Source of the DNA: Myxococcales bacterium
Lineage (GTDB): Bacteria > Myxococcota_A > UBA9042 > JABWCM01 > BTVJ01
Length of the DNA stretch: 64,000 nt
Assembly (NCBI GenBank): GCA_045863395.1
Contig: BTVJ01000019.1
Location: forward strand, 37,221-101,220
Direction of reading: 5' to 3'
Shown here piece by piece: positions 1 through 64,000 of this stretch. The stretch's first letter is position 1; each line of letters starts with the position of its first letter. The notes under the pieces were generated by a model. It saw nothing but the letters and a program-made list of their open reading frames with translations, searched no databases and had not been told where the DNA came from. A program made the position numbers and the translations under genes.

Positions 1-73
1 GCTCAACATCGCACCCTCCTGCGGGGCCGGAAGGACACCACAGAGGCCCCCCCGATGGCAAGCGCCAGGGACA

Positions 74-3847
<3,774 letters not shown>

Positions 3848-4048
3848 TCCATCCTCCGGGGGCAGGCGAGGGCCGGTGGCCGTGGTCTCGCCGGGTTCAG
3901 GGTCGCGCCCCATGATCGGCGCAGAGCGCCGGAGGATCAAGTGCGCAGGGGTTCCCGAGTCGCGAAGGTGGCTTGGCCGAACTCATGGCGCCGCCCGGGT
4001 GGGCTCCGGGCGACCTCGAGCAGGACGCCCCAGGGGAGCGCGGACGAC

Positions 4049-5107
4049 CTACCACCGGGCCTCGATGCCAGCGGTGACCGCCAGGTCCACCCACCGCCTG
4101 TAGAGCGCGCCGAAGGAGCCGCCCACCTCCGGCAGGGGCGCGGAGCCGAGGGGGATCTCCAGGCCGAACGACGGGTGGACGGGCCCGAAGTGCGCCTCCA
4201 GCCCGAGCGCCGCCACGTGGGCGCCCAGAGCCAGCGGTCCCGAGGCCGTCACCTGACCCACCGCCTCCAGGACCACCGACAGAGAGGCGTCGGGGGTGAG
4301 GATCACAGCGGCCTCGTACCCAAAGGCCACGGTCGTGTCCGGGGGGGCGCCGCTGCCTCCGGGCGCGACGAGCGGGAGCGAGAGCCCGACCTGCAGGGTC
4401 AGCACGCCCGCCTCCAGGGCGCCGAGGACGTAGGGAGTGAAGCCCACGACCCCCGGCACGAGGCGCCCCGTGGCCAGCCGCTCCGCCGCTGCGCCGCTCC
4501 GCGCCGAGGCGGTTGGGAGCGACAGCTCTGCGCCCCAGGTGAGCGCCAGGGCGAGACCAGGATCGAAGAGGTGCCCTACCCGGGCATCCAGGGTCAGGTT
4601 GCCGAGGGCCGCCGTCGCGTCCGTGTCGAGGGCCAGGACCACCAGCGGCAGCAGCGCCGTCAGCTCCACGTCCTCGCCGGTCCAGGTCGCCCAGGCCTCG
4701 ATGGTGAACGGGGCCAGGGGCTCCCCGTCGTGGGCGAGCACGGTCACCGCCTCCACGGGCTCGCGGCTGGCGATGAAGTCGATGGACTCCAGCGCCTCCC
4801 GCTGGGACGGGGTCAGGCCGGGCTGGCCGAGCCACAGCGAGCCGAAGAGCTCGTCCGAGACGCTCTGGAGCAGCTCCAGGCTGATTCGGGGCGCAAGGTC
4901 CATCACGGCCCGCGCGCTCGGGTGCAGGGCGGCGTAATCCCGCATCACCTGCTTCGCCTCGGCCAGGAGCGGCGCGACGCGGAGGCGCGCGCCGACGGCG
5001 ATGGGGCGGACGGCGGGAGGCTTGACGGCACGACCGACCAGGGGCTTGGCGCGGGTGAACGGCTCGCCGCCGAGGAGGGCGGCCGCAACGAGCAGCGCGG
5101 GGCTCAC
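4049..5107 (-). CDS. Secreted hypothetical protein, possible outer-membrane beta-barrel
   Basis: Signal-like N-terminus, alternating hydrophobic strands, terminal aromatic residue (GIEARW); GTGA overlap with the upstream gene. Confidence 0.6.
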   Translation of the reverse strand: MSPALLVAAALLGGEPFTRAKPLVGRAVKPPAVRPIAVGARLRVAPLLAEAKQVMRDYAALHPSARAVMDLAPRISLELLQSVSDELFGSLWLGQPGLTPSQREALESIDFIASREPVEAVTVLAHDGEPLAPFTIEAWATWTGEDVELTALLPLVVLALDTDATAALGNLTLDARVGHLFDPGLALALTWGAELSLPTASARSGAAAERLATGRLVPGVVGFTPYVLGALEAGVLTLQVGLSLPLVAPGGSGAPPDTTVAFGYEAAVILTPDASLSVVLEAVGQVTASGPLALGAHVAALGLEAHFGPVHPSFGLEIPLGSAPLPEVGGSFGALYRRWVDLAVTAGIEARW

Positions 5108-5682
5108 TCCCTCTCGAGGAGCAGGGGCTCGGAGAGGATCCGGTCCGTCACGAACTCGACGATGCGGGTGGCGGATCGTTGGAGCAGCGCCGTGTCCAGG
5201 CTGGCGAGAGCGGGGTCGTCCGGACCGTGCCCCACCAGGTGGAGGATCTCCCCCAGCTCCGGGTGCTCGGGCTGCACCGAGATGGAGCCGTCGTCGTTCT
5301 CGACCCGGCGCTGGCCCTCCAGGTGGCTCTCGAGCTGGTAGAGGAGGTAGTGGGGGTACCCGAGGCGCGGGTTCTCGAAGTTCAGCCCCAGGGCCTCGTA
5401 GAGGTGCAGGCCGCCGGTGGCTCGCTCGGCGACGTCGATGAACCAGCGGGCGGCGTCGGCGAGGCGCCCCTCGGAGACGGCTCGGGTGCCCGCGGCGAAG
5501 GACGCAGAGATGCCGCGCAGATCGTCAAGCATGGCCGCGTGGTCCTCTCGGCGCTTCTCGGGGTCCTTGGCATACTCGAGGTCGATGGGGCGAATCGGTC
5601 GGTCCACGGTCGTCCTCCTCGCGGGGTCGTAGCGCTCACCCGGGCTCCGATTGTGTTCGGATCCGGGCGCCGGGTCAATCAC
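5104..5682 (-). CDS. Hypothetical protein
   Basis: 192-aa ORF with normal composition and GC-rich third positions, stop overlaps next start; start uncertain. Confidence 0.6.
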   Translation of the reverse strand: MIDPAPGSEHNRSPGERYDPARRTTVDRPIRPIDLEYAKDPEKRREDHAAMLDDLRGISASFAAGTRAVSEGRLADAARWFIDVAERATGGLHLYEALGLNFENPRLGYPHYLLYQLESHLEGQRRVENDDGSISVQPEHPELGEILHLVGHGPDDPALASLDTALLQRSATRIVEFVTDRILSEPLLLERE

Positions 5683-5744
5683 GCGCTGGCCACGCGCGCG
5701 GGGATGCCCTATGATGCCTCCGGCCCGGACCCACGGTGGATGTC

Positions 5745-6641
5745 ATGCACACAAGAACGCACCTGTTGCGCCTCGGTACTCTGTGCGCGGCGCTCCTGCT
5801 GGGCGGCGCTGCGGGCGCCCGCCCCCTCGGCGAACCCTGGGCCCTGGTCCCCTGGGGCGACGCGGGGCTCTCGCCCGGTGGAGGAGAGCGCCAGGCCGTC
5901 GGACCCACGGCCCTCGCCGCCAGCGACGGTGCGGTCTGGATCGCGGACGCGGCCAACGAGCGCCTCCTGCGGGTCGGCCAAGGAGGAGTGGAGGCGAGCA
6001 TCCCCTTGGGCTTCGCGCCGGAGGACGTCAGAGTCGCGGGCACCCCCTTCGCTCTGGCGGCCGACCTGGAGACCGTCGCCTTCGCGCGCCCGTCGGGCGT
6101 CCAGCGTGTGAGGGCGGGCCTGACGGAGGTGCGCGGCCTCGCCGTCGCCCCGGACGGGGCAGCCTGGGTGGTCGACGCGCAGGGGCACGGCGCGCCGATC
6201 CTGGCACCGGCCGCGGACGGCTCGCGGGCGGAGCCCTTGGGCGCTCGCCACGGCGTCGGGCGCGTAGACGGACCGCGGCAGGGGCGAGCGCTGCTCTGGG
6301 AGTGGAACGACCCCGCTGACCTGAAGCGCGCGCCCGTCGTGGAGCTCCCCATTCGCACCGACCTGCCGCTCGGCCTCGTCCGGCCGCTCCGCGCACACGC
6401 CGACGGCACCGTGACCGTCCTCCTGGAGCTGCTCGCCTCCACGTCGCCGGTCGCCGTCACGGCGGAGGTGCGGCGCATGGACGCAGCGGGGCGCGTGCTC
6501 GACGCGGTGAGCTTCCAGGTGTCCGGCGTCGCGCCCGCCAACCGCTACGTGGACGTGGAGGCCGACGGGACCCTGTGGATCATGCAGGCCCGCGAAGACG
6601 GCCTCGCCCTGTGGCGCCTCGCCCCGGGAGGTGCCCGATGA
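5745..6641 (+). CDS. Secreted hypothetical protein with NHL-like beta-propeller repeats
   Basis: Signal peptide; GPTALAASDGAVWIADAANERL and GLAVAPDGAAWVVD motifs; ATGA overlap with next gene. Confidence 0.7.
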   Translation: MHTRTHLLRLGTLCAALLLGGAAGARPLGEPWALVPWGDAGLSPGGGERQAVGPTALAASDGAVWIADAANERLLRVGQGGVEASIPLGFAPEDVRVAGTPFALAADLETVAFARPSGVQRVRAGLTEVRGLAVAPDGAAWVVDAQGHGAPILAPAADGSRAEPLGARHGVGRVDGPRQGRALLWEWNDPADLKRAPVVELPIRTDLPLGLVRPLRAHADGTVTVLLELLASTSPVAVTAEVRRMDAAGRVLDAVSFQVSGVAPANRYVDVEADGTLWIMQAREDGLALWRLAPGGAR

Positions 6642-8104
6642 GCCGCCCTGCCCTCCTTCTGGCGCTGCTCTGCGCGACGGACGCGGCGGCGATCACCCGC
6701 GGCGAGATCATGGCCCGCGCCAAGGCCTACGCCGACGAGACGTGGACCTGCACCGCGGCCAACACCAAGGCGTCCTGCACGACCGGCTACACCAGCGACT
6801 ACGGCCCCGGAACGTACAAGGGACTCCCCTACGACTGGGGCGGCTACGTGGAGCTGGACCAGTTCCACGCACAGCTCGCCGCTGGCCAAGGCGCGGGGAG
6901 CCACTCGTGGCATGGCGTGCTGTCCTGCACGACGGGCGTCGACTGCTCGGGCTACGTGTCCAAGTGCTGGAAGGGCCCACACAAGTCGACCTCCACCATG
7001 CACACGGTCGCCTACGAGATCACCAAGGAGCTGCTCGCCCCTGGAGACGCCTGGAATGACCCGGGCAGCCACATCGTGCTCTGGGCGGGTACGGCGGGCA
7101 ACGGGGCGCCCCTGTTCTACGAGGCCTCCGGCTCCGCGAAGAAGGTGCGGTACAATACGGGGGCGAGCTGGTCCTACCTGGTCGGCTACAAGCCGGTGCG
7201 TTACCAGTACGTGGAGGACGACGGCGCCCCCATCCCCGGCGGCAAGGCAAACCCCATCGTCATCGCGTCCTTCCCGTTCCACCACGACTACAGCACGCAG
7301 GCCACGGGGAGCAGCATCTACGACACCTACTCGTGCATGCCCCAGACCGGCGCCGAGAAGGGACCCGAGGTCTTCTACCGCATCGACGTGGGCCAGCCGG
7401 GGCACCTGGAGGCTCACGTCTCCGACGGGGCCGGGGTGGACGTGGACCTGCACCTGCTCTCGGCGCTGGATCCCATGGCCTGCCTGGCGCGGGACGACCT
7501 GGACGTCGGGCCCATCGCTGTGTCGCCAGGGACATACTGGCTCATCGTCGACACCTGGTCCAACGCCAGCGGGGTGAGCTACCCGGGCGCCTACGCGCTG
7601 GACGTGGACTTCGTGGCGACGGCGCCTCCACTGCCTCCCGAGGACCAGGAGCCGCCGGCCGACCCGCCCGCGGACCCGGCCGACCCGCCTGCGGACCCGG
7701 CCGACCCGCCAGATCCCCCGGCGGATCCTCCGGCCGACCCGCCGGTCGACGCCCCTGTGGACGCCGAGGACGCGGGCCCCACCCCACCAGCCCCAGTGGA
7801 CGCGGGAGCGCGCGGCGGGAGTCTCCCCGGCGCGCCCGACGGGTGGGGCGGCGCGGCGCCCAACGGCGTGCCCGGGGCAGGCGACCCAGAGGACGGCCTC
7901 TCCTGGGGCGAGCCGTCGCCGTCCGCCCAAGGAGGCGGGTTCGCCGCGCCGGTCGGGCAGCCGACGGGAGGGCCTGGCCAGGCGGCGCTGACGTCGAAGC
8001 CCGAGGAGGGTTGTGGAGCCACGCCTGGCGCCAGCGGACACGCTCCGTGGCTCGTCCTCGCCCTGGCGCTGCTGGCGCGCTCCAGGCGCCGCGCGGTGCA
8101 GTAG
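6638..8104 (+). CDS. NlpC/P60-like (C40-type) cell-wall hydrolase with PPC-like domain, Pro/Asp linker and MYXO-CTERM-like anchor
   Basis: Signal peptide; GLPYDWGG, GVDCSGYVS, PGDA...SHIVL catalytic motifs; GPEVFY/DVDLHLL/PGTYWLIVD; C-terminal GC...WLVLALALLARSRRR. Confidence 0.8.
   Translation: MSRPALLLALLCATDAAAITRGEIMARAKAYADETWTCTAANTKASCTTGYTSDYGPGTYKGLPYDWGGYVELDQFHAQLAAGQGAGSHSWHGVLSCTTGVDCSGYVSKCWKGPHKSTSTMHTVAYEITKELLAPGDAWNDPGSHIVLWAGTAGNGAPLFYEASGSAKKVRYNTGASWSYLVGYKPVRYQYVEDDGAPIPGGKANPIVIASFPFHHDYSTQATGSSIYDTYSCMPQTGAEKGPEVFYRIDVGQPGHLEAHVSDGAGVDVDLHLLSALDPMACLARDDLDVGPIAVSPGTYWLIVDTWSNASGVSYPGAYALDVDFVATAPPLPPEDQEPPADPPADPADPPADPADPPDPPADPPADPPVDAPVDAEDAGPTPPAPVDAGARGGSLPGAPDGWGGAAPNGVPGAGDPEDGLSWGEPSPSAQGGGFAAPVGQPTGGPGQAALTSKPEEGCGATPGASGHAPWLVLALALLARSRRRAVQ
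7650..7750 (+). repeat. In-frame Pro-Ala-Asp-Pro coding repeat (linker)
   Basis: PPADPPADPADPPADPADPPDPPADPPADPP. Confidence 0.8.
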
Positions 8105-8239
8105 GCGTCAGGCGCGACGCGCCGGCTCAGACCCGACCGAGGACCTCAGCGCCGCGGCTTCACACGCCTTGACTCCCCGCGCCGCCCCGTGGTCTAGTTC
8201 CGGCCCTCGACAAGCCCCCCCTCGCACAGGGAACACACC

Positions 8240-9625
<1,386 letters not shown>

Positions 9626-9642
9626 GGCTCGGGGTCACCCCC

Positions 9643-10056
9643 CTACTCCACCGCGCAGCTCCAGGTGATCTCCACCGTGGTGCGCAGCATGTGCGCCACG
9701 GAGCAGTACTTCTCCATGGAGAGGTTCACGGCACGCTCCAGCTTGTCGTAGGGGACCCCGCCGGTCGCAACGAAGCGGATGTGGATGGTCTCGAACACCG
9801 CGGGGACTGCGTCCTTGCGGTTGCCCTCCACCTCGATGGTCAGGCCCTCCAGGGGCTGACGCCCCTTCTCCAGGATCATGACCACGTCCACGCCGCTGCA
9901 CCCCGCGAGGGACATGAGCAGCATCTCCATGGGCCGGATGCCCTGGTCGGTTCCGCCGCTCGCCGCGGCGATGTCGATGGTGGCCCGGTGTCCCGTCGCG
10001 TTGACGGCCTCGAAGCGGAAGCCCTGGACCCGGCTCAGGCTGATCTTCATGCGCAC
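9643..10056 (-). CDS. OsmC/YhfA family protein
   Basis: GIRPMEMLLMSLAGCSGVDV and LSMEKYCSV with both conserved Cys; start may be 10050. Confidence 0.9.
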   Translation of the reverse strand: MRMKISLSRVQGFRFEAVNATGHRATIDIAAASGGTDQGIRPMEMLLMSLAGCSGVDVVMILEKGRQPLEGLTIEVEGNRKDAVPAVFETIHIRFVATGGVPYDKLERAVNLSMEKYCSVAHMLRTTVEITWSCAVE

Positions 10057-10057
10057 C

Positions 10058-10933
10058 TCACTGGAAAAGGTCGGAGGACAGGTAGCGGTCTCCCCGGTCG
10101 GGGAGGATGACGACGACGACCCCCTGGTCGAGCGCTGCGCAGAGGCGCAGGGCCGCCGCCGTGGCGCCTCCGCCGCTCACGCCGCAGAACACGCCCTCGT
10201 CGCGGGCGAGGCGGCGGGCGACCTCGGCGGCCTCCTCCGCGGTGACGTCCACCAGGGCGTCCACGCGGCTCGGCTCATAGACGCGGGGCAGGTAGGCGGC
10301 GGGCCAGCGGCGGATGCCCGGGATGCAGGCGCCGTCCGCGGGCTGGACCCCGATGACCGTCACGGCGGGGTTCAGGCGCTTCAGGGCCGCGGAGACGCCC
10401 ATGATGGTGCCCGTCGTGCCCATGGCGCTGACGAAGTGCGTCACGCGCCCCCGGGTCTGGCGCCAGATCTCGGGCCCCGTCGTGCGCTCGTGGGCCAGCG
10501 GGTTCGCCGGGTTGGAGAACTGGTCCAGCATGACGGCGCCGTCCTGCACCCTCTCCCGGGCCAGGTCGATGGAGCCCTCCATGGAGCGGTCCGCTGGCGT
10601 CAAGGACACCGTCGCCCCGTAGGCGCGCATGGACAGAACCCGCTCCGCCGTCGCGGACTCGGGCATGACCAGCTCCACCTCGTAGCCGCGGACCCTGCCG
10701 ATCATGGCCAGGGCGATGCCCGTGTTGCCGCTCGTGGGCTCGACGATGCGCATGCCGGGACGCAGCGTGCCGTCCGCCTCCGCCGCCGCGATCATGGACA
10801 GGGCGGCCCGGTCCTTGACGCTTCCCCCGGGGTTGGTGCCCTCCAGCTTTGCGAGCAGGCGCACGCCGCTGGGCGTGCCCAGCCGGTCAAGGCGCACAAG
10901 GGGGGTGCGGCCGATGCAGTCGAGGATCCTCAC
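10058..10933 (-). CDS. cysM: Cysteine synthase B (O-acetylserine sulfhydrylase B)
   Basis: IGRTPLV, KLEGTNPGGSVKDRAALSMI, FVSAMGTTGTIMG, IPGIRRWP.AYLP, DRGDRYLSS; GTG start overlaps upstream stop. Confidence 0.9.
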   Translation of the reverse strand: MRILDCIGRTPLVRLDRLGTPSGVRLLAKLEGTNPGGSVKDRAALSMIAAAEADGTLRPGMRIVEPTSGNTGIALAMIGRVRGYEVELVMPESATAERVLSMRAYGATVSLTPADRSMEGSIDLARERVQDGAVMLDQFSNPANPLAHERTTGPEIWRQTRGRVTHFVSAMGTTGTIMGVSAALKRLNPAVTVIGVQPADGACIPGIRRWPAAYLPRVYEPSRVDALVDVTAEEAAEVARRLARDEGVFCGVSGGGATAAALRLCAALDQGVVVVILPDRGDRYLSSDLFQ

Positions 10934-12582
10934 GGGGGGGCCTCCTCTGGTGCCAGGACCTCCACCGTCACGGTGACCGGCTGCGCGGCGTTGCCGGCGA
11001 GGTCGACCGCCTGGACGGTCAGGGAGTGTGGCCCCGGCGCCAGGTCGAGCAGGTGGGACCCGCCGGTCGCGGGGGGCCCCAGGGGAGTGGACGCCAGCGT
11101 CGCGCTGACCAGCTCCGTCGCCCGCCACCTCAGCAGGGCGCGGCCCGGTGCCGCCGGGATGGCGGTGACCTCGGAGAGGGCGGGGATCGCGCCGTCGTCG
11201 GCCCGCGGTGGGGTCCCCAGGGAGGCGGGGGGCACGGGAGCACGAGGTGTACCGGGCCCCTCCCACTCCAGACGGGCAACGGCCGCGCCGCCGTTCTCGT
11301 ACATCTCCAGGATGATGGGGTGCCACCCCTCCGCCAGGGTCTGCGTGGCGCTCACCCAGCTCGTGCCGTGGTCGCGCCAGTCCTCCGCGAGGACCTGGCC
11401 GTCGAGGGCAAAGCGCTGCCCGTCGTCGGAGCCGACCCACAGCGTCCACTCGCCAGCCTCGGGGATGTGCAGCGCCCCCTCCCACCGCACGCTGAACTGG
11501 TCGGGCTCCATGGGCGCGCCGAAGCTGCTCCCCGCGTCCCCGTCCACCTGGTCGGGCATGATTACGCCCGGATCGAGGCGCTCCATGCGCAGGTCGTCGA
11601 AGCCCATGCCCTGGAAGTAGCGGCCGAGGAGGGCTCCCGGCTCCCACGTCCCGTCGCCCGGGGTGTCGAAGCTCGCGGGCGCGGGACCGGCCGCCCGCCC
11701 CCACAGGTCGGTGGCGGTGGCCTGCACCTCCCACTGAAGCTCCTTGGCGAGGGAGACCCCCAGGACGGTGCGGGTCGCCCAGGAGCCGGGCGCGCTCGAC
11801 GCCGTGACGGCCCCTGCCGCGCCTGCCACCTGGAGCTCTATCAGCGACGGGGTGATGGTGGAGACGGCCAGGCTCGCGCCGAAGGGGCCCACCGAGAGCA
11901 CCTCGATGCCGGCGATGCCCGCCGGGGTGATGGGTGGAGTGGACGGATACCCCAGCTCCGCGGCCGTCAGGGCGCGCGGGAGGCCGCCCGGGGGCGTCGC
12001 GAGCAGATGGAGCACCGGCAGCGTCGGATCATGGACCCAGGCAACGGAGAGCGGATGCCAACCGGCAGAGAGCTCGACCGTGGCGTCCTCGACCACCACG
12101 GCGCCAGGGACGGCGTGGCTCAGGATTTGCGCGCCATCCACCTGGACCCGCAGGCCCCCACCGGAGATGGCCCGGAGGCTCCAGACGCCGGGCACATCCA
12201 CGAGCCAGCCGCCCTCCCACGTCACGCGGAAGGAGCCGCCGGAGACCGCGGCGAGCCAGGGGCTGGCCCACGGAGCGTCGAGCGCGGTGTCGAGGCGCGT
12301 CATCGCCCAGAGTGCGGCGCCGTCTGCGCCGAGCGCCTCGTAGGCGCCCAGGATGCCGCCAGGATCGTAGGCGGGAGCAGCAGAGTCGGTCACGACGCCA
12401 TCGCCGGAGGGAGCAATGTCCAGCGCTGGCGCCAGGGTGGCGTCCGCGTCGCCCTCGCCTGCCGCGTCCACTGCATCCAACGCGGCGCCCGCGTCGGCGG
12501 CATTCTGGTGAGCCACGGCCCCCTCCTCCGTGGCACACGCCGCCAGAAGCAGGGCGACGACGGCAGGGAGGGTCACGCGCAT
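10930..12582 (-). CDS. Lipoprotein with two PA14 domains and Ig/FN3-like segments
   Basis: Lipobox LLLAA-C; FSVRWEG...VGSDDG...GWHPIILEMYENGG.AVARLEW (PA14) plus an earlier degenerate copy (FRVTWEG...GWHPL). Confidence 0.85.
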   Translation of the reverse strand: MRVTLPAVVALLLAACATEEGAVAHQNAADAGAALDAVDAAGEGDADATLAPALDIAPSGDGVVTDSAAPAYDPGGILGAYEALGADGAALWAMTRLDTALDAPWASPWLAAVSGGSFRVTWEGGWLVDVPGVWSLRAISGGGLRVQVDGAQILSHAVPGAVVVEDATVELSAGWHPLSVAWVHDPTLPVLHLLATPPGGLPRALTAAELGYPSTPPITPAGIAGIEVLSVGPFGASLAVSTITPSLIELQVAGAAGAVTASSAPGSWATRTVLGVSLAKELQWEVQATATDLWGRAAGPAPASFDTPGDGTWEPGALLGRYFQGMGFDDLRMERLDPGVIMPDQVDGDAGSSFGAPMEPDQFSVRWEGALHIPEAGEWTLWVGSDDGQRFALDGQVLAEDWRDHGTSWVSATQTLAEGWHPIILEMYENGGAAVARLEWEGPGTPRAPVPPASLGTPPRADDGAIPALSEVTAIPAAPGRALLRWRATELVSATLASTPLGPPATGGSHLLDLAPGPHSLTVQAVDLAGNAAQPVTVTVEVLAPEEAPP

Positions 12583-12614
12583 GGCCGCCTCGGACGGTGG
12601 GTGCTCAAGGGGGG

Positions 12615-13229
12615 TCAGCGGACCTGCTCGCGGAGCTTCTCGATGAGGTCGGGGAGCGCCTTCTGCTGGGCAGCGATTCGCACCGAGTCGGGGACTTCGA
12701 TGTCCGGCTCCACGACGATCTGATAGTCGACCAGGGTCCGCCTGGCGTCGCCGTTGTAGGGGGTCAGGGTCCAGCTCCCCTCGTTGCGCTTGTAGTCCCC
12801 TTCCACCATGGTCCAGGCCCGCCGGTAGAGCTTCTGCGGCTCCACCGTGTGGGTGGCCTTGGTGGTGGCGGTGAGATTGGAGAGCGGGAACGGCATGTCG
12901 ACGACGCCCCGGCAGACGACGGTGTCCCCCTCCCGGGAGAGCTCCTCCGACTCCTCCATGCGGATCATGGTCTCCTCGTAGCGCCCGCAGTCCTCGATGA
13001 TCGCCCACACCTTCTCGGGCGGGGCGTCGATGACCGCCCTCAGCTTCATGCGGGGCGTGGTGGTCCCCTCGACCGGCTCCGTCTCCAGGATGACCTCGCC
13101 GCTGGCGAGGGCCTCGTCCAGGGCGGCGCCCTGTGGTGGGGGCTTCAGCTCTGTGGGGCGGAGGTACAGCCACGCTCCCCCCGCCAGGGCGACGAGCAGC
13201 ACGGCGACGATGATCACGGTCTTGCGCAT
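12615..13229 (-). CDS. SRPBCC/START-fold protein with N-terminal membrane anchor
   Basis: VIDAPPEKVWAII.D, WTMVEGDYKRNEGSWTL. Confidence 0.85.
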   Translation of the reverse strand: MRKTVIIVAVLLVALAGGAWLYLRPTELKPPPQGAALDEALASGEVILETEPVEGTTTPRMKLRAVIDAPPEKVWAIIEDCGRYEETMIRMEESEELSREGDTVVCRGVVDMPFPLSNLTATTKATHTVEPQKLYRRAWTMVEGDYKRNEGSWTLTPYNGDARRTLVDYQIVVEPDIEVPDSVRIAAQQKALPDLIEKLREQVR

Positions 13230-13269
13230 GGGCGTACCCTACCGACCTTCCGACCTCGCCGCAACCCGG

Positions 13270-14307
13270 CTACTTCAGAGGCCAGGGGGTGAGGACGTAG
13301 TCCGTGCCCCCGCTGTGGCACCCCGTGCACAGGGAGGCTCCGACGTCGTCGGCGTAGATGGTGCCCTGCCAGTCCTCGTACCAGTACCACCCCTGGCCCT
13401 GGGCCGCCGCGGAGGCGCGCACCATCACGGACCAGCCGAGCACCGTGTCGCCATTGCCGTAGAGCTCCTTGACGGCCGCGGAGCCGACTGGGTGGACCTG
13501 GGCGCCCGCAGCCAGGGAGGCTGCCAGCGGGCCGTTGACGAAGGTGCGCACCTTGCCGAAGTGGGGCCCCGCCGAGGCGTGCGGGGCGCTCTCCGCGGTC
13601 CAGTCAGCGTAGCTCCCTGCGCTGAGCCAAGGCTCCAGATCGTTCTCTCCTAGAGGGGGCACGGAGATGACGTGCGAGGTGCAGGCGCCAGCGTCGCAGG
13701 TGGCCTCGAAGGCCGAACCGACCTGGCCCGCCTCGTCCGTCGTGGAGACGGGTCCGCAGTCGCAGGCGGGGTATTGGGACAGGCACAGCGCCTCGGCGGC
13801 CTCAAAGGCGGGCACCTCGCTGGTGGCGATGCCCAGCGCCACGGCGGTGCCACAGCAGTCGACCTGGTGGAGGGCGACGGCGCAGCCGGCGTTCGAGCCA
13901 CAGCCCTTGTCGAAGGTGGGGAAGACCGGGTCCCCGCCCCAGCAGGACACCTGGGGGCTGGTGTCGACCGCGGCGGTGTCGGTCGGGCTGACGTCGGCAG
14001 CCGCGTCGGCGGCCGCCGAATCTGGCGCTGGGCCCACGTCCAAGGCGCCGCCGTCGCCGGGGGCGGCGTCGGTCGTGCCTCCCGTGTCGCTCGTGCCATC
14101 CCCTGTCGTCGCGCCGTCCGTCACCGCGCCGTCCGTCACCGCGCCGTCCGTCACCGCGCCGTCGGCGGTGTCTGGCCCCCCCGAGTCCCCGACGGCCACG
14201 TCGCCGCCCGTCGAGTCCACCGCGGCGACGTCTGCCGTGCCCTCCCCGTCGCTCGGGCAGCCCGCCAGCAGCGCACCAGCCAGCATCCACGCCAGGCTCC
14301 TCTCCAT
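13270..14307 (-). CDS. Lipoprotein with C-terminal cytochrome P460-like monoheme domain
   Basis: Lipobox LLAG-C; acidic linker; Cys-rich module; C-terminal PVGSAAVKELY...WSVMV...WYWYE...CTGCH. Confidence 0.75.
   Translation of the reverse strand: MERSLAWMLAGALLAGCPSDGEGTADVAAVDSTGGDVAVGDSGGPDTADGAVTDGAVTDGAVTDGATTGDGTSDTGGTTDAAPGDGGALDVGPAPDSAAADAAADVSPTDTAAVDTSPQVSCWGGDPVFPTFDKGCGSNAGCAVALHQVDCCGTAVALGIATSEVPAFEAAEALCLSQYPACDCGPVSTTDEAGQVGSAFEATCDAGACTSHVISVPPLGENDLEPWLSAGSYADWTAESAPHASAGPHFGKVRTFVNGPLAASLAAGAQVHPVGSAAVKELYGNGDTVLGWSVMVRASAAAQGQGWYWYEDWQGTIYADDVGASLCTGCHSGGTDYVLTPWPLK
14111..14163. repeat. 15-bp perfect tandem repeat, 3.5 copies (GCGCCGTCCGTCACC), coding AVTDG
   Basis: Read directly at 14111-14163. 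Confidence 0.9.
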
Positions 14308-14325
14308 GACCGACCTCTCTGGTGA

Positions 14326-16677
14326 TTATGTAAACTTCCCTTGACCGCCCGACGACCCTCGCCGGCGCAGCGCTCGCCCTACCGCTACCGCGGCGAGCCA
14401 CAGGGCTCCCCACGCTCCCGCGGACGTCCCGCCCGCGCCGCACCCGTCGCTGGTCACGCCGCCGTCCGCCGGCGCCGTCACTGACGCGCCGAACCCGCTC
14501 CCCCCACCAGACGTGGGCCCCGTGTCGCCAGCGAGCGCGCCAACGGCGTCCCCGCCGCTGCCATCGACCGCCTCCGCGCCGCCCCCTCCCCAGCCCGCCC
14601 CACCGGAGCCGCCACCGGAGCCGCCAGCTACGCAGACACCACCGGACGCCGCCGTACCCACCGGGCAGCACACGCCGCCCCCGCAGCCGCGCTCGCAGTG
14701 CTCCACGTCCCCAACCCCGCGCCCGCAGCCGTCCACGCGGCGCCGCGCGTTGCCCTCGCACCGGGCCGAGGTGGCGGGGCCGCAGGCGCAGTCGCCGGCG
14801 TCGGGGACGCACAGCAGCTCGCCGTCGACCGATTGGCACGCGAAGGCGTCGGGGCAGAGCCCGCCCTGGCATGGCACGAGGCAGTACCGACCGCCCCCGA
14901 GCTCCACGCAGCGCCCGCCGGCGCCGCACCCGACGTCGGACTCGCAGGGCAGGCACAGCACCTTGGCGCAGGTCCCCTGGTGACACTGCTGGCCCGGGCC
15001 GCAGGGGGTGGCCGCTGAGCAGCAGCCCTCGACAGGCCCGGAGACGCAGCCCACCGTCGGGTCGCAGCCGTCCACGGTGCATGGGTCACCGTCGTCGCAG
15101 CCCACTGGGGCGGCTTCGCACAGAGCGCCGCCGTCCTCGGTGCACCCGACCACGCCTTGGCTGGCGCACGGCCCCTCCCCCACCTGGCAGGGCTCGCCCA
15201 CGCCGTAGCCCTCATCCGTGGAGCCGTCGCAGTCGTCGTCCTTGCCGTTGCAGACCTCGGAGCCCGGGGTGCAGGGCGGCGGGCACCCCTCGTCCACGTC
15301 GCCGTCGCAGTCGTCGTCCTTGCCGTTGCAGACCTCCGCCGCCGCGTCGCATGGGGCCGCACAGTGGACCGACGGCGCGTCGACGCACGCCTGCCCGGCG
15401 GGGCACGGCTTGGCGGTGATGCCGCCCGACGCGTCGCATGCGTAGCGCTGCCCGTCCAGGAAGCAGATGTCGTGGGCCTTGGGGACGCCCTTCGGTGACT
15501 CGACGCAGAACGCCGACACGCAGTGGGGCTTCGTGCCCCCCGCCGTCGAGCACCACGCGCCGAAGGCCCCGCAGTCGCCCGTGCTGGTCACCTTCCCGCC
15601 GGAGCAGTGCGCCATGATGGTGTCACCGAGGCACACGTCCGCCTCTCCGCTCGCGGGGCAGCCGCCAGACTCGCAGTGGACCCCCCCGACCGCGCTGCAG
15701 TGCTTGCCGGCCCCGCAGGGCTTGGGCGTGATGCCGCCACTCGCCTCGCAGGTATAGCGCTCGCCGTCGGGCAGACACACGTCGTGGACCCATGGCGCCT
15801 GCTTCGGCGAGTCCACGCAGAAGACCACCACGCACCGCGCCTCGGCGGCGCCGGCCGTCGAGCAGTACGCCCCGAAGGCGCCGCAGTCGCCCACCTCGAT
15901 CTGCCCGTTCTTGCAGGTGCCGATCTTGTGGTCGTCCAGGCACACCTTGACGGTCCCCGTAGCCGGGCAGGCACCGAAGACGCAGCGGACGCCCAGGGCG
16001 TCGTCCACACAGTTGGCCCCATAGACGGCGCAGTCGCCCTTGCCACAGTCGGCGCCCACGATGACGCTCCCCTCGCAGTGCGCCTTGCAGGAGCCACAGG
16101 CCGTGTGGTCCACGGCCTTGAGCAGCGGGTAGGGGTCGATGCCCGACTCGTAGGCGTCGTCGGGGTAGATGCTGAAGTGGAGGTGGGGCGAGGTCCCCTG
16201 GGCGCTGCCGGTCTTCCCCACCGTGCCGATCTTGTCTCCCGCCTTGACCTGCTTGCCCACGACGACGCCGGGCTCAATCTGGTCCAGGTGCGCATGGTAG
16301 TAGTACCAGCCGCAGCCGTCCTTCACCGTGACGCGGTTTCCGCCCACCGAGGTGTACCCAGACTTGACGATGGTCCCTCCCCGGGGCGCGACGACGGGCG
16401 TGCCGAGCGCGGCGAAGATGTCGTTGCCGTAGTGGTTCCCTCCGATGAAGTCCGAGTTGTCCGGGGAGCCCCCCGGGTGGGGCGGGCAACTGTAGCTGAG
16501 GGCGTTCTTGTCCCAGCCTCCGTTGTGGGGCCCCGCGACGGGATAGCGCTCCAGCAGAGGCCCGCAGGTGACCGCCCCCGAGCGGGCGCCTTGGTCGTCC
16601 GCGGTCATGGCGTGGTCCACGGGAGGCTCGACGCACCCCCCGAGGATCGCGACCAGGAGCAGGATGGCACGGCGCAT
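14326..16677 (-). CDS. M23 family peptidase with Cys-rich tandem repeats, MopE-like repeats and MYXO-CTERM-like tail
   Basis: HYGNDIFA.LGTPV, YYYHAHL, IGTVGKTG, PHLHFSI..IDP; lipobox ILGG-C; EVCNGKDDDCDG x2; GC...WGALWLAAVAVGRALRRR. Confidence 0.88.
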   Translation of the reverse strand: MRRAILLLVAILGGCVEPPVDHAMTADDQGARSGAVTCGPLLERYPVAGPHNGGWDKNALSYSCPPHPGGSPDNSDFIGGNHYGNDIFAALGTPVVAPRGGTIVKSGYTSVGGNRVTVKDGCGWYYYHAHLDQIEPGVVVGKQVKAGDKIGTVGKTGSAQGTSPHLHFSIYPDDAYESGIDPYPLLKAVDHTACGSCKAHCEGSVIVGADCGKGDCAVYGANCVDDALGVRCVFGACPATGTVKVCLDDHKIGTCKNGQIEVGDCGAFGAYCSTAGAAEARCVVVFCVDSPKQAPWVHDVCLPDGERYTCEASGGITPKPCGAGKHCSAVGGVHCESGGCPASGEADVCLGDTIMAHCSGGKVTSTGDCGAFGAWCSTAGGTKPHCVSAFCVESPKGVPKAHDICFLDGQRYACDASGGITAKPCPAGQACVDAPSVHCAAPCDAAAEVCNGKDDDCDGDVDEGCPPPCTPGSEVCNGKDDDCDGSTDEGYGVGEPCQVGEGPCASQGVVGCTEDGGALCEAAPVGCDDGDPCTVDGCDPTVGCVSGPVEGCCSAATPCGPGQQCHQGTCAKVLCLPCESDVGCGAGGRCVELGGGRYCLVPCQGGLCPDAFACQSVDGELLCVPDAGDCACGPATSARCEGNARRRVDGCGRGVGDVEHCERGCGGGVCCPVGTAASGGVCVAGGSGGGSGGAGWGGGGAEAVDGSGGDAVGALAGDTGPTSGGGSGFGASVTAPADGGVTSDGCGAGGTSAGAWGALWLAAVAVGRALRRRGSSGGQGKFT

Positions 16678-16728
16678 GGGTCCTCCCGGGGTCACCTCGG
16701 TGCAGCGAGCGAGGACGCTGGCGCCGCC

Positions 16729-18174
16729 TCACGCTCCCTCGAACAGATCCTCGGCCCGGACGATCTCGACCTCGGTCAACGCGAGGCGCCGGGCGGCGAT
16801 CAGCTGGTCGGCCTCGGCCACCTCGTCCGGCACGGGCGCCGGGTACGTGATCGGGCTGTCCCCGTCGGCCAGCAGCTCGTCGCGGAGGCGCGCCGCGTCG
16901 CCGCACACCATCACGGCTCGCCAGCGGTCCGGGTGGACGTGGCGGCGCACCGCCTCGGTCACGTCCCCGGCGTCCAGGCCAGGGAGCCGCTCAGCGAGCA
17001 GGTCCACGAGGCCCGGCACCTCGAAGAGGCGTCCGTCCATGGCGAGACCGAGGCGCGAGGACGCCGCCTGAGCCCAGAGGCGGGAGTAGGACGCGAGGAA
17101 CTCCCGCGTGCTCTCGAGCTCCCCCTGCCCCATCCCGCGGACGATCAGGCGGTCCACCTCGTGCAGCGCCGCGCGCAGGGCGAAGAGCGCCTTCTCTGGC
17201 GGCACCGGGCGCACCCACACGGAGAAGTGAGGCCGCGAGCGCAGGAAGCCCGGTGTCGGCTGGGTGGTGGCCGTCGGCGACGGATAGTGCTCCACGTAGG
17301 AGTAGTCCCCGTAGTTCAGGCCCCGCAGCCCGCGGAGCTGCTGCATGAGGCGCCCGTGGAAGGTGCGGTGCTCTCCGAGGTAGCTGTTGGCCAGCCACAG
17401 GGCGGCGAAGTCCGGGTGGGCCCGGTCGACGGTCAGGGGATGGCCGAGGTGGATGCCCACCGAGCCGGTCGCCTTCTGCACCAGCAGCGCGTGACGCCCG
17501 GACACCGGCGGCGGCGGAGGCACCGGGGGGGCCGCCTCGCCTTGGGGCAGGGCGCCGAGCGCCCCGATGAAGCGCGCGAGCCACGCGTCGCTGAAGCCGC
17601 CCGCCACGCCGACCATCAGGCGGGCCCGGGTCCATGCGCCGGCGTGGTGGCGGCGCACGTCCTCCACGCCAACGCGGCGCAGCGAAGAGACCGTCCCCTC
17701 CGGCGCGTGACCATAGGGGTGGCGCGCCCCGAAGAGCGCCTGCTGCAGCACCTCGAGGCCGAGCTGCTCGTCGCTGGCGCTGCGCAGCACCGCCAGCAGG
17801 TGCGAGAGCTGCGCCTGCCGTCCCCGCTCCAGGTCCGCCTCGTCGAAGCCGGGGGTGAGCACCGCCTCCAGGAGCAGATCGGTCAAGGCGTCGAGGCGGT
17901 CCCGGTGCACCGTCCCTGACAGGCACACCAGCTCCCGGTCGCAGGTGACGGACAGGGAGGTGCCGAGCGGGTAGAAGGCCTCGGTCAGGGCCCGATACGA
18001 GCGGCGCGCCGTGCCCGCGTCACCCACCATGCGCGCGGTGAGGGCCCCGAGCCCATCCAGGCCCGGCGGGTCCCACGCGGAGCCGGCCCGCAGCAGCAGG
18101 CGCACGGTGACCAGTGGCGACCGGGACGGCTGGGCGACGAGGTCGACTCCCTGGGAGGTCATGGAGCCGATCAT
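16729..18174 (-). CDS. M16B peptidase, non-catalytic subunit
   Basis: RAGSAWDPPGLDGL without HxxEH; RGLNYGDYSY (R/Y motif); ATGA overlap with upstream partner. Confidence 0.85.
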   Translation of the reverse strand: MIGSMTSQGVDLVAQPSRSPLVTVRLLLRAGSAWDPPGLDGLGALTARMVGDAGTARRSYRALTEAFYPLGTSLSVTCDRELVCLSGTVHRDRLDALTDLLLEAVLTPGFDEADLERGRQAQLSHLLAVLRSASDEQLGLEVLQQALFGARHPYGHAPEGTVSSLRRVGVEDVRRHHAGAWTRARLMVGVAGGFSDAWLARFIGALGALPQGEAAPPVPPPPPVSGRHALLVQKATGSVGIHLGHPLTVDRAHPDFAALWLANSYLGEHRTFHGRLMQQLRGLRGLNYGDYSYVEHYPSPTATTQPTPGFLRSRPHFSVWVRPVPPEKALFALRAALHEVDRLIVRGMGQGELESTREFLASYSRLWAQAASSRLGLAMDGRLFEVPGLVDLLAERLPGLDAGDVTEAVRRHVHPDRWRAVMVCGDAARLRDELLADGDSPITYPAPVPDEVAEADQLIAARRLALTEVEIVRAEDLFEGA

Positions 18175-19430
18175 GGCGCCTCCTCGGAGGCCAGGGTCAC
18201 CACCGTGAGGCCGTCGGTCGTCAGGGCGCGGGCGGCGTCGCGCACCGCGTCCGGGGTGAGCGCCCCGACCTGCCCAAGGAAGGCGTCGATGGCGCCGACC
18301 TCCCCCGCCACCCCCAGGTAGACGGACGCGGTCTGGGCAAGCGTGGCCGCGCTGTCGAGCCCCGTGGCGAAGGAGTAGTGGATGTGGTCCTTGACCCGCT
18401 CCAAGCGGTCCGGGTCGACGAGCTCCGTCTGGAGCCGCTCCAGGTGCCTTCGGATCGCCAGCTCCACGGGACCGAGCAGGGCCGCATCGCGCGGCTGCGC
18501 CCACACCGTGAACAGGTACGGGTCCCGGTGGAAGGGTGGCGAGGCGCTCAGGGCGTCCACCCACTGCCGCTCCACCACCAGCTCCTGGTAGAGGGGCGCC
18601 GGCGCCCCGAAGAGGAGCTGCTCCACGGCCGCGAGAGCGGGGCTCCGCGGGTCGGCAAAGGCTGGTCCACGCCAGCCCATGACCAGGCGGGGGCGCGTCG
18701 AGGCCCAGCCGAGGTGGGCGCGCCGCTCGCCATCTTGCGGCGGCTCGGGCTGCACGTCGGGCGAAGCGGCTGCCCCCTGCCACGCCCCGTACCACCGCTC
18801 GGCCGAGGAGACCACCGCGTCGGGCTCCACGTCCCCCACGACCAGCAGGGTGCAGTTGCCCGGACGGTAGAAGCGCTGGAAGAAGTCGCGGCTGTAGGCG
18901 AAGGCGTCCGGCATGGTGCGGATGTCCCGCTCGTACCCGATGGTCGTGTGTCCGTAGGTGTGGCGCTGGAAGGCCAGCTCCCGCACGCGCTCCATCATGG
19001 GCTGCCACGGGTTGGAGGCGCCCATCTTGTACTCGCCGTGAACGGCGAGCGCCTCTGTACGGAAGGCGTCCTCCGCGTAGTCCAGGTGCTGGAAGCGGTC
19101 GGACTCGATGTCCATGACCGTCTCCATGGCGTAGGACCCGCACACGATGTGGTAGCAGGTGTAGTCGTCGGTGGTGTAGGCATTGGATTGGGCGCCGAGG
19201 CGCCGGAGCACGTCGCTGTATGCGCGCTCGGGCCACCGGTGCGTACCGCGGAACATCATGTGCTCGAAGAAGTGGGCGAAGCCGCTGCGGCCCGGCTCCA
19301 CCTCGTCGCGGGATCCGGTGCGCACCACCGTGTGGAAGGCCATGACTCCCGGGCTCTCGAAGGGGATGACCACGAGGCGGAGGCCGCTGTCGAGGGTGCG
19401 CTCGTGGACGGGGGCCGGCAGCGCGCTCAT
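18171..19430 (-). CDS. M16B zinc peptidase, catalytic subunit
   Basis: GSRDE..GRSGFAHFFEHMMFRGT (HxxEH), NAYT..DYTCY. Confidence 0.92.
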   Translation of the reverse strand: MSALPAPVHERTLDSGLRLVVIPFESPGVMAFHTVVRTGSRDEVEPGRSGFAHFFEHMMFRGTHRWPERAYSDVLRRLGAQSNAYTTDDYTCYHIVCGSYAMETVMDIESDRFQHLDYAEDAFRTEALAVHGEYKMGASNPWQPMMERVRELAFQRHTYGHTTIGYERDIRTMPDAFAYSRDFFQRFYRPGNCTLLVVGDVEPDAVVSSAERWYGAWQGAAASPDVQPEPPQDGERRAHLGWASTRPRLVMGWRGPAFADPRSPALAAVEQLLFGAPAPLYQELVVERQWVDALSASPPFHRDPYLFTVWAQPRDAALLGPVELAIRRHLERLQTELVDPDRLERVKDHIHYSFATGLDSAATLAQTASVYLGVAGEVGAIDAFLGQVGALTPDAVRDAARALTTDGLTVVTLASEEAP

Positions 19431-20191
19431 GGGGGTGTCTCCGGTGGGGCAGCCACGACGCGGGTGATCGGCGACGGCGCCTCACCGCAGCTCTTGGGGA
19501 TCGTGTACGTCTGGCGGACGAGGCTCCCTGCCGGGGTTCCGAACGACTCGAGGGCCGCGGTCACCTGCTGCTCTTCTCGCAGGAAGATCGAGCCGCGGTA
19601 GTGGGACCAAAGCGGGACACCGGCGACCACGTGCTCCACGAGGGCCGCGGCATCGCCGGGCCGCAGGCGCCCGTGCATGTGACCCGATGGCAACGCGATG
19701 GCGGTGGCGGCGAAGCGGTGTCCCCCGAGGTGGGTGGACTCCCAGACCTCCAGGTCCAGGCCGCGGCGGGCCACCTCCTCACGCGCCCGGTCGGCCAGCT
19801 CCTGCCCATGGCGGGCGCAGCAGGCGTCGTGGCGCCCGTGGGTGCAGATGATGAGTGCGGGAGGGGCGGCTGCCGTCGGAGCGTCCATGCGGGCGCACAG
19901 GTCGTCCGGTGGGGCCTCGACCCTCCACCCGCCGGGCCAGCCCATGGCGACGCAGCGATCACGGGTCACACCGGGGCGCGAGATCAGCCGGAGCGCCACC
20001 TTGCGCCCGGCGGACCGCGCCGCCAGCCATGGCGAGAGATCCGGCAGGCCCGCAGAGGCGAGCGCATCGTCACCCCAGCTCCCCTTGGGCCAGCTCACGA
20101 GCACCAGCTCCGCGCAGGTCGTCGCGGAGCCCAGCAGGGGTTCACCGGCCGCGAGGCTCGCGTCGCTGCAGAAGTGGCGGTCCGGGTTCAC
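19427..20191 (-). CDS. Sucrase/ferredoxin-like (thioredoxin-like [2Fe-2S], Apd1/Aim32-type) protein
   Basis: EPLLGSA, ICTHGRHDACCA, WESTHLGGHRFAAT, HYRG; GTG start at 20191 after GGGAG. Confidence 0.85.
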   Translation of the reverse strand: MNPDRHFCSDASLAAGEPLLGSATTCAELVLVSWPKGSWGDDALASAGLPDLSPWLAARSAGRKVALRLISRPGVTRDRCVAMGWPGGWRVEAPPDDLCARMDAPTAAAPPALIICTHGRHDACCARHGQELADRAREEVARRGLDLEVWESTHLGGHRFAATAIALPSGHMHGRLRPGDAAALVEHVVAGVPLWSHYRGSIFLREEQQVTAALESFGTPAGSLVRQTYTIPKSCGEAPSPITRVVAAPPETPP

Positions 20192-20210
20192 GTGGCGCTC
20201 CCGTCGAGGA

Positions 20211-21203
20211 TCAGTCTGGCAACCCCACGCCCCGCGGGATGAGATCGCGGGCCGCGAGCCACTCGGGGTTGAACATGGTGCTCTGGTAGCGCCCGCCGCC
20301 GTCGCACAGCACGGTGACGATGGTCTTGCCGGGGCCCAGGGCGCGGGCGAGGCGGACGGCCCCCACGGCGTTGAGGGCCGCGGAGCCCCCGACCAGCAGG
20401 CCGTCGTGGCGGAGGAGGTGGTGGGCCATCTCGACCACCTCTCGATCGGACCCCTGGAAGGCGTCGTCGAGCTGGGCCCGCGCAAAGTTGGCGGTGACCC
20501 GCCCGATGCCGATGCCCTCCGTGATGGACGAGCCCTCCGCCTCCAGCACGCCGCGCTTGACCCAGGAGTAGAGAGCCGAGCCTGCGGGGTCCACGACGGC
20601 GGCGACCAGCTCCTTGCGGCGCTCCTTGAGGAAGGCCGTCGTGCCCCCGATGGTACCGCCCGTCCCCGCGGACATGACTACGCCGTCGATGTGCCCGCCG
20701 GTCTGCTCCCACAGCTCGGGGCCCGTCGACTCGTAGTGGGCGTCGGCGTTCGCGGTGTTCTCGAACTGGTTGGCCCAGAAGGCGTTGGGGGCCGCGGCTG
20801 CCATGCGGCGAGCCACGTGGTAGTAGTTGTTCTCGTCCTTGAAGGGCGCAGGCGGCACCAGCTCCACCGTGGCGCCCAGCAGGCGCAGCGTGTCGATCTT
20901 CTCCCGCGACTGGTTGCTCGGCACGACGACCGTCAGCTTGTAGCCGAGCGCGTTGGCGACCACGGCGAGCCCGATGCCCGTGTTGCCGGCGGTCCCCTCG
21001 TAGATGGTGCCACCGGGGCCGAGCGCGCCGTCTCGCTCCGCGCCGCGGACCATCCACAGTGCGGCGCGATCCTTCACGCTGCCGCCTGGGTTCAGGTTCT
21101 CTGCCTTCATGAGGATGGCGCAGCCCGTGGCCTCCGAGAGGCTGCGCACGCGGATGAGCGGCGTCCTGCCGACAGCCCCCGTGAGGCCGTCCCGAATGTC
21201 CAT
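20211..21203 (-). CDS. cysK: Cysteine synthase A family protein
   Basis: KAENLNPGGSVKDRAA, EGTAGNTGIG, WANQFEN.AN, ITEGIGIGRVT.NF, VTVLCD. Confidence 0.88.
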   Translation of the reverse strand: MDIRDGLTGAVGRTPLIRVRSLSEATGCAILMKAENLNPGGSVKDRAALWMVRGAERDGALGPGGTIYEGTAGNTGIGLAVVANALGYKLTVVVPSNQSREKIDTLRLLGATVELVPPAPFKDENNYYHVARRMAAAAPNAFWANQFENTANADAHYESTGPELWEQTGGHIDGVVMSAGTGGTIGGTTAFLKERRKELVAAVVDPAGSALYSWVKRGVLEAEGSSITEGIGIGRVTANFARAQLDDAFQGSDREVVEMAHHLLRHDGLLVGGSAALNAVGAVRLARALGPGKTIVTVLCDGGGRYQSTMFNPEWLAARDLIPRGVGLPD

Positions 21204-21261
21204 ATGGCGTCTCCTTGGTCTTGCGGAACGGCCCCACTGTCGCAGATCAGGGGCCTCTGTT

Positions 21262-22398
21262 TCAACCGTTGGTTGGGACGCCGAGGGTGGCCCGGTAGAC
21301 GTCGAGGGTCTCCCGGGCGCAGCGCTCCCAGGTGAAGGCGGCTGCGCGACGGATGCCCCGCTCCCGGAGACTGGCGCGCAAGGCGCGGTCGCGAGCGACG
21401 CGCACCAGCGCGTCCCCCAGCGCCACCTCGTCGAGTGGCGGCACCAGCAGCGCGGCGTCGCCTGCGATCTCGGGCACGCAGCTCGCCCGCGCCGCGATGA
21501 CGGGGCAGCCGCTCGCGAACGCCTCGAGCACGGTCATGCCGAAGCCCTCGTAGGTGGACGCCATCACGTGGGCCGTCGCCCCCTGGTAGAGGGTGGAGAG
21601 GCGGTCCTCGTCCACGAACCCGGCGAGCTGCACGCGGTCTCCGGCGCCGCTCGCAGCGATGGCGTCGCGGATGGGCCCCTCCCAGGCGGGGCGCATCTGG
21701 CCGGCGATCAGGAGGGATTCGTCGAAGTCTCCGGCGCGCCGCCCGAAGGCCCGCACCAGGGCCGGCACCTGCTTGCGGGCATCGAAGCCGCCGACGTAGA
21801 GGAAGTACGGCCGGTGCGCCGTGGCGGCGGCCGGCCGGAACCGATCGTGGTCCACCCCATGGTGCACGACGGAGATCCGCGACGGGGGCAAGCCCGTCGC
21901 ACCCACCAGGTCGCTGCGGGTGTGCTCCGAGATGGCGATGACCCGGTCGGGGAGGCGGTAGCGCAGGCGGTCGACGAGGGCGACAGCGGCAGAGGGGACC
22001 CAGGCGGGGCGGTAGGGCGGCCCGAGCACCGTGGGGATCAGGTCGTGGCAGGTGGTGACGGTCCGCATCCCGGGCAGGCAGGGCGCGCCCTTGGGGTCGG
22101 TCGCATGGAACAGGTCTACGCGACCCGCCAGGCGCGCGGCCCCGGCGGTGTGGGCCAGGGCGTAGTGGGCCGCGTAGGGGACCGGGGGCCCCGCCGAGGA
22201 GTCCATGGCCCGGGCGACCGCCTCTGCCAGGGGGAGGACGCGCGTGCGGACTCCGCGTCCCACGAGGGCGTACAGCTCCAGATCCTCACAAGGCGTGGCG
22301 GCCAGGGCGCGGGCGAGGGCGAGCGCATAGGTCCCGATACCGCGGAAGCGGGAGCCGGTGGACAGCGGCGTCAGGTCGAGGCAGGCGCGGGGCTTCAC
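21262..22398 (-). CDS. Glycosyltransferase family 4
   Basis: RGIGTY, TCHDLIP, AISEHT, FLYVGGFDARK, YEGFGMTVLEAFASGCPV, FTWERCA. Confidence 0.92.
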   Translation of the reverse strand: MKPRACLDLTPLSTGSRFRGIGTYALALARALAATPCEDLELYALVGRGVRTRVLPLAEAVARAMDSSAGPPVPYAAHYALAHTAGAARLAGRVDLFHATDPKGAPCLPGMRTVTTCHDLIPTVLGPPYRPAWVPSAAVALVDRLRYRLPDRVIAISEHTRSDLVGATGLPPSRISVVHHGVDHDRFRPAAATAHRPYFLYVGGFDARKQVPALVRAFGRRAGDFDESLLIAGQMRPAWEGPIRDAIAASGAGDRVQLAGFVDEDRLSTLYQGATAHVMASTYEGFGMTVLEAFASGCPVIAARASCVPEIAGDAALLVPPLDEVALGDALVRVARDRALRASLRERGIRRAAAFTWERCARETLDVYRATLGVPTNG

Positions 22399-22727
22399 GG
22401 GGCGACCTCCAGGGGGCCGCACCGTACAGCGGGAGCCCGCGCGGGGTCAACCGCCCGGGGTCAGGTAGACTCATTTCCACCAGCCGGGGGCAGAGACGCT
22501 CGCAGGCGGGGTGTCGAGGGCCTCTCGCCCCCTCGGGGCTCGGACTCCGCGCTCCTCGAAGGAGGCGCTCGTCCTCGGCGGGAGCTCCCACCTGGCGCGG
22601 GCTGGCCATGGAGGTCCTCGACGAACGGATCGAGTCGAACGGTTGACCGGAGGGGGCGCTGAGTCCCACACTGCACGACACCACCTACGTCGTGTGGACG
22701 TCTGAACACCGTCCCGAGGAGCTGACG

Positions 22728-24584
22728 ATGACGGCACCCGCTCTGCTCGCCCCTGCGGTCCTCGGTGCGACGGCCCGGAGCAGCGGGGGCGCGCAGGCGG
22801 AGGGCTCGCCTCGCCGCCTGCGCCACCGCCGCGCCGATTGGCTGTTCGCACTGGCAGCCGTGTACGCCACCCTGTCGGGCTGCGGCGAGACCAAGCCACA
22901 GTCGTCGAGCAACGGCGTCGTGGACACCGTGTCGGCAATGGTTCCCGCCGCCACCGGAGGCACCATCCGGTTCGCCGACGGCACCCGCATCGAGATCCCT
23001 CCCGGCGCCCTCGCCGAGGACACGACGATCACCCTGACGCGACCGACACCAGGCTCCTATGACACGAGAGCCCTGCTCACAGCGGTCGCCCTCGAGCCGC
23101 ACGGCCTGACGCTCAAAGCGCCTGCCACCCTGGTGCTGGCCTACGAGGAGCCGCCACCGGACGGGGTCGCCTCCCTCGTGCTCGTGAGCGCGAGCCGGCT
23201 GAACCCCCCCGTGGTGGTGGGGGGCCAGGTCGCTCCCTACGCCGTCGTGCCGATGACCGTCGACGAGGGCAGCCGCCAGGTGTCTGCGTCCATCGAGCAC
23301 TTCTCCTGGTATGGGCTCAACTCCACTCCGCGCATCCACCTGGCGCTGGAGCTCCCGGGCAAGTACCTGAAGAACGGCGACATCCTCTACACGCTCACCG
23401 GCGGGCAGGGCTTCAGCAACGCGACCGCGTTCCCCATGCACGTGGGGCTCTTCGTCGAGGACGCCACCCGCGACTCGGTCATCGAGTCCACCATCCCTTC
23501 GGAGAAGTGCACCGACCACTACTTCCGCGGGGTCGCCACCAACAGCTACGTGGGCACACTCGACAAGAACCTGGGCCTGGCGAACACCGGATTTACCGAG
23601 CTCTGCGGCGAGCACGTCTTCCTGGGAGCGCGGCTGCCCTACGAGACCGACGCGGTCGCCATCACGGGCGCGGTCCGGGCCAGCGTCGTCGCCGCCGCGA
23701 AGAAGCGCGTCGGCGATCCCTACGGGATCCTCACCCTGGACAGCCCGGGCTGGGGCACAGGGACCTTCGGCGGCCCGCTGACCGTCGGCACGGGCACGAG
23801 CTGCGTCGAGCTGACCGAGGATGCGTGGGAGGACGCCGGCATCAACGTCGTGGTCGTCCCGGACATCTTCCTCACGCCCCACGCGCAGTTCCTCGCCACG
23901 CGCCCCGTGGACGTCATCCGCGTCGAGGTCGGAGAGGAGGTCCGCATCCCGCTCATCGGCGTCGCCCGCGAGGAGAACACGTTCCGCTACAGCCGTGGGA
24001 CGGTCACCGGCGTTGCCGGCCTCGTGCCGATGAGACTGGAGCTGGTCGGTCCCGCGGACGTGGCGCAGTCGGCCTACGGTCTCGTCGCTACGAAGTCGCG
24101 CCAGGGTCTGCAGGATCTCGTCTTCACGCCGACCGACGCCGAGGCTGGCAGGAGCCACCAGTTCCACTTGAAGCTCGAGACCGAGCCGCCGGGCCTGTTC
24201 ACCACGTTCGACCTGCACGTGGACGTCGCCGAGAAGGCCACGACCCCCGGCGGTGCGGGGGCCTGCGGCGACCGGCCCAATGGCGCCTGTGCGGTGGAGG
24301 GCGGCGTGTTCTCCGCCCTTCCGTGCGACCTCCCCGCGAGCGACGCGGCGGGGCGCATGGACTGGTGCTGCCCCGCCGACCTCTGCTGGCAGTCGGGATC
24401 CTGCATCCAGCTCACGTGCCCAGCGGACTGCTACCGGATGAACTGCAACGGCTGCGCGGGCGGGCTGGGGGGGTGCTGGTGCAACCCCGCGCCGGCCATG
24501 GACTACACGTGCTACTGCGAGGCCGGTGACTTCCGCATCACGGGCGCCACGGAGTCGGGAGGGCCGGCGCCCCAGTGCCCGTGA
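22728..24584 (+). CDS. Lipoprotein: ZU5-like domain, permuted NlpC/P60 (YiiX/YebB-like) domain and Cys-rich tail
   Basis: GAGGAG RBS; lipobox TLSG-C; GGTI...IEIPPGAL...HFSWY; LKNGDIL..HVGL..VIES..GDPY..SCVELT..AW (His before Cys). Confidence 0.75.
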   Translation: MTAPALLAPAVLGATARSSGGAQAEGSPRRLRHRRADWLFALAAVYATLSGCGETKPQSSSNGVVDTVSAMVPAATGGTIRFADGTRIEIPPGALAEDTTITLTRPTPGSYDTRALLTAVALEPHGLTLKAPATLVLAYEEPPPDGVASLVLVSASRLNPPVVVGGQVAPYAVVPMTVDEGSRQVSASIEHFSWYGLNSTPRIHLALELPGKYLKNGDILYTLTGGQGFSNATAFPMHVGLFVEDATRDSVIESTIPSEKCTDHYFRGVATNSYVGTLDKNLGLANTGFTELCGEHVFLGARLPYETDAVAITGAVRASVVAAAKKRVGDPYGILTLDSPGWGTGTFGGPLTVGTGTSCVELTEDAWEDAGINVVVVPDIFLTPHAQFLATRPVDVIRVEVGEEVRIPLIGVAREENTFRYSRGTVTGVAGLVPMRLELVGPADVAQSAYGLVATKSRQGLQDLVFTPTDAEAGRSHQFHLKLETEPPGLFTTFDLHVDVAEKATTPGGAGACGDRPNGACAVEGGVFSALPCDLPASDAAGRMDWCCPADLCWQSGSCIQLTCPADCYRMNCNGCAGGLGGCWCNPAPAMDYTCYCEAGDFRITGATESGGPAPQCP

Positions 24585-24712
24585 GGGGCGGCAGCCACCG
24601 TGAGACTCCGGGCGCCGCGGGGAGCCCGACCCTCCACGCCTGCGCCATCGCCTTCCTCTTGCGCCGAGGCCCCGGGACAGGCGACCCTGTGCGGGCTGAG
24701 GAGGTGGCCACC

Positions 24713-27229
24713 ATGAGCAGCAGCCGGACAGTGAGCAGAGCGGGCGTCGCGCTGTGGGCCGTGCTCGTGGGTTGCGGAACCCAGGCGGGCGGCGCACTGC
24801 CGGTCGCGGACACCTCCACACCCGGATTCGGCGGCAACGCGCAGGTGGGCCATGACGCGGGCTCGGGCGCCGGGAGCGGCGCTGGCAGCGGGGTTGGCGC
24901 GGACGCCGGCGGCGCGCCAGGCGCGGGAGGCGCAGACGCCGGGACCACCCCGGGCGGCCCCGTGGGCACGGGCCCCTGCACCGACGCCTCGGACTGCAAC
25001 GACCACAACACCTGCACCGACGACGTCTGCGCCGGAGGCACCTGCTACCACACCAACAACACCGCCCCGTGCAACGACGGGGACGCCTGTACCGTGGACG
25101 ACGCATGCTGGAAGGGGACCTGCACTGGGACTCCCCTCCTCTGCGACGACGGCGACCCCTGCACCGAGGACGCCTGCGCGGACGGCGCCTGCTTCGCCGC
25201 GTCCATCTCCGCCGACAAGGGGTGCGCGCCGGCCATCTCCGTGGCCTCACCGACACGAGGGGCCACCCTGTCCGGACCGGGACCCGTCCAGGTGGCGGGC
25301 TCGGTGATCCTCCCTGGAGGCCCCCTGGCGTCCTTCACGCTCAACGGCGCGACGGTCGCCGTGGACGCCGAGGGCAGCTTCTCGACCGCCGTCACCCCCT
25401 CCGTCGGCGTGAACCTGCTGCGCTTCGTAGCCAAGGGGAAGGGCGGCGCGACGGCCACGGCCTCCCAGTCCTTCGCCTGGGCGCCGACCCTGCACACGGT
25501 GGGGACCTCGTCCCAGCTCACGGTGGTGGACGGCTCGTCGGGGCTGTGGCTCGGCAAGGAGCTCTTCGACGACGACGACCCGCAGGACCTGGACGACCTC
25601 TCCGCCCTCGCGTGGCTGCTGCTCGACACCTTCGACGTGAACAAGGCCATCCCATCGCCGCTCTTCGCGGAGGGTCAGGAGCCGTCCTTCGGGTGGTGCA
25701 AGTGGGACGTCAAGGTGTCGAAGGTCGACTACGAGGTCGGCGACGTGGACGTGCTCCCCGTGCCTGGCGCCATCCGCATCCACGCCACCCTGACCGGCTT
25801 CAAGGCGTGGTTCGAGGCCGTGGCGAGCTGGTGCCCCGACGCGCTCGGCTGGGTGTACGCGGACGCGGTGACCCTGGACGCGGAGCTGTCGGTCGTCGTC
25901 ACCGAGGGCGGCAGCATCGACGTGGACCTGCTCTGGGTGGACGTGGCGATCACGGGGGTCAACGTCGATGCGCAGAAGGGCACGGCGGCGCTCTTCGACT
26001 GGCTGATCAACTGGTTCGAGGACGACCTGGCCGCCAAGCTGGAGGCCGAGCTCGAGAAGTTCATCCCGCAGAAGATCGTGCCGTTGGTCGATGGCGTGCT
26101 TTCCGGCTTCGCGAGCTTCAAGACCACCATCCCGGTGCCCGCCCTCGTGCCGTCGGCCCAGCCCGTGAGCGTGGGCCTGGACGTGCGCGCTGGCCAGGTC
26201 GGCTTCGCGAGCGCCGGCGCCACGTTCCACCTGAAGGCTGGCGCAGGTGCGGCCAAGGCGAGCAGCCATGTGTCTCCAGGCACAATCGCCCGCGGGGCCT
26301 GCGGCGCCAGCGGCAACCCGACGAGCTGCGTCGGCCAGTGTGGGGGCCAGGCCCCGGGCGGGTGCTACTGCGACGCGGACTGCGTCAAGTTTGGAGACTG
26401 CTGCACGGACGCCTGCAAGGCCTGCGGGCAGTGTCTGGTCGTGCCCCCGGCGGAGAGCTGCGGCGGCAAGTGCGGCGATCAGGCTCAGTCCGGCTGCTAT
26501 TGCGACGCGGAGTGCATGAAGTACGGAGACTGCTGCGCCGACGCCTGTGACAAGTGCGGCCACTGCAAGGGAGACTCCTTCGTCCCGACCCCCTTGCCGA
26601 AGCAGTCTCCCGTCGAGCTGTTCGTCCACGAGGACCTGCTCAATCAGCTCCTCTTTGCCGTCTGGTGGGCCGGCGGGCTCGACTTGACCCTGACGGACGC
26701 GACGGTTCCCGCAGTGACGGGCATGGGAATCTCCAACATGAATCTCAAGATCGACCTGAGCCTGCCGCCGATAGTTACCACCTGCACCAAGGACGGCAAG
26801 CCGGAGATTCAGGCGGGTGATGTGAGGGCAACGGGCACATTCAATCTCCTCGGGACGGCCGCCTCCATGGACGTGTTTGCGACGGCCATCCTCGGAGTGA
26901 CCGTGGGGGTCACGCCAGCTCCCGGCGGCGGCGCGGATCTGTCCTTCACCCTGAACGGGCTCCGCGAGTTCGAGGCGCAGGTGATCTCTGCCGACGGCCT
27001 TGGCCCCGACGGCCCCGAGCTGATCGCGAGCCTGCTCGACGAGGCGACCATCCAGACCCTGCTCGGAGACAAGCTGTCCGCCGTGCTCGCCGCGTGGCCC
27101 CTGCCCCAGATCGACCTGGCGAAGTGGGTTCCGGGGCTGCCGCCCGGGGCGCAGATCCTGTTCGTGCCCAAGTCCGTGAGCCACAACCAGGGGGCGGTGA
27201 TCCTGAGCGGCGCCATCAAGGGGCCGTGA
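24713..27229 (+). CDS. Lipoprotein with Cys-rich repeats, Ig-like domain, BPI/LBP-like lipid-binding fold and two somatomedin-B-like domains
   Basis: Lipobox VLVG-C; CNDxNxCTxD repeats; SC.G.CG....GCYCD..C.K.GDCC.D x2; VHEDLLNQLLFAVWWAGGL resembles BPI C-terminal domain start. Confidence 0.75.
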   Translation: MSSSRTVSRAGVALWAVLVGCGTQAGGALPVADTSTPGFGGNAQVGHDAGSGAGSGAGSGVGADAGGAPGAGGADAGTTPGGPVGTGPCTDASDCNDHNTCTDDVCAGGTCYHTNNTAPCNDGDACTVDDACWKGTCTGTPLLCDDGDPCTEDACADGACFAASISADKGCAPAISVASPTRGATLSGPGPVQVAGSVILPGGPLASFTLNGATVAVDAEGSFSTAVTPSVGVNLLRFVAKGKGGATATASQSFAWAPTLHTVGTSSQLTVVDGSSGLWLGKELFDDDDPQDLDDLSALAWLLLDTFDVNKAIPSPLFAEGQEPSFGWCKWDVKVSKVDYEVGDVDVLPVPGAIRIHATLTGFKAWFEAVASWCPDALGWVYADAVTLDAELSVVVTEGGSIDVDLLWVDVAITGVNVDAQKGTAALFDWLINWFEDDLAAKLEAELEKFIPQKIVPLVDGVLSGFASFKTTIPVPALVPSAQPVSVGLDVRAGQVGFASAGATFHLKAGAGAAKASSHVSPGTIARGACGASGNPTSCVGQCGGQAPGGCYCDADCVKFGDCCTDACKACGQCLVVPPAESCGGKCGDQAQSGCYCDAECMKYGDCCADACDKCGHCKGDSFVPTPLPKQSPVELFVHEDLLNQLLFAVWWAGGLDLTLTDATVPAVTGMGISNMNLKIDLSLPPIVTTCTKDGKPEIQAGDVRATGTFNLLGTAASMDVFATAILGVTVGVTPAPGGGADLSFTLNGLREFEAQVISADGLGPDGPELIASLLDEATIQTLLGDKLSAVLAAWPLPQIDLAKWVPGLPPGAQILFVPKSVSHNQGAVILSGAIKGP

Positions 27230-27289
27230 CATCCGCGTTCTGGCCCCCCGCCCTCCTCTGATCTATGCTCCGGCGCCTGGAGGTGGCCG

Positions 27290-28123
27290 GTGATCGAGAT
27301 CCGTGACCTGCGCGTGCGCTTCGGCGACCTGGTCGCCGTGGACGGCCTCTCGCTCACGGTCACCGAGGGCCTGCTCTACGGGCTCCTCGGGCCCAACGGC
27401 GCGGGCAAGACGACCACCCTGTCCTGCGTCGCCGGGCTGCGGACGCCGACGGGGGGCACGGTGCGCGTCGGGGGCCTCGATCCGGTGCGACAGCCCATGG
27501 AGGTGCGGCGCCTCCTCGGGCTCGTGCCCCAGTCGCTGGCCCTGTACCCGACGCTGACCGTCACCGACAACCTGCGCATCTTCGGCGGGCTCATGGGCCT
27601 GTCGGGGGCGCGGCTGCGGGACCGGGTCGCGTGGGGGCTCGCCCTGGCTCAGCTCGACGGGCGGGCCGGCACCATCGTGGACACGCTGTCCGGGGGGATG
27701 AAGCGCAGGCTCAACCTGGCCTGTGCCCTGCTCCACGACCCGCGGCTCGTGATCTGCGACGAGCCGACGACGGGCGTGGACCCCCAGTCCCGCAACCACC
27801 TGTTCGAGACCATCCGGGCGCTCCGCGAAGAGGGCCGCACCGTCGTCTACACGACCCACTACATGGAGGAGGTGGAGGCCCTGTGCAGACGGGTCGCCAT
27901 CGTCGACCACGGCCGCCTCGTCGCCGACGCGCCATTGGGCGAGCTGCTGGCCCGGGCCGGGGCGACCTCCCACTTCGACGTGACCCTCTCGGCAGCGGCG
28001 ACCCCAGAGCAGCTCCGAGCCGCCCTGGCCGCGGCGGGCCTGAACGCGGACGTCCAGGCCGGCCGCAGCCTCGAGGACGTATTCCTGGAGCTGACGGGCC
28101 ACGCGCTGCGAGATGACGCATGA
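27290..28123 (+). CDS. ABC transporter ATP-binding protein (DrrA/ABC-2 type)
   Basis: GPNGAGKTT, LSGGMKRRL, DEPTTGVDP, TTHYMEE. Confidence 0.95.
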   Translation: MIEIRDLRVRFGDLVAVDGLSLTVTEGLLYGLLGPNGAGKTTTLSCVAGLRTPTGGTVRVGGLDPVRQPMEVRRLLGLVPQSLALYPTLTVTDNLRIFGGLMGLSGARLRDRVAWGLALAQLDGRAGTIVDTLSGGMKRRLNLACALLHDPRLVICDEPTTGVDPQSRNHLFETIRALREEGRTVVYTTHYMEEVEALCRRVAIVDHGRLVADAPLGELLARAGATSHFDVTLSAAATPEQLRAALAAAGLNADVQAGRSLEDVFLELTGHALRDDA

Positions 28124-29385
28124 GGGCGCTGCTGACGGTGGTCCTGAAGGACCTCAAGGTGTTCGTCTCCGACCGCAACGGCGCCCTGATGACGGTCGTC
28201 GTGCCCGTCGCCCTGGCGGCGCTGCTCGGCATGCTCTTCGCGCCGCGCTCCAAGGCCGGCACCATCGGTGTGCTGGTCGCGGACCAGGACGGGGGGCCCC
28301 GCGTGGCGGCGCTCATCGACGCACTGGACGCCAGCGAAGCCATCGAGGTGGAACGTACCACCGAGGAGGACGCCACAGGGCGCGTCAAGGCCGGCAAGGC
28401 GTCGGTGGCGCTGGTCATCCCCGCCGGGAGCTCCGAGCGGCTGCGCCCCGCCAACCTCTTCACCGGGGAGCAGGGCACGGTGGCGCTGCTGTTCGATCCG
28501 TCGCGCCAGGTGGAGGCGAGCCTCGCCGAGGGCCTCCTCATGAAGGTGCAGATGGAGCAGGCGGCCAGCGGTTTCACGGACCCGGCGGAGCTCAAGAGCA
28601 TGTTCGGCGAGCTGCGGCGCACCCTCTCCGTCGCCGACGCCGGCTCGGAGTGGCTCGACGTCATGGACCGCGCCATCCGGGCGGCGGACGAGCCCGCGGG
28701 TGTTACGGGGGGCTCTGGCGCACCGGGCGGTGGCATGCGTCCCCCGCTGGCCATCGCGCGGCAGGAGCTGACCGCCGCCGCGTCGGGCTACAACAGCTAC
28801 GCCCACACGTTCTCGGGCATGCTGTGCATGTTCCTCCTCTTCATGGCGCAGGACATGGCCAAGAACCTGGCCCAGGAGCGCTCCCAGGGCTCGCTCGTGC
28901 GGCTGCGGGTCTCGCTGGCCCGGCCCTGGCAGGTGCTCGCGGGCATGGCGCTGGCGACGGCGGTGATCGCCTTGGCCATCTCGGCGGCGGTCTACGGCGC
29001 GGGAATGGCGGTCTTCGGCATCCGCGTGCTCGGCTCCTGGCCGGGCTTCGTCGTCGTGCTGCTCGCCCAGGCGCTCTTCGCGGGCGCCTTCGCGCTGCTC
29101 CTCTGTGGTGTGGCCCGCACCGAGAAGCTGATCGCGAGCGTCGGGAGCGCGGTGATCCTCGCCTTCAGCTTCCTCGGGGGCGCCTGGTTCCCCCGGTTCC
29201 TCATGCCCGACTGGCTCCAGGGCGTCGGGAAGGCGATCCCCACCGCGTGGGCGACGGACGGACTCGCCGCCATGACCTGGCGGGGCCTCCCCGTGGCCGA
29301 CGGGCTGGCCGACGCGGCGGTCCTGCTGGCCTTCGCGGCCGTGGCGGGCGGCATCGGGGTGTGGCGCTTCCGGTGGGAGCAGTAG
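28120..29385 (+). CDS. ABC-2 type transporter permease
   Basis: N-terminal TM, large extracytoplasmic loop, five further TMs, LGGAWFP..MPDWLQ; ATGA overlap. Confidence 0.92.
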   Translation: MRALLTVVLKDLKVFVSDRNGALMTVVVPVALAALLGMLFAPRSKAGTIGVLVADQDGGPRVAALIDALDASEAIEVERTTEEDATGRVKAGKASVALVIPAGSSERLRPANLFTGEQGTVALLFDPSRQVEASLAEGLLMKVQMEQAASGFTDPAELKSMFGELRRTLSVADAGSEWLDVMDRAIRAADEPAGVTGGSGAPGGGMRPPLAIARQELTAAASGYNSYAHTFSGMLCMFLLFMAQDMAKNLAQERSQGSLVRLRVSLARPWQVLAGMALATAVIALAISAAVYGAGMAVFGIRVLGSWPGFVVVLLAQALFAGAFALLLCGVARTEKLIASVGSAVILAFSFLGGAWFPRFLMPDWLQGVGKAIPTAWATDGLAAMTWRGLPVADGLADAAVLLAFAAVAGGIGVWRFRWEQ

Positions 29386-29448
29386 GGGCGGTGGCGCTGG
29401 GAGGGGTCGACCGCAGCAGTTGGGCTCGTACGAGGGATTGAGGTGCGC

Positions 29449-30576
29449 ATGGTGCGAGTGATGGTGGTGGCCGGGACACGGCCCGAGGCGATCAAGATGG
29501 CCCCCGTGGTGGCGGCGCTGCGGGCGAGGCCCGAGACCTACGAGGTGCGGCTCTGCGTCACGGCGCAGCACCGCCAGATGCTCGACCAGGTGCTCGCCAT
29601 CTTCGACCTGGTGCCGGACGTGGACCTGGATCTGATGCGCCCCGACCAGACCCTCGCGTCCCTGACGGCCGGCGCCCTGACGGGAGTCCACGACACCCTC
29701 CTGCGGGAGCGGCCCGACGTGGTGCTGGTCCACGGCGACACGACCACGACGCTTGCGGCCTCGTTGGCCGCCTTCTATGCCCACGTTCCTGTGGGCCACG
29801 TGGAGGCGGGGCTGCGCACACGGGACCTGTCGCGGCCCTTCCCCGAGGAGGCCAACCGCCTGCTGACCGACCACCTGGCCCGGTTCCGGTTCGCGCCGAC
29901 CGAGAGGGCGCGCCGGAATCTCATGCAGGAGGGCATCCTCGACAATATCTGGGTCACGGGAAACACGGTGATCGACGCCCTGCTGGCCGCCGTGCGGCGT
30001 GTGCGGGAGCAGCCGCCGGACGTTCCTGGGCTCGCGCTGGATCCGAAGAGTCTCGGAGGGCGTCGCCTCCTGCTCGTCACGGGCCACCGGCGAGAGAGCT
30101 TCGGCGACGGCTTCCTGCACATCGGGCGCGCCCTGCGCCGCCTCGCACAGCGCGACGATATCGAGATAGTCTACCCGGTCCACCTGAACCCCAACGTCCA
30201 GCGCCCGATTCGCGAGCTTCTGGGCGACCTCCCCCGGGTCCACCTCATCGAGCCAGTCCCATATCTGCCCTTCGTGCGGCTGCTCGACGCCTGCCACGTG
30301 GTGCTCACGGACTCGGGCGGCATCCAGGAGGAGGCCCCGGCGCTCGGCAAGCCGGTGCTGGTCATGCGGGACATCACCGAGCGCCCCGAGGCCGTGGATG
30401 CGGGCACCGCAAGGCTCGTGGGGGCCCGGGAGGACGCCATCGTGGCGTCAGTGACGGAGCTGCTCGACGACGACGCGGCGTGGCGCGCCATGGCGCTGGC
30501 GAGCAACCCCTACGGAGACGGGCGCGCCAGCGAGCACATCGCCGATCTGCTCGCCGACGCGGTGCTGCGGGCCTGA
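29449..30576 (+). CDS. wecB: UDP-N-acetylglucosamine 2-epimerase (non-hydrolysing)
   Basis: GTRPEAIKMAP, VHGDTTT, HVEAGLRT, PEEANR, TGNTVIDAL, HRRESFG, TDSGGIQEEAP, NPYGDG. Confidence 0.96.
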   Translation: MVRVMVVAGTRPEAIKMAPVVAALRARPETYEVRLCVTAQHRQMLDQVLAIFDLVPDVDLDLMRPDQTLASLTAGALTGVHDTLLRERPDVVLVHGDTTTTLAASLAAFYAHVPVGHVEAGLRTRDLSRPFPEEANRLLTDHLARFRFAPTERARRNLMQEGILDNIWVTGNTVIDALLAAVRRVREQPPDVPGLALDPKSLGGRRLLLVTGHRRESFGDGFLHIGRALRRLAQRDDIEIVYPVHLNPNVQRPIRELLGDLPRVHLIEPVPYLPFVRLLDACHVVLTDSGGIQEEAPALGKPVLVMRDITERPEAVDAGTARLVGAREDAIVASVTELLDDDAAWRAMALASNPYGDGRASEHIADLLADAVLRA

Positions 30577-30610
30577 TCGCGTTGTAGAGCAGACGCGGGC
30601 GAGCTCTGCG

Positions 30611-31483
30611 TCACGTCCCCTCGGCGGACCTCTGCGCGTCCGTCGCCTTCTCCAGCTCCGCGATGACCTGCGCCCCGAGCAGGAGCGTGATGGCCCCGAA
30701 CTGGAGCGTCAGGAGTGTGACCACGACGGTCGTGATGGAGCCGTAGAAGAGGGACACCTGGGAGACGCTGCCGTAGTACCACCCCAGGACCCGCCGCATG
30801 AGCTCCCAGAGCACGGTGGCGAGGAGCGCCCCGACCAGCGCGTGGGACCAGCGCGTCCGCCCCACGGGGAGGTAGTGATAGAAGGACGTGAGCAGGGCGA
30901 CCTCGCCGACCAGGATCGCCGCGCGCAGCAGATCGGACGTCACCCCCCTTGCCGAGAAGGACGTGCCGAGGAGGTGTACCTCCCGGTCCGAGATGGCCTC
31001 GACAAAGCCGACGGCCACGGTGGTCAGGAGCAGCCCGAGCGCGATGATCATGATGAACGCGTAGGGCATGATCGCGCTGATCAGGAAGTGGCGCTTGCGG
31101 GGTGGGCGGTGGGAGAAAAGGACGAACAGGGACTCCTCCAGGACCGTAAACGCCAGGGAGCTGAAGAACAGGAGCGACAGGATGCCGAAGCCGCCCAGCA
31201 GGGAGCGGTTCTCCAGGAACGAGGCCACGATGCCCTGAATCAGCTCCACCTGACCGGGCAGCACGGAGCCGACCGTGCCGACGATGCCGTCCATGAGCCG
31301 CTGCGGGGCCACCAGGTGGGAGAGACCGACGACCAGCAGCAACACCAGCGGGATCAACGACAGCAGCGTCTGGAAGGCGACCGCCGCGGCCAGCAGGAAG
31401 CCGTGGTTCGCGTGGAAGCTGCGGGCGACCGCGGCGATCAGGCGGGCCCCGCGGACGATGAGGCTCTTGGGCCCACGCTTCAT
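30611..31483 (-). CDS. YihY/virulence factor BrkB family membrane protein
   Basis: AAAVAF..LLSLIPL, six TMs, YGSI...LLGA. Confidence 0.9.
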   Translation of the reverse strand: MKRGPKSLIVRGARLIAAVARSFHANHGFLLAAAVAFQTLLSLIPLVLLLVVGLSHLVAPQRLMDGIVGTVGSVLPGQVELIQGIVASFLENRSLLGGFGILSLLFFSSLAFTVLEESLFVLFSHRPPRKRHFLISAIMPYAFIMIIALGLLLTTVAVGFVEAISDREVHLLGTSFSARGVTSDLLRAAILVGEVALLTSFYHYLPVGRTRWSHALVGALLATVLWELMRRVLGWYYGSVSQVSLFYGSITTVVVTLLTLQFGAITLLLGAQVIAELEKATDAQRSAEGT

Positions 31484-31525
31484 GGGGGACGCATAGCACG
31501 GGGGCGGGACCCTGTCGAGGGCGCC

Positions 31526-32671
31526 CTAGCGCGGCTTCGGTCGCCGCTTGGGGGCGGACTCCCGCAGCGCGTCCATCGCCAGGTTGCCGATGGTCGTGAC
31601 CTTCGCCCACTCGCAGCCGGTCATGACCACCACGGCGCGCCGCTCGGCCGGATAGATCATGAGCCGGGTGGCCGCCCCCTCCTGGGAGCCGTTGTGGATG
31701 ATCTTCGTGCGGCCCTGGTCGTCCTTGGCGATGACGAAGCCGAGCCCCGCCTCGGTGTCCTTGCCTGTCTTGAGCCGCTGGCGCGTCCACATGAGCTTGC
31801 GGGTCTCGGGCTTCAGCAGGCGGTCGTTCATCACGCCCTCCGTGAAGCGGGCGAGATCCTCGATGGAGGACAGATAGCCGCCGCCGCCCAGCTTCCAGCT
31901 CACGTCCGTGTCAGGCGCGAGCACGACCCCCTCCTTCTTCTTCCACCGGTAGCCCACCGCGCGCCGGGGGATGTCCTCCCACTGCCAGTCGGGGGTCAGG
32001 GTCGTCATGCCCAGCGGGGTAGCGATGCGATCACGGACCTGCTCGTGAAAGGGGGCCTTGCCCGCCCCTTGCACGAGCGCAGACAGCAGGATGTACCCGT
32101 GGGTGGAGTACCCGTACCGGGTGCCGGGCTCGAAGAGGAGCGGCGACTCGGCGAAGGTGTCGACGGCAGTCACCACGTCGGCAAACGGGTTCGGGTGGTC
32201 ATAGGTGCGCTCGCGCGGGATGACCTTGCCCTTCTGGTAGTGCGGCAGGCCGCTCTGGTGGCACATGAGGTGCCGCACCTGGAGCGGCCACTCCTTCTTG
32301 GGGAGCTCGGGGACGAGCCGGCGCACGTCGTCGCTCAGGGTCAGGGCGCCCGCCTCGACGAGCTGCATGGCGGCGACGGCGGTCAGCGGCTTGGACAGGG
32401 AGGCCCAGCGGAACAGGGTCTTCTGCGGGTCGACGGCCACGCCCGCCTCCCGGTCCTCGAAGCCGTAGCCCTTCAGGTAGACTATCTCGCCGTCCTCGAT
32501 GAGGCCGATGGCCAGGCCCACCAGCTCCTCCTTCGCCATCTCGGCCTCGACTGCCTTGTCGACGGCGCGGGCGCGCTTCTTCGAGAGTGGGTCCGCGGCC
32601 GCGGTCACCGCGAGGGTGAGCGCGATGAGCGCGATGAGCGCGATGAGTAGCAGTGCGAGGCGCCGGGTCAT
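31526..32671 (-). CDS. Serine hydrolase, beta-lactamase/AmpC-like family, secreted
   Basis: Signal peptide; FRWASLSK (SxxK), LMCHQSGL, FEPGT.Y.YS, HNG. Confidence 0.9.
   Translation of the reverse strand: MTRRLALLLIALIALIALTLAVTAAADPLSKKRARAVDKAVEAEMAKEELVGLAIGLIEDGEIVYLKGYGFEDREAGVAVDPQKTLFRWASLSKPLTAVAAMQLVEAGALTLSDDVRRLVPELPKKEWPLQVRHLMCHQSGLPHYQKGKVIPRERTYDHPNPFADVVTAVDTFAESPLLFEPGTRYGYSTHGYILLSALVQGAGKAPFHEQVRDRIATPLGMTTLTPDWQWEDIPRRAVGYRWKKKEGVVLAPDTDVSWKLGGGGYLSSIEDLARFTEGVMNDRLLKPETRKLMWTRQRLKTGKDTEAGLGFVIAKDDQGRTKIIHNGSQEGAATRLMIYPAERRAVVVMTGCEWAKVTTIGNLAMDALRESAPKRRPKPR
32618..32647. repeat. 9-bp tandem repeat (GAGCGCGAT x3) lengthening the signal peptide (LIALIALIAL)
   Basis: Read directly at 32618-32647. 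Confidence 0.8.
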
Positions 32672-32684
32672 CTTGAGAGCTCCG

Positions 32685-34880
32685 TCAGGGGACGACAACG
32701 GTCACGGGGGCGACGTGGGCCCCGGCCCAGGACACGGTGCCGTCATCGTGATGCCTGCGCAAGCCCACGACGAGCTGCCAATCGCCCTCGGGGGCGTCCT
32801 CGGGAATCTCCAGCCAGAACCGGTCTCGCAGCGGGCCCGGCGCCCAGCTCTCCACCGGCCAGGCGCCCCAGGCGGGGACGTGGTCGAGGGACGTCCACGA
32901 TCCGGCCGGTGAGCGCAGCCGGGCGCCGAGGGACCAGCCGGGGCCCGGAGGCACAGAGATGGCGAAGTCCGCGGTGACCTCGGCCTCGTCGCCGGGCTCC
33001 AGGGTGGAGGGTGAGACGACGAGAGCCGTGAGAGCGACGCCCGGACCCACCGGAACCCGGAGCGGCGCGGCTTCGGGCGGCATGCGCGCATGGGCGCGCA
33101 GCGTGGCCTCGGGGTGCCCGTACAGCGCCGCGATGTCCTGCTTCCAGGAGAGGAGGCGCTCCTGAAGGGACACGGGGTCGTCCACGAGCAGCGGGCGCCA
33201 CTCGCTGGGATCGGCGGTCAGGTCGAAGCGCTCCGCGGGGCGCAGGTCGAAGTGGTGGATCTGCTTGGTGGTCCCGGTGCGCTCGGCCATGCACTGGGTG
33301 TGGTAGTGGCACGCGTGGCGCAGGACGGGGTGACCCTCCGGGGAGAGCAGGCTCCGGCCCCATAGCGCGCCCTGCTCTACACGGGCTCCGAGCACCTCCA
33401 GGACCGTGGGCATGACGTCGATGCTCTGGCGCAGGCCCTCGATGGCCGTGCCCGGCGCGATGCCAGGGCCCGCGACGACCAGTGGGATGTGCAGGCCCTC
33501 CTCCCAGATGACGTTGTCGTGCTGGCGCCTCCGGTGCTCACCGAAGCCTTCCCCGTGGTCGGCGAGGACGAGGATCAGGGTCCGGTCCATGAGGGCACGC
33601 GCCTCCAGGGCGGCCACGACCTTGCCGACGAAGCGGTCCACGTAGCGCACGCCGTTGAGGTAGCCATCCAGGTCCGGGTCGTCGCTGTACGGGCGCCGCT
33701 CGAAGCCGCGGGGCACCCGGTAGTCGTGGTGGGGGGTCACGGTGAGCAGGGTGAGCAGGAAGGGCTCGCGGCGGCGGTCCACCCAGGCGAAGGCGGGGGC
33801 GAGGAGGACGTCGTCCTCGTAGCCGAAGTAGCTCGACCGATCGAAGCCCTCGGTGGGGAGGTGCTCGGGGCCCCGAAAGGTGGAGTAGCCGAAGCGCCGC
33901 GCGAAGCGCTCCCCCTTCTCGTAGGACTCGTCCACCGACTGGAACAGCGCCGTCGCCCACCCGTGGCGCCGCAGCACGGTGGGGAGGCAGTCGTGTGGGA
34001 TCCCCCCGGGCTCGGCCTCCACGTTCCAGGTGTCGATGGTGGGGGGGATGCCGCAGTGGATGGCGACCAGCGCCTTGGTGGTGTGGGGCACCACCGTGTA
34101 CGCCTGCGTGGCGTGGGCTCCGCGGGCGGCGAGGGCCACGAGGTGGGGAGTGGTGTCCAGGTCGGAGTGGAGGGACGTGGCGGAGGCGCGGGTGGACTCC
34201 AGCATGATCAAGACGACGTTGTGCCGGCGGGTGGGTGGGGCGACACGCAGCGGCGGCGCGGTGGCGGGGGTGGTGGGGCGCGGTGGGGCGAGCGCCTCGC
34301 GGGCCAGGGTGGTGGAGAGGGTCACCAGCGGCGAGCGACGGAGCGGCATGAGGTGGTCCGCCACGGCGGGAGCCGCGAGTGTCGCGGCGACGGAGGCGGC
34401 CAGCAGCACGAGCGCAGGGTGCCAGGAGGCGGCGCCGGGGCCGGCGAGGCGGGCGAGGAGCGGCGCGGCCCCGATGGCGGCCACGGTGGCGGCGAAGGCG
34501 CCGACGACGAAGGACGGCATGCCGTGGAGCAACACCTGGCGCAGATCGACGGCGTGGGCCACACCGTAGATCAGGAGGTTCCCATCGAGAAAAGAGCCCG
34601 TCGCCACGAAGAAGCCGTGCTCGACCAGGGACGCGGCGCCCAGGAGCTGGGTCAGGGCCTGGAGCGATGCCGGGGCGAGGCGCCGGGGAGAGCGGAGCAG
34701 GATGGAGGCGCAGAGCCAGAGGGCGGCGCACAGGGCGAGGTCGGGGGCGAGGAGTCGCAGGAGACCCAGCGGGGCAGGCCAGCCCAGGATCGCGACCTTG
34801 TGCAGCTTCGCGCCGAGCAGGAGCACCGCGAGGGGCAGGAGCTGCGCGGCGGCGCGCACGCCGGGGTCGGGGCGGCTCAC
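32685..34880 (-). CDS. LtaS-type membrane sulfatase/phosphoglycerol transferase with C-terminal Ig-like domain
   Basis: About five N-terminal TMs; NVVLIMLESTRA, VPHTTKA (catalytic Thr), TPHHDY, LADHGEGF; GTGA overlap. Confidence 0.88.
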   Translation of the reverse strand: MSRPDPGVRAAAQLLPLAVLLLGAKLHKVAILGWPAPLGLLRLLAPDLALCAALWLCASILLRSPRRLAPASLQALTQLLGAASLVEHGFFVATGSFLDGNLLIYGVAHAVDLRQVLLHGMPSFVVGAFAATVAAIGAAPLLARLAGPGAASWHPALVLLAASVAATLAAPAVADHLMPLRRSPLVTLSTTLAREALAPPRPTTPATAPPLRVAPPTRRHNVVLIMLESTRASATSLHSDLDTTPHLVALAARGAHATQAYTVVPHTTKALVAIHCGIPPTIDTWNVEAEPGGIPHDCLPTVLRRHGWATALFQSVDESYEKGERFARRFGYSTFRGPEHLPTEGFDRSSYFGYEDDVLLAPAFAWVDRRREPFLLTLLTVTPHHDYRVPRGFERRPYSDDPDLDGYLNGVRYVDRFVGKVVAALEARALMDRTLILVLADHGEGFGEHRRRQHDNVIWEEGLHIPLVVAGPGIAPGTAIEGLRQSIDVMPTVLEVLGARVEQGALWGRSLLSPEGHPVLRHACHYHTQCMAERTGTTKQIHHFDLRPAERFDLTADPSEWRPLLVDDPVSLQERLLSWKQDIAALYGHPEATLRAHARMPPEAAPLRVPVGPGVALTALVVSPSTLEPGDEAEVTADFAISVPPGPGWSLGARLRSPAGSWTSLDHVPAWGAWPVESWAPGPLRDRFWLEIPEDAPEGDWQLVVGLRRHHDDGTVSWAGAHVAPVTVVVP

Positions 34881-36349
34881 AGGCTCAGGGAGGCCGAGTT
34901 GGCCAGGTCGTGGCGTGGCCGGGGCCACGGGGACGTGGCGAGGGGGCCCGTCGGCGCGAGGGCGCGCAGCACGACGCCGTCGCCGACGAGCAGAGCGCCG
35001 TCGGGGAGCGGGAGCGGGGCCAGGAGCGCGACGCGGCCCGTGTCATAGCACCAGACCGTTGAGCCGGAGCGGGTGACGGCGGCAGCTCCGCGCGACGTGC
35101 CGAGCAGGATGGCGCCAGCGATGGCGGGGGCGGTGCGGACGGTGGCGTTGCACGGGGCGAGGTCGGTGGCCGGCGCGGGCACGACGGAGAAGCCCGTCGG
35201 GTGGGCAACCAGCGGGGTCGAGTCTGCCAGGAGCACGACCTCGGAGCCGGGGACCGCGGCGTGGTCGATGGGGGCGTCGTCGGCGCCCGTGGGGGCCGCC
35301 CAGCCGGTGCCCTGGAAGCGGGCGGTGCGGAGGCGCGGCTTCGGGGCACCATAGAGGACGTGGACCCCGCTGCCGGGAGCGCCCGACGGCGGAAGGAGCG
35401 GGGGCCCGGGGAGCTGGGTGGAGGTGGCGACGACCTGCGCTGGGTCGGCCCCCTGATCGAGGCGCCAGAGGGTGCCGTCGGCGGCGGCCGTCACGACGAC
35501 TCCGTTGCGGACCAGGGGCGGGGACAGCGCGTCCTTGGTCGGGGGTGACCAGGTCCAGCGCAGGGCGCCGGTGGCCGCATCGAGGGCGAGGACCGCGGGG
35601 CTGACGCCATCGGTCACGAATACGGCAGCGGGGGCCCCTCCCTGGGGGTGGTGGAGGGCGCCGCAGGCTCCGGAGGCGCCCGAGACCAGGATCTGGGACC
35701 AGGTCGAAGAGGCGCCGAGCTGGAGGCGGCGAACGAAGCCACCTGCGGTGAACACCGCGGACCCGTCGGGGAGCAGCAGCGGGCAGGGGGCGGGGACTGC
35801 GCCGAGCGTGAGGGGGTCCTGCGTGGGGTCGCCCGTCGCCAGGTCGAGGACGTGGATGGCGGCAGGCCCAGCGCCATCGCGGACCGCGAGGATGAGGCGG
35901 CTCCGGTCGACGTCGACTGCCGCGGCGGCGGACGTGAAGGCGATGGAGCTGAGGGTCCAGACGGCGCAGTCCGGGTCCTGGTCGAGGTTGAGCAGGCCGG
36001 GCGGGCAGCAGCCGTCGGCGGGACCGGGGGCGCAGGGCGAGGCGTCGGGGGCCGTGTCCACGGGGGCCGTGTCGTGCGGTGGGGCGCTGTCTGTGGACGT
36101 GTCCGCTTGGGGGGCGTCAGGCAGGGCAGCCACCGAGTCGTCGAGCGACGCAGAGTCCAGCGGGCCGGAGACGACGTCGAAGGGCGCCTTCTCGACCCCG
36201 GAGACCGCCTCCTGCAAGCAGTACCCGGTGTAGCAGCGCGTATAACCGCGGGGACAGTCCTCGACGGAGCCGCACCGCGGGAGGTCCCACTCGGCGTAGC
36301 AGGCGGCGAGGGTGACCGTCGCAAGGGCGGCGAGGACGGCGCGGCGCAT
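34877..36349 (-). CDS. Lipoprotein with PQQ-like beta-propeller
   Basis: Lipobox TLAA-C; LALDAATGALRWTW; terminal SPWP..RHD.ANS. Confidence 0.8.
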   Translation of the reverse strand: MRRAVLAALATVTLAACYAEWDLPRCGSVEDCPRGYTRCYTGYCLQEAVSGVEKAPFDVVSGPLDSASLDDSVAALPDAPQADTSTDSAPPHDTAPVDTAPDASPCAPGPADGCCPPGLLNLDQDPDCAVWTLSSIAFTSAAAAVDVDRSRLILAVRDGAGPAAIHVLDLATGDPTQDPLTLGAVPAPCPLLLPDGSAVFTAGGFVRRLQLGASSTWSQILVSGASGACGALHHPQGGAPAAVFVTDGVSPAVLALDAATGALRWTWSPPTKDALSPPLVRNGVVVTAAADGTLWRLDQGADPAQVVATSTQLPGPPLLPPSGAPGSGVHVLYGAPKPRLRTARFQGTGWAAPTGADDAPIDHAAVPGSEVVLLADSTPLVAHPTGFSVVPAPATDLAPCNATVRTAPAIAGAILLGTSRGAAAVTRSGSTVWCYDTGRVALLAPLPLPDGALLVGDGVVLRALAPTGPLATSPWPRPRHDLANSASLSL

Positions 36350-36352
36350 CGG

Positions 36353-37453
36353 CTACTTGGCCGCCGTGGGGTTGATGTCTTTGCAGCAGCGGGCGTAGGC
36401 GTCACCCGCGTGGATGAAGTAGGTCTTCACCTCATCGCAGTCCTTCCCCGTAAGCGCGAGAGCCTTCCCCTCGGGCGAGAGCTGGTCCATGAACTCGTCC
36501 ACGTCGAAGCCCCCCCCGGGAGCCTTGTCCGAGGGAGAGATGCCCCCGTCGAAGCACGCGGCAAAGAGCTCCGCCGGGCCGCACAGCCGCTTCCCTTGCG
36601 CTCTGCAATACTGCGCCTGCCACCGCCATGAGTCCGTGGACGGGTTCCGCGACTTGTCGACGCAGTAGACGCCAGCCTTGTTGTACATCTCGGGTGGGCA
36701 TGGGCTCGCGAAGAGGGCGTCGTGGACGCTGACGCGCTGCGCGAGGTACTTGATCGCCGAGTAGACGGTCTCCGGTCCCGGGATCACGCTCGGATGAAAG
36801 ATGTAGTCCTCGATGAGCGTATCCCAGTGCTCCAACGCGATGCCGTCAGCGAAGTAGATCAGGCCGACGACGTAGTTGAGCCCCTCGATCTCGAACGCGT
36901 GCGCCGCAAGCTCCTTGGTGACGGCAGCCTCCAGGGCCGAGACGCCCTCGCCGAGGGTCGCGAGCGACGTCTCCAGGTCGTTGGCCCTGCTCGCCGCGAG
37001 CGCCGCCGTGTCCCCTGCAAGCGCCGCCGCACTCCCTGCCAGCGCCGCCGCGTTTGCAGCGTCCTCTACGTCGGTGGTCAGGAGCTGCGTCGTCAGGTCG
37101 AGCGCCTCTCCCAGCGTCTGCACGTTGGTGGCCTGAACATGGGTCTTCGCGGAATCGAAGGCGACGTCGCGCGCCACGGGGGGCTCGGGCGTTACCGGCG
37201 ACGGAGCTTCCTCCAACGCAGCGACCCGCGCGGTCAACGCCACCAGGCCGCTGGCGAGCTTCTCCAACGCCGCCTGGACGTCGGCCGCACCGAGAGCAGG
37301 GATCTCGGGCTCTACGGCGATCTCGGCGGCGGCGGGGACGCGGGCCGAGTCGGGGTTCACGGCCACGTCGGCCCTGCCTGTTGGGGCCACGGCGTCATCG
37401 TCGCAGGCCAGCAGAGCACCAGCCGTCACCACCAGCCATACGCCGCGTTTCAT
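36353..37453 (-). CDS. Lipoprotein with Ala-rich coiled coil and C-terminal Cys-containing FGE/C-type-lectin-like domain
   Basis: GGAG RBS; lipobox ALLA-C; CPPEM...YCVD...CRAQGKRLC..EL..AC...ARCC. Confidence 0.7.
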   Translation of the reverse strand: MKRGVWLVVTAGALLACDDDAVAPTGRADVAVNPDSARVPAAAEIAVEPEIPALGAADVQAALEKLASGLVALTARVAALEEAPSPVTPEPPVARDVAFDSAKTHVQATNVQTLGEALDLTTQLLTTDVEDAANAAALAGSAAALAGDTAALAASRANDLETSLATLGEGVSALEAAVTKELAAHAFEIEGLNYVVGLIYFADGIALEHWDTLIEDYIFHPSVIPGPETVYSAIKYLAQRVSVHDALFASPCPPEMYNKAGVYCVDKSRNPSTDSWRWQAQYCRAQGKRLCGPAELFAACFDGGISPSDKAPGGGFDVDEFMDQLSPEGKALALTGKDCDEVKTYFIHAGDAYARCCKDINPTAAK

Positions 37454-37466
37454 TCGCTCCTCCCTG

Positions 37467-40400
37467 TCAAAATGTTGGTTCGACTGGCGGGACGACGCCC
37501 TCGGTCCCCATCCCCGCACCACCCAGAAGGTCTGACGTGGCCGGTGCCACTGCCAAGCGAACGCCGCCAGCGGGCGCCTCGTGCTGCACCGCGAATGGAG
37601 TGGGGTCGACCCCTGCCCCGGGGGCCACGTCGAACCCGACAATCACTCGCGGGTTGTAGAACTTCACCGCCGCTCCCGGTGATGGGGGGCTGCACGTGCT
37701 CACGGAGCCGGACCCCGCATACGTCGCCGGCGTGCTCGCGGGCCCCCCGTTGCAGGGGCTGAACTTGTTCGGCACCGGATAGAAGATCCAGGGGCCGTTC
37801 AACCCGATGAGCTTCACGGGCACATCCACGGCACAGATGACGTGAGTCTGCACGCGCCACTCCAGTGTCACGCTGCTGTTGGCGCCGATCTCACCCTCCC
37901 AGGTGACCGCCTCGACGGCAGAGCCACCCGGCTCAGGAATCACCCACAGCCGGTGCTCCACAGGAATGGTCACCTGCTCCACGGGGATCGGGACCTTGGC
38001 GATGCACCCGGGAGCGACAGGCGGCCCGTTGTAGTCCCAGCCATCCCATTGGTAGCTGCACTGGCCCTTGGAGCACCCGGTGGCGGCGGCCTCGAAGGGC
38101 AGGTAGCAGTGGCGCTCGTGTCGCCGCAGCCGCCGGGTGGAGATCGACGGTACCGCTGCCACCTGCGGTACGCCGTGGGGGTTGACGACCTTCCACCGCG
38201 CCACCACATAGCCGGCGTCCGTGACGCCGGGAGGCGCCACCAGGGCAAACGGGACGTGGGCGAGCGCCGTGTCGACGCTGTAGGTGAGCAGCTCGTCGGG
38301 GGCACCCGTCGGCGGAAGGGTCTCTATCCACAGAGGAGGCGTGAGCAGCGCAACCGTGAACCGCACGACCACCACCGGCGACTCGTTGCCGGCCGCGTCG
38401 ACCGCGACGACCCGCAACACCAGGGACCGGCCGGCAAGCGTGGCGAAGTCCACGCCGAACACCCCGCTGCACACCAACGCCAGATGGAGCCCCGCCTTGT
38501 CGAGGTCGGCGAGCGCCGGCCCGGCCAACTGCACTTCCCCGCCACCGCCAGTGTCCTCCCCCAGCGTGACGAGCACCTTGACCGAAGGATCAGCGGCATC
38601 CTTGGCGGCAAAGCGGAGCACCGGCGTGTGGGCACCGCAGGCTGTCTCGGACGTGAGCATGATGAGCGGCTTCGAGCACGTCCCCGGCGAGCAGCTGCCT
38701 CCACCCAGGCAGCAGAGGTCCATGAGGTCGTCCTTCACGAGCGCCTCGCCCCAACTTGGCGCCTCCTCCTTGGTTCCCTCGGTCAACACCAAACCATAGG
38801 GATCGACCACCTCCGACTTCACCGGCGTCAACGCTGGCGGCACCGTGTCCCGCACCAGCAAGTAGGGCACGTGCGCCGCGTTCCCGACGGCGTCCCACGC
38901 GTCGATCTGGTACACGTTCGCCCCTTCGCTGACGAGCGGGAGCGGCCCCCTCCATGCGCCACCATCGAACACAAGGGCCACCGGCTCACAGCCCTCGCAG
39001 CCGGGCACGACCTGAACCTCGACGACGCCCGAGCCTGCATCCGCCACCGGCACCACGACGTGCGCCTCCGTCGCGGAGAGCCAGGCCCCGGACCCCGGGC
39101 TCGCCCCCGCAACATCGACGACAGGCGCCGTCCGGTCCACCGACACCGTCCGTGTCGCCTCCGCCTGGAGCGCGTGCTTCGAGGAGTCCTTCGCGGTGAC
39201 CCGCAGAACGAGCGCTCCGTCGGGAACTGCGCCCAGCGCGACGCTCGCCGTCAGCACACCTGCGTCCACGGCGCTCGTCACGGATGCCACGGGCTCCGTC
39301 GCCAGCGTCACCGTTGCCAAGGGCGTCTTGTCCTTGGCGACCGCGGTGACCGGCAGCTTCTCGCCTGTGACCCACGCCCCCTCGGGTGGCGTCGGCTCCA
39401 CGAAGGCCACGACGGGCGGCTCCTCGTCGAACGGAAACGCGGCCACCCCCTTCGGGTACAGCGGGCCGTCGTCACCGGCGATCAGATCCAGGAGCCCACC
39501 GGGCACGTTCAGCACATCAATGCCCACGACACCAGCGCCCTCCGCCCACCCCGCGACCTCCAACGCCAGGGTGTACCGCGTGTCCTCCACGTCCACGGGC
39601 GTCTCGTCGGGCCACGCCAGCAGCCCCGACATGCCACCTCCGATGGCCCCCTTGCCGTCGAGCTTCGTGTCCCACAGGTCCGCAGCGAGCAGCCGCGCCG
39701 CGTCCAGCACGTCGCCCCCGCGCCCGGCGGCCACGCGCCCGAGCCCCAGGTGCGTCAGCCCCAGCACCGCCCCTGCGGACGGCCACGCGAACGCCTCATC
39801 TTCCGGCAAGACGACGTCCTCCACCGCCAGATCGAAGGGCTTGGGCCGCTGGAGGTGCTCGGCGATCAGCGTGTCAGCCAGACCCGGCGCGGCGTCCCGG
39901 TCCGTCCCCGCCTTGCGGAGCCCCGCCGCGAGCCCTGCGCTCAGCGTCGTCCAGGCATTGACCCGCGTCACGACGGCCCCCAGCGCGTCGTCCAGGCGCA
40001 CGACGGACCAGAGCACGTCGTCTGCCTTCAGCGCCTTCTGCGAGCCGCTCGCCGGGTCCGTCACGGTGCCGCCCGGCCCGCCCACCTCCACGATCCCCCA
40101 CCCTGTCGGAGCGGCCTTCAGCGTGGTCGCCGTAAACCGCCCGATGGCGTCGGTCACCGCGCTGGCGAGCAGCTCCCCGCCGGGGAGTCCGTCGTTCCAG
40201 TCCCGCAACGCCACGGCGGCCCCCACGATGGGCACCCCGGTGCTCACGACGCCGGTCACGAGCCGCCCGGGCCCGTTCTGCACGAGCACGCCGACATCCA
40301 CCCACGTCGCGTTCCCCCGCACATCCCGCGCCTCGATTACCAACGTGTGCTCCCCGTCCCCGGCCGCCACCGAGTCCCACGACCCGATGAACACCCCTGG

Positions 40401-40868
40401 CAGCGGGTTGGTGTCGGCGAGCAGCGCCCCCCCAACCCCGACCCGCAGCAGCTCCACCCCCGAAGGGTCCTCCGCCAGCACATGCACGAGCACCGACCCG
40501 GTCAGCGCCACCCCACCCTTTGGCGCCAGCACGGTCATGATCGGCCCGTCGTCGTCGTTCCCAACGTCTCCACCACCGTCCTGGAGAGCGCCCAAGACGT
40601 CCACAGTCCCCTGGGCAGCGCCGTCCGTGGTGCCCCCCTCGCCGTCCAGACCCGCGTGAGCGTCCGCACCCCGGCCCTCGCCCGCGTCACCAACGACACC
40701 ATCCCCCGGCCGGGCGTCCACGTCTTCACCCGCGAGCACCCCGGGAACGGCGGCGTCCCCGCACGCCGCGAAGCCGAGCAGGAACGCAGCCCCCCACGAC
40801 ACACAGGCCCCGCACCATTGCGCCCACGCGCTCCGCTCCCGACCGATCCATGACACCGCAGCAATCAT
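37467..40868 (-). CDS. Very large surface lipoprotein with multiple bacterial Ig-like domains
   Basis: Lipobox-like LLGFAA-C; repeated Ig ends (ARDVRGN, VDRTAP, AWDAVGN, RDTVPP, AVDAAGN); start uncertain. Confidence 0.8.
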   Translation of the reverse strand: MIAAVSWIGRERSAWAQWCGACVSWGAAFLLGFAACGDAAVPGVLAGEDVDARPGDGVVGDAGEGRGADAHAGLDGEGGTTDGAAQGTVDVLGALQDGGGDVGNDDDGPIMTVLAPKGGVALTGSVLVHVLAEDPSGVELLRVGVGGALLADTNPLPGVFIGSWDSVAAGDGEHTLVIEARDVRGNATWVDVGVLVQNGPGRLVTGVVSTGVPIVGAAVALRDWNDGLPGGELLASAVTDAIGRFTATTLKAAPTGWGIVEVGGPGGTVTDPASGSQKALKADDVLWSVVRLDDALGAVVTRVNAWTTLSAGLAAGLRKAGTDRDAAPGLADTLIAEHLQRPKPFDLAVEDVVLPEDEAFAWPSAGAVLGLTHLGLGRVAAGRGGDVLDAARLLAADLWDTKLDGKGAIGGGMSGLLAWPDETPVDVEDTRYTLALEVAGWAEGAGVVGIDVLNVPGGLLDLIAGDDGPLYPKGVAAFPFDEEPPVVAFVEPTPPEGAWVTGEKLPVTAVAKDKTPLATVTLATEPVASVTSAVDAGVLTASVALGAVPDGALVLRVTAKDSSKHALQAEATRTVSVDRTAPVVDVAGASPGSGAWLSATEAHVVVPVADAGSGVVEVQVVPGCEGCEPVALVFDGGAWRGPLPLVSEGANVYQIDAWDAVGNAAHVPYLLVRDTVPPALTPVKSEVVDPYGLVLTEGTKEEAPSWGEALVKDDLMDLCCLGGGSCSPGTCSKPLIMLTSETACGAHTPVLRFAAKDAADPSVKVLVTLGEDTGGGGEVQLAGPALADLDKAGLHLALVCSGVFGVDFATLAGRSLVLRVVAVDAAGNESPVVVVRFTVALLTPPLWIETLPPTGAPDELLTYSVDTALAHVPFALVAPPGVTDAGYVVARWKVVNPHGVPQVAAVPSISTRRLRRHERHCYLPFEAAATGCSKGQCSYQWDGWDYNGPPVAPGCIAKVPIPVEQVTIPVEHRLWVIPEPGGSAVEAVTWEGEIGANSSVTLEWRVQTHVICAVDVPVKLIGLNGPWIFYPVPNKFSPCNGGPASTPATYAGSGSVSTCSPPSPGAAVKFYNPRVIVGFDVAPGAGVDPTPFAVQHEAPAGGVRLAVAPATSDLLGGAGMGTEGVVPPVEPTF

Positions 40869-41567
40869 ACTCGCTAGTATCCCCTTCGCTTCCAGACAGG
40901 TCAAACCAAACACGGAGGCGCCTCGTCTTCACCGCTCCGCTCCAACGCAACGAGCCCCAGCCAAGGCCTCATGTCCTCGTCCACGCGCTGGTGAGGAAAC
41001 CCGGCGTGCGAGTCGCTTCCTCTCCCCAAACCTCGAACCGCTCCCAAGCACCGGAGGGTTGGCCCGCACCAACCAGCAGGATCACAACTTCCTCGCCCAT
41101 GGACCGCGCCGCTTCGCTGGACTGAGACAGCCGCCCCGCCTGCCCCCCCAACCAGCCGCGTCGCCAAAGTGGCCCGCAGGTCAACACTCATCAGCCACGC
41201 GGCAGGGGTAAGTCCCAGATCATCACTTTGCTGTTGACGCTCCACTCGCAGCTGGACTAACTTGACCGGTGACACACTGCGACGAGCCCCGGTCCCGAAC
41301 TGGAGGTGCCAGCGTGGAGGTTCATGATGCTGTCCCTGGAGCTGACCACCCATGGCATGGATGACTCGAATCAGGCCCTGTGCCGCCCCGCAGGCGTTTG
41401 TGACGACATGAGGCAACATCTCCAGCCGTGCGCGTTTCATTGGGACTCGCGCGTATCCGGTTACTCGGCAGTCCCTGGTTTCACGACGTCCGTAACAGCC
41501 CCATTGGAGGCTTTCCCATAGGGAGTACAGAAAGCAGACCAAATTGGAACGAGTTCCGGGAGGAAGA

Positions 41568-42026
41568 ATGATCATCCAACGTATGGGGTGGCTCTCACGC
41601 GCGAGCGCTCTGGGGCTGGTCGCGGGGCTGGCTGTCGGCCTGCAACCGTCGGAGACGTTCGCCACCAAAGACCAGGCGAGGCGCGCGGCGCTCGCCACCG
41701 CGATCTCCCTCGAGGCGGTCGGGTTCCGTTTTCGGGACCAGTTCAACATGGGGTTGCTGCGCAGGGGCCAGATCGCCAAAGTGCGTCTGACGCTGTCGGC
41801 GGGAACCGACTACGCGCTCGTTGCAGCCGGGTGTGGCGATGCCTACGACGTAGACGTCCACCTCTTCGACGAGAACGGCAACCTCATCGACCGAGACCGG
41901 GACGCAGCCCCTATCGCCGTCGTTCAGGTGACGCCCAAGTGGACCGGGACCTTCTACGCGCTGGTCACCATGTACGACTCCACTTACAACGGCGCCCATT
42001 ACACGCTTGTGACGGGCTACAGGTAG
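41568..42026 (+). CDS. Small secreted PPC-like (pre-peptidase C-terminal) domain protein
   Basis: GGAGG RBS; signal peptide; L.AG.DY...GC...DVDVHLFDENGN..D...P..TG.F. Confidence 0.75.
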   Translation: MIIQRMGWLSRASALGLVAGLAVGLQPSETFATKDQARRAALATAISLEAVGFRFRDQFNMGLLRRGQIAKVRLTLSAGTDYALVAAGCGDAYDVDVHLFDENGNLIDRDRDAAPIAVVQVTPKWTGTFYALVTMYDSTYNGAHYTLVTGYR

Positions 42027-42096
42027 ACTCGGAGCGTAACCGCGTCCCGCGTTCGGAACCCGCATTCGCAGTCTCTGCGACATCGCTCTGCACCGT

Positions 42097-44649
42097 CTAC
42101 AGCCGTCTCCGAAGAACAGGTGGATCCTGATGCCGAAGCGTCGCCGCAGCGAGCAACAGGAAGAAAAGGGCCTGCGTCCCCATAATCGCTAGTGAACGAC
42201 CGGTTCCTCCAACGCGGTACTGCCTCGCCTCCATGGGAAACGACTCCCACGCCCGCTGCTCGTCACCCGACAAGCGCCTGTGTTCTTGATTGAACACGGC
42301 CTCCGCCGCCCACCGCACAGTCGTCGGTGCCTCCAGGACCAGCATCGTGACCCTCTTGTCCATGACGTGTCCGTCACTGTCGCGTCCAGGCTCGATGAAG
42401 AAGCCGCTGAGCATGAGCTGCGCCACCACGAGGATCGGGACGAAGTTCAGCGCGCCGGTCGGTGTCGAGACAATGCACGACAGCGCGAGCCCCATGGCCG
42501 CGGCTATGATCGAAGTGAGTGCACACACCAGGAATACGGCGCCCACATCTGCTGCGAACCCGAGGACCGCCGTAACCGGAAGGACGAGGACCGCGACCTG
42601 CGCCACGGAAATCGCGCCGAGGACGAGTACCTTCGACAGCAGGTAGACAGGAATCCCCAACCCCACCATTCGTTCGCGCCGGTAGATGGGCCTCTCCGCT
42701 ACGACCTCCTGTGCGCAATTGAAAAGGCCGAAGAACAGCGAACTCATGACCAGGAAGAGCATCGGGGTTGCCCTCTTCGACGCCCCCTTGTCCCCGATGT
42801 CGAAATACGCCATCAGCAGCAGCCCGCAGATGACGATTGGCGGTAGCCCATAGCGTCGCAGCGAACCGGGCGTCAACTTCACTGTCGCCAGACGGCCGAC
42901 CAGCGCGGCGAGCTGCACCCACGGGGACGGCCGCGGCCTCTCCAGCGTCTCCGGCGGAGGAGCCTCCCGGTCGCAGCGCTCCGTCACCCACTTTCGGCAC
43001 ACCTCCGATTGCTGGTAGCGCTGAGCCCAATCCTCAGGCAACCGCTCCTCCAGGGCTTCGAGCACTCCCTCCGGCCCGGCCTCGACCGACTTGAACCACT
43101 CGTAGCTCTCCGGGTCTGGCGGTCCGAACCAAGCGAGTCGTCCACCCCTTCCAAGGACCATGGCCAGGTCGAAGCTGGCGTATAGCCTGACCGACGGCTG
43201 ATGGATGGTCATCAGGACCGGACGGCCCTTGTCGGCTATCCTGCGGAAGACACCGACCACCTCGGCAGTATCCCTGGAGGAGAGCCCCGAGGTGGGTTCA
43301 TCCGCGATGAGGATCAACGGGTCGGTGACAAGCTCCACGCCGATGTTCACACGCTTCCGTTGGCCGCCCGAGAGAATCTGCTCACTTGGGCTCCCGATGC
43401 GAAGATTGCGCTGCCCCGTCAGGTCCAGGCTCTGCAGGACCGACGAGACACGCCGGTGCAGCTCATCGTCACTTACGCTGTCCGGGAGCCGCATCCGCGC
43501 TGCATAGTAGAGCGACCTCTCCACGGTCAGGTCGGCATGAACCAGGTCGTCCTGCGGAACGTAGCCGATGAGCCCGCGGAACTTCTCGAAGTCTCGGTGC
43601 AGGTCGGACCCGTTCACCACAACCCGCCCCGAGTCTGCAGGTGCGTCCCCCGTCAGCGCGCGCAACAACGTGGACTTGCCGGCGCCGGACGGACCCATGA
43701 TGCAGGCAACCTCAGACGAGTAGATGCTGAACGACACGTCCTGCAGCAACCACTTGGCCGCGCCCGTTCGGCGATCCGCCACGCACCGGCCCAGCCCCTC
43801 TACGCGAAGGTCGATCTGCCCGAAGATGGGCTCGACTTGGACTCGACCTTCCTTACCGACACGTACCGTGTGGTGCGCAAGGTGGAGCACACCCCCTTGC
43901 CGCACCACCCGGTCGCCCACCCGTACTCCCTCGACGTCTCTTACAATCCGCACCTTCCGCGAGACTTCACCCGACGGAACCGCAATCTCACACCCCGTGT
44001 CGCTCCCGATAGTCAGACCGACACCGGTCTTGATCTGCACACCCGACTCCGCTTCGGCAGCCTCGGCCTGACGAATTCCATCGACGAGGAGGCTGACCGG
44101 GAGCCGATGGTTGCCGAGGTACAGCACCCCGTCGGTCGGAACCTCGCGCCACGACTCGCCTACCCGCACACCGCTTCGGTGACCGATGAACGTGCCGTTT
44201 CGGCTTCCGAGGTCTCGGACGCGCAGGGCCCCCGGCCGGCCCGTTACCTCAAGGTGGCGTGCCGACACCTGTGGAAAGGGCAACCTGATGTGCGAGTCCG
44301 CACTGCGTCCGACGCGCCAGATTGTGCTCAAGGGTGAAGGTTCGAACTCTCGCTTGTCGCTCGGGGCCCGCTGCGCACGCCGTTGCAGCAGGAGAGCAGC
44401 GGGAAACGCGCACGTCCCCAAGTAGAGCATCGCATCGTCGGACACCGAGACCCACTCGCGGCCGACACGCTGCCCCCATGGCCCTCCAATCCTGGTGCCG
44501 TTCGTGCTCCCTCGGTCCCGAATCTGGAGAGAGCCGGGCCCACCCCTTACATCGAGGTGCAGGCTCGACACCTGCTCGTCCGCAATACAGATGTCTGCGC
44601 GCTCGCTTCTCCCAACCGTCCTGGTGTCTCCAGACGCCCCACTACTCAT
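42097..44649 (-). CDS. FHA-FHA-ABC exporter fusion (Rv1747-like: FHA domains, NBD, ABC-2 TMD)
   Basis: VGRS..VSSLH..GSTNGT and VGRS..VSARH..GSRNGT; GPSGAGKST, YVPQDD, LSGGQRKR, DEPTSGL; C-terminal TMs with ERPIYRRER. Confidence 0.92.
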   Translation of the reverse strand: MSSGASGDTRTVGRSERADICIADEQVSSLHLDVRGGPGSLQIRDRGSTNGTRIGGPWGQRVGREWVSVSDDAMLYLGTCAFPAALLLQRRAQRAPSDKREFEPSPLSTIWRVGRSADSHIRLPFPQVSARHLEVTGRPGALRVRDLGSRNGTFIGHRSGVRVGESWREVPTDGVLYLGNHRLPVSLLVDGIRQAEAAEAESGVQIKTGVGLTIGSDTGCEIAVPSGEVSRKVRIVRDVEGVRVGDRVVRQGGVLHLAHHTVRVGKEGRVQVEPIFGQIDLRVEGLGRCVADRRTGAAKWLLQDVSFSIYSSEVACIMGPSGAGKSTLLRALTGDAPADSGRVVVNGSDLHRDFEKFRGLIGYVPQDDLVHADLTVERSLYYAARMRLPDSVSDDELHRRVSSVLQSLDLTGQRNLRIGSPSEQILSGGQRKRVNIGVELVTDPLILIADEPTSGLSSRDTAEVVGVFRRIADKGRPVLMTIHQPSVRLYASFDLAMVLGRGGRLAWFGPPDPESYEWFKSVEAGPEGVLEALEERLPEDWAQRYQQSEVCRKWVTERCDREAPPPETLERPRPSPWVQLAALVGRLATVKLTPGSLRRYGLPPIVICGLLLMAYFDIGDKGASKRATPMLFLVMSSLFFGLFNCAQEVVAERPIYRRERMVGLGIPVYLLSKVLVLGAISVAQVAVLVLPVTAVLGFAADVGAVFLVCALTSIIAAAMGLALSCIVSTPTGALNFVPILVVAQLMLSGFFIEPGRDSDGHVMDKRVTMLVLEAPTTVRWAAEAVFNQEHRRLSGDEQRAWESFPMEARQYRVGGTGRSLAIMGTQALFFLLLAAATLRHQDPPVLRRRL

Positions 44650-44754
44650 CGTCCCACCTTCGTCGCGTCCCAGGGGCGTCGAAGTTCCCTGCAATCCTTG
44701 GAGTGAAGTGGCCCCGTACCGCGACCGGGCCCTTGTGTGCCAGTGGATTCGAGG

Positions 44755-46911
44755 TCACAGTACCTCGAGCAGGACCTTGTAGAAGTGCAAGGACTCGCCG
44801 TCGTCGCAGAGCACGGGACCAGCATGCCAAGGCGACTCGAAAACGCGGGTCTCGCGCGTGGTCGTGCAAACGCGCCCGAGGAACTCCTCTTTTCGGTGGT
44901 AATAGGCGTCCTCCTTGGCGATGTCGAGAATACGCACCTTGCGCTTCGGCGCTATGGGCTCCAAAGCGGCCCTTGACGCAACGCCTGCTCTGGAGGATAC
45001 GCTGCCCTGAGACACACTCCCCCCGGCTGCCGAATTGCTCGGGCGCCACCCACCCCTCGCGGGAGCCGCCAAGCCGCGGTCAGTCAAGGCTACCCGATAG
45101 AACGTATGCCCCGTCCCATCGCAATCGAGGACTCCTGAGTGCCATCGGCCACGCACCGTCGTCGCGATGCTGGTCGTACATGTCTTGCCAACGAGGTCCC
45201 CGCGGTTCTCGTAGTACGCATCGGCTGGGTCTATGGCCAGGACCGACACCGCCCGACCAGGTCCGATGGAAGAGTTGGACTCGGTGGCGGTCGCCGCCAC
45301 CTCGGCGGCCGCAGCCGCCGCGACCGCAGCGGCCGAGACAGCCGCCTGCGACACCGGGGTCTTCCCCAGCGGGGGCACAGCGACAGGGTCGAGCCCCAGA
45401 TCTTTGAGGGCGACCTTGTAGTAGTAAGGCGACACCGAGCCACACTTCAGGGTGGCGGCGTGCCACCCATCCCCCTTGTGGGTGGTGCGATCCACTGTAA
45501 CGCACGTCTGGCCAATCAGTTCGTTCCGATCCCCGTAGAAGGCGTCTTCCGGGTGGATCGCGACGATGCGCACCATGTGATTCTCCTCCACGTGGCTCGT
45601 GGCCCGTTCGTCGCCCGACTCGCTGCTCGCGGCCCCTCCCCCTTGGCCCCCGGGATTGGTCCCCACACCGGGGGGATCGTCATTCAACCACCGCTCCAGC
45701 TCTGCCGCCCCCTGTGGGTCCAGAGTGCCAGGGGCGTTTTCTGATGCTGACTGAGGAGCTTGCACGTCCTGCTTCGGACGCTCCGGGGCCTCGCCCGCTC
45801 GCCCGGCGAAGTGCATCGCGCCGAGACCCAGTACGGTGACGATGGCGGCGCCGGCAGCAGCGTAGAGCGCGGGCTGGCGCCATTGCTGGTCACCTTCGCG
45901 ACGCGATTGCTCGCGTGCTCGGTCCTCCGTGGGCTCAGCTCGACCGGTCAGCGCGAGCTGAAGCTCGCGGACGCTGCGGAAGCGGTCCATCGGGTCCAGG
46001 CTCATCGCCCGACTGACTGCGTTCGACACGGCCAGGGAGACCCGCTCACCGAGAAGATCCCGGAGTGCCGGAATCGACGTCCCTCGCTGCCGCTCGAGTG
46101 CCCCGGGCGGTATCCGCCCAGACATCATCCGCCAGAGAGTTGCGCCCACGGCGTAGACGTCCACCGACCAGTCCTGAGGCGTGCTCCTCACATACTGCTC
46201 TGGAGGTGCGAAACCCTCGGTGAGGACAGCGGAGACCGAGCGCGTTGCAGCCCCAGTGACGTAGCGAGCCTCACCGAAGTCCAGGAGAAAGACCGGGCCT
46301 TCCTTCGTGACATAGATATTTGCGGGTTTGATGTCACGGTGGATGATCCCCCGCGCATGCGAGGCCCGCAGAGCGTCCAGCACCGGAAGCGCGATCCGCA
46401 GGGCGTCTGCCTCCGAGAGCCGTCCCTGATTGCGCCTGAGCAAGTCCTCCGCGGTCATGCCATCCAGGTACTCCATGACCATGTAGCCAGTACCGTTGGC
46501 CGGAAAGACGTCGTATACCGTCACGACGTTCGGCTCCTTGCGGAGCTGCGCAAGGGCGCGAGCCTCTTTCAGGAAGCTCTCCAATCCTTGGACAAACGAG
46601 TCGCGCTCGCCGGGCGACCGAGGGCGCACCGTCGAACCGTCCCGGTTTCGGGTGGCCTCACCTCGGGGCAGATACTCCTTGATGGCGACTCGTGCATCCA
46701 GCTCCCCGTCTCGCGCCAGGTACGTGACACCGAAGCCGCCGTGCCCCAGGACCCGCCCCAAAAGGTAGCGGCCATGCAGCACGGTACCAGCCGGCAAAGT
46801 GAGGACGTCGCCATCATCCGTCCCTCGCGACGGTCGACCACAGCGATCACACGTCACGCCTCCCTGGCAAGGCTCGCAGCAGGTGAGACAGATCGTGGTT
46901 CCGTTTGCCAT
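44755..46911 (-). CDS. Membrane Ser/Thr protein kinase with N-terminal Zn ribbon and three C-terminal ~60-aa repeats
   Basis: CLTC..CDRC; LGHGGFG, VAIKE, HRDIKPAN, DFG, APPEQ, DVYAVG; TM helix; three homologous extracytoplasmic repeats. Confidence 0.92.
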   Translation of the reverse strand: MANGTTICLTCCEPCQGGVTCDRCGRPSRGTDDGDVLTLPAGTVLHGRYLLGRVLGHGGFGVTYLARDGELDARVAIKEYLPRGEATRNRDGSTVRPRSPGERDSFVQGLESFLKEARALAQLRKEPNVVTVYDVFPANGTGYMVMEYLDGMTAEDLLRRNQGRLSEADALRIALPVLDALRASHARGIIHRDIKPANIYVTKEGPVFLLDFGEARYVTGAATRSVSAVLTEGFAPPEQYVRSTPQDWSVDVYAVGATLWRMMSGRIPPGALERQRGTSIPALRDLLGERVSLAVSNAVSRAMSLDPMDRFRSVRELQLALTGRAEPTEDRAREQSRREGDQQWRQPALYAAAGAAIVTVLGLGAMHFAGRAGEAPERPKQDVQAPQSASENAPGTLDPQGAAELERWLNDDPPGVGTNPGGQGGGAASSESGDERATSHVEENHMVRIVAIHPEDAFYGDRNELIGQTCVTVDRTTHKGDGWHAATLKCGSVSPYYYKVALKDLGLDPVAVPPLGKTPVSQAAVSAAAVAAAAAAEVAATATESNSSIGPGRAVSVLAIDPADAYYENRGDLVGKTCTTSIATTVRGRWHSGVLDCDGTGHTFYRVALTDRGLAAPARGGWRPSNSAAGGSVSQGSVSSRAGVASRAALEPIAPKRKVRILDIAKEDAYYHRKEEFLGRVCTTTRETRVFESPWHAGPVLCDDGESLHFYKVLLEVL

Positions 46912-46934
46912 CGCCAATCTCTACGGAGTTGTGT

Positions 46935-48209
46935 CTACGCTCGGGTCGAAACACGCAACGAAAACCGATTCGACCCCAATTCGATGGTCGCACCGCCCTG
47001 CACCGGGGTCCAGGACCCCGGGCGGAGAGCGACGCCGTTGACTTTCGTCCCGCGAGACGCCTCCAGCTCACGTGCCTCCAGCGCGCCCCCTGGGGTGACG
47101 CGGAGCTCCAGGTGGCGCTTCGAGACCCCCGGCCAGGGCTTGTCCTTCGCCTCGTCCGGCACCACGAGGGCGCATGCTCCGGCGTCCCTGCCTATGACGA
47201 GGGATGCACCCGCCGCGAGGGGGATGCACTGGTTCTTGAGGTCGATCGGACCCTCCAGGATACGGACTTCCCACTTCGCGGCAGCGTTGATGATGTTCCC
47301 GTGCTCGTCCCGGATGAAGCCCACCGGGCCCTGCACCGCGTGCTTCTGAGGATCGGGCTGCTTCCACCGCTTCGTGATGTTCGAGACCGTCGCTGGCCGA
47401 CGTAGGACCAGCACCATCCCCGTGATCGCCAGCAGACCGGCAGCGATGACCATGGCGATGACGAGGCGCGGCGGAGCATCCGGGTCGCATGGGGTCGTGA
47501 CCGTCGATGGCTTTGCGCCGACCTTGTTCAGGATGTCGACCACCTCGGAGGACGCCACGGCCGCGTTGATGCCGACCGCCACCAACGGGTTGACCTTGAG
47601 AGTCGACACACCGGCTACCCGCCCGCACGCATCGAACACGGGTCCGCCGCTGTCTCCCTCGTTGACCAGCACGTCGATCTGCAGGAGCCGTCGGTCCGCC
47701 TGCTCGTCGTCCAGATACCGCTGTACGGATCCCACGGCGGAGCTGGGCTCGACCCAAGCGCGATTGCTCCCCGCCAATCGGTCCGCGGTACCCGGAAACC
47801 CGATCTTCGTCAGGCGTGACTGCTTGGGCGCTTCTGTGCCAGACGCAATCGTGAGGGCGGGGGGGACGTCGCCCGTGAAGCGCAGGACGGCGAGATCCTT
47901 CTTGTCGTTGGCCTCCTCGATGGTGGCCTGAACGACCTTGGCGGGGCCAAAGTGAATCTGGAGGCCGTCATCCCCCGGAGGCTTGCCGATACAGTCTTCG
48001 ATGACGTGCTGGTTGGTGATGAGGAGTCCCGACGGGTCCACCACGAAACCCGTTCCCGTGACCGCTCTGCCACCTCCAAGGGGGCATACCACACGGCCAA
48101 CGCTCTTCTCCAGATCCTGCACTTTCGGTGCGTCGGTCTTCTTGCAGCCTGTGATTGCCAGCAGGGAGACGAACGCGAGAGCGGTGGCGTATCCTGGTCG
48201 AACTCTCAT
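46935..48209 (-). CDS. Trypsin-like serine protease - TM - FHA fusion
   Basis: Lipobox-like LLAITG-C; GTGF, TNQHVI, DLAVL, GDSGGP catalytic triad; TM; IGRD..VSKRH..GTKVNG. Confidence 0.88.
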   Translation of the reverse strand: MRVRPGYATALAFVSLLAITGCKKTDAPKVQDLEKSVGRVVCPLGGGRAVTGTGFVVDPSGLLITNQHVIEDCIGKPPGDDGLQIHFGPAKVVQATIEEANDKKDLAVLRFTGDVPPALTIASGTEAPKQSRLTKIGFPGTADRLAGSNRAWVEPSSAVGSVQRYLDDEQADRRLLQIDVLVNEGDSGGPVFDACGRVAGVSTLKVNPLVAVGINAAVASSEVVDILNKVGAKPSTVTTPCDPDAPPRLVIAMVIAAGLLAITGMVLVLRRPATVSNITKRWKQPDPQKHAVQGPVGFIRDEHGNIINAAAKWEVRILEGPIDLKNQCIPLAAGASLVIGRDAGACALVVPDEAKDKPWPGVSKRHLELRVTPGGALEARELEASRGTKVNGVALRPGSWTPVQGGATIELGSNRFSLRVSTRA

Positions 48210-49933
48210 TGGTCACCTCCCTCTTGGGGGACATCGGTCGACCGGGGCTTCGGGTCCATCTCGGGCCGAGTTTTCGGGGCGACGTCACTGCTTGGCGGCG
48301 GCGACGCGGGGGCTGTGACGGTTCCCGGGGGTGGATCCACAGCGCCTTCCTTGGCCCCGGCAGGCGACGAGTTCGTCTCTTTGGATCCCGAGCCACCGGG
48401 TGGAACGTCAGGTCCCGGCGTAGAACCCGGAGCATTCTTCGTGTCGCCGGGTACGCCGGTAAGGGAAGGCGCCGCGGGGTCGGGAGCTGGAGAGACTGGC
48501 GGCGCGTGCAGCCCAGTGCTCGTCTCGCCGACCGCAGTGCCAGGTGCCGTTCCCGCCTTGTCGGCCTCAGCCTGCGGTTGCGTCAGTCCACCGGGCGCCG
48601 GTGTGGCGTCGGTCGCTTTGGCGCCAGTGGTGGTGCTCCGAGTATCGCCGTCGGTTCCTCGCCCCGGTCGGACGTCGCCGCGTTTGTCGGCCTTGGCGTC
48701 GCCCGGCGAATCGTGAACGCCAGCGTCCTTGATCTTGGACGGGTCCTCCCCAGACTTTGGAGTCTGTCCGCCGTCCTTTGGCCGCGCTCCGGTACTCGAA
48801 CCGGTGCCCTCCTTCCGCTTCTTTGGGTCCGGGGTCCTCCCCGTCTGCTTATTGGGTGGATTGGACTCTGCAGCACCCGTCTCCTTGGCGGTGTCGCCGG
48901 CTCGGACTCCGCTGGCAGAGTCTCCCGCGGCGTCCTCCTCCCCCTTCTGCTTCGCCGCTTCCGACCCGGAGTTCTTCCCACCCGTTCCGACGTCTTTCTC
49001 ATCCTTCTTGGCGCCCGCATCGGCATCAGGATGCACCCTGACGGGCTCAACCGGCCCCTCCCCCCCGTCCTTCCGCGAGGGCCAGAACGCCACCAGCAAC
49101 AGCAGGACCGCCACCAGCGCCAGGGCAGCACCCAACCAGCGCCTGGGGCTGGAGGAGGCCGTCGCGGCAACGGCCGCGCCCGCGACCCGAAAGACGACGA
49201 CCGAGACGTTGTCCTGCGCCGGCCGCTCCTTGATCAGCGTCGCCTTGACGAGAGCATGGCATGCTGCATCGGCATCAGCCGCCTGTGACACGATCCGCGC
49301 GATGTCCCCGTCGGACAGGGCGTCGGTGAGACCGTCGCTGGCGAGGACGAGGGAATCGCCTGCCTTCAGTGATTGGGGGCTCGTGATGTCCACGTCCGCA
49401 AGACGCGGCTGCCCCAGGTAGGCCGTCAGGTGGGCCCGCTCGCCCTCCCGTCGCCTGGCGTCTGCCGTGTTGACGGCACCGGTCGCCAGGCCGCGGTCCA
49501 TCTCCGCCCCCAACGTGTGCTGACGGTTGAGCCGGAGCACGCTCTCCGCGCGGCACAGGATGGCGACGCTGTCGCCCACGGACACGCACTGAAATCCCCG
49601 CTCGCTGACCCAACAGGCGACCAACGTGGTGCCCATGTCCGCCCCAGACGCTGACGCCGCCGCAACAACGGCATCGTTGGCCACCCGCACACAGTGTCCC
49701 AGGACCTCGGCCCTGTCCTGGGCTCGGTCTCGCGAACGCAACGCCTCCGTGAACGCGTCCACCGCGATGACGCTCGCCTGGGCGCCGCCCTCGTGCCCGC
49801 CCATACCGTCGGCTACGACGAGCATGTAGCCACCCGACCCGTCGGGGATGGTGCCGAAGTAGTCCTGCTGCTCCTTCCGGGCCCCAATGTCCTGGTGGTT
49901 GCCAATGGAGACTTCCATCTGTCCCAGCTTCAC
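48206..49933 (-). CDS. PP2C/PPM Ser/Thr phosphatase with TM and long low-complexity C-terminus
   Basis: GARKEQQD, VADGMGGH, MGTT, VGDS, LASDGL, QDNVS; TM WLGAALALVAVLLLLVAFW; GTGA overlap. Confidence 0.9.
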   Translation of the reverse strand: MKLGQMEVSIGNHQDIGARKEQQDYFGTIPDGSGGYMLVVADGMGGHEGGAQASVIAVDAFTEALRSRDRAQDRAEVLGHCVRVANDAVVAAASASGADMGTTLVACWVSERGFQCVSVGDSVAILCRAESVLRLNRQHTLGAEMDRGLATGAVNTADARRREGERAHLTAYLGQPRLADVDITSPQSLKAGDSLVLASDGLTDALSDGDIARIVSQAADADAACHALVKATLIKERPAQDNVSVVVFRVAGAAVAATASSSPRRWLGAALALVAVLLLLVAFWPSRKDGGEGPVEPVRVHPDADAGAKKDEKDVGTGGKNSGSEAAKQKGEEDAAGDSASGVRAGDTAKETGAAESNPPNKQTGRTPDPKKRKEGTGSSTGARPKDGGQTPKSGEDPSKIKDAGVHDSPGDAKADKRGDVRPGRGTDGDTRSTTTGAKATDATPAPGGLTQPQAEADKAGTAPGTAVGETSTGLHAPPVSPAPDPAAPSLTGVPGDTKNAPGSTPGPDVPPGGSGSKETNSSPAGAKEGAVDPPPGTVTAPASPPPSSDVAPKTRPEMDPKPRSTDVPQEGGDQ

Positions 49934-51639
49934 GACGCAACCTCCGTTACTCTGAGCTCTGTCGTGCCAACGCGGATCATATCGCCTGTCTCGACGCGCT
50001 CTCGCCCGACCACCCGCGCGCCGTTGCGCCATGTGCCGTTGGTCGATCCGAGGTCCTCCACCACGACGGCGCTCCCAGCCACGCTGAATTGGCAGTGCCG
50101 ACTCGATACCTCGGAGTCGCCCGCCACGGAGACATCCCCATCCCGGCCCAGGATCAGACCGGAGGAAGAGATGGCCAGCGAGCCACCCCCGTCGAGCCGC
50201 CCCGGCCCTCGTGCATGGGCCAGGCGGATGGTCACCTGCCCCGGGGCTGCCGGGGGGACCACGGGGCCTGTCGGGTGCAGTGTCCCTCCATGCTGTGGCC
50301 TCCGTTCAAGGTCCGGGAGATCACGAGGGACCGCCGGGTCGCGCTCCAGCGGAGATGGCGCATCTCCGCGCCGAGGCCGCCGAGCCAGAAGGACCAGCAG
50401 CAGCGCGAGCGCCAACAGCACGCTTCCGCCCACGCCCAGGGTGATCGGCGACCGCCACCACGTCGCTTCAGCAGTCGTTGACCCTGCTTGTGCCGGAACA
50501 GAACCACTGCCAGCATCCACCTCGGGCCGACTCTCCTGCTCTACCTGGGCGGGCTGCGGCGCAGCCAGGACCAGCGCCCTCCGCTGGTCGACGAAGGTCC
50601 CTCCCGGATGCACGAGCTGCACCTTCACGTCGTCCCGCTCGATAGTCGCTGCGTCACCGTCCCAGGCGGCGCGTACGATCATCCCCTCCCGTGCCCGGAT
50701 GAGCAACTTGTCGAAGGTGGCCTCCACCTGGTCCACGGTCGGGCTCTCGGCAAAGTGCCCGCGGCTTGCCTCGGCGAGGCGCTGGAGGGTCGCGAACTGC
50801 CCTCGCCCCGACCGCTTGTAGCCCACAGCGTAGACGGGCCAGCGCAGTCTCAGCGGGTTCGCCGTGAGGTCGTCGATGACGACGCCGCTCCCCTCGTCCT
50901 TGCCGTCGGAGATGGTGAGCATCATCCGGTGTCGCGGAAAGTCGGTGTCGACGCGCGCCGAGAGGAGGTCCTGTCCGAGACGGACCGCATCGAGGAGCTT
51001 CGTGTTGCGCTCCCTGGGCTCCAGACCATCGATGGCGCGGGTCAGCGCCGCCTTGTCGCCCGTGAACGCGAGCTTCAGGTCGGCGGTGTCGCCGCACGTG
51101 ATCAACGCCATCTGGTCCCGGTCGCCCACCCGCCCGACGAGGGCCTTGGCAGCCGCGATGGCCACCTGGAAGGGGCGCCCTTGCACCGACTTGGACACGT
51201 CGAAGACCAGCACGTAGGCCGTCCCTCGCGTGTCGGACGACTGGGGCGCCGCCTCTGTGACCTGGGCGTCATGTCCCCCCACGGTGACCCGGAAGCTGTC
51301 TGGACCGAGCCCCATGATCGGCGCGTCGGGGAACGCGCGAGCGTCGACCCACGCCTCCACCACCGGCCGCGAGTAGAAGGCCGCCGTGACACGGATGCCC
51401 GTCGGCTGTAGGGCTGCGCCAGGGCTCGGGGGGGTACTTGCGTCTGCGCCACTCCCTGCGCCGTGGGTCGCCGAGTCCGAAGCGGACGCCCCGGGCACAG
51501 ATCCCACGTGCGCACCCGCATCACGCGATGCCCCGGCATCCGGCGCCCCGCCCTGCGCATACGCAGCAGCGGCCCATGACATCAGAATGACCGTGACGGA
51601 CGCCCACCTCGCGGCGCCCCAACCGGGGCGACCGGTCAC
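49930..51639 (-). CDS. Secreted-side VWA domain - TM - FHA fusion
   Basis: Signal peptide; MIDAS DVSKS, T, ISDG; TM; LGRD..VSSRH..DLGSTNGT; GTGA overlaps at both ends. Confidence 0.88.
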   Translation of the reverse strand: MTGRPGWGAARWASVTVILMSWAAAAYAQGGAPDAGASRDAGAHVGSVPGASASDSATHGAGSGADASTPPSPGAALQPTGIRVTAAFYSRPVVEAWVDARAFPDAPIMGLGPDSFRVTVGGHDAQVTEAAPQSSDTRGTAYVLVFDVSKSVQGRPFQVAIAAAKALVGRVGDRDQMALITCGDTADLKLAFTGDKAALTRAIDGLEPRERNTKLLDAVRLGQDLLSARVDTDFPRHRMMLTISDGKDEGSGVVIDDLTANPLRLRWPVYAVGYKRSGRGQFATLQRLAEASRGHFAESPTVDQVEATFDKLLIRAREGMIVRAAWDGDAATIERDDVKVQLVHPGGTFVDQRRALVLAAPQPAQVEQESRPEVDAGSGSVPAQAGSTTAEATWWRSPITLGVGGSVLLALALLLVLLARRPRRGDAPSPLERDPAVPRDLPDLERRPQHGGTLHPTGPVVPPAAPGQVTIRLAHARGPGRLDGGGSLAISSSGLILGRDGDVSVAGDSEVSSRHCQFSVAGSAVVVEDLGSTNGTWRNGARVVGRERVETGDMIRVGTTELRVTEVAS

Positions 51640-52259
51640 TGAGCGCCCCCCCAACGGAATCTGTCGCCACAGAGAGGCACGAACATCAGCGTTGTGCAGC
51701 CGATCTCCACCCGGTCATAGGCGACCAGATCCTGCGACTCTCCGCGCAGCGCCTTGCCATTGATATAAACGAGGTTGCGGCCCCGGCCCTGCTCGATCCA
51801 GTACACCGCCCCCCGCGGATCGAACACCACCGCGCAATGCCCATCCCGCGAAATGGTGTCGTCCCCGGTGATCTGCACCCGGTTGTGCGGGTCACGCCCC
51901 ACCTCGTTGCGCCCCTCGACGATGCGGTAGTCCCGCCCCATGGAGGGGCCGTCGATGCAGACGAGCCACGCTACGACCGGGTCGAAGCCGGACACCGCGG
52001 AGGTGCCCCGGTCGACTCGACGCGTCATGCCATCGACTGCGGTCGCCGCGCGGCGCGTGTCAGTGCGGCTCTGCTCCGTCCTTCCCCCCTGGTCCGCCCG
52101 CTGGGTCTTTCCGTCGTGGCTGGTCCCCCGCGTGTCGTTGACCCCCCGCGTATCGGGGATGACCCCGCCGAGGATGGGCCCCTGACGGCAGTAGGGGCAG
52201 CTCGCCTGCTGGTCCGAGTTGAAGAAGTGCTTGTCCTGCTCGCAGCGGATCATGGCCAT
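51636..52259 (-). CDS. Zn-ribbon + Thr-rich linker + FHA domain protein
   Basis: CEQDKH...CPYC; PVVAWLVCIDG; VGRD..ISR.GH; N.VYING. Confidence 0.88.
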   Translation of the reverse strand: MAMIRCEQDKHFFNSDQQASCPYCRQGPILGGVIPDTRGVNDTRGTSHDGKTQRADQGGRTEQSRTDTRRAATAVDGMTRRVDRGTSAVSGFDPVVAWLVCIDGPSMGRDYRIVEGRNEVGRDPHNRVQITGDDTISRDGHCAVVFDPRGAVYWIEQGRGRNLVYINGKALRGESQDLVAYDRVEIGCTTLMFVPLCGDRFRWGGAQ

Positions 52260-52373
52260 GATGCTGTGCTCCTCTCGATGTTCAGCCCGACTCTCCTTCG
52301 GCGGGGAGTCAGGACGCCTTCAGACAGCTCGCAGGCCCCCGTTGGGGGGCCCGTGTTCCTGCACTCCGCGCCC

Positions 52374-53117
52374 TCATCGGCGCACGATGGACACGTTTCT
52401 CTTCTCTCCCGTGCTCATGTTCCAGACGAAGGTCTCTGCACTGGTCCCATTGCAGGGACTGACACGAACGCTCGCCGTGTTGGGTGAGCCGTCTCCCTCG
52501 TTCAACGCCTGCGCCACGAAGTAGCTCACTCCCTGAGGCAGGTTCAGCGTGAACCGCGCCACGTTTGGCAAGACGCGGAGCTTGAGGTTGGAGGCAAGCT
52601 CCGTCGCACCGTGCCGCAGGTCGACCCGATCACCATCCTCGGCCTCGTGATCCCAGACATCGACGACAACGGTGTCTGCCTCGGTGTGGCACATGCCGAT
52701 GGACTCGCCAGCGGCCTGGCGGGCGGCATCGGCCTGCTGCTGTGCCTCGGCCGCAGCAGCCCGTGCCTCGTCGGCGGCCGCTTGCGCCGCCCGCGCCCGC
52801 GCCCGCGCGGCGGCGGCGTCGGCGGTGGCGGAGTCGGCCGCAGCCTGCGCCTCCCGTGCGCGGCGGTCTGCTTCGTCGGCCTGCGCCCGCGCGGTCCGCG
52901 CCTGCCGCTGGGCCTCCTCCAGCGCCTCCATGGCCTCCTTCATCCTGGCGACCAACGTCTGGACCAGGGACTCCGCCTTCTCGGCCCGCTTCTTGTGGGA
53001 GCTGGTCGCCTGAACGGAGATGAGATACAGCACGAGGATTGCGCCGAGCGCGGAGCAGATCACGTCCAGCATCGACAGGTTGAAGACGCTGATCTCGCGA
53101 GACGGGCGGCGCTTCAC
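52374..53117 (-). CDS. ExbD/MotB-like single-TM protein (conserved Asp) with Ala-rich coiled coil and C-terminal beta domain
   Basis: VFNLSMLDVICSALGAILVL directly downstream of ExbB-like gene; coiled coil; VWDH..EDGDRV. Confidence 0.72.
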   Translation of the reverse strand: MKRRPSREISVFNLSMLDVICSALGAILVLYLISVQATSSHKKRAEKAESLVQTLVARMKEAMEALEEAQRQARTARAQADEADRRAREAQAAADSATADAAAARARARAAQAAADEARAAAAEAQQQADAARQAAGESIGMCHTEADTVVVDVWDHEAEDGDRVDLRHGATELASNLKLRVLPNVARFTLNLPQGVSYFVAQALNEGDGSPNTASVRVSPCNGTSAETFVWNMSTGEKRNVSIVRR

Positions 53118-53139
53118 CTGCAGACACCCTCCCCGGCCC

Positions 53140-53928
53140 CTACTTGACCGCCTGCGGCACGTAGAGTCTGTTGACCAGGTTGCGCAGGCAGTAGTCGGAG
53201 CTGCGGTTGATCGCCTCCTCCTCGCTGGTCTGGGTGAACTGGGTCAGGAGCACGAGGATGGCGCTCTGGCACAGGGCCAGGATCGTCGAGTAGAAAGCCG
53301 TCGACAGGCTCGCAGTGATCTCGCCCGTCTTGGACGAAAGGTCCTCACCCGCGCCCTGGATCACCGACAGCGCTCCCGCGATGCCGACCACCGTCCCGAT
53401 GAAGCCCATGGTCGGGATCAGCCACGCCAGATAGCGGAGCAGCGTGTAGCGAAGGTCGACACGGTGCAGCTCGTGGTCGACGAGAGAGGTCAGGATCTGG
53501 TGCGTCTGGTCGGTCGCCTGGTTCGCGTGGAAACACAGCACGCACTGGTCCACGATCTGCGCGAGGAACGAGCCCCGCGTCTGCGCACCCTCCAGGGCGG
53601 ACCGCCGGATGGGCCCGAGGTCGGAGCCGACGAGGACGGTCCGATCATCCTCCGGCAGGATTCGAGCCGTGCTGGCGACGCCCTCCACTGCCGCCGCACC
53701 CCGGCGATAAACGATGTCACCGACGCCGGCCGCGAACAGCAGCGTCATCAGGTTCTGGATGGTGAACGGATACGGGAAGACCTGAAGCTCAGGGACATTG
53801 CGGTCGAGCAGCAGGAGGCCCACCCACTCCCCGGGGGTGACTGCTGCGCTCAGGACTCCGATCAGCCCTGCGGCCACCGCGACAGACAGCCCGATGCACG
53901 CGAACCGGTTCTGCGACAGCCCTTGCAC
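53140..53928 (-). CDS. MotA/TolQ/ExbB proton channel family protein
   Basis: LIPTMGFIGTVVGI..AL and LSTAF..T.LAL C-terminal helical hairpin; two N-terminal TMs. Confidence 0.9.
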   Translation of the reverse strand: MQGLSQNRFACIGLSVAVAAGLIGVLSAAVTPGEWVGLLLLDRNVPELQVFPYPFTIQNLMTLLFAAGVGDIVYRRGAAAVEGVASTARILPEDDRTVLVGSDLGPIRRSALEGAQTRGSFLAQIVDQCVLCFHANQATDQTHQILTSLVDHELHRVDLRYTLLRYLAWLIPTMGFIGTVVGIAGALSVIQGAGEDLSSKTGEITASLSTAFYSTILALCQSAILVLLTQFTQTSEEEAINRSSDYCLRNLVNRLYVPQAVK

Positions 53929-53938
53929 GCCCTACCTC

Positions 53939-54313
53939 CTACGCACACCCGTGCGCACACGGCGACCCTGCCGGCTTGATGTGACCATTGGCGCAACGAT
54001 CATACCGTTGATCGGGGGACGGACCCTCACGCACGGCGCTCTTCTCCATCGCCTTCAACTGCACGATGAGCGCATCGACCGGAACGACGATCCCACCGAA
54101 GGAGACGGTGGACCCGCTCACAGCCGTCGCGTCCGACACCCGCCTCGACATCGCCCCGTCGACGATGAACGTGCCGTTGGTAGAGTCGCGGTCTCTCACG
54201 CGGATCTGAGCGCCCTCCAAGGATACGGTCGCGTGCCGGAACGACACCATCGCGTCGTCCAGCCGGATGTCACACGTCTCACCGCGACCTATGGAGTACT
54301 CTCGACCCGCCAC
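53939..54313 (-). CDS. Small FHA domain protein with C-terminal Cys/His Zn-ribbon
   Basis: IGRG..CDI..VSFRHA..DSTNGT; RCANGH...CAHGC; GTG start after GAGGT (54319 is an alternative). Confidence 0.85.
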   Translation of the reverse strand: MAGREYSIGRGETCDIRLDDAMVSFRHATVSLEGAQIRVRDRDSTNGTFIVDGAMSRRVSDATAVSGSTVSFGGIVVPVDALIVQLKAMEKSAVREGPSPDQRYDRCANGHIKPAGSPCAHGCA

Positions 54314-54486
54314 TGGCACACCTCGTTGGCTTCGCCTCCGACTCGGCGGGGCCCGCTCGGGCCGACAGGCTCTACGACAGCGCCGACGGTACCGCAAGGG
54401 CCGCTCCCCTGTCAACGCACAATTCGGGCCTTGACGGCTTGGACGGGACCGAGTCTACTGTCGCCCTGTCGTGCGAACGGAGCACC

Positions 54487-55212
54487 ATGAAGCGACGCCC
54501 CGCCCGCGAGATCAGCGTCTTCAACCTGTCGATGCTCGACGTGATCTGCTCTGCGCTGGGAGCCGTCCTGATCCTGTATTTGATCGTTGCGCTCCAGCAG
54601 AAGAAAGACGGGAAGGACCTTCGTGAGTGTCTCGTCGAGCTGAAGGAGTGCGAGACAGAGCCGTGCGCCACACGCTGCCCGTGCGACCGGGAGTGCCCCT
54701 GCGCACAGCGCTGCCCGTGCCCCGACATCGACTGCGCCAGGCAGTGCCCGTGCGCCGCCAACTGCCCCTGCGACAGCAATTGCCCGTGCGACCAGTACTG
54801 CACCTGCCCCAATCCGCCGCCGCCATTCGTCGTGGTGCTCGTGCGGTGGCGAGGAGCGGGCGTGGACATCGACCTCCATGTGCGCAACCCCACGGGCGGC
54901 GAGTGCTCCTTTCGTTCCCTCACGGGCTGCGCGACGGCCGGAAACGCCGAGGTGGTCAACGACTACCAGCAGGGGGGTGTGGACGAGACCTTCATCGGCC
55001 GCCGCATCCCGACGGACGACCAGTGGTGGACGGTGAGCTACAACTACTACACCGGTAATGCCGGAGTCACGGTGGAGGGCTGGGCCTACTACCCGGACGG
55101 GACCCACGTCATCGCGCCCGTGAACCTTGGCCCCATGGACCGGGGCAAAAAGCGCGCCGTCCTCCGATTCAAGGCGAACAGGGACGGTCGAGTCCAGTTC
55201 TCGGTGCCATAG
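54487..55212 (+). CDS. Second ExbD/MotB-like protein with CxC repeat stalk and C-terminal DUF2135/YfaP-like domain
   Basis: GGAG RBS; VFNLSMLDVICSALGAVLIL; (CPCxxx)n; VRW...VDIDLHV.NP.G...V.YNYY. Confidence 0.72.
   Translation: MKRRPAREISVFNLSMLDVICSALGAVLILYLIVALQQKKDGKDLRECLVELKECETEPCATRCPCDRECPCAQRCPCPDIDCARQCPCAANCPCDSNCPCDQYCTCPNPPPPFVVVLVRWRGAGVDIDLHVRNPTGGECSFRSLTGCATAGNAEVVNDYQQGGVDETFIGRRIPTDDQWWTVSYNYYTGNAGVTVEGWAYYPDGTHVIAPVNLGPMDRGKKRAVLRFKANRDGRVQFSVP
54648..54810 (+). repeat. Approx. 18-bp in-frame repeat coding C-P-C-x-x-x
   Basis: TGCCCGTGC/TGCCCCTGC recurs at 6-codon spacing: RCPCDRECPCAQRCPCPDIDCARQCPCAANCPCDSNCPCDQYCTC. Confidence 0.85.
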
Positions 55213-55232
55213 GGTCGCCTGAGCGAGGCAGC

Positions 55233-56399
55233 ATGATCGATCCGCAAGCGCTCTGCCTCCACTGCTGCCTGCCTCGCCGCCGCGCCGGTGGATGCCGCGA
55301 CTGCGGGGCGGAGGCACCGGGCCTCCCCGTGGAGGCCACCAGCACGGAGCTGGCCCCCGGCACCGTGCTGAACAAGAAGTACGTCGTCGGCCGCGTGCTG
55401 GGGGCTGGCGGCAACGGGGTGACCTATCTGGCAGCCACTCTCGACAAAGGCGAGCGCCGGGCCATCAAGGAGCACGTCCCGAAGGATCTCGCGACCCGGT
55501 CCAAAGACGGCCACACAGTCGTACCGCTCAAGGACACGACGCAAGGCGAGATCGACGAGGAGCGCGGCAAGTTCCGCAAGGAGGGGGATCGCCTCGTCCG
55601 CTTCGCCGGCCACCCGCGCATCGTCCGGGTCTTCGAGACCTTCGAAGAGCACGGCACGGCCTATCTCGTGATGGACTTCGTGCCGGGCAGCACGCTGGGC
55701 GACCGCCTTCGGGAACACCGGGGTGCCTTCCGGGAGCCGGAGGCCGTCGGCTGGGCCATCGAGCTCTGCGCCGCCGTCCAGGAGGTCCACGCCCGGGGCC
55801 TCATCCACCGGGACATCAAACCCTCCAACGCCCTTGTGGCCGACACCGGCACGCTGATGCTCATCGACTTCGGCAACGCGCGCGAGACCCACACCAAGCG
55901 CGGCCATACCCGCGTGTGGACGGACGGCTTCGCGCCCCCCGAGCAGATCCTGGGGCACGACACCCAGGGCCCATGGACCGACGTCTACGGCATCGGCGCC
56001 ACGCTCTACGCCATGCTCCTCGGAGAGGCGCCTCCCTACGCAGAGCGTCGCGGCACAGACGGCCTCCCGAAGCTCGGCGCGGCGGTCAAGCGAGGCCGGA
56101 TGCGCCAGGAGACCGCGGTCCTCATCCAGGCCGCTCTCGCCCTCGACCCGAAGCACCGCCCCCAGTCCGCCGAAGAGGTCCTGGCGAACCTCCAGGCGCT
56201 CTATCCGTCTGCGAACGCACCGAAGCCGCCCCTCCCGCCAGACCCGGTGCCCCTTCCCGACCCGGTGCCGCCGCCAGATCCGGTGCCGCCACCGAACCCG
56301 GACCCGACACCGATCTCCCGGGACCGGTTGGTGACCCTTGCGATCATCGTTGCGCTGGGCCTTCTGTGGACGCTGGGAGTCTATGTTGCCATCGACTAG
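55233..56399 (+). CDS. Ser/Thr protein kinase with N-terminal Zn ribbon, Pro-rich linker and C-terminal membrane anchor
   Basis: CLHC..CRDC; LGAGGNG, AIKE, HRDIKPSN, DFG, APPEQ, DVYGIG; PDPVP repeats; terminal TM. Confidence 0.92.
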   Translation: MIDPQALCLHCCLPRRRAGGCRDCGAEAPGLPVEATSTELAPGTVLNKKYVVGRVLGAGGNGVTYLAATLDKGERRAIKEHVPKDLATRSKDGHTVVPLKDTTQGEIDEERGKFRKEGDRLVRFAGHPRIVRVFETFEEHGTAYLVMDFVPGSTLGDRLREHRGAFREPEAVGWAIELCAAVQEVHARGLIHRDIKPSNALVADTGTLMLIDFGNARETHTKRGHTRVWTDGFAPPEQILGHDTQGPWTDVYGIGATLYAMLLGEAPPYAERRGTDGLPKLGAAVKRGRMRQETAVLIQAALALDPKHRPQSAEEVLANLQALYPSANAPKPPLPPDPVPLPDPVPPPDPVPPPNPDPTPISRDRLVTLAIIVALGLLWTLGVYVAID

Positions 56400-56531
56400 C
56401 GGGAGGACTTCCGGGCCTGTGAAGTTTCCGGTATCCGGCAGCTCGCTATCGGCGTATGATGGCCGCCGCTATCTGACTGTGTGGGTCGCTCGATTCCGCC
56501 ACTGGCGCCCACGGTCAGACGAGGGTTGAAC

Positions 56532-58583
56532 ATGGCCAGCGCGAAACGAGTGTGCCTCTGGTGTTGTGACGAGACCGAAGGCGTGGTGTGCCAGCGCTGC
56601 GGGCATGGGGACGCGGCTGCGCGGGACGACGATGCGCTGGTGCTGGACGCGGGCACCGTCCTTCAGGAGCGCTATCTGATCGGCCGGCCGCTCGGCAAGG
56701 GCGGGTTCGGGGTCACGTACATCGCGCGGGACCTCAAGCTGCGAGCGCGGGTCGCGGTGAAGGAGTACATGCCACGGGAGTCCTCGTCCCGCAGCCGGGA
56801 TCGCCTCACCGTGCGTCCGAGCCGGGGAATGGACGCCGCAGCCTTTGCCGACGGGCTCACTAGCTTCCTCGATGAGGCGCGCCACCTGGCGCAGCTCCGC
56901 GACGCGCCCAACGTCGTCGACGTCTACGACGTGTTCGAGGCGAACGGCACCGGGTACATGGTCATGGAGTACCTGGAGGGCGTGACCATCGAGGGGCTCC
57001 TTGCTCTGCGGGGTGGGCGGTCCGGCAAGGAGGCCGCGCGGCTCTCGCCGGCCGAGGCGGTGCCGATCATCGTGGCCGTGCTCGACGGGCTCCGCGCCAC
57101 GCACGAGGCGGGGATCGTCCACGGAGACATCAAGGCCGCCAACGTCTACGTCACCGACAAGGGGCCGATCTACCTGCTGGACTTCGGCGCATCTCGGCGT
57201 ACCATCGGGGTCGCTACCCGCTCTGTACAGGCCACGTTCTCGCCAGGCTACGCGCCGCCCGAGCAATACAACTCCGACTCTGCGCTCACGGAACGGTCGG
57301 ACCTGTACGGGGTCGGTGCCACGTTGTATCGCATGCTGTCCGGCAGTGTGCCGCCCGAGGCCCCGGCGCGTACTCGGGTTCCCATGCCGCCGCTCCGGGA
57401 TGTCGCCGGGTTGCGCGTGCCTCCGGCGCTCTCGGACGTCGTCGACCGGGCTCTGTCCCTGGATGCGTCGGACCGGTTTGCGTCGGCGCGGGAGATGCAA
57501 GTTGCGCTGGTGGAGGCTATGGGCGGGCGGCCGCCGTCGCCGTCTCCCCGACCACCCGTCCCCGCGAAGAGACGCCCCCTCCGACTGATCGCGATCAGCG
57601 CGACGCTCGGGGCGCTAGCCCTGGTGGGCGGCACGTTCGTGGTCCTGCAGAGGGACGACAGCAGCTCGCCGCCGCCGGCTCCCGCCCCCCAGGTGGCCGG
57701 CACAAGCCCGATTTCTCCCCCGGCCAGCGACGCCCTGCCTCCGCCTCCCTTGGTGCCCATCGCCTGCGCCAGGGACTGCCGGGAGCGCGCGTGCGGAGGC
57801 GACGGCTGCGGCGGGTCCTGCGGTACATGCGGCGATGAGAGCCTGTGCACGGCCCTTGGCCAGTGTGTGCCGCTTCCGGGCGAGCGGATGGTCAGCATCC
57901 CGACTGGAGTCTCTCTCCTCGGGTGCAACGCAGACGCGGCGACCTGCGGAGGCGACACCAAACCGAGCACCATCACGGTACCCGCGTTCCTGATCGACCG
58001 GACGGAGGTGACCGCAACGCAGTTCGACCTGTGCGTGCGTGCGGGCAAGTGCTCTCCTCCAGGTTCTTCGGGAAATGGGTGCGCCGCCGGCCCGGAGACT
58101 ACCTTCCGCGTAGCAGGTCGCGAATACATGCCCATCAACTGTGTGAGCTGGCACCAGGCCTGCGCCTACTGCGCCTGGAAGGGGAAGCGACTCTGTTCGG
58201 GCGACGAGTGGGAGCGGGCGGCCCGGGGGGGCTGCGAGCACAGTGGCGGGAAATGCGACCAGACCCGGCGCTACCCGTGGGGAGACGAAACGCCCCGCTG
58301 CAGCCAGGCGGTGATGAACACGCCTGGCGGGACCTGCGGCCCACCGGGCCTCGACCTGAGCGGCGGGCGCCCAGAAGGCGCCAGCCCCTTTGGCGTGCTC
58401 GACATGGCCGGAAACGTGTGGGAGTGGACTGGCGACTGCGCCTCCGTGTCCGATGAAGCGTTCATCCGGGGCGGGGGCTTCGCCAATGGACCGAGCGCGC
58501 TCGTCTCGTGGGCGCAACAAACCGAGCCAACCGATACGGCGACGGACTACATCGGGTTCAGGTGCTGTGCGGCAGCTCCTTGA
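56532..58583 (+). CDS. Membrane Ser/Thr kinase with extracytoplasmic FGE-sulfatase (SUMF1-like) domain
   Basis: CLWC..CQRC; GKGGFG, HGDIK, DFG, APPEQ; TM; IDRTEVT, EWERAARG, YPWG, DMAGNVWEW, GFRCC. Confidence 0.92.
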   Translation: MASAKRVCLWCCDETEGVVCQRCGHGDAAARDDDALVLDAGTVLQERYLIGRPLGKGGFGVTYIARDLKLRARVAVKEYMPRESSSRSRDRLTVRPSRGMDAAAFADGLTSFLDEARHLAQLRDAPNVVDVYDVFEANGTGYMVMEYLEGVTIEGLLALRGGRSGKEAARLSPAEAVPIIVAVLDGLRATHEAGIVHGDIKAANVYVTDKGPIYLLDFGASRRTIGVATRSVQATFSPGYAPPEQYNSDSALTERSDLYGVGATLYRMLSGSVPPEAPARTRVPMPPLRDVAGLRVPPALSDVVDRALSLDASDRFASAREMQVALVEAMGGRPPSPSPRPPVPAKRRPLRLIAISATLGALALVGGTFVVLQRDDSSSPPPAPAPQVAGTSPISPPASDALPPPPLVPIACARDCRERACGGDGCGGSCGTCGDESLCTALGQCVPLPGERMVSIPTGVSLLGCNADAATCGGDTKPSTITVPAFLIDRTEVTATQFDLCVRAGKCSPPGSSGNGCAAGPETTFRVAGREYMPINCVSWHQACAYCAWKGKRLCSGDEWERAARGGCEHSGGKCDQTRRYPWGDETPRCSQAVMNTPGGTCGPPGLDLSGGRPEGASPFGVLDMAGNVWEWTGDCASVSDEAFIRGGGFANGPSALVSWAQQTEPTDTATDYIGFRCCAAAP

Positions 58584-58592
58584 GGAGGCATC

Positions 58593-59846
58593 ATGCGAAG
58601 CTCGTTGCTGTGGGTGGCGCTCTCGTGGATGGCGCTGGGCGGCTGCAAGACCGGCGGCGATCCCACGCCACCGTCGGGCGCTCCGGGACCCGCCGGGGGT
58701 GCGACGGCTCCTGTGCAGGCCGCGCCCGGCGAGCCGGCCAAGGACCTTGGCGCCCAAGGGGCGACTGCCACACAGGACCCGGCCGGGCCCGGCAAGCCGA
58801 CCGCAGCTCCAGACCCTGCCGCTGAGGCGCTTGCGCCGCCAGCGGGTTCGCCAGCCCCTGGTGCACCTGAAGGGGCAGAACCGACTGCCCCCACCGCGCC
58901 GTGCAAGGAGCGCAATGTCCTCCAGGAGATCCGCATCAACCAGGTGCTGCGCATCGCAACGGAGGAAGACAACGAGCCCATGTGCTTCAAGGACGACGAC
59001 GATCAGTGGACCGGCTTCGAGTACGCGCTCATGGTGGGGCTCGCCAAACAGCTCGACGCGAAGCTCGAGATCGTCATCACGGAGTTCGACGACTTCCCGG
59101 CGGCGCTCTGCGAGGGGCGCGCGGACCTGGCTGTCGGCGGCGTGTTTCCTACAGACGACTGGCCGGGCGTCGCCTACTCGAAGCCCTATCTGGAGACGGG
59201 CCTCGCCCTCTTCGTCGCAAAGGATCGGGTGCGGGACTTCCCAAACACGGCCGCCCTTGCCGGGCGGACCATCGGCATCACCAAGGGCGACAGCTACCCG
59301 CGCGACTTCATCGAGGGGCTCAAGCTCTCGCCAGCGCCGATCATCCGAGAGTACACCTGGTCAGAGGAAGTAGAGGACAACTACTTCACCAAGCTCTTGG
59401 ATCGCGAGATCGAGGCGTTCGTCTACGACTATCCATTCGGCATCGTGGAGGCGCGGAAAGAGCCGTATCGCGGGAAGGTGCTCATCGCGGCGCACAATCT
59501 TAAGGAGGGGCGCTATGCAGTGGCCCTTCCGGCGTCAGACACGCCGCTCCTCTCGGAGGTGGACCGGGCCGTCGAGAAGTTCCGAGGCAGCGCCGACGAG
59601 CCGAATCCCGCCTACGCCGCGCTCCTTCGCGAATATTTCTCCCAGGGCACGGAGACCGTCCAGGCTCTCAACACAGTCCCCTGCCCCGCCGCCAGAACGT
59701 ACACGGTCAAGTCGGGAGACACCCTATACCGCATCTCCTCTCGCACCACGCCCCCCATGTCCTGGCGGACGCTCTACGAGGCCAACAAGGCCCGCATCCC
59801 GAACCCGAACATCATCGAGGTCGGGCAGGTGCTCTGCGTGCCCTGA
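58593..59846 (+). CDS. Lipoprotein: family-3 solute-binding domain + C-terminal LysM
   Basis: GAGGAGG RBS; lipobox ALGG-C; WTGFEY.L..LAKQL, YSKPYL; YTVKSGDTLYRIS...LYEAN..IPNPNII.VGQVL. Confidence 0.88.
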   Translation: MRSSLLWVALSWMALGGCKTGGDPTPPSGAPGPAGGATAPVQAAPGEPAKDLGAQGATATQDPAGPGKPTAAPDPAAEALAPPAGSPAPGAPEGAEPTAPTAPCKERNVLQEIRINQVLRIATEEDNEPMCFKDDDDQWTGFEYALMVGLAKQLDAKLEIVITEFDDFPAALCEGRADLAVGGVFPTDDWPGVAYSKPYLETGLALFVAKDRVRDFPNTAALAGRTIGITKGDSYPRDFIEGLKLSPAPIIREYTWSEEVEDNYFTKLLDREIEAFVYDYPFGIVEARKEPYRGKVLIAAHNLKEGRYAVALPASDTPLLSEVDRAVEKFRGSADEPNPAYAALLREYFSQGTETVQALNTVPCPAARTYTVKSGDTLYRISSRTTPPMSWRTLYEANKARIPNPNIIEVGQVLCVP

Positions 59847-59849
59847 GTC

Positions 59850-60902
59850 TCACTTCCCTCCCTTCACCGCGTCCCACACCTCGGTGTAGAGCTTGTTGTT
59901 CGCTCCCAGGTCCCGGATCATCTCGGACTTGCCGAGGATCTCCGGGTCGAGGAACACGGCCGGGTTCTCCCGCAGCTCCTGACTGACCAGCTTGACCGCC
60001 TCCACGTTCGGGGCCCGATACTGGACGTGCTCCATGTTCTTCGCCGCGATGTCCGGGCGGAGCAGGAAGTCGATGAAGGCGTGCGCCAGCGCTGGCTCGG
60101 GGGCCCCTTTGAGGATCGCCATGTTGTCGCTGGCGATCGCCGTGCCCTCCCGCGGCACGGTGAAGGCGATGGCGTCGTTCTCCTCGATGACTTGCAGGAT
60201 ATCCCCGTTGTAGCCATGCACTACCTGGAATTCGCCCGAGCCGAGGCCGCGCTTCGCCTCGTCCACGTCGAAGCGGGCCAGATTGGGCTTCCACGAGAGG
60301 AGCAGCTCCTTCGCCCGCGCCAGCTCCTCGGGGTTGGTGCTGTTGTAGCTGTAGCCGAGAAACTTGAGTGCCGCGCCGATGGCCTCCCGCATGTCGTTGA
60401 GCATGGTCATGCGGCCGGCCAGGTCCGCGCGTCCGAAGACTCCCCACGAGGGCTCCAGGTCACCAAGCTTCTTCGCGTCGTAGCCGATGCCGGTGACGCT
60501 CACCAGGTAGGGGACGCTGTGCCGCATCTCCGGGTCCTCGGTCAGCGCCGTGAAGGAGCGATCCACGTGGCGCAGGTTCGGGAGCGCGCCCGGATCGAGG
60601 GTGACGAGCATCCCCTGCGCCTGCATCACCGCGGCCATGTACGAGGTCGGAAAGACCACGTCGTAGCCCGTCGCTCCGGCCTTGATGCGCGCATACATGG
60701 CCTCGTTGGAGTCGAAGGTGTCGACGACCACCTCGCAGTCGTTCTCCTTCTCGAACTGGGCGATGACCGCCGGGTCCATGTAGTCCGCCCAATTGTAGAC
60801 GTGGAGCTGGCGCTTGCCGGCGCCCCGCGTCCAGAAGAACGCCGCGACGGCGGCAGCGACGACCACGACCACCGCGACAGCCAGAATCCCTCTTCCCTTC
60901 AT
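59850..60902 (-). CDS. potD: Spermidine/putrescine ABC transporter substrate-binding protein
   Basis: LHVYNWADY, FDSNE.M, GYDVVFPT, PREG..DNMAI. Confidence 0.92.
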   Translation of the reverse strand: MKGRGILAVAVVVVVAAAVAAFFWTRGAGKRQLHVYNWADYMDPAVIAQFEKENDCEVVVDTFDSNEAMYARIKAGATGYDVVFPTSYMAAVMQAQGMLVTLDPGALPNLRHVDRSFTALTEDPEMRHSVPYLVSVTGIGYDAKKLGDLEPSWGVFGRADLAGRMTMLNDMREAIGAALKFLGYSYNSTNPEELARAKELLLSWKPNLARFDVDEAKRGLGSGEFQVVHGYNGDILQVIEENDAIAFTVPREGTAIASDNMAILKGAPEPALAHAFIDFLLRPDIAAKNMEHVQYRAPNVEAVKLVSQELRENPAVFLDPEILGKSEMIRDLGANNKLYTEVWDAVKGGK

Positions 60903-61669
60903 GTGCTCCTCCTCGCGAGACGCAGGACCAGCCACGCCACGACGGCCGTCGCGGCGAGCATGACGACGGACAGCGCCTGAATCACCGGCGGAGAGCCGTG
61001 CTTCAGGGAGCTGAAGATGTAGATGGGCAGCGTGGTGGAGCCGGGCCCCGCCACGAAGAAGGTGATCACGAAGTCATCGATGGACAGGGTGAAGGACAGG
61101 AGCGCGCCGGCGACGATGCCCGGCGCGAGAAGCGGGAGCATGACGTGCGCGGTCGCCTGAGTCGCGGTCGCGCCCAGGTCTCGCGCCGCCTCGATCACGG
61201 AGAAGTCGAAGTCCTGGAGCCGCGCGAGCACCACCATGGCGACGAAGCTGATGCAGAAGGTCACGTGCGCGACCACGATGGTCCCTACGCCGAGCTGGGT
61301 GGACGTCGCCACGAAGAACACCATGAGAGACAGGCCCATCAACACGTCGGGGACGACGAGGGGCAGGGTGAGCAGCGTCAGGTGCGCCCCCTGGACGCGC
61401 CCCCGATACCGGTGGAGCGCCAGGGCGGAGAGCGTCCCGAAGACAGCGGCGACGAGCGTTGCGACCGACGCGACGATCAGCGAGGTGGAGAGCGAGCGCA
61501 GCAGGACACGCTCCTGCGCCAGACGCTCGTACCACTTGAGCGTGAACCCGGTCCACTCCCCGCCGAACCGGCTCGCGTTGAACGAGTGGACAGCCATGGC
61601 CAGCAGCGGCAGGTAGAGAAACACCAGCGTCGCGGCGAGCACCAGCGGGGGAATGCGGGAGCGCTTCAT
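60899..61669 (-). CDS. potC: Spermidine/putrescine ABC transporter permease
   Basis: FLYLP, GFTLKWY, EAARDLGA, FTLSIDDF, TTLP. Confidence 0.92.
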   Translation of the reverse strand: MKRSRIPPLVLAATLVFLYLPLLAMAVHSFNASRFGGEWTGFTLKWYERLAQERVLLRSLSTSLIVASVATLVAAVFGTLSALALHRYRGRVQGAHLTLLTLPLVVPDVLMGLSLMVFFVATSTQLGVGTIVVAHVTFCISFVAMVVLARLQDFDFSVIEAARDLGATATQATAHVMLPLLAPGIVAGALLSFTLSIDDFVITFFVAGPGSTTLPIYIFSSLKHGSPPVIQALSVVMLAATAVVAWLVLRLARRST

Positions 61670-62529
61670 GTCGCGCCTCCGCGGGCCGTTCGGGCGTCCC
61701 GAAGCCGCCACAGCAGGGGCAACAGGGCCAACAGGCAGAGGAGCACCGCGATGGCACAGGCCTGCGGCAGATTGCGGTCGGCGAGCGCCCGCTGGGCGAT
61801 CTTGGAGCCGATCATCTCGCTGCTCGCGCCGCCGACCAGCTCCGGCACCGCGTAGGCGCCCAGCGCGGGGACGAACACCATGAAGGCGGCTGCCGCGACT
61901 CCCCGCCCCACCGAGGGAACGAACACGCGCAGGAACGTCTGCGCGGAGGACGCGCCCAGGTCTCGCGCTGCCTCCAGCAACGAGACGTCCAGCTTCTCGG
62001 CCGCAGCGTAGATGGGCAGCACGGCGAAGGGAATCGACGTGTAGACGAGCACGGCGAGCACCGCCTCCCAGCGATAGAGGAGCAGGGTGTCAGGGTCCGT
62101 CAGACGCAGCGTCGTCAGGACGCCAGCGATCATGCCGCTCGGATGCAGAATGACCTTCCACGCCAGGATGCGTATCAGGAAGTTGGTCCAGAAGGGCACG
62201 ACCACGGCGACGAGGAGCGCGCCCCGCCAGCGTTTCGGCGTGCGGGCCATCGCATAGGCGACCACGGCACCGATGGGCACGCAGAGGAGAGTGGTCGCCA
62301 GGGCGAGGACCACGGTGCGCAGGAGGATGGGCGGCCACATGGGAGACCAGAGGGCACCGAAGGTGTCGAGGCTGAGGCCGTCGCCGAAGCCGCCATACGG
62401 GTCTGCCGGGCGAAAGGAGAACGCGACGACGATCAGTGTCGGCGCGACGAAGAAGATCGCGAGCCACGCGACCGTCGGCGCGGTCAGGGCCCACTGGGTG
62501 CTGCCCGCTGGCGCGCGGGACCCGCTCAT
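61666..62529 (-). CDS. potB: Spermidine/putrescine ABC transporter permease
   Basis: PFWTNFLIR..AW, PFAVLPIY, LLEAARDLGA. Confidence 0.92.
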   Translation of the reverse strand: MSGSRAPAGSTQWALTAPTVAWLAIFFVAPTLIVVAFSFRPADPYGGFGDGLSLDTFGALWSPMWPPILLRTVVLALATTLLCVPIGAVVAYAMARTPKRWRGALLVAVVVPFWTNFLIRILAWKVILHPSGMIAGVLTTLRLTDPDTLLLYRWEAVLAVLVYTSIPFAVLPIYAAAEKLDVSLLEAARDLGASSAQTFLRVFVPSVGRGVAAAAFMVFVPALGAYAVPELVGGASSEMIGSKIAQRALADRNLPQACAIAVLLCLLALLPLLWRLRDARTARGGAT

Positions 62530-63581
62530 CGCACCTCCTCGCGGACGTCATCGACGAGGTGCACGTGCTCCGGGGCCCAGGAGACCGTCACCGCGGTGCC
62601 CGCCGGTGGCACGCCGGCGGCCAGGCACCGCGCAAGGACCAGCCGCTCCCCCACTCGGACCTGGAGCTGCACCGAGCTTCCCTGGTAGACCGTGTCCTCG
62701 ATGGTGCCCGCAAAGGCGTTGGGGCCCGGCGTCTCTCCAAGATGCACGTGCTCGGGCCGGACAAGCGCAAGCACCGGCCCGCTCTGCTGCTCGGCGTGGG
62801 CCACCGCAACGGCGCCGAGACCGTCCAGATCGACGCTCCCCGCAGATCTGACCACTCCCGGCAACAGGTTGCCGTCCCCCACGAAGGCCGCCACCATACG
62901 CGAGCATGGGCGCTCGTAGATCTCCGCCGGGGCGCCCACCTGCACCACCCGCCCCGCGTCCATCACAGCCAGCCGGGTGCTGAGGCTCATGGCCTCGCCT
63001 TGGTCATGGGTCACAAAGATGAACGTGGTCCCGAAGCGCCGGTGCAGTGCGCGCAGCTCGCCGAGCATGTGCTGGCGCAGTTTGAGATCGAGCGCGGCGA
63101 GCGGCTCATCGAGCAGCAGGACCTTGGGCCGTTTCGCCAGCGCGCGGGCGATGGCGACCCGCTGCTTCTGCCCCCCCGACAGCTCGTGGGGCTTGCGGTC
63201 CGCCAACTCACTCATGCGCACGACGTGGAGCAGCTCCTCGACGGCTTGTCGCGCCTCCCGCTCAGGGCGCCGCTCGACCCGAAGCCCGAAGGCGATGTTG
63301 TCCGCCACGCTCAGGTGGGGGAACAGGGCATAGCTCTGAAACACCGTGTTGACGGGCCGCCGGTCCGGCGGCAGACCCGTGATGTCCTGCCCCTCGAGGC
63401 ACACCCGCCCCGCGTCCGGCGCCACGAAGCCCGCGCACACCCGCAGGAGCGTCGTCTTGCCGCACCCACTCGGCCCGAGGAGACTGAACAGCTCCCCTCG
63501 CTCGATGCCCAGAGTCACGCCGTCGAGCGCAACAGCCTCCCCGTAGCGCTTGTCGATGGCCTCGAACTCCAGGTACGCCAT
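62526..63581 (-). CDS. potA: Spermidine/putrescine ABC transporter ATP-binding protein
   Basis: GPSGCGKTT, VNTVFQSYALFPH, LSGGQKQRVA, LLDEPL, VTHDQ; start trimmed to MAYLEF. Confidence 0.93.
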   Translation of the reverse strand: MAYLEFEAIDKRYGEAVALDGVTLGIERGELFSLLGPSGCGKTTLLRVCAGFVAPDAGRVCLEGQDITGLPPDRRPVNTVFQSYALFPHLSVADNIAFGLRVERRPEREARQAVEELLHVVRMSELADRKPHELSGGQKQRVAIARALAKRPKVLLLDEPLAALDLKLRQHMLGELRALHRRFGTTFIFVTHDQGEAMSLSTRLAVMDAGRVVQVGAPAEIYERPCSRMVAAFVGDGNLLPGVVRSAGSVDLDGLGAVAVAHAEQQSGPVLALVRPEHVHLGETPGPNAFAGTIEDTVYQGSSVQLQVRVGERLVLARCLAAGVPPAGTAVTVSWAPEHVHLVDDVREEVR

Positions 63582-64000
63582 GGGCTGTCTCCGCCACGGA
63601 GTCCTCGGGGGAGGCTCTGGAGCGCCTGCCCGCGAGACGCGAGGATTGCGGGGCCGAGAGTGGGGCAGAAGCGCGGCGCTGTCAATGGCCTGGATGGCAG
63701 TCAGGAGGTTCGAGATGCTCCGAGCGCCTCGCACGCAGGCGTCACTCCAGACCTCCGCGAACGGTTGGCACGCGGTTGCCTGCCCGAGGGCCCAGGTGGT
63801 CTCATGCTCCGGACCCTCCGGTCGCGTCCTCGTGCCCGGCGACACCGTCGGAGTGCGGGCCGTTGAAAATTTTTCGCGATCCCTCCGTTGCAGGTCCTTC
63901 TCGGTTCACGCTTCGGTGGCCTCATGGGGGCCCTGCCAGCGAGCACTCCAGACCACCTCTGCGACGACCCGGCGCCTCGCTTCGGGCCACCGCCAGCTCA

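Follow-up and report, generated by a model that had tools for sequence, protein, structure and literature searches.

A conserved locus that pairs a candidate ion-driven motor with Ser/Thr kinases, a PP2C phosphatase and FHA proteins

The window analysed here is a stretch of 64,000 nucleotides, in which codon-bias gene calls place 14 contiguous open reading frames between positions 41568 and 59846 (Table 1), arranged as an earlier note on this DNA had described them. The two arms of the locus diverge between 54319 and 54487. Reading-frame calls and Pfam matches uphold the domain content that had been assigned, comprising three Ser/Thr kinases, one PP2C phosphatase and six FHA domains in five proteins, together with trypsin, vWA, FGE-like, LysM-SBP and FHA-ABC modules (Trypsin_2, VWA, FGE-sulfatase, SBP_bac_3 plus LysM, and FHA-FHA-ABC-ABC2) and an ExbB-like channel (a MotA_ExbB match) with two partners that each bear an aspartate, Asp18. 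The 4-nt overlaps said to couple the genes from 52259 to 46935 are likewise present, three of them, given GTG starts at 51639 and 49933. The kinases, PP2C, trypsin, vWA MIDAS and ABC all retain intact catalytic motifs. All 30 bins of the region are represented in contigs from two further DNA runs, and the region is therefore not a mis-assembly. The GC content of the locus is 67.3%, and that of the rest of the window 71.7%. T6SS, Tad, TonB-receptor and Zor genes had been reported as lacking from the window, in agreement with a Pfam scan of 23 upstream and 7 flanking window ORFs that returned none of them and gave no match at all for 6 upstream ORFs and 1 flanking ORF; T6SS genes are present in the genome, but on another contig.

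Table 1. Genes of the locus in window coordinates, with the basis of each assignment and recurrence in related loci where available.
Position	Strand	Product	Basis and recurrence
41568..42026	+	Small, probably exported protein; convergent gene	No Pfam match; PPC-like beta-sandwich look-alikes
42097..44649	-	FHA-FHA-ABC-ABC2 exporter	Pfam FHA x2, ABC_tran, ABC2_membrane; Walker and signature motifs
44755..46911	-	Membrane Ser/Thr kinase with three ~65-aa small beta-barrel domains outside the membrane	Pkinase, motifs, TM
46935..48209	-	Periplasmic trypsin-like protease, TM, cytoplasmic FHA; core	Pfam; 42/80 loci
48206..49933	-	PP2C phosphatase, TM helix, long low-complexity tail; core	PP2C_2, motifs; 51/80 loci
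49930..51639	-	Periplasmic vWA, TM, cytoplasmic FHA; occasional member	Pfam; MIDAS DVSKS; 6/80 loci
51636..52259	-	Soluble FHA adaptor: Zn-ribbon-like N-terminus, Thr-motif linker, FHA; core	
52374..53117	-	TPH partner 1: Asp18 helix, ~100-aa coiled coil, beta-sandwich head	AF2 model, alignment
53140..53928	-	TolQ/ExbB/MotA-like channel subunit, core anchor	PF01618, 49.5 bits vs cut-off 22.9
53939..54319	-	Small stand-alone FHA protein; core	Pfam FHA
54487..55212	+	TPH partner 2: Asp18 helix, Cys-rich repeat stalk, TerD-like (DUF2135/YfaP-related) beta-sandwich head	AF2
55233..56399	+	Ser/Thr kinase, C-terminal membrane anchor	Pkinase, motifs, TM
56532..58583	+	Membrane Ser/Thr kinase, outer FGE-like domain	Pkinase and FGE-sulfatase; architecture in 11/80 loci
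58593..59846	+	Lipoprotein-like SBP_bac_3 + LysM protein	Pfam; 0/80 motor loci

The 5:2 motors ExbBD, TolQR and MotAB consist of a ring of five channel subunits around a pair of trans-pore helices (TPHs), which is rotated by the flow of ions. The channel at this locus (262 aa) aligns in register with the pore helices of PomA and TolQ, and its pore threonines, Thr179 and Thr215, are both kept in 80 of 80 related loci, Thr179 having formed part of a scan pattern for these loci and Thr215 not. The small FHA gene lies immediately upstream of the channel gene in 51 of the 77 loci with enough DNA. No tolR, exbD or motB beside the channel is matched by Pfam in the locus, and the eight ExbD matches in the genome all fall outside the locus contig. 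The channel and its partners probably constitute an ion-driven 5:2 motor.

Asp18 sits in a hydrophobic helix of both partners, and the membrane (TPH) Asp is kept in 70 of 74 partners of related loci. The two TPHs of the window are identical at 28 of 32 residues and are mutually nearest, the next best match sharing 24. A 98-nt inverted repeat (53019-53116 and 54488-54585, 85%), whose arms are the 5' ends of the two partner genes, flanks the small FHA and channel genes (span 53019..54585). Neither partner has a Pfam match, VWA included, and both heads model as all-beta; vWA heads are carried by 30 of the 74 partners in related loci. Alignment with five Myxococcota homologues reveals a conserved acidic loop in the head of partner 1, for which the best match in a fold search reached Z 7.3 and no fold was assigned. 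Ser15 and Asp18 of partner 2 are invariant (31 of 31), and the modelled head of partner 2 is a TerD-like fold (Z 11.2, rmsd 3.6, 126 aligned residues, with the next unrelated fold at Z 6.7; Foldseek E 4.9e-4). DUF2135 aligns with this head in 6 of 34 members (E<=0.1), and a TerD sequence profile gives no match to it. Head type changes at least seven times on the channel tree (60 labelled rows), and two Lamprocystis partners have 47 of 52 N-terminal residues in common and unrelated heads; partner heads have been exchanged during evolution.

The adaptor gene is found in 37 of 52 long loci, and adaptor residues Thr79, Arg122, Ser137 and His141 are invariant in 23 of 23 sequences. Its threonine motif occurs 30 times in 17 linkers (3.9+-1.9 in shuffles), and a further count gives 20 occurrences (1.8+-1.3 in shuffles) with the motif present in 12 of 12 Zn-ribbon linkers; 53 linkers of trypsin-FHA and vWA-FHA proteins show no enrichment (6 vs 5.3). 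Judged from sequence, Thr79 is likely to be a phospho-site, and the adaptor is predicted to serve as kinase substrate and hub. The catalytic triad of the trypsin-FHA protein is intact (His65/Asp105/Ser187). Kinases are present in 52 of 80 related loci, with outer domains that differ among them (FGE-like, Sel1, ankyrin, Lcl, PDZ). The ~65-aa triplicated repeat of the left-arm kinase yielded SH3/KOW-like leads only, below the naming threshold, and a kinase carrying it occurs in 0 of 80.

An eight-role core recurs across phyla, consisting of small FHA protein, channel, TPH partner, FHA adaptor, PP2C, trypsin-FHA, kinase and sometimes vWA-FHA. In 40 of 52 long loci the channel has three or more of the four signalling parts as neighbours, as against 0 of 20 other MotA/ExbB loci, although the related loci are kin and counts among them are not independent. 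The left-arm gene order matches that of two related loci (L067 and L059). These co-occurrence counts and the gene order sustain the proposal of the earlier note that the genes are a conserved, co-inherited unit and not a chance accretion, and co-inheritance of the core is close to certain. The locus is found in 2 of 400 other genomes of the phylum; cultured carriers are Rhizobium leguminosarum BT01 (plasmid pRlBT01d), Lamprocystis purpurea DSM 4197, Paludibaculum fermentans and Nioella ostreopsis. An FHA protein, and in some cases a kinase, likewise accompanies the paired TPH-vWA motors of a sister clade.

The FHA-ABC exporter, the LysM-SBP protein, the triplicated domain and the convergent gene, which had been counted among the parts of the machine, are absent from all 80 related loci and are on that account regarded as local additions, probably so in the case of the SBP_bac_3 + LysM gene. 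The architecture of the exporter is one that we take to be Rv1747-like, and the protein encoded at 41568..42026 has an Atlas feature score of 0.97 to hypothetical clusters. In Ruegeria a LysM+SBP protein comes after a related cassette that has no motor.

The reading preferred here, held at roughly even odds, is that the core is a phosphothreonine-controlled, ion-driven envelope machine; that motor and phospho-cassette act in one pathway is marginally favoured. Membrane kinases with variable outer domains would sense an envelope or contact cue and would phosphorylate the adaptor on Thr79 and similar T-[RKQV]-x-hydrophobic sites, at which the FHA domains of the trypsin-FHA, vWA-FHA and small FHA proteins might gather, such that the motor is recruited or ungated. 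The motor could then turn its stalked heads, pulling a periplasmic or outer-membrane target to the tethered protease, and the heads (TerD-like, vWA and the third beta-sandwich) are plausible, putative metal-bridged grips; PP2C would reset the phosphorylation switch. Of possible roles, local surveillance of the envelope, with remodelling upon damage or contact, is the likeliest, and a role directed at envelope threats is suggested only tentatively. More speculatively, and on the doubtful side, a 5:2 motor gated by Ser/Thr phosphorylation and fitted with plug-in heads may respond to contact or damage by drawing envelope components or foreign targets to a tethered protease. The two heads on near-identical axles held by this genome would then permit mixed or alternative rotors, possibly switched by inversion of the FHA-channel segment, and such motors would have a third use in addition to transport and motility/defence sensing.

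It is also conceivable, if unlikely, that the locus joins two separable modules frequently found together, one a motor mini-operon with the genes for small FHA, channel and TPH partner, the other a portable cassette of kinase, PP2C, adaptor and trypsin-FHA, which share regulatory chemistry without being one machine. Seven of ten further adaptor-bearing genomes have no channel match and keep PP2C, trypsin-FHA, adaptor and kinase alone, kinase-FHA-PP2C sets on Leisingera and Ruegeria plasmids are paired with dynamin-family genes instead of a motor, and most of the signalling genes are missing from 12 of 52 long motor loci, among them sets from Myxococcota, alphaproteobacteria and Verrucomicrobiota. 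Since the kinase cassette also occurs without the motor, physical coupling of motor and cassette is something we only infer, as is the assembly of protease, vWA and motor through phosphorylation. A His/SHLS motif is absent from the TM helices of 48 trypsin-FHA, 6 vWA-FHA and 28 PP2C proteins and present in those of 1 of 49 kinases, and the accessory proteins thus offer no TonB-like docking on the motor. The two gene sets are nevertheless interleaved in many orders, the adaptor and PP2C genes separating channel from partner in one example, the FHA gene of the motor persists at loci with no kinases nearby, and the cassette accompanies none of the 20 control motors. Chance accretion of signalling genes is a far poorer account: kinases (78 tblastn hits) and FHA domains (36 matches, 6 of them in the locus) abound in the genome and the four local genes, not conserved beside the motor, may have accreted in this way, but for the core it is refuted by gene content and order conserved across phyla and by the overlapping frames of the locus, and as an explanation of the whole locus it is scarcely credible.

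It is improbable that the locus is an anti-phage or anti-predator system resembling Zorya, whose motor would sense an envelope breach through its heads, whereupon ion flow would start and kinases and protease would respond. The patchy spread and lower GC content of the locus accord with it, as do a weak ZorA profile match (E 1.5e-5, over 85 residues), the TerD-like fold, exchangeable heads and variable receptors that suggest an arms race, and defence candidates adjoining 3 of 26 loci; yet no nuclease, helicase or toxin effector is conserved in 80 loci, the partners are without an OmpA-type peptidoglycan-binding domain, and PADLOC matches (E<=1e-12) occur in 11 of 138 flanking proteins, mostly generic enzymes, a raw count with no control set. 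On these counts the specific anti-phage or prey role entertained earlier is not supported. Kinase/PP2C/FHA sets control T6SS, and the locus might, as an orphan, regulate or energise a secretion or motility system whose genes lie elsewhere (T6SS PpkA/PppA/Fha-like control, gliding, T9SS-like), in keeping with TssC and TssF matches and weak GltJ-like matches in the genome and with FGE-like domains that resemble GldK. This is quite improbable, as only 12 of 50 carrier genomes yield a TssC match, several of the remainder being single-chromosome assemblies, and secretion and gliding genes are not recurrent neighbours of the 80 loci.

If the phosphothreonine-controlled machine is real, it extends 5:2 motors to phosphothreonine control and makes the axle head a swappable module and not a fixed ExbD, OmpA or vWA domain. 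Asp18, Thr179/Thr215, adaptor Thr79 and protease Ser187 are exact points for testing it, and the TerD-fold link gives context to the uncharacterised DUF2135/YfaP-type domain.

With ExbB-ExbD-TonB, TolQ-TolR-TolA, MotA-MotB/PomA-PomB and AglR-QS the locus shares a PF01618 channel with a Pro-x-x-Gly-x-x-Gly-Thr pore motif and second Thr, and a single-pass, Asp-bearing partner. It differs from ExbD/OmpA-type motors in that its partners match neither ExbD (PF02472) nor OmpA, from Ton and Tol-Pal in having no ExbD/TolR partner and no TonB/TolA transducer with a His/SHLS helix at the locus, and from the ExbB, TolQ, MotA and AglR systems in the linkage of its motor to a kinase/FHA set. Like ZorA-ZorB of Zorya it is an ion-motor pair in a patchy accessory locus, but its channel has no long ZorA tail, there is no OmpA domain, and apart from the weak ZorA match none of the 14 proteins matches a Zor protein, ZorC, ZorD and ZorE included, at E<=0.001, among the matches listed in the case of the kinases. 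Rv1747-type exporters have the same FHA-FHA-NBD-TMD order as the locus exporter, although such exporters are not a conserved part of the motor system. In the TerY-P triad a cytoplasmic TerY vWA is followed by PP2C and kinase; vWA, PP2C and kinase also occur together at the locus, where partner 2 adds the TerD-like fold, but this vWA lies in the periplasm and precedes a TM helix and an FHA domain in the same protein, and no locus protein matches the TerY or TerD families by sequence.

The closest motors are the TolQ-like/TPH-vWA pairs predicted to be 5:2 motors (PMC12204202, section 8, Fig. 4c-d), for which AF3 models of pairs related to the locus motor place the Asp in a Thr ring (PMC12204202). 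These too have a TolQ-like gene without adjoining tolR/exbD/motB, conserved pore threonines and two heterologous partners with an Asp-bearing helix, whereas both window partners carry non-vWA heads, and the window channel falls in a 98%-supported clade apart from the paired-vWA loci, which are presumably the published family. The main text of that paper mentions no kinase, protease or TerD, and its sole 'fha' match is FhaC. The claim that no characterised system has the full combination accordingly holds in part: the literature searched contains no description of the full system, but the motor core is not unprecedented, given the earlier prediction of a TolQ-like/TPH motor (PMC12204202). The Esr threat-sensing pathway of Actinomycetota, with vWA, kinase/phosphatase and a linker-Thr FHA output (PMC13622651), and the MoxR-vWA/DO-GTPase conflict systems (PMC7159879) share with the locus a vWA, a kinase/phosphatase and an FHA protein that, like the adaptor, has a Thr in a disordered linker and often a zinc finger. 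Both also hold an energy module in the same locus, there a MoxR ATPase or GTPase and not an ion motor, and MotA and ExbB go unmentioned in both main texts. The Esr pathway (PMC13622651) offers an analogy for the phosphothreonine-controlled envelope machine proposed here.

The system is a conserved, kinase-linked putative trans-pore helix (TPH) motor with exchangeable heads. All 14 genes delineated by the earlier note were recovered, and Pfam returns the domain content that it had read from the sequence alone, namely three kinases, a PP2C phosphatase, trypsin, vWA, FGE-like and SBP-LysM modules, an FHA-FHA-ABC exporter, six FHA domains in five proteins (at least six had been counted) and a MotA/TolQ/ExbB match above the cut-off for the channel described as ExbB-like. 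The proposed coupling of genes from 52259 to 46935 is likewise seen, as three 4-nt overlaps. Active-site motifs are intact in the enzymes of the locus, and its GC content is 67.3%, relative to 71.7% in the remainder of the window. Two other DNA runs cover the locus end to end, and runs holding it are labelled as bioreactor, wastewater, sludge, aquatic or biofilm metagenomes. In two RNA-library runs from one study, where DNA may also be present, contigs cover 30 of 30 and 29 of 30 bins; a search for a sigma-70-type promoter found none.

Coordinates of the locus, its parts and the compared loci
Feature	Sequence	Coordinates	Strand	Remark
Locus	window	41568-59846		14 genes
Adaptor	window	51636..52259	-	soluble FHA protein
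Partner 1	window	52374..53117	-	beta-sandwich head
Channel	window	53140..53928	-	TolQ/ExbB/MotA-like
Partner 2	window	54487..55212	+	TerD-like head
Inverted repeat	window	53019-53116 / 54488-54585		brackets small FHA and channel genes
RNA-contig join	window	53100 / 54505	opposite	one contig
Partner 2 stalk	window	54661-54807		Cys-rich tandem repeat; homologues have coiled coil there
ABC importer operon	window	59850-63845		polyamine-type, convergent on locus, unrelated
Second channel and TPH-vWA pair	L093 (G000 C73, window's genome)	8537-10773		distant; no signalling genes around
TssC- and TssF-like genes	G000 C11 (window's genome)	90767-96103		T6SS elsewhere in the genome
TPH-Ala locus	L004	10747-12129
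TPH-Ala locus	L071
TPH-Ala locus	L077	10637-11944
TPH-Ala locus	L079	10656-12503
Dynamin-linked cassette	L200 (Leisingera plasmid)	9701-18866
Dynamin-linked cassette	L202 (Ruegeria plasmid)	47-15558
Sister-type locus	L157	866-11002

A channel profile built from 57 homologues gave at least 539 confirmed matches in GTDB genomes, of which the best 80 span Pseudomonadota, Acidobacteriota, Latescibacterota, Thermodesulfobacteriota, Myxococcota, Planctomycetota, Verrucomicrobiota and further groups. At these best 80 of at least 539 matches, the genes lying no more than 10 kb from the channel include a TPH partner at 71/80 loci, FHA at 63/80, kinase at 52/80, PP2C at 51/80, trypsin-FHA at 42/80, kinase-FGE at 11/80 and vWA-FHA at 6/80, counts that overstate independence because many of the 80 loci are kin. 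All five core classes occur in 31 of the 52 loci among the best 80 that extend to at least 19 kb. At least three of the four signalling parts are present in 40 of these 52 versus none of 20 other MotA/ExbB loci, the latter being weaker matches from relatives and the window's genome that include L095, placed by the tree inside the clade, and L093, the genome's own second channel with its TPH-vWA pair. The co-occurrence across phyla that the earlier note sought therefore holds for the core set and fails for the FHA-ABC exporter, which is found at 0/80 channel loci (best 80 of at least 539), as are the SBP, LysM, triplicated domain and convergent gene. Chance accretion of signalling genes would have left gene order unconserved, and the left-arm order (small FHA, channel, partner, adaptor, vWA-FHA, PP2C, trypsin-FHA, kinase) is identical in locus L067 and, as far as the contig end, in L059; the small FHA gene lies immediately upstream of the channel at 51 of 77 loci. 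Relatives seldom carry the system, which occurs in 2 of 400 other genomes in the phylum, and no partner relatives were found in viral contigs (0 of 39 candidates). In five Myxococcota-type loci (L010, L015, L016, L023 and L044) an unnamed gene of about 470 aa, a small FHA gene, the channel, a partner bearing the partner 1 head and an unnamed gene of about 210 aa are found, with kinase absent nearby.

The channel aligns to the pore helices of PomA and TolQ, and its Thr179 and Thr215 are retained in 80/80 of the best 80 of at least 539 matches. Each partner has a basic N-terminal stretch leading into a helix with Ser15 and Asp18, then a stalk and a head, and the Asp of the TPH is kept in 70 of 74 partners. 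Complex prediction with four channel copies (residues 50-258, not a pentamer) and two of partner 2 (1-52) scored 0.15 and 0.11 against a mark of 0.32, which is neutral evidence. The tree, which leaves out 2 rows for shortness and 5 as duplicates, places the window channel in a clade of 90 rows (SH-aLRT 98) apart from a sister type, its nearest neighbours being Myxococcota rows and a metagenome locus whose partner bears the same head as partner 1. In an alphaproteobacterial-type subclade (the TPH-Ala loci of the table) the Asp is replaced by Ala, and a Lys follows one turn on. Signalling genes are missing from these loci, two of which have Sel1 or TPR neighbours; the motor there may be dead or may use a different ion chemistry. 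The L071 channel is nearly identical to that of Bosea (branch 0.03) although the record is titled Leifsonia xyli, probably a binning error.

The partners of the best 80 loci carry a vWA head (30), the partner 2 head (28), the partner 1 head (5) or others (11), and head type switches at least 7 times on the channel tree (60 labelled rows, with 20 of 80 unlabelled). In Lamprocystis, two partners agree at 47 of the 52 N-terminal residues and have unrelated heads. The two TPHs of the window are mutual closest matches (28 of 32 residues), suggesting that duplication and head exchange took place in its lineage. The partner 2 head, modelled with high confidence, matches TerD (Z 11.2, rmsd 3.6, 126 residues; next fold Z 6.7), and Foldseek agrees; the head touches DUF2135 in 6 of 34 members. 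A PDB profile search with the partner alignment gave coiled-coil noise, and a profile of the head alone gave no TerD. The head of partner 1, all-beta and with an acidic loop that is conserved, has no clear fold match: the best for the head were PLAT/CBM-like (Z 7.3 and 7.1), in a list filled by the coiled coil, and a word-based search returned only itself. All three heads could be metal-bridged grips, judging by the MIDAS of vWA, the acidic loop and the titles of TerD entries. One RNA contig shows an inverted join across the repeat that flanks the small FHA and channel genes; its 32-letter overlap is an exact run within that repeat, which makes an assembly-graph artefact no less probable than an inversion.

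In the adaptor, Thr79 is invariant and precedes an FHA domain with intact phosphate-binding residues in 23/23 sequences. Two adaptor-linker subfamilies are enriched for the motif T-[RKQV]-x-[LIVM] (30 vs 3.9 and 20 vs 1.8), and the linkers of the membrane FHA proteins are not (6 vs 5.3). Judged from sequence, these features fit a putative multi-site phospho-hub. The trypsin triad is intact in 31 of 54 homologues, 4 of the remaining 23 being alignment gaps; homologues are often paired as intact and degenerate forms, and the window has the intact form only. The outer domains of the kinases vary greatly among loci, and no assignment was reached for the triplicated one.

The genetic link between motor and cassette is strong, and their physical coupling is only inferred, because cassettes occur without the motor (among ten further genomes with the adaptor, the channel is adjacent in 3 and absent in 7), motor loci occur without the cassette, and a TonB-type His is absent from the accessory TM helices. 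On the Leisingera and Ruegeria plasmids a related kinase-FHA-PP2C cassette stands with two or four dynamin-family genes, followed in Ruegeria by a LysM+SBP protein, and an Azospirillum plasmid has a cassette and no annotated channel gene. Seven genomes of the Paludibaculum phylum (L204-L210) have a motor-less cassette of PP2C, trypsin-FHA, adaptor, kinase-FHA, kinase and TPR genes, mostly divergent from an FHA-GAF-cyclase gene.

As to role, envelope surveillance and remodelling is tentatively favoured; the analogies are the Esr pathway (PMC13622651) and conflict systems in which an energy module is combined with vWA, kinase and PP2C (PMC7159879). The anti-phage idea of the earlier note draws thin support from PADLOC, which matched 11 of 138 flanking proteins (from 186 candidate flanking ORFs at 26 loci, with no control set); plausible defence genes were present at 3 of the 26 loci, which falls short of showing defence-island enrichment. 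Dependence on a T6SS is unlikely, since TssC occurs in only 12 of 50 carrier genomes. The available text of PMC12505986 has no mention of vWA or FHA and no bearing here, and the same absence of bearing applies to that of the ParA preprint (10.64898/2026.10.19.760177).

No description of the full gene combination was found in a literature search whose coverage left out most subscription journals. TolQ-like/TPH-vWA motors are a prediction of Williams-Jones and colleagues (PMC12204202). A partner-anchored metagenome scan returned mainly the sister type, which combines two TPH-vWA genes with an FGE-like protein, a channel and, in many cases, an FHA fusion; L157 and similar metagenome loci show TPR, PEGA-FGE-like, channel, FHA fusion and two TPH-vWA genes, sometimes with a kinase. 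The sister type is taken to be the PMC12204202 family, matched by description rather than by sequence. The window's channel and Asp-helix partners fit the predicted TolQ-like/TPH layout, whereas its partners do not carry the vWA head. The kind of motor is already predicted in print, and what is new here is the heads of its partners.
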